Source: Psammoneis japonica (Eukaryota). Taken from it: a DNA stretch of 64,000 bases. The position numbers and the translations under genes are program-made. A model generated the notes under the pieces. It was not told the DNA's origin and ran no database searches. It saw only the letters and a program-made list of their open reading frames with translations. Location: NCBI GenBank assembly GCA_008632985.1, contig QPGO01000226.1, positions 1 to 64,000 of the forward strand, written 5' to 3'. Numbering within the stretch: position 1 is the stretch's first letter; every line of letters starts with the position of its first letter. This document shows positions 1 to 64,000 of the stretch, piece by piece.

Positions 1-183
1 CCAGTAAAGCACTCTCCACTCCTAATTACGATCCCTTACTACCTAGCCTCCTGTCCCGGGTCGACCGAAGGACGAACGAGAAAAGCGGCGGTAGCCGCCA
101 CTTTCAACTTGCGCTCCTCTGCCCTGTTGCTCATTTTGGTATCGCAACCCGCAACGTTCTCTGTCGGTTAATACAGTATAGTC

Positions 184-1303
184 ATGATGATGAAATGCAA
201 CGCAGCCCTTGTGGTGCTCTTAGCTGCGAATCTGACTGCAGGCAGTTACGCCTTTCTTTCGTGGAGCCCGTCGTTTGCTCACAGACAACAGGTCTCTACC
301 AACTTGGTCCCTCCTCAGGTGGAAGAAATTCAGGAGGAGCTTTGTCTCGACGCAGTTTCTCGGTTAAAGCAGGTTCCCGTCCCGGTATCGGAGAGCGTGA
401 GTGCATCCGGTGAAGTTGGAATTTCATACGTTCACTGGCCGGCTGAGAAGAAAACCTCGTCCCATCCACTAGTTTTGATCCATGGATTTGACTCGTCCTG
501 TCTAGAATACAGACGATTGGGACCACAATTGGCCGCCCGAGGGATTGATACTTATGCCGTGGATTTGTTGGGTTGGGGATATACACAGCTGGAGGACGTG
601 GCAGATTTTTCTGCCAACGCCAAGGTGGACGCTCTCAAGGGATTTGTTCAGACAGTCGTGAAATCAGCAGACGTGTGCATTGCCGGTGCAAGTCTCGGCG
701 GGGCTGCTGCTATTGAGTGGGCCTCAGCCCACCCGAGATTTGCAAAGGGCTCGTTTTATTAGACGCTCAAGGCTTTGTCGACGGTGTTGGACCAATGGCA
801 ATGCTTCCAAAACCTTTGGCCCAGTTGGGAGTTCAAGTGCTAAAAAGCGTCCCTCTTCGCTCTTCTGCCAATCAAATGTCTTATTTCGACAAGGAAACTT
901 ATGCTACAGACGACGCTGTAAAAGTCGGACGCCTCCACTGTCTTCGTGATGGATGGAATGATGCTCTAGTCTCGTTTATGCTCAGTGGTGGCTTTGCTCC
1001 CTCAAAGAAGGTCCCGACTATCGAGGCGCCTTCCCTCGTTCTCTGGGGACGACAGGACGGCATTCTCGACGGCGAAGAATTTGCAACCAAGGTAATTTTT
1101 CACTGTTTTCGATATTTTCATCAGAGCATAGTCCTTTGTCCTGAATCCTCAACATTCTCTTCCCTCCCACACCCCACTCTACATAGTTCATTGAGACACT
1201 CCCAAAAGCTGAGCTACAATGGATTGAGGAATGCGGTCACGTCCCTCACCTTGAGCAACCGGAAGAAACAGCTGACGCGATTGCAAAGTTTTTGCGCCTC
1301 TAG
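184..1303 (+). CDS. Alpha/beta-fold hydrolase with N-terminal signal/transit peptide; 2 exons
   Basis: HGFDSS oxyanion motif, GASLGG nucleophile elbow, WGRQDGIL, and CGHVPHLEQP in exon 2. GT-AG intron 1092-1186. One apparent frameshift near 720-740. Confidence 0.85.
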
Positions 1304-1488
1304 GGAATCACCACTGTGCGCAAAAGTGTCGATAAGCATGTCTATGTATTGAAAAATCTAATCTTCTAATTTCAAATTCGCATACTGTACACATAGGAAA
1401 AATGCGTCAGATATCTACCTATCTTGCAGAAGCTTTGAAGGGCATAAAGTCGGCTTCTCATGCTTGGATGCGCAAAACTGCGTACAGA

Positions 1489-4400
1489 TCATAGAGACAA
1501 AAGAAGTAATATGAGCGCTGTGGGGGCAGAAAAGAAGGAGACGCACGACGCTGCAGACGGCGACGGCGAAGAAGAAGTGTCAGCATCTGAGGGCGGTGAA
1601 GAAGGCTGTGATGACATTGGAGAAGATGATGTAGATGTTGATGGTACCAACGAGAGAGATGGAGCAATGGAAGTTGTCGGCACATTTGTAGGCTCCCAAG
1701 AGGCCAATTCATGCCTTGGGAATGGATTTGGTACGCACGTGGGTGGTATCGTGGGCGGAGGAGTTGCTGGTGTTGGTGGAATGGGGCTTATCGGAGGCAA
1801 GAATACTGGCGGTGCTGTGACCGGACTCGCAGTTGGGGTCTGACAGGCTTCTTCTTGCCAAAGACAGTCAGGTCCAGTTGTGTCATTGGCCGACGGAAAC
1901 TCCTTGTTCAGGTCTGGAGTAATCTCAGGGAAAGATCTTGATTCGTCGACGAGCAGTATGTGCGTTTCAGTGTCTGCTGTTGCTGCACCAGTGTTTCCAT
2001 CGCTTCGAAATCCGTTTGTCATTAGAAGCAGGCCCAACGGCGCTTCATTTGTCTGGGGCGAAAAGCCACTTCCAGAAACTTTCAAGCCCAGCGTTGCTCC
2101 AGGTGGGACGTCGTATGACGGAGCCGAAAACGATGGCTGATTTACTCTGATCAAACTGGAGTCAACAAAATCAGCGCCGGAAAGCGACATTGGAGCATCG
2201 ATTGATACGATTGCGGTTATGAAGAACTCGTCGGGTGAGCCAACATCTGCGGAGCAGACCCTCAAAATGGTATTACGAGAATTTGAGGAGTCGTCGGGTG
2301 GAAAGCCCGTGCAAGTCCGTTCACCAGAGAAAAGGTCACCAACAATGACTTTTACATCGCTTCGGCCTTCAAAGTCATTGACAACGTAGTATTGTGCACC
2401 GCCGGAGGCAGTCGTACGAATGCCAATCATAACACTTTTTGGATTCAACAACTCGTGTCTTTCCCACGTATTTACCAAGAACTCAAAAATAAATGGGCAT
2501 CCCACATCACCCACTTCCAAAGCACGGAACCCCACCGCACGAATGTCGCCTTTCGCTTTCTCTCCACGATTTCTTTCGCTTTCATCGCGGCTAAGAGCTA
2601 CGAGATCAAAAGCTTCCAATTGCGCAACGCCTGCTCCAAAGTTTTGGACTGCAACCTCTGTTGTAGAAGTTACTCCCGGCTCCCAAGGCAAATTTCCGGT
2701 GGAAATTGTGGTATTTGCTGCCTTTCGCAAAAGAACATGAAAAGGTAATGTTATTTCATGGCCAGTGGATACGGATTGTACAATGATATGCCCGTCAAAT
2801 TCATTTGCATCTAAGGCATCTGAATATCTCAGGGAAGGATCGCCACCGACCCCCATGTGATTCGTCGGGGCCTTGCTTGCGTCAATTTTGAAGTCAATTA
2901 CTATGCGTGTCTCGTCGTTGCAGCCGCTAAGGGCGACGCGTCGTGGAAACATGGATACTGTAACTGCACCACTGGCGGCATCGTCCGGGTCTCGAAACAC
3001 AGCGCTGACATCGAGAACGTTCAAACTATCCAAAAGACTCACAATTTTGATCGATCGAGAAATAGTGATGTCAGAAGCCGCATTCACTAGGCCCAAACTC
3101 AAGGAGGGCTGAACATCTCCTTCGTCTGGTGAATATGCCCAGAAGTTGGCATTGAGGCTTTCTCTTATTCTCAGTTCGCCCGTGCCCCCGAGAGTTACAG
3201 GCGCAGTTCTGTTGGTTGTTTCGCCGTAAGAAATAGACCGAAAAGCATTGTTCATCAAGATCGCTTTGAGTGCCAATGGACTGCATGATGGGCATCGCTC
3301 TTTGAGAACAGCAGCTGCTCCTGCAACCACAGGTGCCGAAAAACTTGTACCACGCATGGCTACCATCTCAATACCAGTGCTTGCCACGGCAACGCGTGAT
3401 CCAGAAGGCGCAGAAATATCTGGTTTTATTGCATTGTTTTCACCAGGGCCACGAGAAGAATAAGCCTCTATGGTTTCTCGAAAGCCTGGATCGCCGCTGG
3501 GATGCCCGGTAGCCGCCACCGCCATTCCATTTGGAGAACTAGCTATAGGACCCATGACATATGGACGATTTCGCCAATTTCCTGCTGCAATGACAGTGAG
3601 AGTCCCCAGCTCAAATGCTCGCTCAATAGCGAGGGATTTCGAGTCATGAAATGAAGCTAAGTACCTGCTACCGAGTGACATGTTTATGATGTCCACCTTG
3701 TCCTCAATGTCGGCGTCTCCGTTTGGGTCCATTGCATATTCCAAACCTGTTGATGGAAAACACGAAATGAAAAGTGTTAGCAGTGTGATTTCGTAGAGAT
3801 TGACAAAGTTGCAATTATCGACATTCGGTACCTCGAGTAAGTGCAAACTCGGGACACAGCCGCCCTGAACAAACTCGAACGGCAACCAACGAGGCGTCAG
3901 GAGCGACGGCAAGAACCGCTGACGCCACTGCCGTTCCATGACCTCGTGGCTCGTCAATGGGATCTATATCCGGGACAGCGATTGTTCCAGATAGAGTACC
4001 AATAAAGTCATATCCGTCTACAACGCGTTCGGTTGGAAAGAATCTGTCTCTGTTAGCTGGTCGGGTATAGGCATATGCATATTCTACTGGACTTCCCGAC
4101 CCACCCATCAATTGATGGGTATAGTCAATTCCTGAATCTAGAACAGCAACCTTGACTCCCTTCCCGGTAGCGCAGAATTCTTCATGTGCCGCCTGCGCCC
4201 CTACTTGTTGTGCAACTTCTTCCAGACTGATTTCATACGTGTGATGCGCCATGGTTGATTTGACGCCATTCAGGGATCGAACCTCTTTGTCACTTCCAGG
4301 AGGTAAATCAATATAGACTGCGTTTACAAGCTTCTGTGCTCTAGCCACAACTCGAGCGGTAGGGATCGTTGCTTGAATTTCCGCGATTACTTGGTCTTGC

Positions 4401-4720
4401 TGTTGCCTTACTCGTTCGATACACGTTGTTCCCTCTTCTTCGCACAAGAACGCTGGAGTTTCAGAGCATTCTACAGTGATAACTCGTGAGAAATCTTCAT
4501 CCTCGTCTTCTATCCCTTGCTCTACCAGCTTTCGATTATTTCTCCGACTGTTGATATCCCCGTACATTTCATGCATGTCATCAGGGATCTGCTTCTCTTT
4601 TAGCGCGCGACGATTGCGTCGCCGTCGTTGCATCAACAGTTCTTGCCGACTGTCATTAGACGATACTTGGATCAACAAAGTAGCCAACAAACAAAAGATT
4701 TCCAAACACCGAGCCATCAT
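1489..4720 (-). CDS. Secreted subtilisin-like S8 protease with Pro/Ser/Thr-rich tail and hydrophobic C-terminus (possible GPI signal)
   Basis: Catalytic triad motifs VLDSGID, HGT and GTSFSAP; INMSLG; SSRGP; KPDISAP. Signal peptide from ATG 4720. Intron 3747-3831 joins ORFs 3815..4852 and 1489..3957. Confidence 0.9.
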
Positions 4721-4919
4721 GGCGCTGTGAAGGGGGGCGCTTGCTTGACAGACAAGTCGACGGTGATAGTGTGAATGGGAAACGCGGATAATGAGCCGTC
4801 GAAAGGATGCAATTTGGATTTGGATGCTGAGGTGATCCGATTGTATGTACACGAATTTAATACTGAATTCTACGTACAGTACAATGGAGTCACCCCTTTT
4901 CTACATACCGTACCTACCC

Positions 4920-7900
4920 CAGAGGTGCATAAATCGTCTGTTGTCGTTCGCACCCGCGCATTCGCACACTCAGCGCGCGCACGAACGACAAAACGATGAG
5001 GTGGATCACGACGGTACTTCCGGCTGTGACGACGTGCCGTACCTGAGAGAATTTTTATGGGGCGAGAAGCGGTTCGATCGCCAAAATCTGCACACAACAA
5101 CACGACGCATCATCAACACATCATGCAGCTCTCTTTCGAAAGCAGAGCTGTGACACCTCGACTTGCTGCTTCCTTCTCCATCTACAACATCTGCTTCATT
5201 TGTGATGGCAAGCAAAGTGCAGCAGGACTGTTGGTTGTGGAGAAAACATGCAGTTTGGACTTACGACCTCAGTGTTTTTTTCTTTGTTGTTGCCGTCAGG
5301 TGTTTCGTCGTTGGCTTCTCTCAGGATGAATTTTGCCCGGCAATTGTGCGTTCCCGGCATCAAACATCTCCCAAGTTACAACATGTCAAAGGGGTCCGGC
5401 AGCGTCACAACTGCAGGTTGATCGAATCCGAGTGGGTTTGGTTGCATGACTTGTTTGGGTGTCACAAAACGGCGCGCAGTTCTCACAAGCTCGTTTTTTC
5501 CTGTTGTTGCAGTTTGTGGTTTGGTCAAATCAAAGCAGCACTCTCACGGACTCCATTTTCCATTTGTTGCACCATCACCACAGGAAGCATCTGTCAGTTG
5601 ATGGGTCTGAATTGGGTTGGTTTCAATTGTTGTTTGGGCGAAGCAAAATGGCACTCAGTTCTCACGTGCTCGCACTCTCTGCTTTTTACGGTTCATGGCT
5701 TGGATGGCTGCATGTCAAAGAATTGTTGCACTCTCACGGGCTCCATTGTCTGTTTGTTGTGCCATCACCACAGGAAGTGTCTGTCAGTTCATTCAACCCA
5801 AATTGCTTGGGTTGCATCGGTTGTTCTGGTGATTCAAAAAACGGCACGCCTGTCTTGTGAGCTTGCATTCTCTGCTTTTTACAGTTTGTGGCTTGGACAG
5901 CCACATGTTGAAGACACACACTCATGGACTCCATCATCCATTTCTTGTGCCATTGCCACAGGAAGCATCTGTCAGTTGATCTGTTCTGAAGTGGCTTGGT
6001 TGCATCTGTTGTTTGAGTGAAGCAAAATGGTGCGCGAGCCCCGCCGGTTTTGACAGCATGCAGAAGATAAATTCTCACGGACTGTGTTGTTCATTTCTTG
6101 TGCCATTGCCATGGGCATTGTCAATGAACCTGCTCCAGTTGAAGCTGGATGGACTGTTGTGTGTGCTTGCGCGGCAGTGTCAGTGTCTGCGGTTTTCTGT
6201 CCTTTTTGCGGATGAGACAGGACAGCTGTTTGTTGCTTCTTAACAATGCACAGCAATGAACAGCAAGGTGAGATTGAAAGGTGCATTGTTGTTGTTGCTC
6301 TCCTTTGCTGACATCCTCTTTTTTGTTCGCCCGTTTCGCCACTGCCTTCAATCCCTCCCACAATGCAACATCCACGGCTTTTGATGCATGCCTGCTGGTG
6401 TGTTCCTCCCAGAAATCATCAACGACTCGTGACACACGTGCAACAAATGTTTTTTGGACAATGAAGACGAAAAGGCTCTCGATTGTTTCATCGCACTCAC
6501 TGTTGCATGCGTTCTCTGGAATCGACATTGTGCGCCAGCAACGGACGTCAATTTTTCACCTGCGCCCATTCCCAGGCAACACAAGGACAGCACCAGTGGC
6601 TGACTTATGATTTGGGTGTGGACTGGAGTGCAGCAAAAAGATGCTTGTGTTGTCATGGTTAAGGTTTCTGGCTGCGGTTTGGGAATGACATCCCGACAAA
6701 ACAATGGAACGTCACTGGCTCGCTTTCGAACAACGTTTTCTTAGTTTGCGCTGCCGGTTCTTTCAAAGTGCTCTGCAAGATCCAATGGCTCCTTTGTCAA
6801 GTTGACTCATTTCATCATTGGTTTCTCGCACTGTTTGTGTGATCCGGAGTGGGGCTCCTTGCAGGCTCTTCATCTTCTTTGCACCTGGGAAACATTGATG
6901 CGAAGCATGATCGGGGAAAAGCCCGTGACTGTGTTGAGGGCATGTGGATGATGCTCCAACATGATGAGCCTGAAGACTGCATCCTTGCCAGTGAAGAAAC
7001 TCATGCTGTGTGGGAGTTTGTGGAGAAGGCATGCAGATGTTAGTTTAGACTAGAGTGGAGCTGCGCTGCCAAGCCAAAATTCTCAATTCCCAATCCAGAA
7101 TGACACAAACGAACTGCTTCCAGCACTCCCTCATGTCCCGTGAAATCTTTCTCGAAAGCCAGCCTCAACAGTGAGGACAGTTGCGCTTTGCAAGCAGCCC
7201 TGTCCACTTCTCTATTTTTTGTGCTGTTTTGTCCGTAACTTGCCGGCTCTGTCAAACTTGATGCAGCTCCTGAGGCAGTGACAACCCAAGTGTCTACAAA
7301 CAAGCAGCAAAATGGCAAGAGGCGGTCCAGAATGTTTCCATGCAATCCGTCGGTGCGTTCGCTCCATGGCACTTAAGATCCACCTTTTCTACATTCTCCA
7401 TCGTTGACGCGAAACAAAGTCTCAAGCCTCAAACCGGAGGAAAGTGCGTTCAGAATCATGCACAATGCCCATTCTGTGGGCAGTGTCTGCATCCATGGGT
7501 GCAGCAATGTTGCCAAATGCCCCTCCAGCACTGGGCAAAGGCTCTAACTGGACATGCCCTCCATCATCCACACTGAGGCGCATGGACTGCCTTGTTCCCA
7601 TCCTCTCCATCAATTTGAGGTAAAAATGATGCCTTGCAATGACCATTTCACCTTTTCCTTTGAACCCTCCCCAATCAGATGAACAAATGATGCTCTCAAC
7701 ACAACAGCAGATTTCTTTGTCCCATCTGGAACGCGACAACAACCCAACAACGGATGCGGCATTTGTGTGTCAATGCAGCACTTGGCAATGTCGGCAAAGT
7801 GCTTTTTGCATTCGATCCAATTGCATTGGCTCGGATCATGTGCCAGCAACTGTGACCTTGGAACATTGTACGGAGCATCTGATGTCAGTGTAAGTGATTG

Positions 7901-8139
7901 CGTTGTCGGGCATGGCAGAATGTGGACCCAAACTTGTCGTTTGGCACGCGTTGCGTCGCGGCGAATTTGCAAAAATTTGGAACTTTGCCCCATAAAAATT
8001 CTCTCACGTACAGCACGTCGTCACAGACGCTTTCGTAGCCCACCTGCGTCCGTGAGCCACCTCATCGGTTTGTCGTTCGCGCGTTGATTGCGCGCAAGGA
8101 AGCACACGCGCGGACGACAAGACGATTTATGCACCTCTG
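4920..8139. mobile_element. Decayed TIR DNA transposon (hAT-like termini); no recognisable transposase
   Basis: TIR CAGAGGTGCATAAATCGTC at 4920 and its reverse complement ending at 8139. Imperfect inverted similarity continues ~150 bp inward. Flanks ACCTACCC / CCGTACCC could be a degenerate 8-bp TSD. Confidence 0.75.
5460..6060. repeat. Degenerate ~190-bp tandem repeat, about 3 copies
   Basis: CAGGAAG(CA/TG)TCTGTCAGTT recurs at 5581, 5771 and 5959; AAAA(C/T)GG motif recurs near 5467, 5646, 5837 and 6024. Confidence 0.75.
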
Positions 8140-8220
8140 CCGTACCCACGAAGATCGCGTTTCGGGCTTCGGGCAAATTGGTCCCAGTCCATGATACGAC
8201 GCCTCCTACCTCTCCCTCGC

Positions 8221-8330
8221 TCTCTCTCTGGTAGAGAGAGTACGGTACATGTAGGCCCTACTCTAGCTAGAGTAGGTCGTAGGGCCTGCCAGAGAGGAGA
8301 GAGGAGCGTGGAACAGTACTCTAGCTAGAG
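8221..8330. repeat. Nested palindrome / hairpin cluster
   Basis: Perfect 20-bp palindrome CCTACTCTAGCTAGAGTAGG at 8257-8276; AGGCCCTAC/GTAGGGCCT arms; core TACTCTAGCTAGAG repeated at ~8317-8330. Confidence 0.7.
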
Positions 8331-8513
8331 ACAAGAAAAAAGCTGCCGTTAGGTAGTCGATGATTCGAATCAGCGTTTCTTTCCGCACCTATCATAAAGA
8401 AATGAACAACTTTCAGACCATCGCGGAGTGACAGCATGAAGCTAAGATCAAAGAGGGAGGGTAACTGGGTTGGGCTTGCGGTGAATCATTTTATGTTTAG
8501 TCCTCTGACAATT

Positions 8514-9632
8514 CTACTTAGTCAAAACAGCAAGGTATCCCTCGTTTTCGTTCTCTACCGGCCCTTGTTGCAACTCCAGCCCAAGATCCATATCGATCAA
8601 ATCTTGTTCGGTGGGGAGCCCGCTTTGAACCATGACAGGGTTTGCTTTTTGCTGCCCCAGGACATGTGCGGCGCCTTGTGGGTGGACAATGACAAGTTTC
8701 CCTTGTGGCTTCAACAAGGAGGCGGCTCTCTTTAGCGCTTTTTGTGCGTTTGGTAAATCGTGGAGGGACGAGCAAAAGAGTATTCCGTCGAAAAAGCCCT
8801 TGTCGCTCTCGAATTCATCAATCGGTTGTAAAAAGTCCGCAGAGATAAAGGTCGGACCACGGTGTGTACGTTGAGCATTTCGAATCATTTCTGGAGATAA
8901 GTCAACTCCATAAATCTGTTTGGCTGGCACTCCGGCCTTTGTCAGAGACGGTATGAGAACGCCCGGTCCGCAACCTACATCCAAGCACTTGCCGCTACTC
9001 CCAACCGCATCGGCAATGATGGAGCATGCGTAATCGACCCGTTCTTGTATCTCGGCTGGCATGTTTCCTATTAGAGCACGGGCGGCCTTTGCATCAGCCG
9101 ATGCATCCCAAGTGAGCCTTTGGAATAGGTTGTGCAATAGCTCGTCTGAAAGTTCTGACGGATGTTGCTCATACAGGGTCTGTAGCTGTTCCTTGGCACG
9201 TCTCGCGCCCTCCATATCTTGGGGAGGTAATTTTGTCTGTTGTAAGATTGGTATCTTCGCAATGTATGCATCCCATCGTTTTACTTGCTGGTATAATTGA
9301 GCAGCTATCTGAACATGCTCTGGCAGTTCGCTCATGGCTTTCTGAATACGTTCCGATGTACCACGAGCCACATCACCACCATATTGATCCAACAATTGTT
9401 CCTTTGCGCGCTTGATGTCCTTGGTACTCTTCTTCTTTTTTGTGCCGGAGCTCTTCCCAAAGCCTCCACCTGCACCGCCTCCAAATCCCTGGGCACGCAA
9501 GACAACAAGACGTCGTGTTGATGTCGTCAGAAAACCTGGTGATGTCTGCCAAATCCGTGACGTTAAAAAGCAAAACACACCATTGCTAGAACCGAAGCCC
9601 AGCAAATCTATAAAAAACACAGAGTAACGCAT
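8514..9632 (-). CDS. Class I SAM-dependent methyltransferase with probable organellar presequence
   Basis: CLDVGCGPG motif I, GVDLSPEMI, FDGILFCSSLHD, LLKPQGKL; likely start MRYSVFF at 9632. Confidence 0.85.
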   Translation of the reverse strand: MRYSVFFIDLLGFGSSNGVFCFLTSRIWQTSPGFLTTSTRRLVVLRAQGFGGGAGGGFGKSSGTKKKKSTKDIKRAKEQLLDQYGGDVARGTSERIQKAMSELPEHVQIAAQLYQQVKRWDAYIAKIPILQQTKLPPQDMEGARRAKEQLQTLYEQHPSELSDELLHNLFQRLTWDASADAKAARALIGNMPAEIQERVDYACSIIADAVGSSGKCLDVGCGPGVLIPSLTKAGVPAKQIYGVDLSPEMIRNAQRTHRGPTFISADFLQPIDEFESDKGFFDGILFCSSLHDLPNAQKALKRAASLLKPQGKLVIVHPQGAAHVLGQQKANPVMVQSGLPTEQDLIDMDLGLELQQGPVENENEGYLAVLTK

Positions 9633-9869
9633 GGCGGGTCCGATCTCATGGATGATTTGTACGGTAATGATGAACGATGGACGGTGGAGGGCCGCACCAC
9701 ATTGGCATCGATCGCACATACATAGCATCACACATCATCCACATCCCAATCACACATCGCGCATGCACGCGCTCATAGACGAGAGACGAGAACTACGGTA
9801 ACAAGCAGCAGGCGCATGATGTTGTCGTCTACCGGCACCGGCAGGGGGGGAGGAACGATCGGCACAAAG

Positions 9870-12800
9870 CAGCAGCCACACATCTGTTGAAAGGATGGTG
9901 ATGGCACCCTCAAAGATGAGCAGCTGTCAGAAGCATCTTTTGTCATCGGCACTGCTTTTGTGGACAACCAAGTTCCTGTCCACACTGCCAGCAGCCTGCA
10001 TCTTTGCAAGGTTTGAACAAGAAGAAAGGTCAGTGCCGGAGCACACAAACGCTGCATGCTCACCTCTTTGTGGAAAGTGGTGGCTGAGAGTGCACTCAGC
10101 ACAGACAATGAAACTGAATCCAAGAAATGGCAACATGAGACAATGTGGAAGGCTGACCAATGCCTTGCCAATGAAACAGAAATTGCGGGACTTGACTGAC
10201 TCCCTGTTCAATGTCTGGGGACCTGCAGCCGCCGCCACCTGATGAGTGAGGACCAAAGAGAACATCCCATCTGGTGTTTTGGTTGCACCCACATTTTGCA
10301 AAGACCACTCACATGGCTTTCCTTTGAATCTCTGACAGATTCGTTGGAGGAAAATGTGCACCCGGAAAGGCACAAGTCATGCTTGACAAAAAGCAAGTGA
10401 AACAGTGAGTCCATGCTTTGTGCCTGTCAAGCAGACAAGACCTCAGAAACAGTGCAACATCAACACTCTTTCTCTTGCGTGCATTGCAGGGAGTCCTCTG
10501 GGTGCCAGCAAGAGCCTTGCAGTGTCCAAGGGTCTTGTGGGAAGCACATGCGCTGATGGCTGAACACTGGGCCGCGTGTGGGACCAATCTGCAGAAGAGA
10601 TGTCAATGCTGACTTCATCATTGCATGCATGCAGGTGCTGTTTGCCATCTTTGGTGAAATGCCATTTGAAGATGTGAAAGGAGCATTTGGGAAGTTCAAG
10701 TTCATGACCAGCAGCATTCAGAAGATCACACCACAATTGGTTGTCAGCCTGCATTTTGAAGGCCAAGTCGAATGATGAAGGTTGTGGGGATGCAGTGAAA
10801 TTGTTAACTTGCTTTGAAGTGTCATCAATGCATCTGGGGTTGTAAATTTTCATGGACACCGCATAATTGGGCAACTCAAAAAATGCTGCATGGGAATGTT
10901 GATCGAACATCTCAAAAAGGCTGTTGCAGATTTGGTTCCAACTAAAGGGAGAATTTCCACTGCCTTGGCCTGTGCCTTAAATTGGAAATTCAGCGGAATG
11001 AGAGTGTGATGATTCAGACAATCCAGTTGCAGTCTTCAACCAGTGTCATGCCTGCTGCAGGGTGTGGTTTGCTCCTGTCTGGGTGACCTCTTGTTTTGGC
11101 ATGCCATTGCTGTGACTCTTGTGAGCTGCCAGAGCTGGAATGTTCCAATCACAGCAAGAGGCACAATCATTGTCACTGTGGATGGCAGTTTTCCTGGATG
11201 CCCTGCTGATTTCAAGCATCAGCTCCTCAAGGTGCACTGGAGCATCAGCGTTCAAGAATGGTTGAGTGCTGCACATCCCTGGATTGGTGCAAAGCTTGCA
11301 TTGCTCCACATTCTGTGCAAGAGATCACCACATGACACTAGAAATCAACTGAAAGTCAGCTTTGTAAATGTGAGTGACATGCAATCAGTGGATCTTGTTG
11401 TTCCCAGCTTCTTTGAAGACCACAACATTGACGACATCTTTCTGTCAGTCACAGGAGTGTCCCCACCAGAGAGCACAGTTTAAAAGGTTCAGCCGCATTT
11501 GAGTGAGGGCATGTTGCACCACGTCCAAATGCTTGCAGTCTTCAGTTGGGTCACCATCCTGGGCAGTGGCCTGAGAATGGGAGTGTGATGCACACATGGC
11601 TTTCCAATGACCCAAACCAGGACCTGACTTGACAGAGGCAGATGCAGACTCAGTCCACATTTTAATCTTTCCTTCTAAATCTGTTGCTGTAAGAAAGGAA
11701 GAGACAGACACTGGAGAGAATGATGTTTGGGATGAAGCACAAACCGGGAAGCAGCTTCATTGAGTTGATCCATGTCACAGTCACCATCAAGAATGAGGTC
11801 TGCAGAGATTGCATCGCTGACGCAACCCAAGTCCACCAACAAAGGGGGAACAGCAGGGGAAGGGGGCACCGTGGGCCTGTCCAAAGTGTTTTTGATTGCA
11901 AAGTTGAAGAGCAGTGGTGACATCAATGGGAGCATTGATGGCAACCCATTCGTCACACTCTTTGGGGTTCACGGAGGGGTTGCAGGGCACCTGAATGCTG
12001 TTTGTCCCCATGTCACAATCTGCCTGGCAAAACTTGATCTTGCGGAAGAACTTCTTGATTTCTTTGGCTTTTCATGTGTTGTGCAAGAAAGACAGTGGCT
12101 TTCCTCCTGGAAGCCTTTGCACCTTCCAGTTCCAAGGCTGCAACATTCTCTGCCATCTCCCATTCTCCATGTGCAACACCAGCTGCTGCCACCTTCTGGC
12201 ATTCAGACTGGGCCACGCAAAGGGCTGCCTGACATTCCTCAAAGGTCTCAGGAATGATGAATGAGCCCTCAATCTCATTCCAAATGTTTCTGACATGGCT
12301 GACATGGTTGATGTGAGTGTGCATCATGGATGTGACTCTGCTCAAGATGTGAACTCTGTGTTGAAGCTGAGCAAGTTTGATGGGCCATTCTGGTTTTCAT
12401 GGTGTGTGCTTGACATTTCTTTGCTGCAGCCAGAGAAAATTGTAAAAGGTCTCTGTCTGGTCTCTCAGCCAACTTGTGATCAGGTGTGTCGAGTTCAAGA
12501 AGTGCTCTTGATCTGGACAGAATGTCCCGGCTTGCAAGCATGGGACCAATGGCATCGAGGTGCGTCATCACCTGAGGTTTTGAGGAAGACAGCATGTCTT
12601 GATTGCTGGCTTTCGGGTGATCAACAGTTGGGTTTCCAAACAGAGCCAATGTGTCAAAATCCACATGGCAAGCATGGTGATCAGAAGTGGCATGACACCC
12701 AAATGCCTTGTAACCTCCAAAATGAGCAGTGGCAAGGGCACCTGGGGTGGCAAGAATGCAGTCTAATTGCTTTGAATTTCAAGTGCATGTTGAAAGTTCT

Positions 12801-14600
12801 GTGTTGCCCATCAAGTTGAAGAGAACATCTGACAAATCAAACCACTGTGCAAGTAAAGCAGGAGACTCAGTGTCAACCGTAAAGTCCACATTGAAATCTC
12901 CGAAGAGGATTGCCTTGTGAATTTGGTCCACGAGAAAATCCTGGAGCAACCAAGATAAATCCAAGCAGAATGCTTTCTGAGGATCAGTGTTTTGATGGCC
13001 TTGTTGGTGCAATGATGATGCCTGCTGGGCATGTGCAGCAGTCCTGCTGGGAGTCTTTTGGTTCTTTGAACAAAGATGGTGGCACGACACAAACATGACT
13101 TGCAATCTGTTTTGTCTGTCATAAACTTGGATGGACCAGCAACCCAGGGTCAGATCCCTGACTCAAACATCTGGCAGAGATTGAGTTTCCTGAGAAAAGA
13201 GCTGTGCCTCCTGGCTTGTGTTGAGTGGTGAAAGGAGCAGAGCTGCATGAGAATGTGCTGCGACCATGACTTGTTGAGTTTTGAATGGCTGACCGACAAG
13301 TTGACAGAATGTCACACTGAGTGGTGTCCAGGCACACTTCTGAAATTCCAACTGCATCAGCTTGAATCTTGTTGGCAATCTGGCAATGGCCCAGAATGTC
13401 TCTGCCTCTTTTATCAAATTTGCACCCATTTGCGCTGAAGGCATGCAGTCTCATGTGATGAGGAAGCTTTGGTTGGAGATCATCACCAATTGACTCGTTT
13501 GTTTGCAGGTGAGAGAAATCAATGCAACGTTCTGCAGAGGGGCTGCAGCTTCCACCATCTAAAAGTGACTGCCAGGCTTATGCAGAAGAGTCACAGCAAA
13601 CGTCACTGCTCATGAGTGGGTCATGCTCCTCCAAGAAGAAGACTGGGGCTCAGAGCAATGCACAGAGTTGAGTGCAGGGAGAGGGACGAATTGCAGGGAC
13701 GAGAAGGACAAATTGTCAGCACCAAGAGGTGTGGCAAAAGACATGGGCAAGAGCAAGGGAAGTGGTGCCACGTGGAAGAACATCCAGAGGATGCCTGATT
13801 GTTTGTGGGGGTGGAGGTGGCAAAGTCCAACCCCTTTTCAAAAATGATTCTCCTTGTCACAAAGATCTCTGGAGTGATCTGGCATTTCCATGTTGTTTGG
13901 GCATTTTCCAGCAGAGCTCTGTGCAGTTTGACTTGCCTGCAGCAGTTGGACAATTTGATTCATTTGTGCCTGCTTGCCTGCCAGTTGCTGGGTGGGCTGT
14001 GACTGCAAGGCTGCCATGTCTTGGGTGTGTTGTTTGGCAAACACAGAGCTCAATGCCTCCATGTCCTGGGAGTGATGTTGGCAGAGCTCTTCCAAAGCCT
14101 TGTCATTTTTCTCTTGCATCTTGGACACTTTTGCCATTTGTGTCAAGCAAGGGAGGAGCTTGAGGTGGACTGTGCAGCTTGAGCACAGGAATGTTGGGGT
14201 GTTTTTCACCACTGCATGTGGCAGAAATTGCAAAGTGACATTCATGCTGTGGAGACGACACCCAATTGGTCACGTTGACATTCGTGATTTGGTTGTTGTG
14301 GTTGTCAAGGATCTTAACATCCTTGTGGTGAGTGAAGAGAATCTGCTGCAGGACTTGCAAAAGAGTGGTGACAAGGGTCATGGGCTCACACAATGCCTCT
14401 GGGCCATGAACATCAAAACGGATGGTGATCTCTTCAAAATGATGCTCTTTTGGCTTGGAAGCAGGCTTGAGGGATGAGTCATCCACAGTGACATCGTCTG
14501 CCATGGTGGAATTGTTGGGAGGAGCAGGGGTGTGGCTGCCATCAGTGACGGAAGAAGATGCCACAGTGGATGGCTGTTCTGTGGAGGACCTGGCATTGAA
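9870..14600 (-). mobile_element. Decayed non-LTR retrotransposon (APE endonuclease + RT; resembles diatom Ambal-type LINEs)
   Basis: APE remnants at ~13450-12800 (SANG, KPGGT, ILFGDFN). RT remnants at ~11650-10550 (LGHWKA, VNVMVFKEAGNNKIH, IYKAD, GTGQGSGNSP, CIDDT, LELPKC). ORF1 remnant ~14560-13800. Boundaries approximate; TpA-depleted sequence continues to ~15900. Confidence 0.8.
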
Positions 14601-15947
14601 AACATGCAGGCAGGTTCAATGCAAATGTGCGCAGAATTGTGCAGCAAGAACACAACAGATGAGCAGCACTTTGAAAAGTGCTGGAAGCTTCAAGTTGATT
14701 GATGCCATTGCTGCATTGTTGGTGCTTGTTGCGGATGAGAGATCATGATAGGCTTGGACACTTGGGCACACATTTGGAGAGGCTCCCAATGCTGTGATTG
14801 GTGCCTGACTGGTGTGTTGTTGATGTGCGGACATTGTTCCACCAATTCTGGCATGCCCTCCTCATCATTGTTGTCATTGCTGCACTTGTCAATGTCATGC
14901 TGGTTGTTGCAACACTTGTTGCTGTCACACTCAGCTTTTTCCACCTCCATTTGCTCAGTTGAGAGAAAAATTTTTTTGACTGAAGAACAGGGGCGCACAT
15001 TGCAATGGAGAAGTGTCTTGCTCCACGAGTGCCTCTTGTCTGGGTTATAAGTTAACATGTGGAGTGTCTCCACCCAAACATCTCCTTTTTCACCAATGCC
15101 TCTGCAGCAACACATGCCAAGCTCAAATTGTGTCTCCCTGCAGCTGGGATTGCCACAGCTGCAGAAGCAATTGTCCATCATTTTTGATTTGGCTTGTTGG
15201 ATGAAATGTTGGTGACGGTGTCAGCTTCTTGCTTCTGTTTGTCCAGTGGCACAGTTTTTCCATCCCAGCCCCCCATTGTAACCAAATGCCCACCTTGATC
15301 AACCAACAGCATGCAGATGCGAAGTTCAGCACACTTTTGGGAGCCTGGAATGGGGCGAATGTTGGCCACTTGGCCAATCACTGAATGAATGTTGACTCTC
15401 GCACTTGCCCGTGTGACAAAGTTGCTCCATGAAAAGTCAGCTCCATTTTGAAATGCCAGATGCCATGAACAATGCACCTGTGCATTCTTGCAAGACATTG
15501 GTTCAAAGAGCACACACCTTGTGTGTTTTGTGGCTCCAGCTGGAACATCCCAGAAATGACCTCAAACAGCCATTTTGTCATTTAAAAAGGAGTCATTCTG
15601 TGAAAATGCTTTGAACAAAAAGTCATTTTTAATGGATCACAAAGCACTTGATTGGTCATGGAAACAAGCATTGGGCATGGCGAATTTGTCCAACTGACGA
15701 CTTCAGTTGAAGTTTAAGAACAACCAATTGGAGAAATGGAACATCTTGTTCTTAGTGCCAGTCAGAAATTGACACCATGTGAGGTGTCAAAATTATTTCC
15801 AACACCATGTGTGGTGTCAAAATTTTTGTTTTAATGACATCATCTGCAAAAGTGCCTCATGAGCCCCAAATGACCATGTGGACGAATTCTGCACACTTGA
15901 AAACATGCATTTTCACACTTTGTTTGTGTTCCAGTCAAACAAATCTC

Positions 15948-18900
15948 GAGAATGATCATCACCACGTGTGTCTGCCCCTGACCGGGGACAGACCACTCCA
16001 TCCAAATTTGTTGGGTCCCCGCAAAATGGCAACGACAATGCCGATTCGTCTAAAACAAGTGACATCCTCTCACAAAGAGGCAAACCACAAAACCCAAATT
16101 AGACTGCCAGCCGAGCTGGCTTGGGAGGCCGGAGCACGTGGACGCAAGTCACAAGTGCCCGGCCCTGGTGTCAGGACCCCACCAAAAGATGCAAGAACAC
16201 AGTTTCCAATGCTGCTCTCCCATGACCATTTTCGTAAGTAGATCTGCCAAGTTCATTTCTGCACCCTCCTTTCCAACACAAATGACACCCGCTGCAACTG
16301 CCTCTCACACCACATGACAGTTGATGGCATTGTGCTTCTTGTGCAAAACCGATTCAGGAACACTCACATTCTTCACAACACCACGATTGTCACAAAAGAC
16401 ACTTGCTGGTCCTTTGAGTGGTGCTCCAAACATCCGCAACTTGTGTTGTAGAGCAACAATCAATTCCTTGCAAATCCGCATTGCGACCGACTCACTCCCA
16501 AACGTCGCTGACTCGACTGTGTTCTGCTGCTTGCTGAACCACATGATTGGTGCATTGTTGACAAATGTCAAGATTCCACTGTGAGACCTGTGAGTTACAA
16601 CATTGCCTGCATGGTCAGCATCAACAAAGGCACAGATGCTTGCCAGGTTGCCACAAGGCTTTGGTGCTTGCGGTGGCAGTTCCTCTTCAACGTCCCCATA
16701 AAACTCAGTCCAATCAGCACTCAAATTGAAAATGGACTCATCAATCACTGGCTCCTTTGGATCGAACCCAATGCGTCCGACATTCTGATGCTTCTTCACA
16801 TGCGCAAACACATGATGCAATGCTTCAAGGTGCCCCTTCCTTGGATTGGCTTGATGCTGGGACAGAATTGAGACTTCATGCAAGATGTCAATGTGGCCCA
16901 ACTCGATTGCCCAGTGGCAAATTCCCATCAACTGCAAGTGCCTGTCCATTAAATCCAGGCCCACCTTGTCAGTTACATCCAGCTCTGGTTTGCACCTCGG
17001 GGGCAAAGGATCCTTCACGCCATTCTTCAAAACTTCTCCATTCCCGTCCTCATCCAAGAGACCTTCTACGGTCTTGATCGCCATCTTGACGTGTGCTCTT
17101 GGGGAGCTCGCCCAAATTGTGCAACCATCCTTGGTTTGGACCTTTTCAACATTAGCTCCAAGGTGGACCTCTGGTTCTCCTTCACTGCCAGGCTTCACGG
17201 TAAAGTGCTCACCTGTGGCAGCAACAACAGACTTTCCCTGATGGGAGATGATTGGAATGTCGTTGACACAAACCAAAAGCATCTCACAATGCTTGTGCCC
17301 ATCCTCTTGGGTTGCTGCACACAGATGAACGCCAGGGTCCACTCTCATTGATTCAAAGCCCAAGTTGTGTAAGACCGATGCCAGTGCGGACCTCCAAGAG
17401 CATCCCGAGCTCTTCAGACCGCACAATGCCTGAGTGACATCAAGCACCTTTCCTTGGCATTTGCCACACTCCTTGCCACCTTCAAACCATGTCTTCTCTG
17501 CACACGGTGCATTCAAGTGCGCATTCTCCAGATCCATTGCCATGATGTCGACTCCATTCAAAGCTGCCAGCAGAAACCCCAGACGTGAGCTGTCTCTAGA
17601 AACGATGCTTGAGCATGTGATCAATGACAGAGCCTCTGTTGTGTGACCTCCTGCCACGAATCTTGCCTTCCTGGTAAAGTCCATCTTGACATCAAATGCC
17701 AGGTGGCACCTGATCTCCTGATGGCCACGCAGAGTTGCACTCTTTCCTTCCCGCACTGCCTGTGGGGTCTCAGCCTCATGCTCGCGCCATGCCACCTTTG
17801 CCATTTCCATCTCCCATGACAAACTGCCATCTTTCCAGCTGACCAGCAGCTTCCAACCCTTGGCAGCAATCCTCTTCTTCTCCTTCCCGTCAGTGGCATG
17901 CATGATTCCATCAGAGATTGGTGCAGCATTGCCCGTCTTGTTGTGATTCTGCATCTCATGCAAGACAGAGCATTGGTTGCCTTCACTGTTGACCTGAGCA
18001 AACACATTCTCAGCAACCACATTGGCCGCACACTTGTCTGTGGTGCCGTCAGTGCACTCCACTTCACACTCAAGAGTGTCAAACAATGGGTTTTGGTGTT
18101 GAGTTCCAATTGGACGCCCATCCTGTCCTCTTGCTCGTTTTGTCATGACACCTTGCCTCTCACCGTCGGTTCCAACATCAAACACAAGTTCCACACCCAA
18201 GCATTGATCTGTCGCTTGTTCGTCATCATCCTCTGGCCATTCATCTGACAACAACATGTCCCCGGCAAGCCCATGACAACTTCTATTGGGTTCCATGCAT
18301 CGCCGGTCAAGAGCATAACTGGTGAGTTCTGCTCCTCCCATTCTGTTGGAGAACACGAGATTTGAAAGATGCAATTGTCCCCTTTGCAGTGAAAGGGATG
18401 AAAGCCTCATCAGCTTCAATGCCAAAACCGTTTCGAGCATTGTAAGGGTTGTCATGTGCAGGCATGTTGTGCGCCCGCAACTGATTAAGGTTCAAGAGTG
18501 AATGTTCCATGCCCGTTCCAAACCAAAGCATCTGATTGCCAACCAGCAGATGTTCGCGAGTCGTTTCTGGATCCGTCCATGCAGTGCAACAATGTGCCAT
18601 GGGAACCTGTTTAATTGGCTCACAAGAGTCTAAAAATGGGTGAACTTCACACACTTTGTTTGTTGGCTCCATGAGTTTCCAATTTGCTCTGGCAAACACG
18701 CATCCACGTGAGCATCACATTCATTCTGAGCAACAAAATTGGGTGTCATCAAATTTGTCATTGGGGTGGAGCTTGTCAATCGAATCACATGTTTTGATGT
18801 CACAGCAATGCACCTCGTTGTTGCCGTTTCATTCAATTGATAAGATGGGTGGGGTTTGGGTGGCAGGAACAAGAACAATGCAGCCAAAACATACAAGCAC

Positions 18901-21079
18901 ACCACATGCGCCAAGATTCCAGTTGCTCCAACCACCCCCAGCAGGCAAGTGGAACTGTGACAAGCTCCACGACTGAAAGCACGACCGTTGCGTCTGCCAC
19001 AATCACGGTCAGCACCACAACCATTGCCGCTCACTTCATTCTGCACTTGTCTGTTCTGTGCACCTTGGCCCTCTTGGTGGATCTGGGCTTCGGCTGCATG
19101 CCTGCTGCCCCTGTCACATCTGCACCATCCTGCTGAAGAACCACGACCACCACCGCATCCTCCTTGTCCCACACATTCGCAAGCTTGGAAAACACAGTCA
19201 ACCCCTCCATTGAAATGGAGTTTGTCCCATTCCTGGGGGGAAAAACTTCTTGTGGGATCAGACACATTGACCCCGTTAATCTTGGTGGTGTGGTTGCCGC
19301 CTCCACCTTGGCCTTGACGTCTGCCGCATCCTCTGCATCCTCCGCCATGACCAAATCTACCTCCGTGACCACGGCCCCTTTGGAAACCTTGACCGCTGCC
19401 ACCACCATGGCTCAATTTGGAAATTTTTCATTTCGTGCAACGTCGGGCTTCTAACTGAGCATCTGTGTGCAAACAAGAGACTTTGGATGAGAAGAAAGCA
19501 CATGCCCCCGCGAAGTCTTGAGGGTGCTGACTGCTGACAACAGTCGTTGCTGCAATGAGACGAGGGTCATTGGACCGGATTCCTTTCAAAAGGATCTCCA
19601 CCTTCTGCTGTTCTGACTTGCGATCATCCGGGGTTTGTGCAAAGTGGCAAATGTGCTGGCAAGCTTTTCATTGAACTTTTCAAATGGGAGTGACCCTTCC
19701 TTCTTGTAAAACAGCGATTCAACAGTGGCCGTCACCAAGTGGATGCACTTGCCAAGCTTGCCCTGTCCATTGCAATGGTTGACCCATGCATTGAATGCTC
19801 CATGCCCATTCTCTGTTTCATTGAATGGTTCAATTCAAGCCCATCCAGCAGTGTCAATCAAGCATTCTTTCAACATGCGAAACATGCTGCGATTGTCCTC
19901 ATCAAATGCACTGCCATTCAATGGCAACTGATGCATGCACTCCTGTTGAGCATCCGCAAACTCAGCTGGCACTGGCATGGTCCTCACCACATGTCAAAGT
20001 GGCTCTTTCAATGTGCCAAACTTCTGTGCCAAAAGATTCAAGAAGCATCTTCACAGACATCAAAGTCCTTGGACTTAAATTTGACAAGACTGTTTGCCAA
20101 TGCATCCGATTCTGTGCGTTCCTTTTTGACACATTGACCGTTTTGAGCCGCAGCCATGGCTGCTGCGTTAAAGTCCACCGCAATGAGTGCTTGGTTCCTT
20201 TTCATGCAATCCTGGCACCACCACACTGGTGACTGTAAGTTCTTGATTTGAACAGTGCCAAGAATCACATGGCCGTCTTCCACAGTGCGACGAGCCGCCC
20301 TTTGCACCAAGTCTTCAACATCATGGTCGTTCTCCATGACAGCAATGTTTTCCAGGGTCGTAAACCCTTCATAGAAAACCAACCTTGCCCTTGCATTCTG
20401 GTCAACAACACCACAAACCTGTGATGCTGTGTCTGCATCAGCTGTCGTGGCTAGAGCCACAAGTGCCGCTGCTGGTGCTGCTGCCGCTGCCATCCCACAA
20501 TGAAGAAAATGTGAATGTCCCATGTGGGGGAGCACGCAGCTGTGAGTCTGCATGGTCATGGAGGCTGCACTTTTCTGGTGTTGTGACAACGGGTTCACAC
20601 AGCCACCCAACATCAGGATGATCAGTCCTGTGTCATTTGATTCGTTGAGCACGCGCTCAGGCGTGTCACCCAATGCCGCAGTCCCTTCACACCCATTGCA
20701 AATGTGAAGACAGTGACTGTCTTTGTGAGCATTTTCCATTGCAAGCTGTTCTGTGGATTACACAGGTGACACAAGATGCATCTTTGTGTGCATCAATCTG
20801 AATTCCAATGCAACGCGTGCAGTCAAACAATGAACAATCGTTCATGACGAATTGTTCTCACAACCGTTTTTGATCAGCATTTCACTGATGGCTCTGACAA
20901 AGTGAATAAATCTCAATGCAATGCAAGGACAAGTGCAATGCCTTGAGCCTGAGAGAAAGTAAAGATGCCATCAACGTGAACCCAAACCTGATTGGATTGT
21001 GGGAGAGAACAATCATCACCAGGCATGTCTGCCCCTGACCGGGGACAGACCACTCCATCCAAACTCATTTGCAGCAACA
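15948..21079 (-). mobile_element. Decayed, internally deleted Ty1/Copia LTR retrotransposon (CoDi-like)
   Basis: RT/RNase H in ORF 16305..18455 (DVKMDFTRKARFVAGGH, ALCGLKSSG, FVDADHAG, VESATFGSE, CDNRGVV). Protease remnant ~18720-18350; gag with Gly/Arg-rich tail ~20400-19000. ~60-bp direct repeat at ~15948-16006 and ~21005-21063. PBS-like CTTTGTCAGAGC (minus strand) at 20891-20902. Confidence 0.9.
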
Positions 21080-21099
21080 TCTGGTTGTGCCACAGTGGC

Positions 21100-22320
21100 A
21101 TTTGAAAGTGTGTGTTTTTGCTCAAAATTCCCGTGCAAACTGCCTCCACCATGGCATCTCATCCAGCATCCCCCCATTGCCAGAATGTTCCCTCCAATGA
21201 CCCACATCACCTGTGAACGTGCACAGAGACGAGACGGACATTGGCAAGAGTGACAAGCTGCAGAGCTCCCTGCAAACCAGCAACAGTGGATGACACGTGT
21301 GCCAGCAAGAAAGAGTGTCAGAAGCAGTTTTCAGAGAGATCCGCTCATCTGTCTGGGTCTGACCATCATCCATGCACTCGGCATGCTGACACAGAGAGAT
21401 CTGCTCATCTGCCTGGGTCTGACCATCATCCATGCACTCAGCATGCTGACACCATCCCCTGATCTGCAATGTCTTGCAAGACAATGCAGGTCACAAAGAA
21501 AGAAGAAATGCAAAAGCACACCACACCCAACATGAAAACAACCTTGCCAATGGAAAGGTGCTGTGGCAAAACGGGTGATGCAAGAAATGGCCAAGCTTGC
21601 AATGCACAAAGAATTCACAAGCAAAGGACAACAATGTCTTCACAAAGTCTCTGATGGCAGAGCAGGGCATGTGCACTGATCCATTGAAGCCTTTGACAAA
21701 AAAGTCAATGGCAGTTTCCAACAAATCTTGCAGGTCAATCGAGTGTTGAGCCAAAGAACAGCTCCGTCAATCAACAAGCAACAAAAAAAGAGCAAGGGAT
21801 GCTCTGGCAAGTCACAATGTTGCTGAGTCTCATCTGGCAAAATGGGGCTGGATAGAAATTCACCATGGCATGTAATGCATCAAAAAGGAAGTGACAGCAG
21901 CCCATCAGACAAAAGAGCACTTCTGCCACATTTTGTTTTGAGTCTCCATGTGCCGCTCTGCAGCATGATGGAATCTAAAATCGTTTCACAGAGCTTCTTG
22001 CACCTCTGGCTGAAGGGAGATGAACAATGTTGGGTGGACTGAGTTGAGGATTTTCTTCTGGCTGATGCTGCTGGATTGTCTCAACTGCTGCTGCCTCTGC
22101 TGCGGAAATGACGACGATCGCCGCTTCCCCAGTGCTTCGAGGCCAAACTCATCTGCCACGATGATCACACTGGGAAAAAAGACCAAATCACCACCAGAAG
22201 CAAGTGTTGCAGTGGAGACTGCTGAGGCAGATGCAGCAGCAAAACAAAAACAGCAACTGCGACAATGACACAATGACAACAGCAGACTCAGGCACCGCCA
22301 TGTTCTACACACATGCATGC
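21100..22320. mobile_element. Unclassified decayed repeat
   Basis: Same TpA/CpG-depleted, TG/CA-rich composition as the adjacent TEs; no domain recognised. Confidence 0.4.
21332..21451. repeat. 60-bp tandem duplication, 2 copies
   Basis: Units start at 21332 and 21392; three differences, two of them CpG to TpG/CpA. Confidence 0.9.
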
Positions 22321-22633
22321 AGAAAACATTTCATTTCCCTCCACGTTGAACTTTGCGAGCGAAGACGATCGCACGATGGACAGAAATTTCGCGCTCATGA
22401 CCTGTTTCGTAGAATCCTATCCAATTTTCACATGCGTGATTTTTCTACCAGAGTTCTACAGACAATTTTTGGCGCGAAACTAAATAAACAGCTTCAGTGA
22501 CGAAGAATAACATAACAACTACAAAGATGAGAGGCGCACCCAGCACACACAAACAACGCGTTGCATCTCTCACTTGACGACTCTGTTGCAATCGCTTCTC
22601 TCTTGACAACAACAACAATAAAACCAAAACGCC

Positions 22634-25600
22634 ATGAGTCGCCGTGTCTTTGGACAAGCCATGAAGGGCGGTCCATCCAAGTACCAGCGTCAAATGGGAC
22701 ACGGACATTCCAAACGAGAGGCAGAAAAGAACGAGCAAGAACTGGAAGCTCAACGCCGTGCCGAGTATCGTCGTAAACGCTATGCTCAAGGTGAAGCCAT
22801 TGACGTCAAGTTTGGGTATGAACGATACAATCACACTACTTCCACGGAACCGAGTCGTCGTGGATGGCTATTCAACATGTTGCCGACGGTAAGTCAATAA
22901 CACTATGCATATATGAATTATGGGAATCAAAATAGAGCTCATACTGTATGTTTCTTATACGCTTGTTATTTATCCACAGACAATTGCGTCGGGTGCTTCT
23001 GGTGGCAGTGGAGGAGATGATGGCTCTCCGGCTGGTCCAGAACGTGCCGGATTGGACTTGTATTTTCGTACCGAGTCGGGCTCAACCTTTAAAAGCTCCG
23101 TGCTGTACGATCCGTACTTTTATGTCATTCCCGCTGTTACCGGAGACGATTATGCGGTACAATTTGAAGCGCTCATTTCGATTCTCTTGAGAAAATATGA
23201 AGCTTACGGTCTCTCCAAGGTGGACGTGGTTCCCATGTTGGATCTAGATCAGCCCAACCATTTGGATCCAAGATTGCGTCACGGACGGCCCATGCTCAAG
23301 CTGGTCTTTAGCAATGTCCAGCAACTCATGGAAGTCCGCAAGCCTCTCAAGGAATTGATTCAAAACAATCAGAAACTTCAACAAGAACGAGCCATGCGTT
23401 TTGATGCAATCGAAGCTGTATCCCAAAACATCTTGGACACCTTGGTGGACATTCGAGAGTACGACGTGCCCTATTTGGTGCGCGTTTGTACCGACTTGAA
23501 CATTCGCGCCGGGGCGTGGTACACGGTGACGCCCAATCCACACGACACGGGCGTCACCCTGAGTGATCAAGATGTCGAAACCAAGGCCAATCCATCCTTT
23601 TTGGCTTTTGACATTGAGTGTACCAAGGCGCCGCTCAAGTTTCCCGATGCGGCCGTCGATTCCATCTTTATGATATCCTACATGGTCAATGGACGAGGCT
23701 ATCTGGTTTTGTCTCGCAGTGTCGTGTCACAGGATGTGACTGACTTTGAGTACACGCCCAAACCGTCCTATCCCGGGCCCTTTACCATTTTCAACGAAGA
23801 GTCGGAAGAAGCGCTCTTGAAACGATTCTTTGCCGAATACCAAAAGCACAGTCCGCAAATTGTCGTGACGTATAACGGAGACTTTTTCGATTGGCCCTTT
23901 GTGGAAAAGCGCGCTGCCTTGTATGGACTGGATATCTACAGTGAAATGGGAGTGGAGCGTATTGGAGATGGCGAATACCGGGGGAGATGCAGTGTTCACT
24001 TGGATGCGTTTCATTGGGTGCAACGGGATTCCTACCTGCCACAGGGCGCACAAGGTCTCAAGGCGGTGACAAAGTACAAGCTTGGATATGATCCAGTCGA
24101 GGTGGACCCGGAAGATATGGTGCGATTTGCGCAAGAACGACCGGTCCACATGGCGACCTATTCTGTGTCGGACGCTGTGGCGACCTTTTATCTCTACGAA
24201 AAGTATGTTCACATGTTTATCTTTTCCCTTTGCACCATTATTCCCATGGGACCCGAAGATGTCTTGCGTAAGGGAGTGGCACTCTGTGTGAAACATTACT
24301 CATGGTTCAAGCGGCAAACAAGAATATCATTTGTCCCAATAAGCAAGTTGACGCCTTGGCCAAGTTTCACAATGGGCATTTACTGGAAGGTGAAACGTAT
24401 ATCGGTGGCAAGGTGGAGTGTCTCGAGACGGGTGTCTACCGTTCGGACGTGGAGTACAAGTTTGATTTGAAACCGAGCGCGTTTCAGGGTTTGATTGACA
24501 ATGTTGATCGGGATCTTACCTTTGCTATTGAAGTGGAGGGTGGAATGGATCGGACCGAGATTTGCAACTATGATGAGGTAAGCTCATGTTGATTATTGTT
24601 TTCTAGGTTTTAGCATTGCACTCACGTTATTCTCTTTTCTTTTTCTTTCAGATTCGTTGTCAGATTGTCGAGCAGCTCGAGATGCTTCGCGACCGACCCA
24701 ATCGGGTGGAGAAGCCATATGTTTACCATTTGGACGTTGGTGCCATGTACCCAAACATTATTCTAACCAACCGCCTACAACCGGGAGCCATTGTGGACGA
24801 CGCTACCTGTGCCTCGTGTACCTTTAATCAATCCAAGAATGACTGCAAACGCAAGATGGACTGGGTATGGCGTGGTGACTACAGCCCTGCCACCAAGAAT
24901 GAGTACGACCGTACCAAAGACCAGCTCTCTCGCGAGACCCTTTCCGATGGCAGACATTTTCATGAGCTGGACGACAAGGAGAAGGCCGGGTTGGTTGCCA
25001 GCCGTCTCAAGACCTACGCACGGAATGCTTATAAGAAAACCAAGGTGACAGAGGAAGTGACCCGCACCGACACGGTCTGCATGCGAGACAATGACTTTTA
25101 TGTGGATACGGTGCGGCAGTTTCGTGATCGTCGTTACGAGTACAAGAAAATGACCAAGACTTGGAAAAAGCAAGTTGGCAAGGCGACGGACCCATCGTCG
25201 AAAAAGGAGGCCGAGGACAAGGCTTTGGTGTACGACTCGCTTCAAGTCGCCCACAAGTGTATCCTCAACAGTTTCTACGGATATGTCATGAGGAAGGGAG
25301 CGCGCTGGCGTTCCATGGAGATGGCTGGCATTGTCACGAAGTTTGGCGCTGACTTGATTACGCAAGCTCGAGTGTTGGTGGAACAGATTGGTAGGCCGTT
25401 GGAGCTCGACACTGATGGTATTTGGTGCATCCTACCAAAGAGCTTTCCAGACGTGTACAATTTCAAGACGGTGGACGGGTCCACCTTCAAACTGGAGTAT
25501 CCGTGTGTCATGCTGAATGCTGACGTGCACGACAACTTTACAAACCATCAGTATCAAACCCTCAAGGATCCGGAGCGCGGTATTTACGAGAGCAGAAGCG

Positions 25601-28600
25601 AATGCTCCATTTTCTTTGAAGTTGACGGCCCCTATCGTTGCATGGTCCTTCCGGCCAGTACCGAAGAAGGGGAAGCTTTTGAAGAAGCGATACGCCGTAT
25701 TCAACTTTGACGGTTCACTTGCCGAGCTAAAGGGATTTGAGCTGAAGCGACGAGGAGAACTTGAGTTGATTAAGACTTTCCAGTCGCAGGTGTTTGAACG
25801 ATTTCTCGATGGAAACTCTCTTGCCGAATGTTACGATAGCGTTGCGGAAGTTGCTAATCATTGGATCGACGTGTTGGATACACGTGGTGAAAGCCTCGAG
25901 ACGGACGAGCTCGTCGACCTCATTAGCGAGAACCGAAGCATGAGTCGCCAGCTGGAAGACTACGGCGACCAAAAGGGAACTTCGCAGACCACGGCGAGAC
26001 GTCTTGGAGAGTTTTTGGGAGCGGAGATCATCAAGGATAAGGGTCTTAACTGCAAGTTTATCATCGCAGAGCAGCCGTATGGTCTCCCAGTGACGGAGCG
26101 TGCCATCCCAACTGCTATTTGGAAAGCCGAGCCCGCAGTTATGAAGCATTACCTGCGAAAGTGGCTTAAAGCACCCGGTCTCAACGACGACGACTTTGAC
26201 ATTAGAAATGTACTGGACTGGGAATACTACGCGGATCGTTTGGGGAAAACTATTCAGAAGATTATCACTATCCCGGCTGCGCTGCAAAAGGTGTCCAACC
26301 CCGTGCCGCGTGTGCCCCATCCGGCGTGGCTGGATGCAAAGGTCAAGCAGCTGAATGATCGCTTCCAGCAACAAAGTATTTTGAGCATGCTTACGGTCAA
26401 GCCGGTGGTGAAGAAGGCAGCAGCTCCGGCGTTGGGAGATATGGAAGATTTTGGCTCAACTGGTAACCGTTCAAAGCGCCCCGTCGTTCATGCTGCACGA
26501 CGAACTGAACGCGTTACGGCTCAGAAGTCCCCGGAAAAGGCCACCGATACCACAAGCAATGCCCGTATAGAGCTGTCTCAAGAAAATTTTGGTGGCTGGC
26601 TCAAGCATAAGAAAGCTCAATGGCGAAGTAACAGAAAACGCCTGAAGCAAAGTGGCAACAGCTCTACGCGGAAAGGATATCCTGCAATCGCGAGCGCCGT
26701 ACAACCTGCAAAGAAGCCTAAGCATCAAGTCAGCAGCATGGAAGGATACATACGAGATGCTACTTTGGCCCGTAACCGACACGAGTGGCATGTCATTGAA
26801 GCTCGTGAGTTATCCAAGTCAGAAACTGGTTTGTCATCAAACGGAGAGTTTCTGCTGTGGGTCATGGTGGGAAATGAATCGCTCCTCAAGGTACATGTGA
26901 ACGTCCCCCGTGTTTTGTACGTCACAACGCTTCAAGAGATCACGCATGATTCTGCTAACATCATTTCGATGAAGCGATTAGAGAAGCATCTGCCACAGGG
27001 AAAGAGCTCAGCATTCACATACGAGATTGCAATGTCGGAGCACGTTTACAGAAACAAGAAACGGTCTAAATATCTACGTCCCGTCACTTCAGCTGGGATC
27101 GAGGACGAGTCGTCGCGCCGCGAGGCTGTCCTAGAGAGCATATATGAAACTGGGACTCCATTGATGTTCCGTACGTTAATGGATTTGGGATGCGTGCTCA
27201 GACTCTCACCATCTGCCGCGTCCCAAGACAGGAATCGCAAGTCTTACGCATTGTCGGATTTACAGCGCGTCAACCGTCCGGCCGAAGGAGAGTATCTTAG
27301 CAAACATATGGCGTACAAACGAATCTTTATTTATGTCGCTACGAATACAAAGTTCAAGACAGGAATCGTGGCCATGTTCGAGATGGACGGTGGCAAAGGA
27401 GAAAACAGGCCTGATGTGACACGGCCAGATATGCTTGAGAAACAGAGTTTTCAAATGAATTCATCCTTGACGGTATGGGTAGTTAAGCCAGGGTCTTCCC
27501 GAGGGCAGAAGAACTTATCAATCAAGAACTGCGAATCCTTGTTCGCGCAGCTACTGGAAACGATCACGGACCTTTCGAATGAAGCGGAGGCTTCCGGCCA
27601 GAAGTCTGAGTACAGCAGTCTATCCCCCGGGAGCTACTGTAACATTTCGGAGTTGAAGTTTGTCGACAGTGACAAGCAAGCGTTTTCCGGCGTCAACGAG
27701 GTGCTCAGCTCGTACGGCCAATCTAATCAAGGTCCTACATTTGTGCTCCTCAATAGCAGCAAACCGTTGCCGTACCTCCGTCGCGCAGTTCCAAGTTTCA
27801 ATTCGTTCCCGATCATCAGTTTGCCTTTTCCACCTGGTCCTACCCACAACCCTTCTTCGATGAATCTGCCCGCATTGAATTGGGAGCCAACGGCAGTGCA
27901 GCTCTGCATGGAAGCATACTTCTACATGGGCGTTGTTTCCTTCCCCAAGCGCGTCTCTTATGCCAGATATGGGCAGGTGCCGGTTGGAAATCTCGATCAA
28001 GATGAAACTGTTACATTGTACGACGTTGGATTTGGTCGCCAGCTCCAAATAACTCGGACTATATCGTGGGCAAGCGCGACTCATCCTGACTTTGGAATAT
28101 CGTTTCTCCAAGGTGATTGCGAAACCGATGAAACTTCCAACCTTTCGAACCAAAACGAAATTTGGGGCGACGATGATGAGCTCATAGTCCGGTTGTTCGT
28201 CATCCTGGCTCTTATCGTTGTGTTTGCGCTGAAATCGATATACAAGACCTGGCAATTGCTGCCCTGACGGATGCTGCTGCTGCCGCTACTCTTCCTTCTG
28301 CTATGAGCCAAGCGGGCAACCCTACGTCACCGAGCAGCGTTACCATGTTTGATTCCTCATTTGACGGAATGAATTCCAAGGCTGCGGGACCCCTGGGGGA
28401 CGAAATGTCAACATCCGTATCACTTCCGATTCTGCGTGTATTAATCGGAGCTTGGCTTCACGACGCCTTCGAAGCAAACAGTCAAGTTGCAGACGACATG
28501 CTCCATAACGTGTATCGTCTTGTGTCGATGCCAGAGCCACTATTGAACGACCCTGCTCTCCATCGAGTGATCCATCTCGTTGATGAAAGCGACTTTCTTT

Positions 28601-29866
28601 CGACTTCTTGGTGAACTGCAAAGACTTGGTTGTCATATCGTTTGTGCGACATTTCGCAAGGTGATAGTCGCTACGAATAAGAGTAGCCTCTCCGACGCTG
28701 AGGAGTATGTCAACTTTGTCATTTCTACGATTCGAAATCGAAGCGGAGCATCCGAGGGTAACCCGATGCTTGCAGGACTAGGTCGCATTGAGTTGCGTGC
28801 AAGCACCTACTTCTCGCAATATCTCTTTCTTGACGAATACAACTACGGTGGGATTCATCTCGAGCGCCGTCAGCTGGAGGAGGGCGAAGAAATCGATTGG
28901 TTGATTCCAAGTGAAGACGAGGGCGGTATGCCAATCGTCCCAACGGTGGTAAGCGGCTGGAACATGATGCATTATTTAGGGAGCGAAATTGCGCAAGAGT
29001 ACTTCCGAATCATTATTGGTCGCTTTTCCAAGGATGTTCTCCGGAAGCAGATTCACCCTGAGGAGCGAGATGAAAACGTTATGTTGGAGGACGACGCTCT
29101 AAATAATTACAAGAGGAAATTGATATCCAAGCACTTTGCTAACTACCTGACCAGAGCTGTGGGAGAGATCGAAGAGGAGGGAGGAGGGCCGGAAAGTTTT
29201 CCAGAATTACCCGGATCGCATCTCGTGCTCACCAATCCTACCTTGGAATTCATCAAGAGCGTCATGGTTGTATTGGAATTGGATTCCGACGTACAAAAGG
29301 AAGTACACGTATTGAAGAAGAGCTTGCTAGCTCAGACAGGGTTAAGGAATATTCCAATGCTGCCAAGTGGGAAAATCCTTGCGCCTCTTTCGTCTTACCT
29401 GACGTGTTTTGTATGGAGTGTCATGAATGTCGTGACGTGAATCTCTGTGATCTACCGCCACTGAATGAAGAAGAGAGAACTCAATTGGTAAGTCTCGTGG
29501 ACAGAACTTGTAATCGTTAGTGGCGTGTCTACAGTGTATCTCATGTGGTCGACTCCTTCTTCGTTACAGAGACAGTGGGAATGTGAAGACTGCGGCACCC
29601 CGTACGATTCGCAGGACATAGAACGAAGACTTGTAGATCTTTGCAATCGAAAAGCCATTCGTTATCAGTTGCAGGATGTGCGGTGCACCAAGACTGGTGC
29701 AGTTGGGACGAGAGCCATGTCACGGCAATCCGATTGTTCGGCTGAGCTACAGCTGGACATCCCTCGGGAACAGGCACTGTCGCAGTTGAAGATTATCAAT
29801 AATCTTGCTTCGTTTCATGGCTTGGAATGGTTGGCCGAAATGACGCAAGAGCTGCTCAAACTCTGA
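22634..29866 (+). CDS. POLE: DNA polymerase epsilon catalytic subunit
   Basis: Exonuclease motifs AFDIECTK and YNGDFFDWPF; polymerase motifs YHLDVGAMYPNIILTN, KCILNSFYGY and ELDTDG; C-terminal Cys motifs. Introns 22889-22979, 24578-24651, 29488-29569. About five single-base frameshifts (~24272, 25670, 28187, 28578, 29340). Confidence 0.97.
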
Positions 29867-30440
29867 TTTAAAGCGCAGATGCACAACGAGGTGGCGAGTT
29901 CAGATGGTATACCGTGTCTCCACTCTAGAATCCATCGTTGACAATCTCAGCAAGATTTCACATTTTTTTAGAAGTTAGGTATGAATATGTAAATAAGGAG
30001 ACTTTCGCTTTGACCTCTCGGATCCAGGTCCATGGCCACTAGCTCGCTGGACCGACACTCGTCGTTGCGTTTGCATCTCAGCTTTCGAATCAATTTCATT
30101 GCAGAAAACACTTCTAAACTAGATAATGTCCATAATGAGTGATTCCCAATCTCTATCTTCTATGCCTCAATTATCCTTTTCTACGAACATCGCCTACGAC
30201 GTGCTATAATAACTACCTCTACTCTACCGGTAGGCACAAAAAAATGCAAAGCCACAGATGTTGCAGCCAGCATGGCACCTACGCTATTGTGGACACGAAT
30301 GACACACCGTCTTGCGCGCCAGGTTGGCATTTTTTGCCAGAGAGCAACAGGAGCGATGACAACGTCGAACCAAGCAACTCCGAGACGTCTTGTTCGGTGT
30401 GGATGGGAGCTTGAGTTAAGTCTATATTCTATGTCATTAT

Positions 30441-32277
30441 CTATTGAAGTGCATTCATTTCCTTAAGCTCTTTCATTAGCGACAGCTGCGATGTGATGGG
30501 CGCAATAGTATTGGCGGCGATGGTTCCGCTGGCCGCGACACCTGGGAGTCCGATACCCGGAAAAGAGCTGTCCCCACAAGCATAAAGATTTTCAATTGGT
30601 GTCGTTGCACCTGCCAGTTCCCAAACGTCCTTGCCAGGATTGACTCCCGGACCGTAGGTTCCCTTGTATCGCTGGTTATACCTTCGATGTGTCAAGGGAG
30701 TGCCAACCAGTACGACACTGCCTGGTCGCTTCGCTCGTTCTCTAACATCGGGAATGACGCACTCAACAGCTTTCCATAAAGCCTCGGCCTTCTGAGCCTT
30801 AAGTTCTTCGTAACCTTCTTTCTTGTTGTAGGCCTGAGAAGTACCAGAGTTTGGACTGGAGCCAACTTTTCCAGTCTCGTCCTGAAACCGCACCCACTCG
30901 TCAAAGCTATCGCTGGCAGCCGTGTATGCATGTACAATGTGATAGCCTTTGGGAGCGAGACTTTCGTCAAAGACGGTTGGAATGGAAATGATGGACATGT
31001 TTTGTTCACTGGTAACGGGAAGGTCAAAATTCAAAACCGAATGGTGGCATTCTAGTTCTGGCCGCCCTTCTTTGGGAATGCCCAGGTGCAGATGCATAAA
31101 GCTTCTTGTGTAGCTCATTTCATCAGCTTGTTTCTGAATTTTGTGGCACGCCTTTGTTTTCGGATTCTCAGCATCATCTAGATTGACCGAGTCTTTTAGA
31201 ATTCGTGCATAGTTCCAAAGAGGCGCATTGCTGACAACTCCATGCTTGGCCTTGATCTTGGTACCGTCCGACAACTCCACTCCAATGCACCTCGGTTTCT
31301 CCGATTCCTCGTCAAACAAGAACCTTTCGACTCTTCTATTTACACGCAGCTCCCCACCATGATTCTCCATTCCCTTGACAAGTGCTTGTATAAGAGCATC
31401 CATCCCACCCATGGGATAGTCCAAAACCGCACCCCGCTTGTGCAGGTCTGACATCATGTATGCGACCGGAGCTCCTTGTGTGTTGGAAGCATCCACTCCA
31501 GAGAGGGCAAAGGCCAAGTAGTCGAACCATTTGCAAAGAAACGGGTCTTTAAGGTCGTATAGGTCCATTGTATTTGTAAAAGGGCCAGTGAGAAGTAGAC
31601 CCTTGGTTCCAATGCTCATCAATTTGAGTAGGTACTGAAACATGGAAATCACAGCTCTAATCCCCCCACGAAGAGCAAAAGGAGGAATATACGCCGATAC
31701 TTGAGCCAGTCCACCCTCTCCTAATATTTCATTTCTAAACTTTTCAAATGCCCTTCGAGATTCCGGTCCTGCCTTTTTTTCAATGGCCTTTTCAAAGTCA
31801 CCACCGTCTCCGGCAGTCATCTTAAATGCCTCGCCGTCTGCATAGTCGTGGATCAACCAGCCGTCGTATTGTTTCCAGTCGACATCATTCGCGGTTCCAA
31901 TCGCATCCAGCACCTGTCTCAAAGGATTGGTACTCTTGGAGGACAATCCAGTAATCAAGGACGGACCGGAATCAAAACGAAACGGAACATCCTTGGAAGC
32001 GGTGCTGTATCTGGAAAAGGAATGAGCCACGCCGCCGGGTGTGTCGTGTGCTTCCAAGCAGACAGTTTTAAAGCCATATTTGGATGTGAGAGCGCCACAA
32101 GACAAACCACCGAATCCGGCGCCCACCACAATTACATCCACCACCTCCTCTTTCCTCCACACTCTCGTCTGATGCAGAAAGCCGAGATGGAAACGAGCGG
32201 CCCCACCTTTGCTTGGGCGGCGCAAACGCCTCGACAGAAAGCACAGTCAGCGCCAATGCTAGATACCTCCGTAACAT
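30441..32277 (-). CDS. Plastid-targeted FAD-dependent carotenoid isomerase / phytoene-desaturase family (CRTISO-like) protein
   Basis: Bipartite presequence ...SVEA-FAP; VVGAGFGG dinucleotide fold; FDSGPSL; GTPLTHRRY; CGDSSFPGIGLPGVAASG. One frameshift near 32170. Confidence 0.88.
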
Positions 32278-32529
32278 GGTTCAAGACTCTTTTCCTCGGA
32301 TGAGAAAAATGCAGATATGCATGTGTGCTTCTTGCGATCCAGTTGACTTATGTTCCATGGTGCCATGCTGGCAATCAATGTACCGGCACAGTTTTTGGGG
32401 GAAAAAGAAGAAACGGCAAAATGAGTGACGTTTCTGTCGCAGTCATTCGCGCAATGCAGCGCGGGGGTGCGACGTCCAGACGGCCTTTAAGATTTGTGTG
32501 TATGTGTGTGCAGTCAATGCGGTTTTCAT

Positions 32530-33600
32530 GTCCATGACTTTGGTTGTCGCATTGGCTGAATCCACCATGTCTTGGTTTGAGGTCTGTGGAAGAAGCCAAT
32601 GGTGTTTTGGCACACCACTGGACCCTCTCTGACTCCCACACCAGGACACTGCGCTCTTGAGCAAACATGGAGAGAAAAACCAGCTCTCGCCACACCCTGT
32701 CCTTGAGAAATGTGGCAACCACGTCATCTGCAAATCAGGGGTTAAAACACATTTTTTCCCTTCTCACCTCTGGCAAGCTCTAGAGGACAAAAGAAAGGAT
32801 GACAAAAAAGCTTTTGACCTTCTTTTTTGTCACAGACTCGATGGTGCATGATTTGTCCTCCTCCACAAGATGGGGTCACAGCATCCAAAAAGAGCAGGCT
32901 TGTCAGGCAAATTTTGCATTTCAACTTGGTCGGTGGTGTTGCAATGTTGCAGCTTGCCAACTGACATGCACTCAGTGTCGCCGATCCCCAAACTCACTGC
33001 GTGGGTTTCAAACACATTTCCAGTGCCCCGTTGCCATGTCAACCAAGTGCAGAAGCTGAAAAGTGAGTGCAAGACCCACAACTCACAATGAGTTGTCAGT
33101 GCATCATCCACTGCAATGTCGTCTGTCCTGCAAAAACCACCTCACACTGATGTTCCAACACAACACACTCTCGCTCCTTTGCATGAGCTGTCAGTCGAGT
33201 TGAAACCATGCTGTCCAAGAATGCCATGTTGACTGCCTTGTCAATCCCCATGGCTGACATCATCCAACTCCACCAACGAACAATCGTCAACAAAGAATTT
33301 GTGCTGTTTTTGATGAAGCACAAAGCTGTGGCTTCAAAACCTTCAGCAGATGCTGCCTCCACCATGATGTGAGTTCGACGCTGCTCGCAAATGCACACAC
33401 ACAAACTCTCTCCCAATCACAACTTGGTTTGAGTTCTTTACATCTGTGCAGTCAGCAGCTCCACTCTCCATTAGAGAGAGCTTTGCACTCCTGCACCTGT
33501 GATTGCATGCTGCAGTTTGCATTGTCCAGAACGTCTGAACAATCGTGGTGTTTCACAAGGTTGGCCCGCTTGGGCAAATTTGCTCAGCGCTCAGTTCCAC
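32530..33600. mobile_element. Unclassified decayed repeat island
   Basis: Abrupt TpA/CpG-poor, TG/CA-rich kilobase between two normal genes. Confidence 0.45.
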
Positions 33601-33735
33601 GTTCCACTCACTTCGTCATCGCATTATTAGGGGCCCTACCTCTCTGTTAGTTGTGCCAAGTGGCATTCTTTTCCAAAGAAACAAGGCGTGAACAGCTGAT
33701 TTGCTCTCTTTACGTTTGGCTCTAAATTGGGAATA

Positions 33736-34613
33736 ATGATGTCTCCGACGAGAAGGCAACGCGCTTCGACGGCCGCTGCTTTCCTGTCACTGTTCGCCTT
33801 TTCAACAAACATTCGATCAATTAGTTCATTCGTCACCTCACCCCAACATGCACCGTCGTCAAATCATATTTTTGCCCGTCCTCTGAACGAAGAAATTGAG
33901 GATTCCAGTCAGAAACGTGCGCAACAGAAAAGAGCTCAAGGAGGAGGAACAGGCGAGACTGTGGCAGGGGCTGTGTTGGGCGGGCTGGTTCTGGGCCCAT
34001 TTGGCAAGTTTCAATGTTTGGTTTGATGCCCGTCGACATGCTACATCGTGAATTCTCACATTAAGTATGCTGGTTCTCCCGTGGCTAAGGAGCGTTGTTT
34101 GGCGCCCAGCTTGGCGCTAGTTTTGGGTCAGCTCGAGCCTTGATAAGGCCAGGAAGGAAGAGATGGAGAAGCTTGGAATCACAAAGAAATGTTGGAGATG
34201 GCGGAAGAGTGCGGGGCTGCCCTTACTCGTAGCATTGATGGACTGAAAGCTACACGAGAGAGCCTGGAAACTCAGCAGAGATTGCTCGCAAACTAGACAA
34301 TGCAGCCGAGCAATTGTACGAGAAAGCGCAAACAGCCATCGCGTCGTCTGACGAGGATGGGGCTAGGAATTATCTTTTTGAGCGACAGCTGACGCAAGAG
34401 AAACTAAAGAAAACGCTTCGATCATGTGCAGAAGAACGGAAACGTTTAGAGATAATGGAACGCAATGTGGAAGCTCTCGAGCAACGAGCAATGGAAGTGG
34501 AATCTCTGCTTCGGCGAAGTGCAGGAGCGAAGTCACTACAAGATTCTTCGGACTTTTCTTTGTCGAACGACGACCCCTTGCTCCAAAAGTTTCGTGACAT
34601 GGGTATTGACTGA
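33736..34613 (+). CDS. Probable plastid-targeted coiled-coil protein with glycine zipper and PspA/IM30-like C-terminus
   Basis: Hydrophobic N-terminus with ISS-F; GAVLGGLVLGPFG-ALFGAQLG zipper; EKAQTAIASSDEDGARNYL; DPLLQKFRDM. Intron 34004-34089; a few frameshifts at 34140-34290. Confidence 0.65.
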
Positions 34614-35106
34614 ATGAATTACAGAGACTTTTGCCTACGGAATACAAGGTGCTCTTTATTATTCTCGTTTCATATTATTCCCGGCGGGACTATGGTAGTC
34701 TCTTTAGTCTACATCCTTCACAAGTGTGTCCCACATAAAATCAAATGCTAAGGATGTCATGAATGCTGACTGTTTGGCATCCGCAGCTCCGCCATGGCCG
34801 CCTTCTATATTTTCGTAGTAGTAGACAGGCCAGGACTTGTCCAAGTCCCATAATTTCTTTACCATTTTTCGAGCGTGACCAGGATGGACGCGGTCATCAC
34901 GAGTGCTTGTAGTGAAAAGGATTGGAGGGTATTTCTTGTTTGGATCGATATTGTGGTAAGGGGAGTATTTATGCAAGAAGTCATCCCAGTCGCTTGTGTC
35001 TGGATCCCCATACTCAGCCATCCAAGATGATCCAGCTAAGAGAATATGATACCTTTTCATGTCAAGGAGTGGGACAGCGCAGTGAATGGCCCCCGAAAAG
35101 GTCTGG

Positions 35107-35730
35107 CATCGCCCAAGCCATCGACGGCCTTGTCAATGGGAATGGAACCTCCGTAGCACAAGCCAGTTTCGTCCGTGTCGTATCCTTCAAACTGAAGGTG
35201 CTTGATGTCTTCCGGGTTCGACTCGCCTAGAGCCATGGCATCCACATCCATTCCACAGTGCTTTAGAACATCTCGAATCTTGACGCCTCCCCACTTGGCG
35301 GTACTCATGGCGCCGACTGTAGAACGTGAAATTTTGGAGTCAGAATAGGAGTATAGAAGTCACTTTAATTCATCACGAGAAAAAAGAATACATGCAAGAG
35401 TACTCACCAACCCAGTGAGGAGCAATGAAAATCTTGTGATCATCGTTATGCATGTCCTCGCGCCTGTTTCCGGCACACTGCAACGTGGTGACAACTTCGT
35501 GCTTTGGAAACTTTGTTTTTAAATCCTCCAAACTGAACTTGTGTTTCTTAATGGCCTTGCCCTTGACTACCAAAACATATTCTTCTGGATCGATATCGGG
35601 GACCGCCAAGTGATTTCTGACATAAAATAGTTCGTTTGGAGTAATGTAGTCCTTGGTCAAAAGATCAATACGAGGTTCTCCGCACCACGGCTTTTGCGTG
35701 CAGGGCAAATTGTTTGGATCACGAATCGGA
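35107..35730 (-). pseudogene. Internal fragment of a sulfite oxidase (Moco domain) gene, with intron
   Basis: ITPNELFYVRNH, TLQCAGNRR, GAMSTAKWGGV, YGGSIPIDKA; GT-AG intron 35317-35407; truncated at both ends. Confidence 0.85.
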
Positions 35731-35899
35731 ATGGACCATGTACGTGCTCATGAAAGGAATCATCTCCCATGATGATTCGCGAGAATTGAAACTGATCCTT
35801 GTGACTTGTTTCCATCAAGGTAAACTAGCAATACAGTTAGTAAAGTAGTGCATACAGGATCTTCTATCTTAACAAAACTTTTTTCGAGCAAGACGACTA

Positions 35900-36066
35900 C
35901 AGCGAGAATATGCGTCTCCGGTATTGGATGGAATGGTTCTTGCAAAATACGGAAAGTTCTCTCGGTTATCGAGTTCAGCAGACGTGGAGAGAAAACTGAT
36001 TTGCGGCAATTCATACGAGACACCGCCTAATATTCCCAGTGGAAGTGACACTGCTGCCCGCTCCAA
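35900..36066 (-). pseudogene. Fragment of an ANF-receptor-type (class C GPCR-like) ligand-binding domain
   Basis: LPQISFLSTSAELDNRENFPYFARTIPS resembles the PQISYASTS...FPYF.RT.PS motif. Confidence 0.7.
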
Positions 36067-37205
36067 TCATGGCAACCGGAAGAGGTGTTTCGAGAGAATG
36101 TTGTGGAGCGTGTGCCTCCAGCATTTGTCTCGACGCTTGAATCTAACTGAATTCGGCTGTAAAGTAAATGTTACAGTCTCGTAGTCGCTCATCTCTAGAT
36201 CTTCCACCAGTGCAGGATCCAGGATTTGGGATTGCGTTCGTTCAAATGCTTCATGGCGAGCAAGGCGCTCCAAAAGCACGACCGCCCAAAGTACGTAGCT
36301 AAGAAATGCGCGCTAAAATCTTCACGCAACACGCAACACACATCAAGCCCAGCACACACTTTCTCGCGTTCGCCGTCGAATCGCAAGGAAGTTAGCATTG
36401 CTTCATTGACACCTCTTCTTTCGTCGTTGTACTACATAGCCAACTCTTTCAAGGTAAGAACTAACCATTTCAATTGTTTGTCGGAGTCTCGAACTATTGA
36501 TTCGGTTTGTGTCGTCAGTGGGAGCTGTTTTGGCTTTTCGCGCGCGGCATCTTTTGTTTCGTTGCTATCAACTTCGCCACCTTTTGAACCATCGCGACAT
36601 TGGCATGCATGTGTCGTCATCATATTGTTATAATCACTGTTTCGATACCGTCTTTTCAACGTTCGAAAATCCCGACATTCCACCATGGGTCCATGAGGTT
36701 CCGTAGACTTTTGATTCTACGGGTGTAATCGTCCACGCTTGTGAATCATTCATTTGATTGTTGTATCAAGGCGACGACGCACGTCTCGTCGACATGTTGT
36801 TATTATCTTTGTTTGATACCGTCAATTGCAAGTTTGGTATTTCCACGGCCATGGACCATTGTTTCCCTGGCGGAATTCTGATAATTGTCGACTCTGTTGA
36901 TGGATTCATTTGGTTTTTTGTTGTATGCATACAACGACGTTTGTCTCTACCTTGTATTCGTCTTGTTGATGACTTTGGTTCAAGGGTCGGTGATGCGGTT
37001 TATTGGCATTTTGGGAGCGCCATTGTCCCTCCGAAACGCGTTAATCATGGACGAGCTCGTGACTTGTGTTTTTCCATCCACTATTGCCCCGATCTCGCGC
37101 GTCGTCGCGTGACCTGCTACACTGATTCCATCTGGGCGATCGTCCTACTCGAATGAACTTTCAGTCTCGTCTTGGGACTGAATACACGACTAACAGGATC
37201 CTTTT

Positions 37206-38444
37206 TTGTTCGTCTGCTCTTCGTACGGACCACCCGTGTTCAGATGCCATCTTTTTTGTCGTTGTCCCAGATGTGAAGATCGCCCTCAGGGAAGAAGAAT
37301 GCTTGCAACACATAATGGAAAAGGAACTCACGCATTGTATGGGCAATGGCGCAACATATGTGTAATCGCAGAAGGTCTAAAGGGACAGCTTGTCCCTCAC
37401 CTGCAAGCTTTGTTTTTTGAGAGGTTACGAGAGTCCAGTGCTACATTGAAAACAAATCCCGCCGACATACTACCAAACAGAAGAGAGTGGGAGAGAGAGT
37501 GCGGAGATGAGGATATTCATCCTACTGTATCCGAAATTTTTCGTGGTACAAACCCCGACCAGTGGATGGGCAATTTTCGCTCCTGCATGAAGGTTTGGAG
37601 CATCACGGTGAAGGTGGATATTCGTGGATGTGCCCCAGATGACAAGAATTCCCAAACAGTACAAAAAACTGAAGAGCAGAGGGAGAGAATGAATGTAAGA
37701 GAGAGGAGACCCGGTGCAAGTGTCTATGCAGGTTCTCTAGATGGTTTGAGATACTCCAGTCATTATGGTGTTACGGTCAACTCCAACAACGGATCACGGT
37801 CTCGTTCCACGACGAGAGAGTCTATTAAACGTTTATCCAAACGAATCAAGACTTCAGAGGATGCGGCTATAACCACCTTGTTGCTTCAAGATGCAAATCC
37901 ATCTATTGCTATGGATCTTGAAGCCCAGTTGTACAAGAGAGATCCTAATTTACTTCCAGATGATGAGAAAGAAGATTTTCTAGTGTCGCTTGACTTGCCG
38001 CCGACTCTTGGTAGAAAGATTCGCTTCGAGGACATGAAAGGAAAACACACCATCATGCATATGACACTAACTGAACCAATGGGTCCAAATTGGCGTCGTG
38101 ACGAAAATGGAAAGATAGTGCTCCTCCCCAAGGAAGTAGTTGAAGACATCGATCGCACTTCTGAAGATTGGCATACCGGCTATTCTGTCATTTGGGGTAC
38201 GACTTCAGTACCAGTTGGTTTTTTACATCTAGAAAAAAAGCATGGTTGGAACAAGGTCGATCCTGCATACATTGCATTGTTCGAATCGGGTGATCCGAAT
38301 TGGCATCAATTCCGTCTTAGAAGTGGCTTGGTTAGGCCAAAACTTGCGCTTTATGGGATTTATAGTGGTGCCTTTGCCACGCCAGTCGCGTGGCTCAAAT
38401 ACACCCCAGGAAACAAGAAGTTTGAAGTTTACAATGTAGAGTGA
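37206..38444 (+). CDS. Hypothetical protein (412-codon ORF, first ATG 37299) inside the insertion
   Basis: Long open frame in DNA with normal TpA content; no motif recognised. Confidence 0.5.
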   Translation: MFVCSSYGPPVFRCHLFCRCPRCEDRPQGRRMLATHNGKGTHALYGQWRNICVIAEGLKGQLVPHLQALFFERLRESSATLKTNPADILPNRREWERECGDEDIHPTVSEIFRGTNPDQWMGNFRSCMKVWSITVKVDIRGCAPDDKNSQTVQKTEEQRERMNVRERRPGASVYAGSLDGLRYSSHYGVTVNSNNGSRSRSTTRESIKRLSKRIKTSEDAAITTLLLQDANPSIAMDLEAQLYKRDPNLLPDDEKEDFLVSLDLPPTLGRKIRFEDMKGKHTIMHMTLTEPMGPNWRRDENGKIVLLPKEVVEDIDRTSEDWHTGYSVIWGTTSVPVGFLHLEKKHGWNKVDPAYIALFESGDPNWHQFRLRSGLVRPKLALYGIYSGAFATPVAWLKYTPGNKKFEVYNVE

Positions 38445-38585
38445 ATTGGCAATGTGTGCTACCTTTCATTGTGGTTTGGTAAGGTGTGCTACCTTTGGTA
38501 GATGTTTCGTTTTGTCATCATTAAGTTGTAGATAAAAGTTTACTGCCAAGAGTGAGTCGCAACATTAGCTATTCAGTATTCAGTT

Positions 38586-38698
38586 NNNNNNNNNNNNNNN
38601 NNNNNNNNNNNNNNNNNNNNNNNNNNNNNNNNNNNNNNNNNNNNNNNNNNNNNNNNNNNNNNNNNNNNNNNNNNNNNNNNNNNNNNNNNNNNNNNNNN
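38586..38698. other. Assembly gap (N run)
   Basis: 113 consecutive N. Confidence 1.
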
Positions 38699-38764
38699 CA
38701 GAGGGTATGCGAGACAGTCTACCGTGGTGTTTGGTAGGGATGACGATAGGGGAGATGTACATCC

Positions 38765-38892
38765 AATCCGACGCCGCCTCCTACTCCAATCCGACCCCGC
38801 CTCCTACTCCAATCCGACCCCGCCTCTTACTCCCTGTCCGACGCCGCCTCCGACGCCGAGTCCGACGCCGCCTCCTACTCCCAGTCCCACCA
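38765..38892 (+). repeat. ~24-bp tandem repeat encoding PTPPPTP(N/S); fragment of a Pro/Thr-rich surface protein
   Basis: Repeated CCGAC(G/C)CCGCCTCCTACTCC units. Confidence 0.7.
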
Positions 38893-41800
38893 AGTCTTTG
38901 TGACAAAGATAACAACAACAAAGCCGCAACACTACTATAGATCAACAATTGAATCCCGCTATTTTGTAATTCTATAAAACTAAATCTCTTGACAACAACC
39001 AATGACAACAATCAACCACCACCTTTGAGGGCAGGTGAACCCTATCGCAACGGAGATTCGGATCTGCGGCTGTTGAAGGCACTCCCGTCCTTGGAAGTGC
39101 CAGTCAACGCCTCACCGGGGAGCAACCCCTTGGCTCTCGTCGGCCGTCTCAATATTCAGAGGTGGGGTGGAGCCACCGGCATTCCAGCCCACATGAACAT
39201 CATTGCAGAAAAATATTACCGAGGCGCCGCTGCAGTCAGCAACCTCGGTAGTTGCTCTTAATAATTAGAGACGAGAGCAACCTCGTCTACCCTTTATTTC
39301 GGGACTTTTCCAAACACCGATCCAGAATATCCAACCGATCTAGAACTTGAGCAACGTGCATTAGAGGAATAAGAACGCAAAGACCAAGAGGAACGCAAGG
39401 TGGAGTCATGGTAACGCGCAAACAAAAGGTGCTGGCGAGCCTAAAGACTGCGCTGCTAATGCCGCCGCTTTGCAGCAGACGACAAAAGTAACTGGACAAG
39501 TATACACTTGCTCAGACAACACCGATCCATTTTCTCGGCTGCCTTTTAGAAAGAAATCCATATCTTTTCACATTGTCTGGTTTGAACTTGAAGGGTGCCT
39601 CCGGTTTCTCAAACACTAAATCTGGTTGTTGTTCACCTGGCCATCGGGGCCTTAGAGCGTCGCCGTGCCATGGAATGCTCTGCACACTCATTTCTTAAAA
39701 TCTTTGAAGTTCCGCAGTTGTTTCCAACCAGTTTTCACAACGGATCTCACTCAAAGGCAAGAACTCAGCGTGACTGTAGTCGTGAACCACCGAAGTAGCG
39801 ATAAAGCTAGCCCGATGCCCGAGCCAGTAGCTCTTGGGACAACTTTAGAACAAGACTTCAAATTTAATGAAATTTATGAGAAACAAAGTGTGTATGACGA
39901 AACGACTCTGCTTCTCGTGTAGGCATACCTCTCAATCAACAAAAAACAATCTGAGAGAAACAAGGTGGGAGAAGCACAAAAAGGAATTGGATAGGTCGCA
40001 ATAACATCCTATTCGCTGCGGAATAAATAACATTGTGCATTCTGGTGTTGGGTAAAAAAAACGGATTGTTGTTATCCCGGAAGAAGAACAGATACCGCCC
40101 CCCTTTCGACGGGAGGGAAAAGAGAAAAAAGTAATAAATTTGACGAATTGTGTGGTTGTGTGGAGTCGTGATGTTGCGAACAGACAAGACATATCAATAT
40201 GATAAACAGTACTGTTGAGAAACATAAACAAAGACGGTTAAAAAGCGAGTTGTGTACATGTTACCCATCAGCAGGCCCCCGTTCGACCCGCCTCGCGCAG
40301 CGAGCTTCGAGGGCTTGCATAGCTTCTGCGATACAAGGTGCTCGGCAACGGCGATAAAATCTTCGTAGCTTTTGTTCCTGCTTCCTTTTAGTGCGGCCTA
40401 AAACCTCAAGCCAGACAAATGTGAGAATAATACCGGTAGACCGAACGCAGGGAAACGGGGTTGCTGGTAAACACACGGGATTTACCTGATGCCATTGGGG
40501 ACCAAACTCTCCGCCTCCTCTGATATTTGCCTCTACATATGCACCGCCTCGCTCAAGCCACGCAATTCCACCTAAACAAAGTAGGAAACGCAGTTACAGG
40601 TAAGACTCTTCCAAAGAAGGCCATACAGAAACGAATCTTTCGGGATGACAAGCAATCACTCACCGGTGGCAATATAGTGTGGACGGAGAGCAATTTCAAA
40701 GCCACCATAGCCGTAAAGCAATGTAGGTGTGTTCCCATCCATATCAATTCCTTTCTTCTTTACTAAAAGTAAGGTACTTTTGTTCCGTCCTGCTAGTCGC
40801 TGTTCCCTGAGTAACTTCCATGTCAGAAGAATCATACTGGGATGGAAGGGATTTTATTTTGTCTTGGATGTACGATTCAGACAGTCCTTTTCTGGTCGTC
40901 CACCTTGAGATCCAACGTTGTTACAACTTGCTAAGTAGAGCGTACTCGGCTGAGTATATCCACTTGTAGTAAGCCAGAACTCATCACTTCCATACGCATC
41001 GACTGGAACAGGAATACTAGATTGAATCGATGCTGCCGAGTCACCCCCTACCTTGCGTAGAGCAGATCCACTCTCTTCGATCTTGTAGAACTCAAGCTTG
41101 ACTTAACATTGTCCAACAAAGACAGAACGAAATAATTCTTCGTTACAATGTAGTTCTCAATGGCGGTTCTATCGGTAGGCTCGAAGACAACATTATATGT
41201 ACAGGCCTCCTTTCCTTTCGAGAGCAAATCATTTGCGTCAACATAAAGCACCGATCCCTGCTTGTAAACCTCCCTTCTCGGAACAGGCTCCCAGTCAGAT
41301 CGTAGATGGACAATCAACATATTACCAACGAATATCGCGCTTGCATCATCTTGAACGTCGAGTTCCACAAAGTCTCCTGCATCCTCTACATTCTGGCGTT
41401 TCGGATCGTCTGGAGCCAATAAATGCTCAAACTGAACTGTCCGAACCCATTTCTTGGCAGTATAGAAAGTTGGTGTACGAGCGTGCACTTCGTAAATCGG
41501 CCCTCCACGATGCCGCTGGTCGTATACGTGCGCGCTGACAGAGACATCTGTTTTCTCACCCTCAAACACAACAGGGGCATCCTCTATGTTCGTGCCACGG
41601 ACCCACTCCCTCACTGTTCGAGGGTATCCAGAATCTGTCAAGCTTTCTTCGCCAAAGTCTGTCCCGACAAGAACGACGTCTCTGCTCTTGTAGCTTATTC
41701 TAGTCTTAGCTTCACTAACGACGAAAGGATCTTCCGTAACGAAATCACCTTCGAGTAGATCAAACTCCTTAATATGCACAGCATCGGATCCGCCTCGAGA

Positions 41801-42729
41801 GAGACTCAGAAGTGACCGAGTCACCCGTTGGCCATTGTCCGAAAATGGATCTCGCGCTCTAGCCAGTGGCATTGATCCCTTCCAAACCCACGATATGTCA
41901 TCCTTTTCTGATAATTCATCAACATCTAGAATAGTGCTCCACTCTGGATTTTCAGAACGGTAGGATTGCATCGTCGTCTTTCGCCAAATTCCTTTAGGGT
42001 TCTGCATTTTGCATTGTGACGTTAGAAAAGTTTAGGGTAGAAATCATTTGACGCGCGTCAGTAAATGCACGGTTAATGCTACTTTACCTTCGAGTCTTTC
42101 CAGAAGTTAGCAAAAGGGGTTCCCCCGCTTCCGTATGGCCATATTGTCCACAATAAGGAATGCGTTCATCACTCTCAAGAGCCGCCAAAACACGGTCATA
42201 CGTGCCCGTGTCAGATTTGTTGGGATCGCCTAGAGCTTTTAGGCACTTTTCATTAGCTGACTGCGCAAAGTTCAATGACTCCTCGCTTTCAACTTCCTCA
42301 AGATAAAGGTATGGGTCTTCACTACTTGTGTCGTCTCTGCCAACCATGCTCACGATATGCCTAACAAAGGGTGCCGCATGATGGTTTCTGCTACACTGCG
42401 AGAAGCTTTGACCAAAATTGATGCCGGCAAGAAATGAACTTGCGGGTCGACACAAGAGAGAGAGAACGGTGAGAGCCGATACATCGAGAGTACTACTACG
42501 CATGAGTTGTGTTCGCCGTGCTTTCTCGAAGCCGTTACAGAATCCCCGTCGTCCCTCCTTGTCCTATCGTCGGTGCTTTTCGACAAATTTCACTGGATGC
42601 GTTCCGCTCGAATGTTTCACGAACTACCTTTAGCTTTGAAACTGCAGACGCATAGTAGTGAAAGTGAAAGTGAGAAAAGCTGTGCGGCGCGCGGGAGCAG
42701 GAGCAAAGTAGAGGGGGCGCGCAAGACAT

Positions 42730-44390
42730 GAGCGCCCGGGGCGTTTCAAATGAGGGGTGGGTGAGCATCAGCCGGTGTGAAGAGTGGAGAGGAATCGAAG
42801 GGTGTGGGCGGAGAGATGATGAACGATGTTGTGGCCAAGAGTTTGAATGGCCCATTGGGAGGGGGTGGAAGAGTGATGAGAACTGCCAAAGCAGTCAGCA
42901 GCAAGTTGACGCCAGACGAAGTCAGCGGAGGAAAAAAGGGCAGATGGCAAAGCAAGGGTGTGATCAAAGGCGGTGCAGGAAGCATTGGAGTGTTGCAGGG
43001 CAGAAGAATCAGACCAGGGGGGCTTGCGTTGGGAACAGAGAGCAGAGGAGGAGGAGGAGCCAAAAAGGAAGAAATGAAAAAAGAAACAGAGGCCAGCCAC
43101 CAAGGTGGTCAACAGCAAAAGAAAGAAAGAAGATCCCGTCGTCATTGAGAGACTGAGTGGCAAGGGAGCCACAGGAAGAAGAGGCAGCAGGGCCAAGAAA
43201 CTTTGACCTCATGCTTGTGCAGTGTGCCTCAGTTAAAACTGGGAAAGAAAAAGCTGGCAGACCGGGAGGAGGGTGAGGGGGGGCTTTGGGTGCAGCGATT
43301 TCAACAGCGTTGGCTGTGCAGCGATGGTGGGAGGGAGTGGCAATGGAGGCAGGAGGAGGGATGGCAATGTCTGCATTGGCTGGGTGAGAAGGGGGAAGTT
43401 TGGAAGGAGGTTTGCAGGCTCAAGGTGGACGTCATTGGGCATGTTGCACCACAGCTTGGCAAGAGGTCCCAGAGTTTGAGCAATGACGAAGACCATGTGA
43501 TTGCCTTTGCAAGCAAAAACATGATGACTGAAGGCATCAAGAGCAGCATGACCACAGGAGCATGGGGTGCCGATGAGGGATGGGGGCAGCACAGGGAGAC
43601 AGAGCTTGTGCCAAGCCACAGTGGTGCATTCATTGGAAGCCAAGCGAGTGGCATCAGAGCGGCAGGAGAAAAGAGCAGAGCTGGAGACTGGCAAGAGGAG
43701 ACACAAGAGAAGGCAGGGCAGTTTGAACATCCAAGGGAGCATTGGCAAGAGCAGAGTCAACAATGTGGCGCTGATGAGCACGACAAAAGTGACTTGCTGC
43801 CAGGCCGGGGAGCATGATTGTCTTGACAAGAGCAGACAAGGAAGGAGAGGATGATGGAGAGTCAGAAGTGAGGGTGGAAGTGCAGCATTGGAAGAGGGTG
43901 CAGAGGCAAAGGTGGGAGTGGGGTTTGTTCCAGGAGGACAGAGACAGAAGGAAGCCATGGGAGAGCTCAAGTGAGTTGCCAGACAGGAGCTGCACTCCAT
44001 GCATGGCAAAGCAAAAGGAGTGGAGCAGGGATGTGAGAAAGAAAGAGATGGCAGTGGCATGGCATCAGGATCCTGAAGGCCAAAGCCACCAAGGGAGGCA
44101 AGGAGAAAGGCAATGGCCAGGGAGTGAGGAGGAAGGGGGTTGGCATGATTGGTGGCACAACAAAGGAAGCAATGGGTGGTGGTGAGGAGAAAATCTTGAA
44201 AGGGAGAGGACCAAAGAAAGGGGTTGGGTGGGTCATCAGGGTTGAAGTTGCAGCAGAAGGTGGCCCCAAGCAAAAAGGGGCAGGGAGGGGTCAAAGCAGT
44301 CCATGGCACACGCACCACATCTCACATAACTGCGCACAAGGCCTGACAAGCATCACGTTGGCTTTTCTGGACACCTCTTGGCAAACCTGA
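42730..44390 (-). mobile_element. 5'-truncated non-LTR retrotransposon with restriction-like endonuclease (CRE-like)
   Basis: LLASLGGFGL (RT thumb), CSCGHAALDAFSHHVFAC (CCHC knuckle), QPADI-type PD motif, FAVDHLGG. Confidence 0.7.
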
Positions 44391-44531
44391 TGATTCGCAT
44401 TTTTAAATTTAGGGAGGCATCCTGCAATCCCTAAAATTCTTATCTTCTCAATTTAGAAATTACTTTCTAAAAATACCAATCAAGAACATCCTACTCACCA
44501 CCACACTTTGTCCACTCTACAGGAATGAAAC

Positions 44532-45731
44532 TCAGTAACTGCTGGCAAGTTTCTCAAACACAGCATCATAGACCACAGGCATGTGGTCGGCCATGTTGTT
44601 GATGTGCAACAAGATGCCCAAATCTGACACTTGCTTCGGGTCGCAATAGACCACATCAAACGATGACGGGTTTCGGGCAACCTCCTTGGTCCAAACGATG
44701 AACGCACCGGGAATCTTCAATCGTTCCGCACCTGGTTTCGATGGCATGACTCCAGAAGCATTCCTCACAGCTGCAACCAGATCCGTTGATGGCTTTATTT
44801 CTTCGCGTATGAGTCTCAACCGCTCCCAAACGGGCATCTTGCAGGTGATGTCGTCAATTGCATCCAGTGTTTTGAGGACCCTTCGCACAGAGTCGACAGA
44901 CAAGAAAGGAACAATATCTTTCCCATGAACGAAATTATAACAAGAGGAGTGCGCGGAGATGAGAGCCTTCTCGTTGGAATTATCGCTTTTAACAAAGACA
45001 GGTGGAGATGCAAATGCGTAGCACGTGCTCTTTCTGCCGTTGAAAACATCGGAAGGATCACAGTGTACCTTTATGTGCACCAGATTCGCCGCGCCAGCCC
45101 CCAAGCTATCGCCCGTAATAACAAAATCGTAATCCGGACAGGAAAATAGAGCTCGGGCAACGGCATTACGAGTCTCGATGTTCTCGTACAAGTGTACCGC
45201 CGATTTGGCAATGCCGTTGTGCGCGAGTCCACCACAAAAGGGGGCTGATTACGGGTAAAAAAAGCAAAGAAATTTGTGTGGTGAGATAATCGGTCCAGAA
45301 TACTTCTTATATAACATTACAGAAACGATTCCGTTGAGCTGCGAGAAAATATTTCATCGAGATAAGAAGTACTTACTCGACGCTGCGTCCAAATCAGTGA
45401 CACATTCTGAAGTACCATGGGTTCCTCGGAGAGACAAAACAACTGACTTTGTCTTGTGATCGATCACGCAGAAGTGTCCAATCAGCTCAGGGTTTGATCC
45501 TGGAGGAGTGATATAGACAATATCCTCCACGTCAATCTCGAGGTATTTTGCAATGCGATTCAGGCGCAACTTGAGAATTTCGTCCGAATTGCTCTTCGTA
45601 AGGCTAATTAGGGTGGTTTGCTCCGGGTGCTTCTTCTCATCTGCCGTGGGAATATTTATTGCTTCTGTCGCTTCAATGGCAAACACACCATAGGCTGCAA
45701 TTGAAAACTTCATGTACCTTGGACAATTGAT

Positions 45732-45772
<41 letters not shown>

Positions 45773-46561
45773 GATGAGATTTTACTTCGGTCAACAACGC
45801 CTTCTAATCTTCTAGTACAGTAGCCGACAAGAGTCAACTCACCTACTGGCTTTATGGAACAGCTCCTTCTCTTGGCTGAGAGACAAAGGCTCACGCGCGA
45901 GCTTTGCCTTGTAACGCCGATCCTTTTCCGTGTCCAATGCCTTCTGAATTTTCGCCATAATAATCATATTCCCCTTGGTTCGAGGATTGATCAGGCTCTT
46001 CTTGACTTCATTGTCAATGCCGTACGATGAGAGGTAGCGAATAAACATTCCGAGAGTGTTGTCCCATTCACGACTGCGACCAACAGGATCCGCAACGTAA
46101 TCGAGAAAAGCATTAACGGCATATGAGATGCCAAACAACGACAACGAGATAAGGGCCGGGGGTGCGGCGCCAAGCTTATCGAGGAGCGAACTAGACGAAG
46201 AATCGAAGTGCTCCGTCTCGAGTTGCGCTACCGCCTGCTCCCGGGCTTGCACAGCCTGACCTGCCGCCTCTTCTTCTGCGTGTTCCGGAAGGGACCGAAA
46301 ATGAGGAAGGAGCCCGTAGCCCACAACCTTGACGGCGCGAAAGGCGGTACCGAGGGTAAACGCCGAGATCCCATCGAGCAAGGGCACACTGCTGACCACT
46401 CGCGGCAGGACGGCCGCCGTGACGCCCAACACGGGGCTAATAACATGATCGCGCACCGGATGAACCACGTTCGCAGCGATACCGGACCATTCGGCGTTAT
46501 TCAAATCATTTTGGGCCGCCTCGAGGACGTGGCCAGTTAGAGTCTGAGTCTGACCCGGCAT
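44532..46561 (-). CDS. Class 3 lipase (DAG-lipase-like); 3 exons
   Basis: RYMKFSIAAYG, VVLSLRGT, TDLDA, AHNGIAKSA, ITGDSLGAG, YAFASPP, DIVPFLS, DHMP. Introns 45718-45842 and ~45247-45377. Confidence 0.85.
45734..45769. repeat. (AG)18 microsatellite in lipase intron
   Basis: Read directly from the sequence. Confidence 0.95.
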
Positions 46562-46655
46562 GATGCTGGCGGTGGTATTCACCGGTGCAGTGCCAGAACT
46601 GTGCCGGCAGCTGTTTTACAAATTCAAGTCAGAAGTATAAAAAACATACCAGAGC

Positions 46656-48250
46656 CTACGCCACTAGTGGCGTAGAATGGTTCAGGGTGTACACAAATTT
46701 TGTACCACAGTGGCGTACGTGATTTTGATATGAGATTCTACATGCGCCTAGTGGCGTAGACCCAGTACAAAAGCAATAAATTTTTGAAGTTTTGTGGCGT
46801 ACAAAGTCAGTATGTTGTGGCGTAGATTCGACATCAACAAGACTTCGCGCAACACTCGCAACAACCAAGACAACAGATAACCGCTCGCAAAATCTCGCTC
46901 CCACTTTACACGTTGCAGCTGATGTGGTGTTGTTCATTCGTCTCACTCGTTTTCATCGTGGAACCTCCTGATGACACAGGGTGTCTTTCAGGCATGTGCA
47001 TCGGTCTGATTGCCCCCCCCCTCTTTGGGCAAGAATGGGGTGTGTGGTTTGCTTCTTGAAGACACCAGACCAGCCACAAGGAGCTTGCAGTGGAGAGCTG
47101 GCAAGCAAAGCACTGGGCTGCGCCACAAGGCACTGGCTGATGGGACAGCATTGGGCAAGCACAACTGCAAGCATTTTCCTGAGGGCACTTTGCACCACAT
47201 GTGACAAAGCCAGAAACATGGACTGAGAAACACAGACAGAGCCAGGTTTTGCTCAGCTGGCCACCCAGAATTCAAGCAGGGGTGCAGCCGGAATGAAGAA
47301 GGCTGCAGGTCAATTTGAGGTCCCAGTGGGAACTTGCTTTGCATGTTTGTTAACAGCCTGCTGCAGAAGCCGTGGCTGCACTGGAAACCCAAAGGTGGCG
47401 GTGCGTGATGGGGTGGATCTTGCAAATTCTCTCAAGATTTTGTGATGCCTGGGGCCAAAATTTGGGTGCAGCATCCACAGATGCTTTGGGAGAGATGCTG
47501 TGAATTTGTCAAAGCAGGCACTTCTGACAGCATGGGTGGGGAAGGCCAGTGCTTGTTGCCAGGGATCTTTGTGAAGATCTTTTAAAGAGGATGACACTGC
47601 GTTTTCTCACTTGGAAACTTCAGAGAATTGTTTGGACACAGTGCTGGGGCCAAACCCGCCAAAGTGTGCACTGAATTTTGGAGAACAAAGAAGACACAGA
47701 TCAGCGGCAGTGGCCACCAAGCTGGCAGGGCAAGGCTTGGAAAACAAGCTGCCCAAAAAGCCATGATGGGCTGGCAGCAAAGCACTCTCTCACAAAAGAT
47801 GCCGCTGTCAAGCTGTGCCACAGACTGGCACAACTCCACAGTTCTCCAGCACGCTGTGGGAGCTTTGCTGCCAAGCATGTAAAACCGCAGCACCTCAAGT
47901 CACAGACAAGCTGCTTTGCAGGCAGAAGCCCAGCCAAGGGCCGCAAGTTGACAGCCCCACAGCGTCTTCTCTTTTTCTCCTTTTTCCTTCTTTTCCTCTC
48001 TCTCTTCTCCTTTTCTCCTTTTCAGTTCATTCTTCTGGGCCGCCTCCGGCGGCCACCTCTTTCATTCTTCCCACATGCCGAAATCTCTTTGCACGAAAAA
48101 ATTCCAGCCAGAAGTAAAAAAAATACCAGGCCCTGCCGAATGCTGATGCAACTTGTTTCTTTTTGGCTTGGATGATGATGATGATGTGTGGCGGTGCTGA
48201 CGCTGGAGGGAAGTTTCATCGGCTGGTGGCGGATGCGATTCAAATATCCA
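46656..48250. mobile_element. Unclassified decayed element with subterminal GTGGCGTA repeats
   Basis: Palindrome CTACGCCACTAGTGGCGTAG at 46656 plus four more GTGGCGTA to ~46825, followed by a TpA-depleted body ~46900-48250. Confidence 0.5.
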
Positions 48251-48894
48251 CGTGGTTATCCGTACCGTACCCAGTAAGGTACAGTACAGCACAGATATAG
48301 TACAGTACTGTAGCATATTATTTGGACAAAATATGCTACAGTATATGCTACAGTATAAATATGATATCCTGATCCAAAACGCCACCACTATTTTTCCACT
48401 CCTTAATTGTTTTTCCGTTGATAGCACTGCGTTAAACATTGCCGGGCATAGGGGCGTATGAAATACATAGGGGAAAATCGATTTGCATGGAATTATTTGA
48501 AGGCTTCTGAATACAACATAAAAAAGGGAGTTCGTCGCAGTCGGGGGCCACGAATCAATCGCCTGCACGCTATTTTTATTATATATATGCTACATACGGT
48601 ATCTCGTAGAATCAGTGCCAGGATTGCCGTAGCCAGAAATAGCATACCGGGCCAATACATCCAAAAAAATCTACCCTCAGTTCTACCCTGTAGAGAGTAG
48701 TACTCATCCTACGGGGAAGAAGACCAAGCCGTAGCCATCAGTATAGAAGCTACGTGCTAGTAATCAACCTACGCAAACCACACGCGAGGAGTTGCGAAGC
48801 CGAAAAAAAACTCCAAGACGAAGCGAGCGACGCTCAAAAAACACCGAAAAACACCGTGCCGTCACCTTGACCATGGCCTTTGAACGCCCGTAGT

Positions 48895-49640
48895 CCTACT
48901 CGGTACCCATTACAGCAAAGGTATGAACACCAACATTGACTAATGAGACTATGAAAAAAAAGATGCTTGCTTTGGATTTTTTGCTTACCCTTGCCTTTGG
49001 GTGTTTGATGACTTTTGCTGCAAGAGAGGAAACACGCGGCGCCACCGCGTCGGTAACAGTAGCGTCGATATTTCTACTCGGTAATTTAAGGACAAAGGTG
49101 AGATTCCAATAGTCGCTAAAGGAACTATTCAAAATCTTATGGCTGTGTTTGTATTCATCACAAAGCCCGTCTTTTGGGCGTTTGATGCTTTTTTCTGGGG
49201 CACAGCTTTTCTCTCACTTTTTCTATTGTTTTGTGGTCGCTCACAGGTCTACCCGGCACCCATTGCAACGACGGCATGAACACCGCTATGGACTAATATG
49301 ACTATGGAAAAAAATGACACTTGCAGTGGATTTGTTGCTGCTCCTCACCTCTTGGGTGTTTCGCGACTTTTGCTCCCAGAGAGGACACTGACAGGACTGC
49401 CGCGTCTGACACAGTAGCATTCATAATCAAGCTCGGCTTCGGACTGCAAAGGTAAGAACAACAAAATTTGCTAATGACAGTGTCGAAAATGTGATGGCAA
49501 TGTTTGTTTGTTGTGCACATCTCATGTTTTGGGCGTTTGATGATTTTTAAGTGTGGCAGAGTTTGCTCCTCACTGTTTCTCCGGTCTCGTCGTCGCTCAC
49601 AGGTCCACTCAGCACCCATTGCAGCAAAAGTACCAAGGTC
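48895..49640. repeat. Diverged ~355-bp tandem repeat, 2 copies plus the start of a third
   Basis: ACCCATT anchor at 48905, 49258 and 49614; shared GACTATG, TTGGGTGTTT, GACTTTTGCT, TTTTGGGCGTTTGATG, GTCGCTCACAGGTC. Confidence 0.8.
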
Positions 49641-50439
49641 ATTACGGACCAAATAGTTATTAAAAAATGCATCTCAAGCCGGGGATGTGGAACAATCTAG
49701 AAATGTCAACGGTTGCAACCTTTGGTCGTGCATTCAGCGCTGGGGAGCAGCTTGTTTTCTTGTCAAGCTGGCGGAAGTGCGATGAGATGCTGACAATTCT
49801 TTTGTCTAATGCAATTGTTTAGTACCATTTAAACATAGAACTCACAATAACAATCTCAAATAGGTGCTTTAGAGCTTGTCAAAGTTAGAAGTGGTGCAAG
49901 TCATCTGTCTGTTTTCGCCACAAGTAGCACGAATGTTTAGGCTCTACTCAGGACACCTGTGAGTGCTGCTTTCCATGCCAAAATATATGAAGTTGGCATT
50001 GGCACATTTGCTGGGGTTGTACTCGGCGACGCTCATGGTTGAGATGCCGCATTGAGACGAGTAGAACTTTCAGTATTTTTTTGTTCATACCGTCGCACCC
50101 GACCTCACTAAGGACAGACGGTTTAGATCGCGCGAAAGGGGCGCGCAGGGTAGAATTTTTGGCTCCGAAAATTCTACTGTGCCTTCTACCTGAGTGGAAT
50201 AAACAGTGGATGTACGGTAGATCTTTTTAGAAGATACCAACACCGTATTGATAGTTCTACATACGAGAATTCCACTTTCCAGTAGAAAAATACTACTTGG
50301 GTAGAATTTTGGGTGTAACGGCGGAATGCCGCACCATATGCTATCATGCTATACCTTTTTTGCGGACGACTGACGGACCATCGTGATAGCGCTAACTCTT
50401 CAGACCGCAGAAGCCACAAAACATCAGAATCAGCCGCAA

Positions 50440-53400
50440 CGCCGATGACACCCCGGCTCACACTGCTGACCTCACCATGTCTTTTTTCATGATTTACACA
50501 CTGTCAAGGAAGTGTCCAAGTTCCTTGATGTCTCTGTGGTGGCCTTGTGCATTGCAGAGCTGCTTGAGGAGGGGAAAGATGCTCCACCACTGGGCGCGAC
50601 TCTGCCCTGCCGTGCGCCGCAACAAATCAAGAGGACCTGGCTCCGGCCACATTTGCATTCTTCACCATCAAGGCTGGTTCCCAAAAGCCAATCAAGAAAG
50701 CAATTGTCGAGGGTGGGGTCTCTGTGGGTCTCAACATCTCCGTGATGAAGAAGTCGGTCGCAAACAGAGTTGCTGTTGTTGCAACAACAGCTGCTTGAAG
50801 ATTGGCTGCTCCACAACAAACATGCAGACACCTCGAAACAAGGAAATTTGGGCCAAGATTGTAAATGCCATGGGCAGTGACCTCTTGGATGTGGTCAAGG
50901 ACAAGCTTCAAAATGAGCCTTGTGCGAGACTGTGGCTGGCCCCTTGGCATTTTAAACCAGAAGAAAGGACGCACAATCCCAGTGCAAAAGAGTGGACGAT
51001 GAACAAGGTCGATGCTCAGAAGAAGTGTTGTGATGGTGACCACTTTGCATGGACTGGCTTTCCACCACCAAACTGCCTGCCTTCAAACTTCATTGCATGT
51101 GAGCTGTCTTGCCCTTCTTGGGAACGACCGAGCGACCGTTGGAAAAAGAGGAATGTGGCACCAGTGCGAGGTTCAGGCTTGCTGTCATGGATTGCGGCAT
51201 GCCATTTGGTTGAACCACAAAGTGTGGGTGATCTCCAAACTCCCCTTGCACACACTGCATTGACAAAAACTCAAGTTGTTGCAAAGAAAATGACTGGGAT
51301 GAGAAGAAGGACGAGGTCATTGCAAATCTTCGCAGCGCCCTTGCACTCGCAAACCACAACAAGAAGGAGATAGAAAACACTGCAAAACAACTTCAGAACA
51401 AACTGGAGTCATGTGAGTTGGAGCTCAGCAAGTCCAAAGGGAAAACACTTGAGTTGGAAAATGAGCTGGTGGTTCTTCATGGTTCGAGTGAGGATCGTCC
51501 TTTGACTTGTGATGATCTTGTGCCAGGCAGTCGGCTGTCAAAGGCTGTGAGGACGTGGACGCATTTTCCAAACCATGGGGCAAATGAGGCCTTCATCAGA
51601 AACCCACAGAAAAGGCCTTGAGTCACAAGCCATCAATCCCAACCATCTCATGGCGTGCGCACGTGCACCTGCTGCATTGGTGGACCCCCCTCCTGATTAA
51701 AATCGACATTCACTTGTTGAAAGGGCAACATTTTTATTTGTTTTCACTTCACTGATTGGCACATCTTGCACTCATTGCTCCCAAATGCATTTTGTTTAAT
51801 TTGCGTTCATTGACTTGAATGCCAACATGCCAAGTTACACGGCTGTGTCATTCCCTCAACTGCGAACAATTGCATTTCGTTCCAACTGAAAAACATTCAT
51901 TTTCACATTGTGTGTGGCATTTTTGCCAAAAGTTCTGCATTTCCGTCCTCATGACAGATGTTGATCATTCCACTAAATTTTTCACCCTTTTCTGCTTCCC
52001 CTCCAAAACCCCCTCCTCGCCGGTGAATCACAATCTTTCATTTGCACCATTCCCCTGAACAATCGTGCATGGGGCATTTGTCCCTTCTGCTTGTGATCTG
52101 CAGATCCAATCCCCTGTGTTTTTGGCGAATCATTGCAGAACCGCAAAAGCAGCATGACAAGAAGTCCATGGGTTTCTGCGTCCTCTGTTCATGCTTTGAT
52201 TGCCCATGGCGGTTTGCCTCTTCCACCATTGTGATCATGCCCCGGCTCAAAGTCAGACCCAAGCAAAAGTGACGTCTCTCTTCTTGCTCTAAATCATTCG
52301 GGGACAACACTGAATGCAAAACTCGTGCCTTGCTCAACTTTGTCACGTCTTCTGACTACGACGGGTTGCTCAATGATTTTTTTGCCCTCCAATGTGGCAG
52401 CGAGCCTCTCTGATGATGTCAATCTTAGCTCTGACACAACTCCGATGGCAACGACTCATCTGCTCAAGGCAATGATCACACCAGGACACCATTTGCATCC
52501 AGAGACCTTGATGGTTGTGCCAGTGATCTTTCATTTGCCGACAAAGACAATGTGGACAATGACTCTTTAGACAGAAGCCAGCTGCACAGGCAGCGAGGAT
52601 TGCGGGAATGCCTGGGCAGCTGGCTGTGCTGGTTGCTCTGGCTGCTGGCATCAGTTGACGGTCGCAGCAATCATGATTTTGGCATGGCCGCAAGAGGAGT
52701 CATGGTGCAGCCAATTGGCCAGCTGGCCACCGCAGGGCATGCTGCCATTTAAAGTGGATTGCATTGTGCATGACATGGAAATGATCATGTGATGGGGAAG
52801 CATTGTGCTGGCATGCCATGGGCCACAGATGCTGCTTGGTCAACTTGTGTTCAACGAGATGCTCAACAACTTCGCTGTCTGACAAAGCGCGGAGCTTGCA
52901 CTGGCAATTGCTTTCCTCAGATGACAGGAGGGAGAGGAAGCTTGCACTGTTTTGAATCAACTTTGCCAAGTTTTTCCCACCATCACCTCCCAAAAGACGA
53001 TGAGCCACGCACTTGGTTGCTCCACTGTTGATCTTGATGCCAGCCACGTTCACCAATGAGATCACACAGCTGGCGCAGTTGTGGTCGATGACATCGCAGT
53101 TGTGGACCCCAACCTTGGCATTCTCACAGGCATGAAGGAACTCAGACAACTGCATCTGTCCAAGTGGGTGGGAACCTTTGATGTGTTCAAGGAAACCTTC
53201 CGGTTGATGATCCCAAGCCAGAAGCTGCTTTTTGATCATCTCCTGATCACCTTGCAATTGCACATGGGCAACCATTGTCGGACAACCCTCGGCAACTCCA
53301 TCCTTGTTGGGTGGTGCAGCTGCCAGCAAGTGGTCATCTACGTGCAGCACAATCTGCGTGCAATGAAACGTGGCAGTGAATGCATGGTGAGGTGAAGCAA
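50440..53400. mobile_element. Decayed element with two convergent coding remnants; plus-strand part possibly the N-terminal region of a Harbinger/ISL2EU-like transposase
   Basis: TpA-depleted. Plus-strand LWLAPWHF (THAP-like), coiled coil and LTCDDL...WTHFPN; minus-strand ORF 52700..53350. No DDE core seen. Confidence 0.4.
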
Positions 53401-53414
53401 CTCAGCACATTCAT

Positions 53415-53657
53415 CGTGGGACCCCACAAATGCGGAGGGACCCGCAACCCGGAAATGTGTAGAGTTCTACGTGAATGCACGGGGACTGTTCACGCAGGTT
53501 TTGCACCAGAGCTGTCTCGCGAACCAGGCGTTTTTTCGGATTTTTGTCGTAGAAACTGTGCCAGTTTTGCGCACGCAGGCTACATGTTTCAGCACCACAT
53601 ACAAAAATTCGCGTAGAGCTCCACAGGAGGGTCCCTCCGCATTTGTGGGGTCTCACG
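53415..53657. mobile_element. MITE with 29-bp TIRs
   Basis: CGTGGGACCCCACAAATGCGGAGGGACCC at 53415-53443 versus reverse complement at 53629-53657, one mismatch. Confidence 0.8.
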
Positions 53658-54027
53658 CACCCCTGTGGTGGGGGAGCTGTGTGTGTGTGCATGGTTGTGC
53701 GCACACGGCTTCACCGTGCGTTGAGTTTTAATGTCAATGTCCACACGCATGTGCACATTCCATGAGCAAAAATTCCTGTTCCACAGCTCCCCTAAAACTC
53801 TAACCACCAAAAACCGAGGGGTCGGAAGCGCACTTTCAGGAGCTCTTTTTCTCCGCACAAAAACACGCGTTTCGTCGACTCGACCATGATGATGCCTCGT
53901 GGTTCTTCCCCATCGCCTTCCCAGGACGCCGATCCCACTGACGCCGTTGCCAACAACACTGACACAACAGGTGATGTCATCACTCCGGTTCTCGTGGGTG
54001 TGATGCGTGCAAAATAAGATGCTACAA

Positions 54028-54540
54028 ACTCACACTGTTGTTTGCACGCTCCACCGCCTCCCACAGATGCTGTCACGAATTCCAACGCCGCACCTGCGTT
54101 TCGGCCCCCTGGCATGCCCAACACTGTTGCTCCTGCCCTCACTGCCGCAGGTGCTGTTGACACTGTCATTGCATTTTGCCAATGACGTCCACAATGAAAT
54201 GCCAATGACTCACACTTCTTTCATTCTCGCCCCACCGCCTCCCACAGACACTGTCACGAATTCCAATGCTGCACCTGCGTTTCGGCCCCCTGGCATGCCC
54301 GACACTGTTGCTCCCACCCTTGCTGCCGCAGGTGCTGTTGATGCTGTCATTGTCTTTTGCCAACAACGTCCACAACGAAATGCTTGTAACTCACACTTCT
54401 TTCATTCTTGCCCCACCGCCTCCCACAGACACTGTCACGAATTCCAACGCCGCACCTGCGTTTCGGCCCCCCAGCATGCCCGACACTGTCAATCCCACCC
54501 TTGCTGCTGCAGTTGCTGTTGATGCTGTCATTGTTTTTGC
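54028..54540 (+). repeat. 180-bp tandem repeat, about 3 copies, encoding a 60-aa Pro/Ala/Thr-rich unit
   Basis: Units start at 54028, 54208 and 54389; peptide THTSFILAPPPPTDTVTNSNAAPAFRPP repeats. Confidence 0.9.
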
Positions 54541-56619
54541 TTTGGAAGGAACACAATGGATGACGGATGACGGCGGACCAGGAAACCCACGCAACCACGG
54601 CCTGCTGATGGACGACACATCAATGGACATGAATGGTGCCTCTTGGTCAGCTCTCGAGTGTAGTCTAATCTTTAGAACATGCAGACACAGCATGCAGCTC
54701 TCTGTAAATTAGAAACCTGATGACAGTTGGATGGCAGGCATGCTTTCACAGTTTTTTAGTTTCAAGTTGGAGAGGTCAGCGAATTGGCATTTGTTTGCAG
54801 GCGACTTGGCAAGGTTTCAAATGGTGCATGTGACTTGGACACTGCTCCATTTTCCAGGACTGGGTCATCATGTGCAATTCCACAAGAGGCCACTCTCGCC
54901 GTTTGAGTTCTGCATGTGATGCACAACATGCTGTTTTTGCATGTTGCTAAAATGGAGGCAGGCAGCAACGTGCTTTTGGCAAATGCTCACTGTGTTTGTC
55001 ACTGTTAGACCTTCAAAACCAGTGCCTTGTCGACAGCCATGCTGCCACTTTGCATGCCGGCACCTTCTCTGCCCGCACTCCATCAGCTGAGTCCTCCTTC
55101 ACATGTTGCTGCGGTTCATCTTGACACTTGTTGTTGGCTCCGATTGGTTCCGCTGGGCTCTGGGTGAGTCTCAATCACCTCCAGACAGACAAGGTTCTGC
55201 TTGGGAATGATCATCCTGAGAAAGGTCATCACCATACCTCCTGTCATAGATGCTCCTCTGCCACGCCCACTGAACCTTGACGTCGGTTTGTTGCTTTTGT
55301 TTTTTGACCTGGTTTCGGAGCTGCACCCCAGACCGTTTGAGAGAAGGCTCATCAGTGCCTTCCATGACACGGCGATGCGAACGAGAATCCAGTTTTTCCG
55401 GGGACGCAATGACAGGAGTGGACCAATCACGGCGCTGTGTTTGTGTTTCAGGCACAGGATCCAGCGAACAGAACCCCAAATCCTCCGGATGGCAAATCGG
55501 CTGTGTTTGGGTAACGACAGCGGGTGCAACGGTGCCGGCCATTGCAGGAGGGACTGCCGCATCAGACATGGCAGGCGGGGACACGTCAGGTGGTGTGGGG
55601 GACGAAGAACGGGAGGTCGTCATGGTCGAGTCGACGAAATGCGTGTTTTTTGTGCGGAGAAAAAGAGCTCCCAAAAGTGCGCTTCCGACCCCTCGGTTTT
55701 TGGTGGTTAGAGTTTTAGGGGAGAATGTGGTTCAGGATTTTTCCTGCCACTATTAGCATTTGTGTACAAATGCATAAATCAATGTGAGGACATTTATATA
55801 AAAATATAATGAATAAGATATAAACTGCCACGTAACCATGACATCACCACATTCTCCCCTACCACAGGGGTGGGTCTCACGATGAACATGCACGCAATCT
55901 ACAGAAAGAGAATAAACAGGCGTCAGACGCCAGTTTCCTAGCGTTTTACCGGTAAAAAAATTATGTAGAAATTGTGTACAATTTTAAAAAAGAGATGAGG
56001 TTGGATCGAAAAATGCGACAGAGACGCACAAAAACGCGACACAACACGACAAGCGACAATGGCGACCATGTGGGGATAAAAACAACATCCACACTAATTT
56101 CAGGCATACTGCAGTAACAACACAAACATGATAAGTGTAGCTGATACAATAATTGGCTCACTGGTGTCTATCTAATAGCTCTAATCGATCATTCGAGATG
56201 ATGCCATTGTCATCAACATCCCGTATTGTTGCTACGCGTAATTCACGTAGAAAATTGCAAAAAAAACCATTGACAACGATGCTCTGAAATCAACCACAAA
56301 CTGCATCCAGAGTCAATATGGGCGCACATCTATACTTATTACTCGCCATAAGACATATCAAATGCATTTCGTCTCACAAAAATTAGTCAATAGCGTCACC
56401 GGCGGCACGCCATTGTCAGCATCGAATGCCGTACAAAAAGCACGGGGACGACGGAAATCGACTTCGTCTGTCGCATTTGTCTGTCTATCGCCCGTTTGTC
56501 TCGTAGAATCTACGAGAAAGTTCCCATACATTTTACGGTCTGTCCATGCTTCATCTGACGCCTGTTTATTCCTGACAACCGTTTATTCTGCGCGTAGCAA
56601 TGATCTGAGAAGCGACAAA

Positions 56620-59600
56620 GTCAGCACGTGCATCACATTTCATTTTTTCACAGACTTGACACTTGGTGAGTTTGTCAAGCTCATGTGCCACTGGGCCACA
56701 TGCCGTTGCACTCTCTTGGAACAAACATTGGCAGTCACAACAGAAGTTCACCCCACATGCCTGCAGAACATCCGTGCCTTCTTCTGCACATCAACAGGTC
56801 CTGGCACACTCAACGCCACATGCAGGGCCAGGCAGACAACCACATGCAGATGTGCATCATGTTAACTTGCCCTCGCACTCACATCTGCCCATTCCCATTC
56901 CACCCAATGACGCGTGCAAGTGTCCCGCCGCATCTTGACTCACCCCACTGCAGCAGTGGGACAGCCACAACCATGGGACAGACTCAACTTTGGGATCGTT
57001 GGAGACCTGGCTTGCAACCAATGCCAAATTGCAGAGTTCCCGAATGCGCTCATGAACTCAGCACCAAATGGCATGCATGCATTGACTGACAACACCATGT
57101 CAGCAGCTGTTGCCACCATGCCCAAAGGGTTGCATCCGGCTGTCACAGCACAGACACCTGATGCTGTCAAGGTCCGCGCACACGCGTGTCCATGCATGTC
57201 CCGTTTGCTTGTGTGAACCTGTTGCTGCAACCGCCATTGGCTCCCAAGCAGGCCTTTTTGGCAATTCACGGAGCGGCCTCTGCAGCCAACCAAGTCAACC
57301 AGTGCCGACCGCTGTTGGACTTCCTGAAGGCAGCAGCAATGGCTGCACAGCAAGATGCCAGTGCCTCTGCCGCATGCAAAATTGGCCTGGTCTGCCCCAA
57401 CCACAGAATGCCTCACTGGTCCAATGCTTTGAGTGCAAAGTGCAGAGGGACCTTCCAAACCAAATCAGACAAGGACAACCAACTGCACAACAGTGGCAGC
57501 CCATCATTGATGCCATTGATGATCTCACCACTGAGCAACACCAACAACACTTGGATGCCCTGGCCAGGCAGCAAGTGGGTGAAAGGGGGAAGACCCCGCA
57601 GCAGCAGTTCTGTGGCACACACGGAGTGCTCAAGCTGATGTGCATCTGCCAAGTGTGCCAAGAACAACAACTGCCACCACTGTGGACATGATGGGCTGCC
57701 ACACCAAAAACCAGATGCACAGCAATGGTCCAAAACACCGTTGACAAACAGCACCAAGCCCAGGGTGTCTACATTGACACACCAGTCACCATCAACCTGA
57801 TCACCAAGCCCACACAGCTCACTTTCGCCGGCCATGAATGAGATGAGCTGTCTCAAAGACTTGGTCCCTTCCTGTTTGGGCTCACCACTCTGCAGCAAGT
57901 GGTCCAAATTAACGAGCACAATGCGCTGCATCAACAAATCCACAGCGGAGATGGCATGCCTTCCTTGGCCAACACCATGGTGTTGGAGGTGCCAGACAAC
58001 ACCAAAGTTGCAACTGCCATGCAAGCCACACAACACTCTTTGGATGGGTTGCGGGTCTTGCTGTCAGCATTGCCAGGGGCCCAGCATCCAACAGTGTGCT
58101 GCCTTGGAGACCTCAGAGGGGACATTGACATCTGCGCCAGTGACCTTGTGGTGCAGATGCTCTGTCACCCCATGCTGCCAGCCAGTTTGCAATGATGCAT
58201 TCAAATCAAACTCCTGCACTGGCTCTGCCAACAGGAACACAGTGATCAACCTGTGCCCTTCACAGCCTGCTCAGTTGTGCACAAGGCACCGCAAAAGGTT
58301 CCATGTGCTGGCACCATTTGACTTGCCCCGCACAGCACACCCCACCTCGTCCACACCAGCGCCAGCACCTGCACTGACTTTAATGCCGGGGGAGGCACCG
58401 GTGCACACAAACACCTCTGGCACACCCAGGGACAACAGCTTGGTGTGCAACCCCCAGTGTGACATGTGCTTTGATGAGCCACACGCTTGACCAAACATCC
58501 AATCATGCAAAGTCAAGCAATGATGTGCACACAACAACATTGCTTTACCTGTTGATGCCCAAGGCAATTTGTGATGCTTGCCCCACCATTTAAAAGGCCA
58601 ATGCAACTCCAATTGTGGCAGCTGGGCAGACCATTGTCTTGGCCACACACAGGAAGAGCAAGACAACCCACACAAATGGGCCAACATGCATTGGACGACC
58701 GAACAGGTCATCGGCAATGGCTCCAGTTCGGGGACTGTGAACCGAGAGCCTCCTGCACCACCACCCCCACAGGCAGAAAGGTTTGGTCAGCAGCAAATGC
58801 CGCCCCATGAAATGACAGCATGGACAGGCAATTGCTGCATCAGCAAACACTGACAATTGGGCAAGCTTGTTGCATGTGATGCCACGATCTTACATCAACA
58901 CAGCCTCAGCCATTTGTTGTGTCTACGTCGTGGCCAAGGTGATCTGGGACAGATGCGTTGCATCAAGAATCACCCGGCATGCCGGACACTTCAACGCTGC
59001 AAGCATCAAGGCATCCCAATCACTGTTGCTGACGCACCCTGGAGTGCTGAGGAACTCGACGCCAGCATTGCAAGGGGTCCACACAAGTCTGCCTGTGAGT
59101 GCATCAACTTTTTATGAGAGGATGTGGCTGACCATGTTGACAAGGGATTTTGGGTGGTCGTCCCATGTGACGAAATCAAAAACCAACCAGGCTTGCATGT
59201 CAGCCCCATTGGTGTGGTGCCGCAACACAGCAGGTGCCCATGCCCTGTTGTTGACTGCACCCACTTTGGCATCAATGACGCCACCCATCCCAGTCAAAGC
59301 CATGCAGTTTGGGCACATGCTAGATTGCCCATTACGGTGCATCCTGTTGGCTGACCCATTGAAAGGATGTGTCTGCTCAACAAAGATTGACATGTCCAAC
59401 GGTTTTTATTGTCCATCTGTCGCGTCAGACCAAGCACCAACTTTGGCTGTGACATTCCCATCGTTGCCAGGGGAACCACCCCTGGTGGCAATCCCAGCCA
59501 TGCTGCCATGGGCTGGAAAAATTTGCCACCAGCCTTCTGTGTTGTGACCAAAACCAGTGCCAACCTGGCCAACCAACTGCAGCTGAAAAATTTTCAAGCG

Positions 59601-60190
59601 CCGCCGCACTGCCTGGAACAAGCAGCAAGCAGTCGTTGCCCGCCCTTGTGCATGACGCCACCCAGCTGTCCAACCCCAGCTGTGCCACTGCCAACCACAC
59701 CAGGTCCCAATCTGCATCATCAACGCCACTGACATCTGCATTGCATTGGCACTGCACAAGGGTCACAGCATTCCCGTCTCCATGTGCTGCAAACAATTGT
59801 GACAGCCATCAACAACATCTTTTGACCACTCAACTCCAATGACATGGCACAACATCAAGAACCCATTTCAGTAAAAAAAATTGTGCAAAGGCGACGCAAC
59901 CTGGTCGACACAAAAAGAGGTGTTGGGGTGGCTGATTGACACCCACGCCATGACAATGCGCCTCACCGACCATCACCTTGCATGACTCTGCACTGATCTT
60001 CCACCAGGACTTTCCCCACAAATGCAATTGAGCCACCACTTCCGACTGCCACCGCCTGCTTGGTGAGCTGCGCTCACTGTCAACAGCAATCCCCGGATCA
60101 TGTGGTCTGTTTTCCGAACTCCAAGAACTGCTTTGTCGCACCACACCAGACTCCCGCATGTGTCTCACACTGAGATGCCACCACACTTGC
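56620..60190 (+). mobile_element. Decayed, 3'-truncated DIRS/Ngaro-like retrotransposon (gag + RT)
   Basis: CLPHHLKGQCNSNC...ADH finger at ~58575; RT-region remnants ARGPHKSA, SPIGVVPQ, AMQFG, KIDMSNGFY, PMGWKNLPP, EPISVKK, LGWLIDT, LLGELRSL. No RNase H or tyrosine recombinase seen. Confidence 0.72.
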
Positions 60191-62330
60191 CAATGGCACC
60201 AATGACTTGGCATCTTTAGCACATTCATTTGGGGAATCCTGCTGCTCTGGGTGAGCAACCAGTCATTGCTGCTCTCCTCTGGCACTCCCTCTTCACTCTG
60301 GGTTGCTCTTGCCTTCAGGAATTCATTCCTGGCATTGATCACCATGGTGTGTCAGCTGCTTCCTGGTGCTTGATGTGTGGCAAACAGCTGTTGTTTGCAT
60401 CAAGCAGCGCAATGCTGAGTGTTCTCTTAACCAAGGAGGTGCACTTTTTGACCAAGCTGCGATGGTCTCCAAGTTGTTGACAACTTGTTTGTTGGTCCCA
60501 ACATTTGCAACTTTTGTGACAACATTTTCAGGTGGCTGCACTTTTTTGGACATGCAGCATGTCCAAACTGCCATCAGAGAGACATTCTGAGCTCTGACTT
60601 GGCAGGCATCAGGGGCTGTGGTTTTGGGCCTCAATGCCAACAATGCAAATGGTGATCCAGCAGGAGGCTGCAGCTCAAGGCCCATCACTGTCAGTGTGGA
60701 GGCACTCAAAACCAAGAAGGAGAAGGACCTCAGAAGCAGGTGGCTGACATCAAGGCCGCTGTTCTGGCCTTCTGCCACAAGGTTGCAGGTTCTGACACTG
60801 TTGCCCTGGGTGCTCTTGCACAGGTCATTTCTGATGCTCTTGAAGAATCTGGTGAGGGTGAACATGCTCACAGTGTCTCCAAACTTGTTGCTTTGACTGT
60901 CAACAGCAGGAAGACAATGAACATCTTTGACCAATTGTTGTTCTTCATCCAGTTTGTGTGAGCAAGGCTTTCACCAAGGGCGTTGTCATTTCAAGTTGTC
61001 CGAACAGACCTCCAAATGCTTCAGCATCTGCCTGTCTGTCCAAAATGTCCAATGTTCTAACTTTTTGACTCCATGCATGGATGGTTTGGAGCATTCCCAG
61101 ATTGTTGCAGAAAGGCAGGAGATCTCTGTGCAATCTGTTGACATGGACTCCAAGACCACCACAGCAGAGTCTGCCAAGAAAAATCTGCCTTGTGTGCTCA
61201 GGGTCATGCCAAGGATTCTTTGGACATTGTTTTGGCATTGAGCAACTTTTTCTGTCTTGCAGTCAACACTTTTGTAAGAATTTTGATCAGATGGCTGTTT
61301 GGCAGTTGTGCTTGTTCATTGCCACAATGCCGCTTTTTTGGTGACAGCAGCAAGCAGTGGGTCACAAGCAATGAGAGCACTCATGAGATGGTTGCAAACA
61401 TGCTCAACAACATTCAAACCATCATCAGCACTTGCTTCCAGCTGGGAAATGTCCCTTGCTGGCAGGAGGCCATCCGCAACTCTCAAAACGCATTGGCACT
61501 TGGGCCCTTGATGTCTCTGATCGCCTGTGAACCAATCCATCAAGACTTGGAAACCAGTGTTGGCTGCAGTTCTCCTTGAACATTTGGAAGCAAGTGTGTG
61601 CTTTTTCAGCTCAAAAGAAGTCAGTTCCACCTTGTCTTCATCCAAGCACTCCTCTGATGCATCCTCGGCTGCTGCTGCGGCAGTGTCTTCATTGGATGTC
61701 AAGCTGTGCAAGAAGATGGGCATGCTTGTCATCTCTGAAATCCTCCTCAGCCACCAGTTGTCCTGGTTGTGGCTGAGAATGGCACTGGCTCCACTGCAAC
61801 AGAGTGTTTGTGCTCTAATTTCATGTTCCCCCTCGTGGCTTCCAATGTGCTTGCGCCAGGTGCAAGAAGCCACACATCACCAAAGTTGTTGAAATGTGTG
61901 TGTGTGCCAACAGCAAAATAATGAGGTCAAAAGCAAGTGGAAGTGATGGCAAAACATGAGCAAGAGGGCCTTGGCAACTCTCTCTTGCGTCTCCAACGAA
62001 TGTGGCGCTGGCTCTGTCGTCAAATCCGGTCTCTCGAAAACACAAAGCCCAGAACGCATTTCAAAATGGCAGGTTGTCAAGATTCTTGCAAAAGTGCTCA
62101 AGCAACCCAGGAAGTGACCGAGAGCATCCATGGTGTTGAGACGATTGCCTCAGGGCTCGACGGGATGCCGGAGGGGAGGGGGGTTGCGACAAAAGCCGAA
62201 AGAGCTCTGGAGGTGTGGGTGGTGCAAGCGGGGGTTGCAGCCATTTGTTCTTGTCGATTCATGGGTCACCAGGGGAGGCATTGGCCCCATCCATTTTGGC
62301 CATGAAAGCGGTGCAATGGTTGCGCAGGGC
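60190..62330 (-). mobile_element. Unclassified decayed coding element abutting the DIRS-like copy
   Basis: TpA-depleted; chain of minus-strand ORF remnants (60323..60934, 61316..61873); no domain recognised. Confidence 0.4.
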
Positions 62331-62420
62331 TGAGAGACAATCAGAACACTTGTGGTTTTGTTGTTGTCTTCGTGAGTGAGAATGCAATGACGGACCGCAA
62401 TGACCCTTTTTGTCGTTTAA

Positions 62421-62814
62421 GGGGGGTCATCCCCGCGTTTATCCTAAAATTACCGTTGCATTTGAATAAGGTTTTTTATAGTGTTTATTTTTGAATACAA
62501 GAATTGTTCATAGTCACACCCGATCGCGCACGAAAACGAGAACCATCAGCACCGCGATCGAAGCACGACGATGATGACAATCATCGATGTTTCTCAAAAA
62601 CGTAGTTTGCCGTCTACCAACTTTTCATGTATATACAATCTTTGATACATAACAAACATAAAATAAATGAGAGTTGGTAGACGGACCACCTCCGTCACAG
62701 ACTTATGGCTTGTTGTTTTCACCACGGTGAAGCACGGTGAAATTCAGGAAAAATCATGCAAAACACGAGCTATTCGGCCGAATTCGAGCTAAAAAAAGTA
62801 GCAACCGACCACCC
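62421..62814. mobile_element. Possible MITE flanked by TTAA
   Basis: TTAA|GGGGGGTC ... GACCACCC|TTAA; internal hairpin CCGTCTACCAACT / AGTTGGTAGACGG at ~62610-62685. Confidence 0.4.
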
Positions 62815-62977
62815 TTAANCCATCCCTGTGGTTTGACTCATTGAACAAATCACATAAAAAAGCAAAACGAGAACCCCAGCCAAACCCTGTGGCACAACAA
62901 CACTGCTTCTTGAAACTCACCGCTGCAACATTTATATTTGGTAAAGACTTTTGCATGCCAAGGACGCGCAAGAGACA

Positions 62978-64000
62978 ATGAGCTGGTTGGTTTGGGGCAT
63001 TACGACAGCATGTCTTGTCATGTGCTTCCATCGTGCCGATGCGACGACGCAAGTTCTTCGTGCTGGAAACGACAATGGGTCTGTGCTACGAAAGCACAAG
63101 ACGATGGCAGAAAGCTCAAGGAAACCTACAAGAACAATCGACAATTGGTGGAGAACGTCATGATGTTCCATCCTACAAGTTATCTGTCGTTCGGGACAGT
63201 ACAAATAAAGCCCTCAAGGTTCCAAAATTTGTTGATGGCAAGCCGGAACCAATGAATGGAAAGCTGTATTTCGCTGCTTCGGACGGCGATCTTGGAAGCA
63301 ATCTCTGGGTTTATGATCCATTGAGCCGCAATGCTGAAATGGTGCAGGGGCATGAAGGCGTGTCGAATCCGCGTGGATTGAAAGCAATGGATGGAAAGCT
63401 GTATTTTCGTGCAAACGATGGAACGCATGGATTTGAGCTGTGGGAGCACGATCCAGCACGTGGCACGACGGAAATGCTAAAGGACATCCATCCTGGTCCC
63501 AAAGACTCATACCCAGTGAAATTGACACCAATGGATGGAAAGATGTACTTCGCTGCTGCTGATGGAGTGCATGTGACTCGGAACAAAATTCTGTTTCCAT
63601 CGGAAAGAGTCACGAGCTTTGGATGCATGATCCGGTGAGTCGTGCAACGGAAATAGTAAAGGACATTTGGCCTGGAAGCGGAGATTCATCTCCGTCGAGG
63701 TTGACACCAATGAATGGGAAGCTCTATTTTAGAGCTGATGATGGAACGCACGGACGTGAGGTCTGGGTGCATGATCCATTAAGTGACATAACTGAAATGA
63801 TAAAGGACATCAACCCTGTGCCACGAGTTTGAGCCTTATTTTTTTAGATTATTTTCGGCACCCATGGATGGAAGCTCTATTTCACAGAAGATGATGGAAT
63901 GCATGGAATGGAGCTTTGGGTGCACGATCCAGTGAGAAATGCAACGGAAATGGTGGAGGACATCAATCCTGGCACGCGGAAGTCGCATTCCAATCCGTCG
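62978..64000 (+). CDS. Secreted ELWxxDGT-type repeat protein; partial, frame-disrupted, possibly a pseudogene
   Basis: Signal-like MSWLVWGITTACLVMC; five ~48-aa repeats M(N/D)GKLYF.A.DG.HG.ELW.HDP; frame breaks at ~63150, ~63575 and ~63830. Confidence 0.75.

Follow-up and report, generated by a model that had tools for sequence, protein, structure and literature searches.

A 64-kb stretch of the diatom Psammoneis japonica genome (contig QPGO01000226.1, positions 1 to 64,000; hereafter the window) contains seven islands almost devoid of the dinucleotide TpA (TA) beside genes of ordinary composition. We asked what removed TA from these islands. An earlier note had read them as repeats of every transposable element class, hypermutated from TpA to CpA or TpG in the direction opposite to fungal RIP.

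Composition and extent of the islands

After refining island edges from TA positions, we counted 163 TA in 30.7 kb of islands versus ~1,300 expected from neighbouring DNA in the window. Pooled on the coordinates of the earlier note (30,207 bases), the islands had 165 TA, corresponding to an observed/expected ratio (o/e) of 0.09, with ratios of 0.37 for CG, 1.71 for CA, and 1.74 for TG. Non-island DNA (33,679 bases) had 1,406 TA at an o/e of 0.62, with CG at 1.01 and CA/TG at 1.14. Across 500-bp windows, island o/e spanned 0.00-0.29 for TA, 0.07-0.9 for CpG, and 1.4-2.5 for TG/CA, while genes beside the islands had TA o/e of 0.4-0.9 and CpG of ~1. All seven islands were located where the earlier note had placed them. 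Island GC content was ~0.5, and boundaries were sharp, with TA depletion ending within ~100 bp.

The islands, none of which is assigned a strand, varied in size and content. Island 1 (5060-7990) had 22 TA in 2,931 bp and included a 188-bp tandem array at 5539-6027. Island 2 (9835-22400; 73 TA) was a 12.6-kb composite of a LINE-like remnant, a Copia remnant, and other sequence. There were 4 TA in the 1,116 bp of island 3 (32505-33620) and 2 TA in the 1,691 bp of island 4 (42710-44400), the plus strand of which was purine-rich. Our recount agreed that 42711-44326 holds a single TA, at 43234 within TTAA. Island 5 (46910-48240) had 5 TA in 1,331 bp, and a low-complexity TA-rich stretch adjoining it begins at 48245. 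Island 6 (50400-55700) had 38 TA in 5,301 bp, including a 181-bp tandem array at 54006-54546, and island 7 (56600-62415) had 19 TA in 5,816 bp.

Only the Copia (LTR) and LINE-like (non-LTR) remnants could be identified, so the extension to every element class was overstated. Pfam domains were absent from open frames of at least 90 aa in islands 1, 3, 4, 5, and 7 and in the rest of island 2, and from island 6 with all six frames read through; this search of frames found no DNA transposon or other domain in the remaining islands. The transposon nature of all these stretches, island 6 included, rests on composition and multi-copy depth, the latter examined in sequencing run X1 over 4000-23999.

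The dinucleotides lost and gained were balanced. From outside to inside the islands, TA fell from 42.5 to 5.3 per kb and CG from 57.3 to 24.6 (summed, -69.9), while TG and CA each rose from 70.9 to 107.3 (summed, +72.8). What was lost as TA and CG (~70 per kb) is thus about what was gained as CA and TG (~73 per kb). Other dinucleotides were little altered: AA was 74.4 per kb in islands versus 77.6 outside, AG was 60.9 versus 58.9, AT o/e was 0.90 versus 0.96, and TT/AA was unchanged. The change was strand-symmetric, with equal counts of TG and CA in six of the seven islands. It also depended on context, as the island/outside ratio was 0.27 for TAA, 0.11 for TAG, 0.08 for TAC, and 0.04 for TAT, reaching 0.67 for TTAA.

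Direction of change and its relation to CpG loss

The two retroelement remnants in island 2 revealed which bases had changed. The Copia (Ty1/copia) remnant (16122-20418, minus strand) has gag and RT-RNaseH regions with an RVT_2 match, its protease/integrase part (approximately residues 200-638 of relatives) having been deleted. The start of the open reading frame given previously as 16305..18455 was correct, but the frame stays open to 18491. Five of the six motif changes cited for it (at TYSS, NAYLN, ALYGLK, YVDD, and INYH) depart from the consensus of 25 intact relatives as claimed; at the sixth, their consensus is GFQ rather than GYQ, so that change was not confirmed. We then considered the 412 columns at which 80% or more of 40 intact relatives agree. 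Among 18 conserved Tyr, one was kept, seven had become His, nine Cys, and one Phe, whereas most other conserved residues were ~90% kept. Over 284 conserved columns in residues 232-728 there were 50 changes: 19 of TA type, 13 of CG type, 9 multi-step, 6 transversions, and 3 other transitions. That is, 32 of the 50 were of TA or CG dinucleotide type.

The LINE-like non-LTR remnant (10105-13517, minus strand) comprises an APE endonuclease and RT region aligning to residues 13-1142 of a 1,934-aa relative. It had 486 relatives at E ≤ 0.001, and these carry Exo_endo_phos, RVT_1, RNase_H, and zf-RVT domains. Two of its 13 conserved Tyr were kept, with five now Cys, four His, and two Phe, and only 3 of 18 conserved Arg were kept, with 4 of the 18 now stops. 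Both copies are dead, given the replacement of conserved Tyr by His or Cys and, in Copia, of the catalytic YVDD by CVND. As an unaffected control we used the host DNA polymerase epsilon gene (22917-29440, plus strand; TA o/e 0.5-0.7, CpG ~1), which was spared, with conserved Tyr kept at 12 of 13 sites and conserved Arg at 26 of 27. Two independent remnants and a host-gene control thus establish the direction of mutation as TA>CA/TG. The proposed second, TpA-specific transition process beside CpG decay is supported by these Tyr losses, and its opposition to RIP was borne out, with TA lost and CA/TG gained.

CpG depletion in the islands (o/e 0.37) was accompanied by Arg>Gln/His/Cys/stop changes, which resembles the decay of methylated transposons by 5-methylcytosine deamination. 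LTR elements of another diatom, Phaeodactylum, are CpG-methylated (PMC2806351). Such decay is unable to remove TpA, and here TA loss reached stretches of normal CpG. Among 114 250-bp windows low in TA, 16 had normal CpG, and five windows showed the converse (low CpG, normal TA). One such fringe, at 61988-62415 (no strand assigned), had 0 TA and a CpG o/e of 0.74; comparable TA-free fringes with near-normal CpG occurred at 5060-5500, 7735-7990, 22103-22405, 48041-48240, and 55264-55705. TA loss is therefore separable from CpG loss. This weakens the strict tie to methylated chromatin that had been suggested.

Copies, tandem units and relatives

We compared the islands with other copies of the same sequences. 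Relatives from metagenomes (67 loci) had TA o/e of 0.56-0.87 versus 0.12 for the window copy, although they were retrieved by Tyr-containing peptide patterns and are thereby biased towards unmutated copies. Judging from the normal TA of these relatives, TA poverty does not appear to be the native composition of the family. One relative, L041, was poor in CpG (0.21) with normal TA (0.72). A second hypermutated Copia protein, P0270, was the only one among 120 near-length homologues listed with Tyr loss like that of the window copy, and it had the same His or Cys outcome at 5 of 10 comparable sites.

Run X1 contained 73% of sampled 31-mers from 12000-21999, in contigs with depth of ~40-75. Its related contigs differed from the window by 983 transitions versus 262 transversions, balanced in direction. 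Among the 40 differences listed between run contigs and the window (there were 1,218 further), six island sites were TA in another copy and CA/TG in the window, and one was the reverse. Among these listed differences, another copy of island 1 in run contigs had TA at six sites where the window reads CA/TG.

Outcomes were independent in different copies and repeat units. The tandem units inside islands differed as CA versus TG at six and five columns, with no TA left. The three units at 54006-54546 (plus strand; six such columns), whose CpGs were only partly decayed, record independent and saturating loss of TA later than their duplication.

Candidate processes and known systems

We consider a targeted mutational process very likely. 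The best explanation overall, held with more reserve but still favoured, is that dead transposon-derived islands in the nuclear genome were rewritten by TpA hypermutation plus CpG decay, the former due to an in-place, silencing-linked mutator. On this reading, two separate dinucleotide-specific transition processes have acted. The first turns TA into TG or CA equally often, which amounts to A>G on one strand or the other; it is nearly complete, spares TA where an A follows (TAA; in TTAA, for both strands), and halts within ~100 bp of island edges. The second is the usual CpG>TpG/CpA decay that deamination of 5-methylcytosine produces; it has gone less far and does not coincide throughout with TA loss. 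The TpA process probably acts in place on integrated DNA, as a defence or silencing-linked mutator against foreign or repeated DNA. As its chemistry we tentatively favour enzymatic deamination, at slightly less than even weight: a TadA/ADAT2-like deaminase may turn adenine into inosine in a T-A context.

It is unlikely that mutation instead preceded integration, through A-to-I editing of retroelement dsRNA (ADAR- or ADAT-like) or cDNA and subsequent insertion of the mutated copies. The sole two identifiable elements are both retroelements, as this would predict, but removal of ~90% of TA, to TG and CA alike, would require editing to recur many times on each strand. ADAR also edits adenine following A, yet AA was not depleted; to our knowledge, ADARs are regarded as metazoan enzymes. 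Nor does editing sit well with a contiguous 12.6-kb depleted composite of different elements and other DNA, with TA-free fringes. A-to-I editors commonly prefer U 5' of the edited A, but TpA mutations in the chlorarachniophyte alga Bigelowiella natans arose de novo in single-copy integrated DNA (Mettrop et al. 2026, bioRxiv 10.64898/2026.01.13.699255).

About as improbable is that T is the target, with modification or oxidation of TpA thymine (e.g., TET/JBP-type 5-hydroxymethyl- or 5-formyluracil) causing mispairing with G and T>C on either strand. Because TpA is palindromic, T>C and A>G yield identical patterns and are indistinguishable from sequence alone. In dinoflagellates, 5hmU sits preferentially at TpA/TpC, and A:T>G:C changes are promoted by 5-formyluracil. 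The window offers no evidence of such modification, and the B. natans authors favour adenine deamination, without proof (Mettrop et al. 2026).

Less probable still is one dual-specificity deaminase that would attack, in silenced DNA, both the A of TpA and the C of CpG, CpG loss then not stemming from 5-methylcytosine deamination. The islands that lost TA also lost CpG, with CA/TG as the common product, and ADAT2 of Trypanosoma and amphioxus is reported to deaminate C in DNA (Mettrop et al. 2026). Against this, the depletions are separable in the 16 and five windows described above, the degrees of TA and CpG saturation vary between islands, and L041 is CpG-poor with TA normal.

We regard it as very improbable that no mutation occurred, the families being natively TA-poor or the assembly miscalling modified bases. 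Run X1 is possibly the source data of the assembly and so cannot count as an independent argument against miscalled bases. Nevertheless, the Tyr replacements and CVND mark dead copies, relatives have normal TA, another copy in the run retains TA at six of the sites listed, and P0270 was deposited independently with the same pattern. Moreover, if the reads had TA at its ancestral density of ~1 per 24 bp, almost none of the 31-mers would match, in contrast to the 73% in run contigs. Two further options, either of which would push repeats towards A:T>G:C, are scarcely tenable: heterochromatic repair or translesion synthesis that is error-prone (the earlier note's Pol eta-like WA>WG option), and gene conversion between repeats with a GC bias. 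The first is rejected because AA was untouched, both being contradicted by a dinucleotide table in which AA, AG, AT, and TT stayed near outside values and TpA alone was affected, in strict dependence on context.

Among known systems, RIP in ascomycete fungi likewise introduces transitions at particular dinucleotides to saturation, killing repeated and mobile DNA and distorting dinucleotide ratios while neighbouring genes stay intact. In contrast to the process here, which destroys TpA and makes CpA/TpG, RIP turns CpA/TpG into TpA through C>T changes, with a fall in GC. In animals, ADAR hyper-editing and APOBEC also hypermutate viruses and retroelements through deaminases, leaving transitions in clusters. 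Their substrates are RNA or single-stranded cDNA and their changes are strand-asymmetric, whereas the pattern here was strand-symmetric and restricted to TpA; APOBEC, furthermore, alters C rather than A.

The earlier note knew of no description of such hypermutation, which is outdated. Mutation-accumulation lines of B. natans acquired TpA-only A>G/T>C mutations de novo in integrated viral DNA at ~6e-7 per site per generation, low-TpA genes were enriched in RT and DDE domains, and an ADAT2-like adenine deaminase was proposed as a candidate enzyme (Mettrop et al. 2026). That preprint makes no mention of diatoms, and our literature search found no report of TpA hypermutation in them. Targeted erasure of TpA has thus far been reported only there, in 2026, for an alga unrelated to diatoms. 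The process here would be of the same kind. Both produce TpG and CpA on two strands by A>G/T>C at TpA only, both are restricted to foreign or mobile DNA beside normal host DNA, and both have a long-term footprint of reduced TpA together with raised CpA+TpG in clustered windows. The two differ in host (Rhizaria versus Stramenopila) and in target (giant-virus and virophage insertions versus retrotransposon remnants). Strong CpG decay accompanies TA loss here but is absent from the preprint's main text, which likewise does not mention sparing of TAA/TTAA. De novo events were observed there and a historical footprint alone here, with a Rho of 0.45 in the NCLDV region of B. natans compared to near saturation (o/e 0.09) in the window.

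Composition and context of the TpA-poor islands

The earlier note had delimited seven islands, presumed to derive from transposons, that were nearly free of TpA, and windows of 500 bp bore this out. Within the islands, the observed/expected ratio (o/e) was 0.00-0.29 for TA, 0.07-0.9 for CpG, and 1.4-2.5 for TG/CA at a GC content of about 0.5, and the genes between them had TA o/e of 0.4-0.9 and CpG of about 1. The positions of TA dinucleotides revealed sharp edges, resolved to ~100 bp, that placed islands 1 to 7 at 5060-7990, 9835-22400, 32505-33620, 42710-44400, 46910-48240, 50400-55700, and 56600-62415. The lone TA of 42711-44326 indeed fell at 43234, within TTAA, as had been read by eye. 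When pooled, the islands contained 165 TA in 30,207 bases (o/e 0.09; CG 0.37, CA 1.71, TG 1.74) and the rest of the window 1,406 TA in 33,679 bases (o/e 0.62; CG 1.01, CA/TG 1.14), with the remaining dinucleotides similar inside and outside. Per kb, TA decreased from 42.5 outside to 5.3 in islands and CG from 57.3 to 24.6, a summed loss of 69.9, and TG and CA each increased from 70.9 to 107.3, a summed gain of 72.8. The CA and TG gained thus account in full for the TA and CG that disappeared.

Away from the islands, long reading frames code for common eukaryotic proteins, namely two subtilase pieces, a SAM methyltransferase, DNA polymerase epsilon, an amine oxidase, a prolyl oligopeptidase, and a lipase. 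The named best matches of the Pol epsilon fragment were all from diatoms (Cylindrotheca, Fragilaria, Nitzschia, Cyclotella, Thalassiosira, and Fragilariopsis) at ≤ 64% identity. Taken together, these proteins imply that the window is diatom nuclear DNA. A TA-rich run of GTAC/AGTA-like motifs (48245-48370) abuts TA-free island 5 and underlines its abrupt edge. Island 4 (42710-44400) is purine-rich on the forward strand, unlike the other islands, with a GC skew of +0.35 to +0.40 and an AT skew of -0.35.

TG and CA counts were equal in six of the seven islands, and a search for strand bias across all seven found none, save that island 7 was weakly skewed (-0.08, p=0.003). The extent of loss depended on the bases that follow TA, with island/outside ratios of 0.27 for TAA, 0.11 for TAG, 0.08 for TAC, and 0.04 for TAT. 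Protection was also seen with an A two bases downstream (TACA 0.16 and TAGA 0.23 versus TACT 0.026 and TAGG 0.019), and TTAA, which is protected on both strands, had a ratio of 0.67. Only TA and CG were depleted in islands; AA, AT, TT, and AG were unchanged, with 74.4 AA per kb in islands versus 77.6 outside and 60.9 AG versus 58.9. The constancy of AA and AG excludes a Pol eta-like WA>WG signature, an option raised in the earlier note that predicts A>G at AA as well as TA, and likewise general GC-biased gene conversion. An APOBEC-like TC>TT process was considered and rejected.

TA loss did not need CpG loss. Among 254 windows of 250 bp, 135 were normal for both dinucleotides, 98 were low for both, 16 were low in TA but normal in CpG, and 5 were the reverse. 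Moreover, six edge zones of 200-450 bp (5060-5500, 7735-7990, 22103-22405, 48041-48240, 55264-55705, and 61988-62415) were TA-free with CpG o/e of 0.74-0.99. CpG>TpG/CpA is a second signature in the islands, separable from TA loss, and appears consistent with decay through 5mC deamination given the CpG o/e of 0.37 and changes of Arg to Gln, His, Cys, Trp, or stop. The two depletions can also part in the other direction: relatives of the Copia element in island 2 at three metagenome loci (L041, L066, and L022) had CpG o/e of 0.21-0.58 and normal TA of 0.63-0.73, the most CpG-poor being L041 (CG 0.21, TA 0.72), so CpG decay occurs without TpA loss in other organisms. In the islands, 12% of TA and 43% of CpG survived, and about 11% of other conserved residues changed. 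As a rough estimate, the TpA rate would exceed the CpG rate by a wide margin and background more than 10-fold.

Island content and direction of change

Island 2 is a composite of a LINE-like remnant, an internally deleted Copia element, and DNA without recognized content. Both elements lie on the reverse strand. Colinear tblastn matches to relatives of 1,400-1,900 aa placed the Copia gag at 20418-19218 and pol at 18875-16122, and the region 16122-20418 carries the RVT_2, RNase H, and gag of a Ty1/copia element with protease and integrase deleted. Its frame at 16305-18491 (-) encodes P0001, a polyprotein remnant with RVT_2 (E=3e-10) and 376 long relatives at E ≤ 1e-5. The LINE-like remnant (10105-13517) is colinear with residues 13-1142 of a homologous protein, P0367, and fits the plan of an APE-type non-LTR retrotransposon, with the endonuclease N-terminal to an RVT_1-type reverse transcriptase. 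An ORF within it (10446-10976, -) had 486 relatives at E ≤ 0.001, the long ones bearing APE endonuclease (Exo_endo_phos), RVT_1, RNase_H, and zf-RVT domains, and the window copy itself was below Pfam detection.

To establish the direction of change, we compared the Copia frame with 40 intact relatives at the 412 columns where at least 80% of them agree. Of 18 conserved Tyr columns, 1 was kept, 7 had become His, 9 Cys, and 1 Phe. Conserved Arg was kept at 19 of 35 columns, with changes including Gln (4), His (3), and Cys (1), and most other conserved residues were kept at ~90% of columns. At the codon level, 50 of 284 conserved columns in residues 232-728 had changed: 19 by TA>CA/TG, 13 by CG>TG/CA, 9 through multiple steps, 6 by transversion, and 3 by other transitions. 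The LINE-like remnant kept 2 of 13 conserved Tyr (5 Cys, 4 His, 2 Phe) and 3 of 18 conserved Arg, with stops now at 4 of the 18. Tyr had thus changed to His or Cys at 16/18 conserved columns in Copia and 9/13 in the LINE-like remnant. In the control, host Pol epsilon, the residue was kept at 12 of 13 conserved Tyr columns and at 26 of 27 Arg columns.

The same change in two unrelated elements, with the host gene spared, confirms the TA>CA/TG direction that the earlier note had deduced from six Copia motifs, and the underlying observation is real and strong. Five of those motifs agreed with the consensus of 25 relatives; the sixth is GFQ in relatives rather than the supposed GYQ. A natively TA-poor composition was rejected, as Copia relatives at 67 metagenome loci had TA o/e of 0.56-0.87 (median 0.69) versus 0.12 for the window copy, although these loci were found by patterns containing Tyr and lean to unmutated copies.

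A search for a Copia LTR pair found none, just a near-identical 65-nt direct block common to 15948-16012 and 21005-21069 that flanks the coding region. The block contains two TG-versus-CA double differences and its surroundings do not align. It may be an LTR relic, but null matches scored as high, and we therefore treat it as a lead only. Self-comparison of the window by blastn and in purine/pyrimidine space detected this block and internal tandem arrays but no families shared between islands; related copies were seen instead in contigs from sequencing runs.

Mutation of every transposon class had been claimed, which stood for two retroelement classes, Copia and LINE-like, but was not borne out for the other islands, where no credible domain was found. 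Specifically, Pfam (E ≤ 0.05) had no credible match in 146 island ORFs, out of 153 with at least 90 aa; the other 7 share sequence with the Copia frame at 16308-18245. Six frames read through island 6, in which stops were written as X, gave none either. This negative is weak because Pfam also missed the LINE-like reverse transcriptase that phmmer found. ESM Atlas returned only unnamed clusters (0.88) for the ORF at 20041-20757 (-). The 153 open frames, long and overlapping on both strands, follow from the loss of TAA and TAG, which leaves TGA as the only stop.

Island 1 is bracketed by a 150-bp inverted repeat of 75% identity (4920-5063 and 7987-8139) in DNA of normal TA content. A 419-nt contig from the public DNA run X1, ~90% identical to the window, joins 4809 directly to 8778 and skips 3,968 bp, implying a related or allelic locus without island 1 and the inverted repeat.

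Other copies of the depleted sequences

Of the 31-mers sampled from 12000-21999, 73% occurred in run X1. With TA still at its ancestral density, a sequence could have almost no 31-mer in common with the window, and this match is among the grounds on which an assembly artefact was rejected. X1 may be the assembly's own data and its library type is unrecorded, and it thus does not check base calling independently. Against 4000-23999, X1 yielded 1,166 contigs, of which 236 had at least 99% identity and 760 were below 95%; we take the latter to be related copies. Differences from the window were dominated by transitions (A>G 249, G>A 235, C>T 246, T>C 253), with each transversion seen 21-41 times. 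Among 40 differences listed, with 1,218 more existing, another copy had TA where the window has CA/TG at 6813, 6816, 6829, 6833, 6979, and 7057, the reverse case occurred at 10865, where TA stands in the window and CA/TG in the other copy, and window TG opposed CA at 7889/7890. A second run, X2, covered the genes at 100% identity and was without cover over 10003-22008, and a third run, X3, gave no contigs on the window; neither result is evidence of absence. X2 also contained an 834-nt contig at depth 134, related to island 1 (6748-6867), that kept TA where the window has CA/TG. This contig could represent a less mutated, perhaps expressed, member of the island 1 family.

Tandem arrays provided a further comparison among copies. 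Three 181-bp units in island 6 differed as CA versus TG at 6 columns with no TA variant left, and their CpGs were mostly intact, with CG versus TG/CA at 5 columns. Similarly, a 188-bp array in island 1 had CA/TG at 5 columns and no TA variant left. These differences imply that each unit was hit independently after duplication, and to saturation. A tandem array outside the islands kept TA and had about as many transitions as transversions.

Among 120 near-length homologues of the Copia protein listed, all but P0270 and P0251 kept at least 69% of conserved Tyr. P0251 had 3 His among 16 conserved Tyr. P0270, a Copia fragment of 684 aa encoded in a public ENA assembly, had lost 11 of 12 (7 His, 3 Cys, 1 other), and it shared the His or Cys outcome with the window copy at 5 of 10 comparable sites, as independent events in the two copies would give. 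Its sequence suggests that P0270 records this hypermutation in a different copy or a different organism.

Related systems and candidate mechanisms

What the window records is a transition process specific to TpA, symmetric between strands, and dependent on context; it stays within mobile-element islands, saturates, and is independent of CpG loss. In logic, fungal RIP comes closest among classical analogues, but it has the opposite direction, as the earlier note had recognized: RIP makes C>T at CpA/CpN, raising TpA and lowering CpA/TpG and GC, whereas the islands had TpA o/e of 0.09, CpA/TpG of 1.7, and GC of about 0.5. RIP is set off before meiosis by duplicated sequence; the islands had almost no repeats in common, although related copies were present in run contigs. 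ADAR edits A after U or A, disfavors G, and acts on dsRNA in clusters that are strand-specific per molecule. In the islands, AA was not depleted, the pattern was symmetric, and TA loss was near complete, which does not fit such hyper-editing.

A closer counterpart is found in the chlorarachniophyte Bigelowiella natans, as described in the main text of a 2026 preprint (bioRxiv 10.64898/2026.01.13.699255). Of 302 nuclear mutations in its mutation-accumulation lines, 231 lay in two regions, one an integrated giant virus and the other a virophage. These events were nearly all A>G/T>C and all at TpA; they occurred at ~6e-7 per site per generation, and in some lines only. Genome-wide, windows poor in TpA and rich in CpA+TpG cluster in viral regions, low-TpA genes are enriched in RT and DDE domains, and the authors suggest that an ADAT2-like DNA adenine deaminase is responsible. 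The window likewise has A>G/T>C at TpA giving TpG and CpA on both strands, with CpG>TpG/CpA in addition, confined to islands of mobile DNA (content identified for two retroelements only) with host Pol epsilon spared. It differs in presenting only a historical footprint, whereas B. natans presents de novo events. We conclude that what the window shows is of a kind with the TpA hypermutation newly described in B. natans.

The earlier note knew of no description in diatoms, and a full-text literature search, whose coverage lies outside subscription journals, found no report of TpA loss in them; the same kind of mutation is on record for B. natans. Passages from five papers on diatoms or algae (PMC9998398, PMC2806351, 10.1101/2025.10.24.684338, PMC11884799, and PMC6604790) leave TpA loss unmentioned, and the words diatom and stramenopile are absent from the main text of the preprint. 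As far as the searchable literature goes, TpA hypermutation is new for diatoms.

From the contiguous composite island, the TA-free fringes, the strand symmetry, and the precedent of B. natans, we infer that the process would act on integrated DNA. Our favored mechanism would convert adenine at TpA to inosine by a TadA/ADAT2-like enzyme; to our knowledge, U always precedes the target A in the natural substrate of such enzymes. Thymine modification at TpA, yielding T>C, would leave the same footprint as adenine deamination, and we consider it unlikely. Editing of retroelements before integration is possible, but fits poorly with the symmetry, saturation, and unchanged AA count. Returning to adenine deamination, we tentatively propose that diatoms and chlorarachniophytes, and perhaps the wider SAR, share a genome-defence mutator. 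Its target would be chromosomal DNA that is foreign or mobile and silenced, where it would deaminate adenine at TpA on both strands. Its action would be independent of cytosine methylation and obey a flanking-base rule of its own (TAA spared). If so, it would be a natural editor of adenine in double-stranded DNA, the mirror image of fungal RIP.

Diatoms, some of which are amenable to genetics, are a major group of primary producers in the sea. Were the footprint that of an active system, they would have a RIP-like defence of opposite chemistry, extending to stramenopiles a phenomenon known from a single preprint, on a rhizarian alga, and suggesting an old or recurrent eukaryotic defence. It would also account for the fast divergence of diatom transposon remnants and for copies unmatched at the DNA level, with bearing on repeat annotation and insertion dating. 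By raising GC and removing TAA/TAG stops in dead elements, the process would create long spurious open frames that mislead gene prediction. A natural A:T to G:C editor of chromosomal DNA with a defined context would further be of interest for base editing. Because the signature is simple (TpA o/e below ~0.25 and CpA/TpG above ~1.5), any genome can be screened for it.

The window has several other repetitive features. An assembly gap of 113 N (38586-38698) is followed by a 23-bp tandem repeat of 5.3 copies (38763-38887), and an (AG)18 microsatellite lies at 45734-45769. Outside the islands, 63240-63990 contains several direct repeats of 100-220 bp with 83-96% identity in purine/pyrimidine space.

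Follow-up and report, generated by a model that had tools for sequence, protein, structure and literature searches.

Flank-dependent loss of TpA in transposon islands of a diatom genome, read as two strand-wise half-sites

Which process removes TpA from transposon-derived DNA, and why do the few TpA dinucleotides that survive lie mostly within TTA or TAA? The question was raised by a 64,000-nt stretch of diatom DNA, hereafter the window, i.e., the whole stretch that was analysed.

TpA-poor islands and their mobile elements

A two-state dinucleotide HMM segmented the window into 8 islands of 29,380 bp (46% of the window) and a background of 34,620 bp. The observed/expected ratio (o/e) of TA in the islands ranged from 0.03 to 0.16, with about 0.08 overall, whereas that of host DNA was about 0.6. 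The islands showed a CG o/e of 0.22–0.56, a TG/CA o/e of 1.5–1.9 and a GC content of 0.48–0.54 (typically about 0.49). The counts of TG and CA over the islands were balanced (3154 and 3237, respectively). The borders were sharp: each of the 16 island edges showed the switch in TA counts within some 100 bp.

The TA sites were classified by their flanks as VTAB, one-flank (TTAB or VTAA) and TTAA. Island 1 (5081–7868; TA o/e 0.11, CG o/e 0.56) contained 5 VTAB, 12 one-flank and 3 TTAA sites. Island 2 (9862–22344; TA 0.09, CG 0.31), which carries the LINE, the Copia element and unclassified repeats, contained 13, 44 and 16 sites, respectively. The same three counts were 1/2/1 in island 3 (32504–33588; TA 0.06, CG 0.35), 0/1/1 in island 4 (42828–44392; TA 0.03, CG 0.22), of which the plus strand is purine-rich, and 1/2/2 in island 5 (46915–48199; TA 0.07, CG 0.28). 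They were 3/8/4 in island 6 (50456–53433; TA 0.08, CG 0.44), 4/9/0 in island 7 (53949–55370; TA 0.16, CG 0.54) and 3/11/5 in island 8 (56616–62389; TA 0.06, CG 0.31). VTAB made up at most 31% of the TA sites in each of the 8 islands.

The host is a diatom resembling the Bacillariaceae, and diatoms of this family supplied the closest named relatives of one host gene (83% and 77% identity). Island 2 was matched by 1005 contigs of run X1 at a likeness of at least 80% and is therefore repeated DNA. Between the contigs of one sample and the window, 2033 differing places were counted, comprising 1519 transitions and 514 transversions.

The degraded non-LTR (LINE-type) retrotransposon of island 2 (10069–13544, minus strand) contained frameshifts and CGA-to-TGA stops. 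A total of 150 homologues mapped there; long homologues, proteins of about 2000 aa, had APE endonuclease (Exo_endo_phos), RVT_1, RNase_H or zf-RVT domains. The pol region of the Copia-type retrotransposon (16128–18702, minus strand; ORF 16305–18491) was recognised by RVT_2. Both labels had been given in an earlier sequence-only reading of this DNA, and both are supported by these domain homologies. A tblastn search of 120 Copia homologues against the window hit one locus only, and no second LINE or Copia copy was found in the window by blastn of the window against itself. The Copia element is flanked by a pair of direct repeats (15948–16006 and 21005–21063, both on the plus strand) that are 91.5% identical, the first copy without any TA; they are possibly LTR fragments.

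Flank dependence and direction of the TpA loss

The stretch 10790–13600 contained 21 TA dinucleotides (o/e of TA 0.11, CG 0.18, TG 1.73 and CA 1.75), 20 of which were TTA or TAA (16 one-flank and 4 TTAA). The sole VTAB survivor was found in ACTAGA at 11339. The sequence-only reading had claimed that surviving TAs are almost always TTA or TAA, and its list of hexamers, including the exception ACTAGA, was reproduced. Over all islands, the 151 TAs were 30 VTAB, 89 one-flank and 32 TTAA, whereas the 1420 TAs of the background were 866, 504 and 50, respectively (chi2 = 142, p = 1.5e-31). TTA or TAA accounted for 121 of the 151 island TAs vs. 554 of the 1420 host TAs. The host ORFs showed a normal NTAN spectrum (370 VTAB, 194 one-flank and 19 TTAA) with a TA o/e of about 0.6. 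When all 16 NTAN contexts were compared between islands and host, as the earlier reading had proposed, an equal depletion of all contexts was rejected (deviance 181.7, 9 df, p = 2e-34). The observed island classes also differed from the islands' own first-order Markov expectation of 74 VTAB, 63 one-flank and 13.5 TTAA (p = 3e-14), and the background departed from its Markov expectation in the opposite direction.

A second comparison used 57 Copia relatives from metagenomes (224 kb). TA depletion was found in none of the 57 (TA o/e 0.61–0.89), and they were therefore taken as the baseline of unmutated transposable elements (TE). The island TA classes differed from theirs with p = 3e-23. Survival was expressed as the island density divided by that of a proxy baseline, either host DNA or the TE relatives, and not of ancestral DNA. 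The ratio was 0.041 for VTAB with both baselines, 0.208 (host) and 0.189 (TE) for one-flank sites, and 0.754 (host) and 0.373 (TE) for TTAA, where the two proxies disagree. About 80% of the one-flank sites were thus lost as well with either baseline. The base at position −2 was also found to matter, a T at −2 being protective. The depletion is strongly flank-dependent and is not drift, and the flank dependence points to an enzyme-like specificity. The earlier claim that a site is hit efficiently only when no T precedes and no A follows therefore holds as to the strong influence of the flanks, but not as to the sparing of one-flank sites.

The direction of change was read from conserved tyrosine codons. 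Among the 42 conserved-Tyr columns of Copia and LINE, 17 were Cys (TGY), 13 were His (CAY) and 3 were still Tyr. The 20 columns of Copia, whose tyrosines are retained in 118 of the 120 homologues, had 1 kept Tyr (TTT TAT), 9 changes to Cys and 8 to His; the 22 of the LINE had 8 Cys, 5 His, 2 Tyr (both tTAC) and 7 other residues. As judged from such fixed differences, TA was converted to TG or CA. Other common changes were consistent with this conversion, namely V to A (GCA), I to T (ACA), I to M (ATG) and t-ATN to t-GTN. The changes of R to Q, H, C or stop in Copia and LINE fit CpG decay. No L to S change via TCA was found in the Copia and LINE comparisons, and the counter-examples in Copia were two N to D changes at tGAC, i.e., A-to-G in a T-A-A context. 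Both strands were affected, with TpG and CpA as products; the 17 sense A-to-G changes (Cys) and the 13 sense T-to-C changes (His) did not differ (binomial p = 0.58), and no strand-coordinated runs were detected by the runs tests (z = −0.24 and 0.52). Among the survivors of island 2, 34 TTAB vs. 10 VTAA were counted in the sense direction; as host genes showed 119 vs. 75, this excess was not significant (p = 0.055) and was dropped as evidence.

Tyrosine was kept in 3 of the 9 columns with a preceding T and in none of the 33 with a preceding V (Fisher p = 0.007). In the Copia ORF and the pieces of the LINE ORF, 6 in-frame Tyr codons remain, each of them preceded by a T, e.g., ttT TAT (EFYGD) and atT TAC (IYN), and the codon of the GFY site at 59401 in island 8, putatively DIRS-like, reads GGT TTT TAT, as the sequence-only reading had observed. 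Since the 3 Tyr codons kept in the aligned columns stand at anciently conserved Tyr positions, they are survivors and not new TAs. His was derived from conserved Tyr in 0 of 9 T-preceded columns and in 13 of 33 V-preceded columns. Within the T-preceded columns, 3 Cys vs. 0 His were found, and this direction test of Tyr codons is not significant when taken alone (p = 0.17).

Strand-wise half-sites and alternative explanations

An independent half-site model with 2 parameters gave f(T) = 0.91 and f(V) = 0.21 and matched the free three-class model (logL −40.4 vs. −39.8, host baseline). The fit with 4 parameters gave f(A) 0.11, f(G) 0.22, f(C) 0.33 and f(T) 0.92. This multiplicative model fitted imperfectly (residual deviance 20.1, 6 df, p = 0.003), with 0 GTAC vs. 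about 5 expected and 40 GTAA/TTAC vs. 28. The loss of TTAB was one-sided, as TTGB gained and TCAB did not. The share of TTGB was 0.85 (95% bootstrap 0.68–1.03) with the host baseline and exceeded 1, a baseline mismatch, with the TE baseline; a share of 0.5 or less was found in 0 of 1000 and 0 of 500 bootstraps, respectively. Given the one-flank losses, the one-sided products, the lack of His after T and the −2 effect, the symmetric look is best explained by a strand-wise rule of 3–4 nt that acts on both strands. We read the target as two strand-wise half-sites (T-A-B to T-G-B or V-T-A to V-C-A) and not as one 4-bp palindrome. The sequence-only reading had taken the symmetry as a preference of an enzyme or of DNA shape rather than drift; an enzyme-like preference is borne out, whereas a single palindromic VTAB site is not.

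A single palindromic 4-bp target, VTAB, that is read as a whole (e.g., by an enzyme that is dimeric or senses the duplex, or through DNA shape), with TTAB and VTAA as poor substrates rather than half-protected sites, is unlikely. VTAB was depleted beyond strict independence of the half-sites (1.4-fold, host baseline; 2.3-fold, TE baseline), and the palindromes GTAC and ATAT were absent from the islands (0 vs. 119 and 0 vs. 114 in the background), as such recognition would predict; some two-strand synergy may operate at VTAB. However, a unit of this kind does not agree with the loss of about 80% of one-flank sites, with products that are TTGB and not TCAB under both baselines, with the 0 of 9 His at T-preceded Tyr, or with a 2-parameter independent model as good as the free class model (host baseline).

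It is very unlikely that the hypermutation was blind to the flanks and that the excess of TTA and TAA arose later, through new TAs in T/A-rich surroundings or through selection on motifs. The islands are old, as substitutions are seen at 95 of the 405 conserved Copia columns, and the present TAs may not all be original. However, TG and CA, the one-step sources of TA, are spread nearly evenly over the flank classes, and re-creation at random would put VTAB at about 56%, vs. the 20% seen. The kept Tyr codons stand at anciently conserved columns, the pattern recurs in all 8 islands, and selection is unlikely as the stops and frameshifts mark dead copies. Editing of retroelement RNA or first-strand cDNA before integration, by an ADAR-like or APOBEC-like logic and then copied into the genome, would suit two classified elements that are both retrotransposons and borders that lie sharply at element ends, but it is hardly credible, as one sense direction is expected whereas 17 A-to-G and 13 T-to-C changes without runs and an overall balance of TG and CA were found, and as integrated DNA-virus sequence of Bigelowiella natans acquires this signature de novo (Mettrop et al., bioRxiv 10.64898/2026.01.13.699255).

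In our preferred explanation, which we consider probable, dead transposons were rewritten from TpA to TpG or CpA by a strand-wise, flank-reading process restricted to repeats or foreign DNA, with ordinary CpG decay in addition. The islands would be dead copies of the LINE, the Copia element and unclassified repeats in the diatom genome. The process would act at the DNA level, produce A:T to G:C transitions and work on each strand separately, reading about two bases past the dinucleotide, and CpG decay would be superimposed on the same islands. In adenine terms, it would prefer 5'-T-A-N with N = T > C > G and hardly accept N = A, while an A at +2 would give partial protection; read from the thymine, this would be 5'-N-T-A with N = A > G > C >> T. 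TA would persist mainly where one or both strands show a protected half-site, and for this reason TTA, TAA and especially TTAA would remain.

We infer an enzymatic, strand-wise agent acting on integrated or double-stranded DNA. It would be a base-modifying enzyme, with two candidate chemistries: deamination of adenine in DNA, which yields inosine that is read as G, or a thymine-modifying route leading to mispairing with G; sequence alone does not separate the two chemistries. A single enzyme acting on T-preceded A and C was rejected as the cause of both TA and CG loss, because TC was not depleted (o/e 1.10) and the CG loss depended weakly on the flanks, with ratios of only 0.27–0.66 across NCGN. 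A dinoflagellate with 5-hydroxymethyluracil was also rejected, as the host is a diatom; the literature on 5-hydroxymethyluracil and diatoms concerned, among the matches listed, dinoflagellates only.

Known systems of targeted mutation and significance

Fungal RIP changes C to T, converts CpA to TpA and raises the AT content of repeats. The islands resemble its targets in that dinucleotide-specific transitions are confined to repeats and transposons, with sharp regional limits and destroyed coding capacity. They differ from them in a TpA depleted about 10-fold, an enriched CpA and a GC content of 0.48–0.54, which is not the pattern of RIP. CpG decay, in which the 5-methylcytosine of methylated transposons is deaminated, changes CG to TG or CA and does not remove TpA. 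Its pattern appears to be present in the islands, with the low CG o/e of 0.22–0.56, the weak flank dependence and the R to Q, H, C or stop changes. It also occurs without TpA loss, as two of the metagenome Copia relatives (L051 and L054) keep a TA o/e of 0.68–0.70 at a CG o/e of 0.14–0.18. VATB is the motif of eukaryotic N6-adenine methylation at ApT; the likeness is formal only (a self-complementary dinucleotide with V and B flanks), an ApT core with a methyl mark standing against TpA with mutation.

APOBEC3/AID-type editing changes C to U on one cDNA strand and leaves a strand-asymmetric G-to-A signature. Here, A:T becomes G:C instead, and neither strand predominates (17 vs. 13); a single sense direction would be expected of APOBEC-type cDNA editing or of ADAR-type RNA editing captured by retrotransposition. 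The likeness lies in a context-specific, deaminase-type hypermutation directed against mobile DNA (cf. PMC4866542). The amphioxus DNA deaminase BjADAT2, as far as is known the one ADAT2 whose activity on DNA has been measured, is described with the adenine context 5'-GAA and the cytosine context 5'-TCG, and belongs to a tRNA-editing family of adenine deaminases able to yield A:T to G:C changes in DNA (PMC10354150). Unlike with 5'-GAA, a 5' T is obligatory here and a 3' A protects, with which another deaminase of this fold is still compatible.

The closest system is that of B. natans, for which the main text of the preprint describes a TpA-only hypermutation of viral DNA integrated in the genome, with transitions almost exclusively from A/T to G/C, measured de novo with 231 mutations, confined to foreign-derived regions and raising the de novo rate there about 1000-fold (bioRxiv 10.64898/2026.01.13.699255). 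TpA-poor, CpA+TpG-rich clusters of that genome are reported as enriched for RT and DDE domains, and an ADAT2/TadA-family adenine deaminase is proposed as the candidate (bioRxiv 10.64898/2026.01.13.699255). In both cases, A-to-G and T-to-C changes occur at TpA on both strands of foreign or mobile-element-derived regions only and host genes are spared; here they are deduced from fixed differences. B. natans is a chlorarachniophyte (Rhizaria) with integrated viral DNA as the target, whereas the present host is a diatom and the targets are retrotransposons. The depletion is far deeper here (TA o/e about 0.08 vs. 0.45 for the B. natans NCLDV region), and CpG is co-depleted. The main text of the preprint contains none of the terms 'context', 'flanking', 'trinucleotide', 'tetranucleotide' and 'CpG', so the flank rule is not reported in that text. 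In the literature on TpA-depletion hypermutation of transposons or diatoms, with subscription journals little covered, only this preprint was found.

We call the present case a new instance of the very recently described TpA hypermutation, with a new specificity fingerprint. Among genome defences, targeted hypermutation of cytosine is known (RIP, APOBEC). Its A:T-to-G:C counterpart at TpA is so far on record, in the sources seen, for one rhizarian alga only, in a preprint of 2026. The far more advanced signature on diatom retrotransposons suggests that the process is widespread. Few groups of marine primary producers are as important as the diatoms.

The fingerprint is quantitative (T-A-T > T-A-C > T-A-G >> T-A-A, with a −2/+2 effect, strand by strand), lends itself to direct comparison with the 231 de novo Bigelowiella mutations, and offers a criterion by which candidate enzymes of the deaminase fold or with a thymine-modifying activity can be accepted or rejected. 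Domain searches miss the island transposons because Tyr, Ile and other TA-bearing codons were rewritten: a Pfam scan of 108 island ORFs of at least 100 aa, with E up to 0.5, found no transposon domain. The finding provides a simple annotation rule for spotting hypermutated DNA in algal genomes. More tentatively, and with some doubt, a diatom genome-defence enzyme may rewrite transposon and viral TpA strand by strand (T-A-Y-type, with a 3' A fully and a +2 A partly protective), as part of the same ancient, SAR-wide system as in Bigelowiella and with a chemistry opposite to that of RIP and APOBEC. If this is true, the half-site rule would be the enzymatic fingerprint of a SAR-wide hypermutation immunity, and a context-specific editor of adenine (or thymine) in DNA would be obtainable from this natural system.

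TA-poor islands, their transposons and the host background

The stretch 10790–13600 contained 21 TA sites, with an o/e of 0.11 for TA, 0.18 for CG, 1.73 for TG and 1.75 for CA. This poverty of TA and CG was not local but was common to eight islands, which were called over the whole 64-kb window with a two-state first-order HMM in six rounds of retraining. The islands (29,380 bp) were found to have an o/e of 0.03–0.16 for TA, 0.22–0.56 for CG and 1.5–1.9 for TG/CA, whereas the larger segments of the background (34,620 bp) showed values of about 0.6, 1.0 and 1.1, respectively. All 16 island borders were sharp, the TA count changing within about one 100-bp bin.

The islands are dead, repeated transposons. 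The Copia ORF (16305–18491, minus strand) matched RVT_2 and had 477 homologues at E ≤1e-5, with a top identity of 65%; the homologues included Copia elements of Fragilaria crotonensis. The ORF at 10446–10976 (minus strand) had 486 homologues at E ≤0.001. Seven of the eight homologues scanned contained at least one of Exo_endo_phos, RVT_1, RNase_H and zf-RVT, and in tblastn all 150 among the matches listed fell in 10069–13544 on the minus strand. The LINE label, which a sequence-only reading had given to 10790–13600, was therefore borne out for an element at 10069–13544. No transposon domain was found in 108 other island ORFs by Pfam scan, and the DIRS-like label of the sequence-only reading is tentative. 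The island 9862–22344 was matched at ≥80% likeness by 1005 contigs of one public run, with 1519 transitions and 514 transversions among the places that differed.

The deepest TA loss of all (o/e 0.03) was found in the island 42828–44392, whose + strand was strongly purine-rich (A 485, G 581, C 267, T 232) and in which neither a Pfam domain nor a tandem repeat was found. Two islands were enclosed by inverted repeats, 5081–7868 by the pair 4920–5063/7987–8139 (75% identical) and 53949–55370 by the pair 53769–53911/55598–55742 (88% identical). Both pairs were undepleted (CG o/e 1.2–1.6, TA o/e 0.23–0.58) and could be terminal inverted repeats or foldback arms spared from rewriting. The island 53949–55370 also contained a tandem repeat of about 180 bp (54006–54540, copies 80–87% identical).

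In the background, genes with long open frames encoded DNA polymerase epsilon, subtilases, a methyltransferase and a carotenoid-isomerase-like oxidase, the closest named relatives of the last, at 83% and 77% identity, being from Bacillariaceae sp. and Nitzschia inconspicua, respectively. This places the host among the raphid pennate diatoms or close to them. The catalytic subunit of DNA polymerase epsilon (22917–29440, + strand) was found in four long open frames with short interruptions, and the host genes of the window were intron-poor. A run of 113 N at 38586–38698 and a single N at 62819 are probably assembly gaps.

Rewriting of TA and its dependence on the flanks

The Copia ORF was aligned with 120 homologues, and columns in which ≥60% of the homologues agreed were taken as conserved. 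The window copy deviated at 95 of 405 such columns, most frequently from Y to C (9) and from Y to H (8), and Tyr was kept in one of 20 conserved Tyr columns (TTT TAT). The 22 conserved Tyr codons of the LINE had given 8 Cys and 5 His, with 2 Tyr retained (both tTAC). Changes from V to A (GCA), I to T (ACA), I to M (ATG) and t|ATN to t|GTN were likewise consistent with TA to CA/TG, and those from R to Q, H, C or stop with CpG decay. Tyr content was normal in 118 of the 120 Copia homologues, and none of 57 metagenome Copia relatives showed TA depletion at the DNA level. These comparisons show that the islands were formerly normal and then had TA rewritten to TG/CA, rather than being TA-poor natively. 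A second hypermutated Copia in public data, the homologue P0149 (from ENA), had a Tyr fraction of 0.003; its conserved Tyr columns were occupied by Y in 2 cases, by C in 5 and by H in 10. Its identity to the window Copia was 57%, and since the outcome differed at 7 of the 14 columns in which both had Tyr, Cys or His, the two were hypermutated independently.

The survival of TA was found to depend on its neighbours (V, not T; B, not A). Against the host baseline, VTAB sites (30 in islands, 866 in background) had a density ratio of 0.041, sites with one protective flank (TTAB/VTAA; 89 and 504) of 0.208, and TTAA (32 and 50) of 0.754; the transition-invariant YR-step normalisation left this picture unchanged. 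Equal depletion over the NTAN contexts was rejected (deviance 181.7, 9 df, p = 2e-34). The island Markov-1 expectation for the three classes was 74, 63 and 13.5 against the observed 30, 89 and 32 (p = 3e-14), and the background departed from its expectation in the opposite direction. Unmutated Copia relatives (224 kb) served as a TE baseline and gave ratios of 0.041, 0.189 and 0.373 (p = 3e-23), and the pattern was seen in all eight islands. In Copia and LINE together, Tyr was retained in 3 of 9 T-preceded columns vs 0 of 33 V-preceded ones (p = 0.007), and all six in-frame Tyr codons left followed a T, as had been remarked from the sequence. Since the host, Markov-1 and TE baselines, the replication in eight islands and the ancestral Tyr check agree, the early observation that surviving TA is mostly TTA or TAA is real and far beyond chance, and the flank-dependent depletion vindicates the enzyme-like context rule drawn from it. 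On the sense (minus) strand of the island 9862–22344, the surviving one-flank sites were 34 TTAB vs 10 VTAA; relative to host genes (119 vs 75), this excess was borderline only (p = 0.055).

One palindrome or two strand-wise half-sites

The rule had been proposed as a symmetric VTAB target. An independent half-site model with survival of 0.91 after T and 0.21 after V equalled the fit of three free classes (host baseline). The fit improved with four separate bases (survival by preceding base: A 0.11, G 0.22, C 0.33, T 0.92), and the base at −2 was also informative (likelihood-ratio p = 1e-12), half-site survival being 0.61 for TCTA, 0.46 for TGTA and ≤0.26 for the remaining NSTA contexts. A strand-wise rule predicts that TTAB changes to TTGB only. 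With the host baseline, TTGB gain was 85% of TTAB loss (bootstrap 68–103%; ≤50% in 0 of 1000). With the TE baseline the direction was robust, and that baseline is clearly imperfect for the product share because the gain exceeded the loss. His arose from 0 of 9 T-preceded Tyr vs 13 of 33 V-preceded ones; the mutated T-preceded Tyr alone gave 3 Cys vs 0 His (p = 0.17). Against strict independence, VTAB was scarcer than predicted, by a factor of 1.4 with the host baseline and of 2.3 with the TE baseline, and the islands were without any GTAC or ATAT, so that there may be some two-strand synergy. The context dependence of the proposed target thus stands, and a strand-wise rule of 3–4 nt describes it better than a palindrome, given the one-sided TTGB product and the model fit. 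In adenine terms this rule would run T-A-T > T-A-C > T-A-G >> T-A-A, with an additional +2 effect; on the opposite strand, it would be the same half-site rule stated for thymine.

Level of action, CG loss and known systems

Editing of a single RNA or cDNA strand would be expected to act in one direction, which is contradicted by the sense strand, where changes from A to G (17 Cys) and from T to C (13 His) were balanced. Cys and His outcomes alternated randomly along Copia and LINE, and TG and CA were balanced over all islands. The TpA process therefore most likely targets double-stranded, probably integrated, DNA through many separate events. Local product skews were found at 13862–14861 (TG 147 vs CA 91) and 56616–58615 (TG 205 vs CA 296), which could reflect ancestral composition or a local strand bias of the process.

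The loss of CG in the islands depended weakly on the flanks (NCGN ratios 0.27–0.66), being somewhat stronger after T (TCGN 0.27–0.33 vs 0.66 for CCGC/GCGG and 0.51 for ACGT). Two metagenome Copia relatives, L051 and L054, had CG o/e of 0.14 and 0.18 at GC of 0.36–0.37, yet normal TA (o/e 0.68–0.70), so CpG decay without TpA loss occurs in other organisms. Because its flank dependence is weak and it is present elsewhere without TA loss, CG loss in the islands is a separate process, presumably methylation-driven.

Mutation accumulation in lines of Bigelowiella natans, described in a 2026 preprint, yielded 302 new mutations, of which 231 lay within two integrated viral regions. Among these 231, 230 were A-to-G or T-to-C, and the GC-biased ones were all on TpA; the genome also contained TpA-poor, CpA+TpG-rich clusters enriched in RT and DDE domains, and an ADAT2-like DNA adenine deaminase was proposed as the agent (bioRxiv 10.64898/2026.01.13.699255). 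The main text of that study contains no flank or CpG analysis, and its supplements may contain flank data. The cited precedent of DNA adenine deamination, amphioxus ADAT2, acts preferentially on adenine in GAA and on cytosine in TCG (PMC10354150), and this GAA context does not match the T-A-B of the islands. The chemistry behind the rewriting in the islands may be adenine deamination or a modification of thymine. No report of a TpA signature in diatoms was found in the literature searched, most subscription journals being outside its coverage. The phenomenon in the window belongs to the same kind as the TpA hypermutation of Bigelowiella, from which it differs in occurring in a diatom, on retrotransposons, and in being far more advanced; the flank fingerprint of TpA hypermutation appears to be new.
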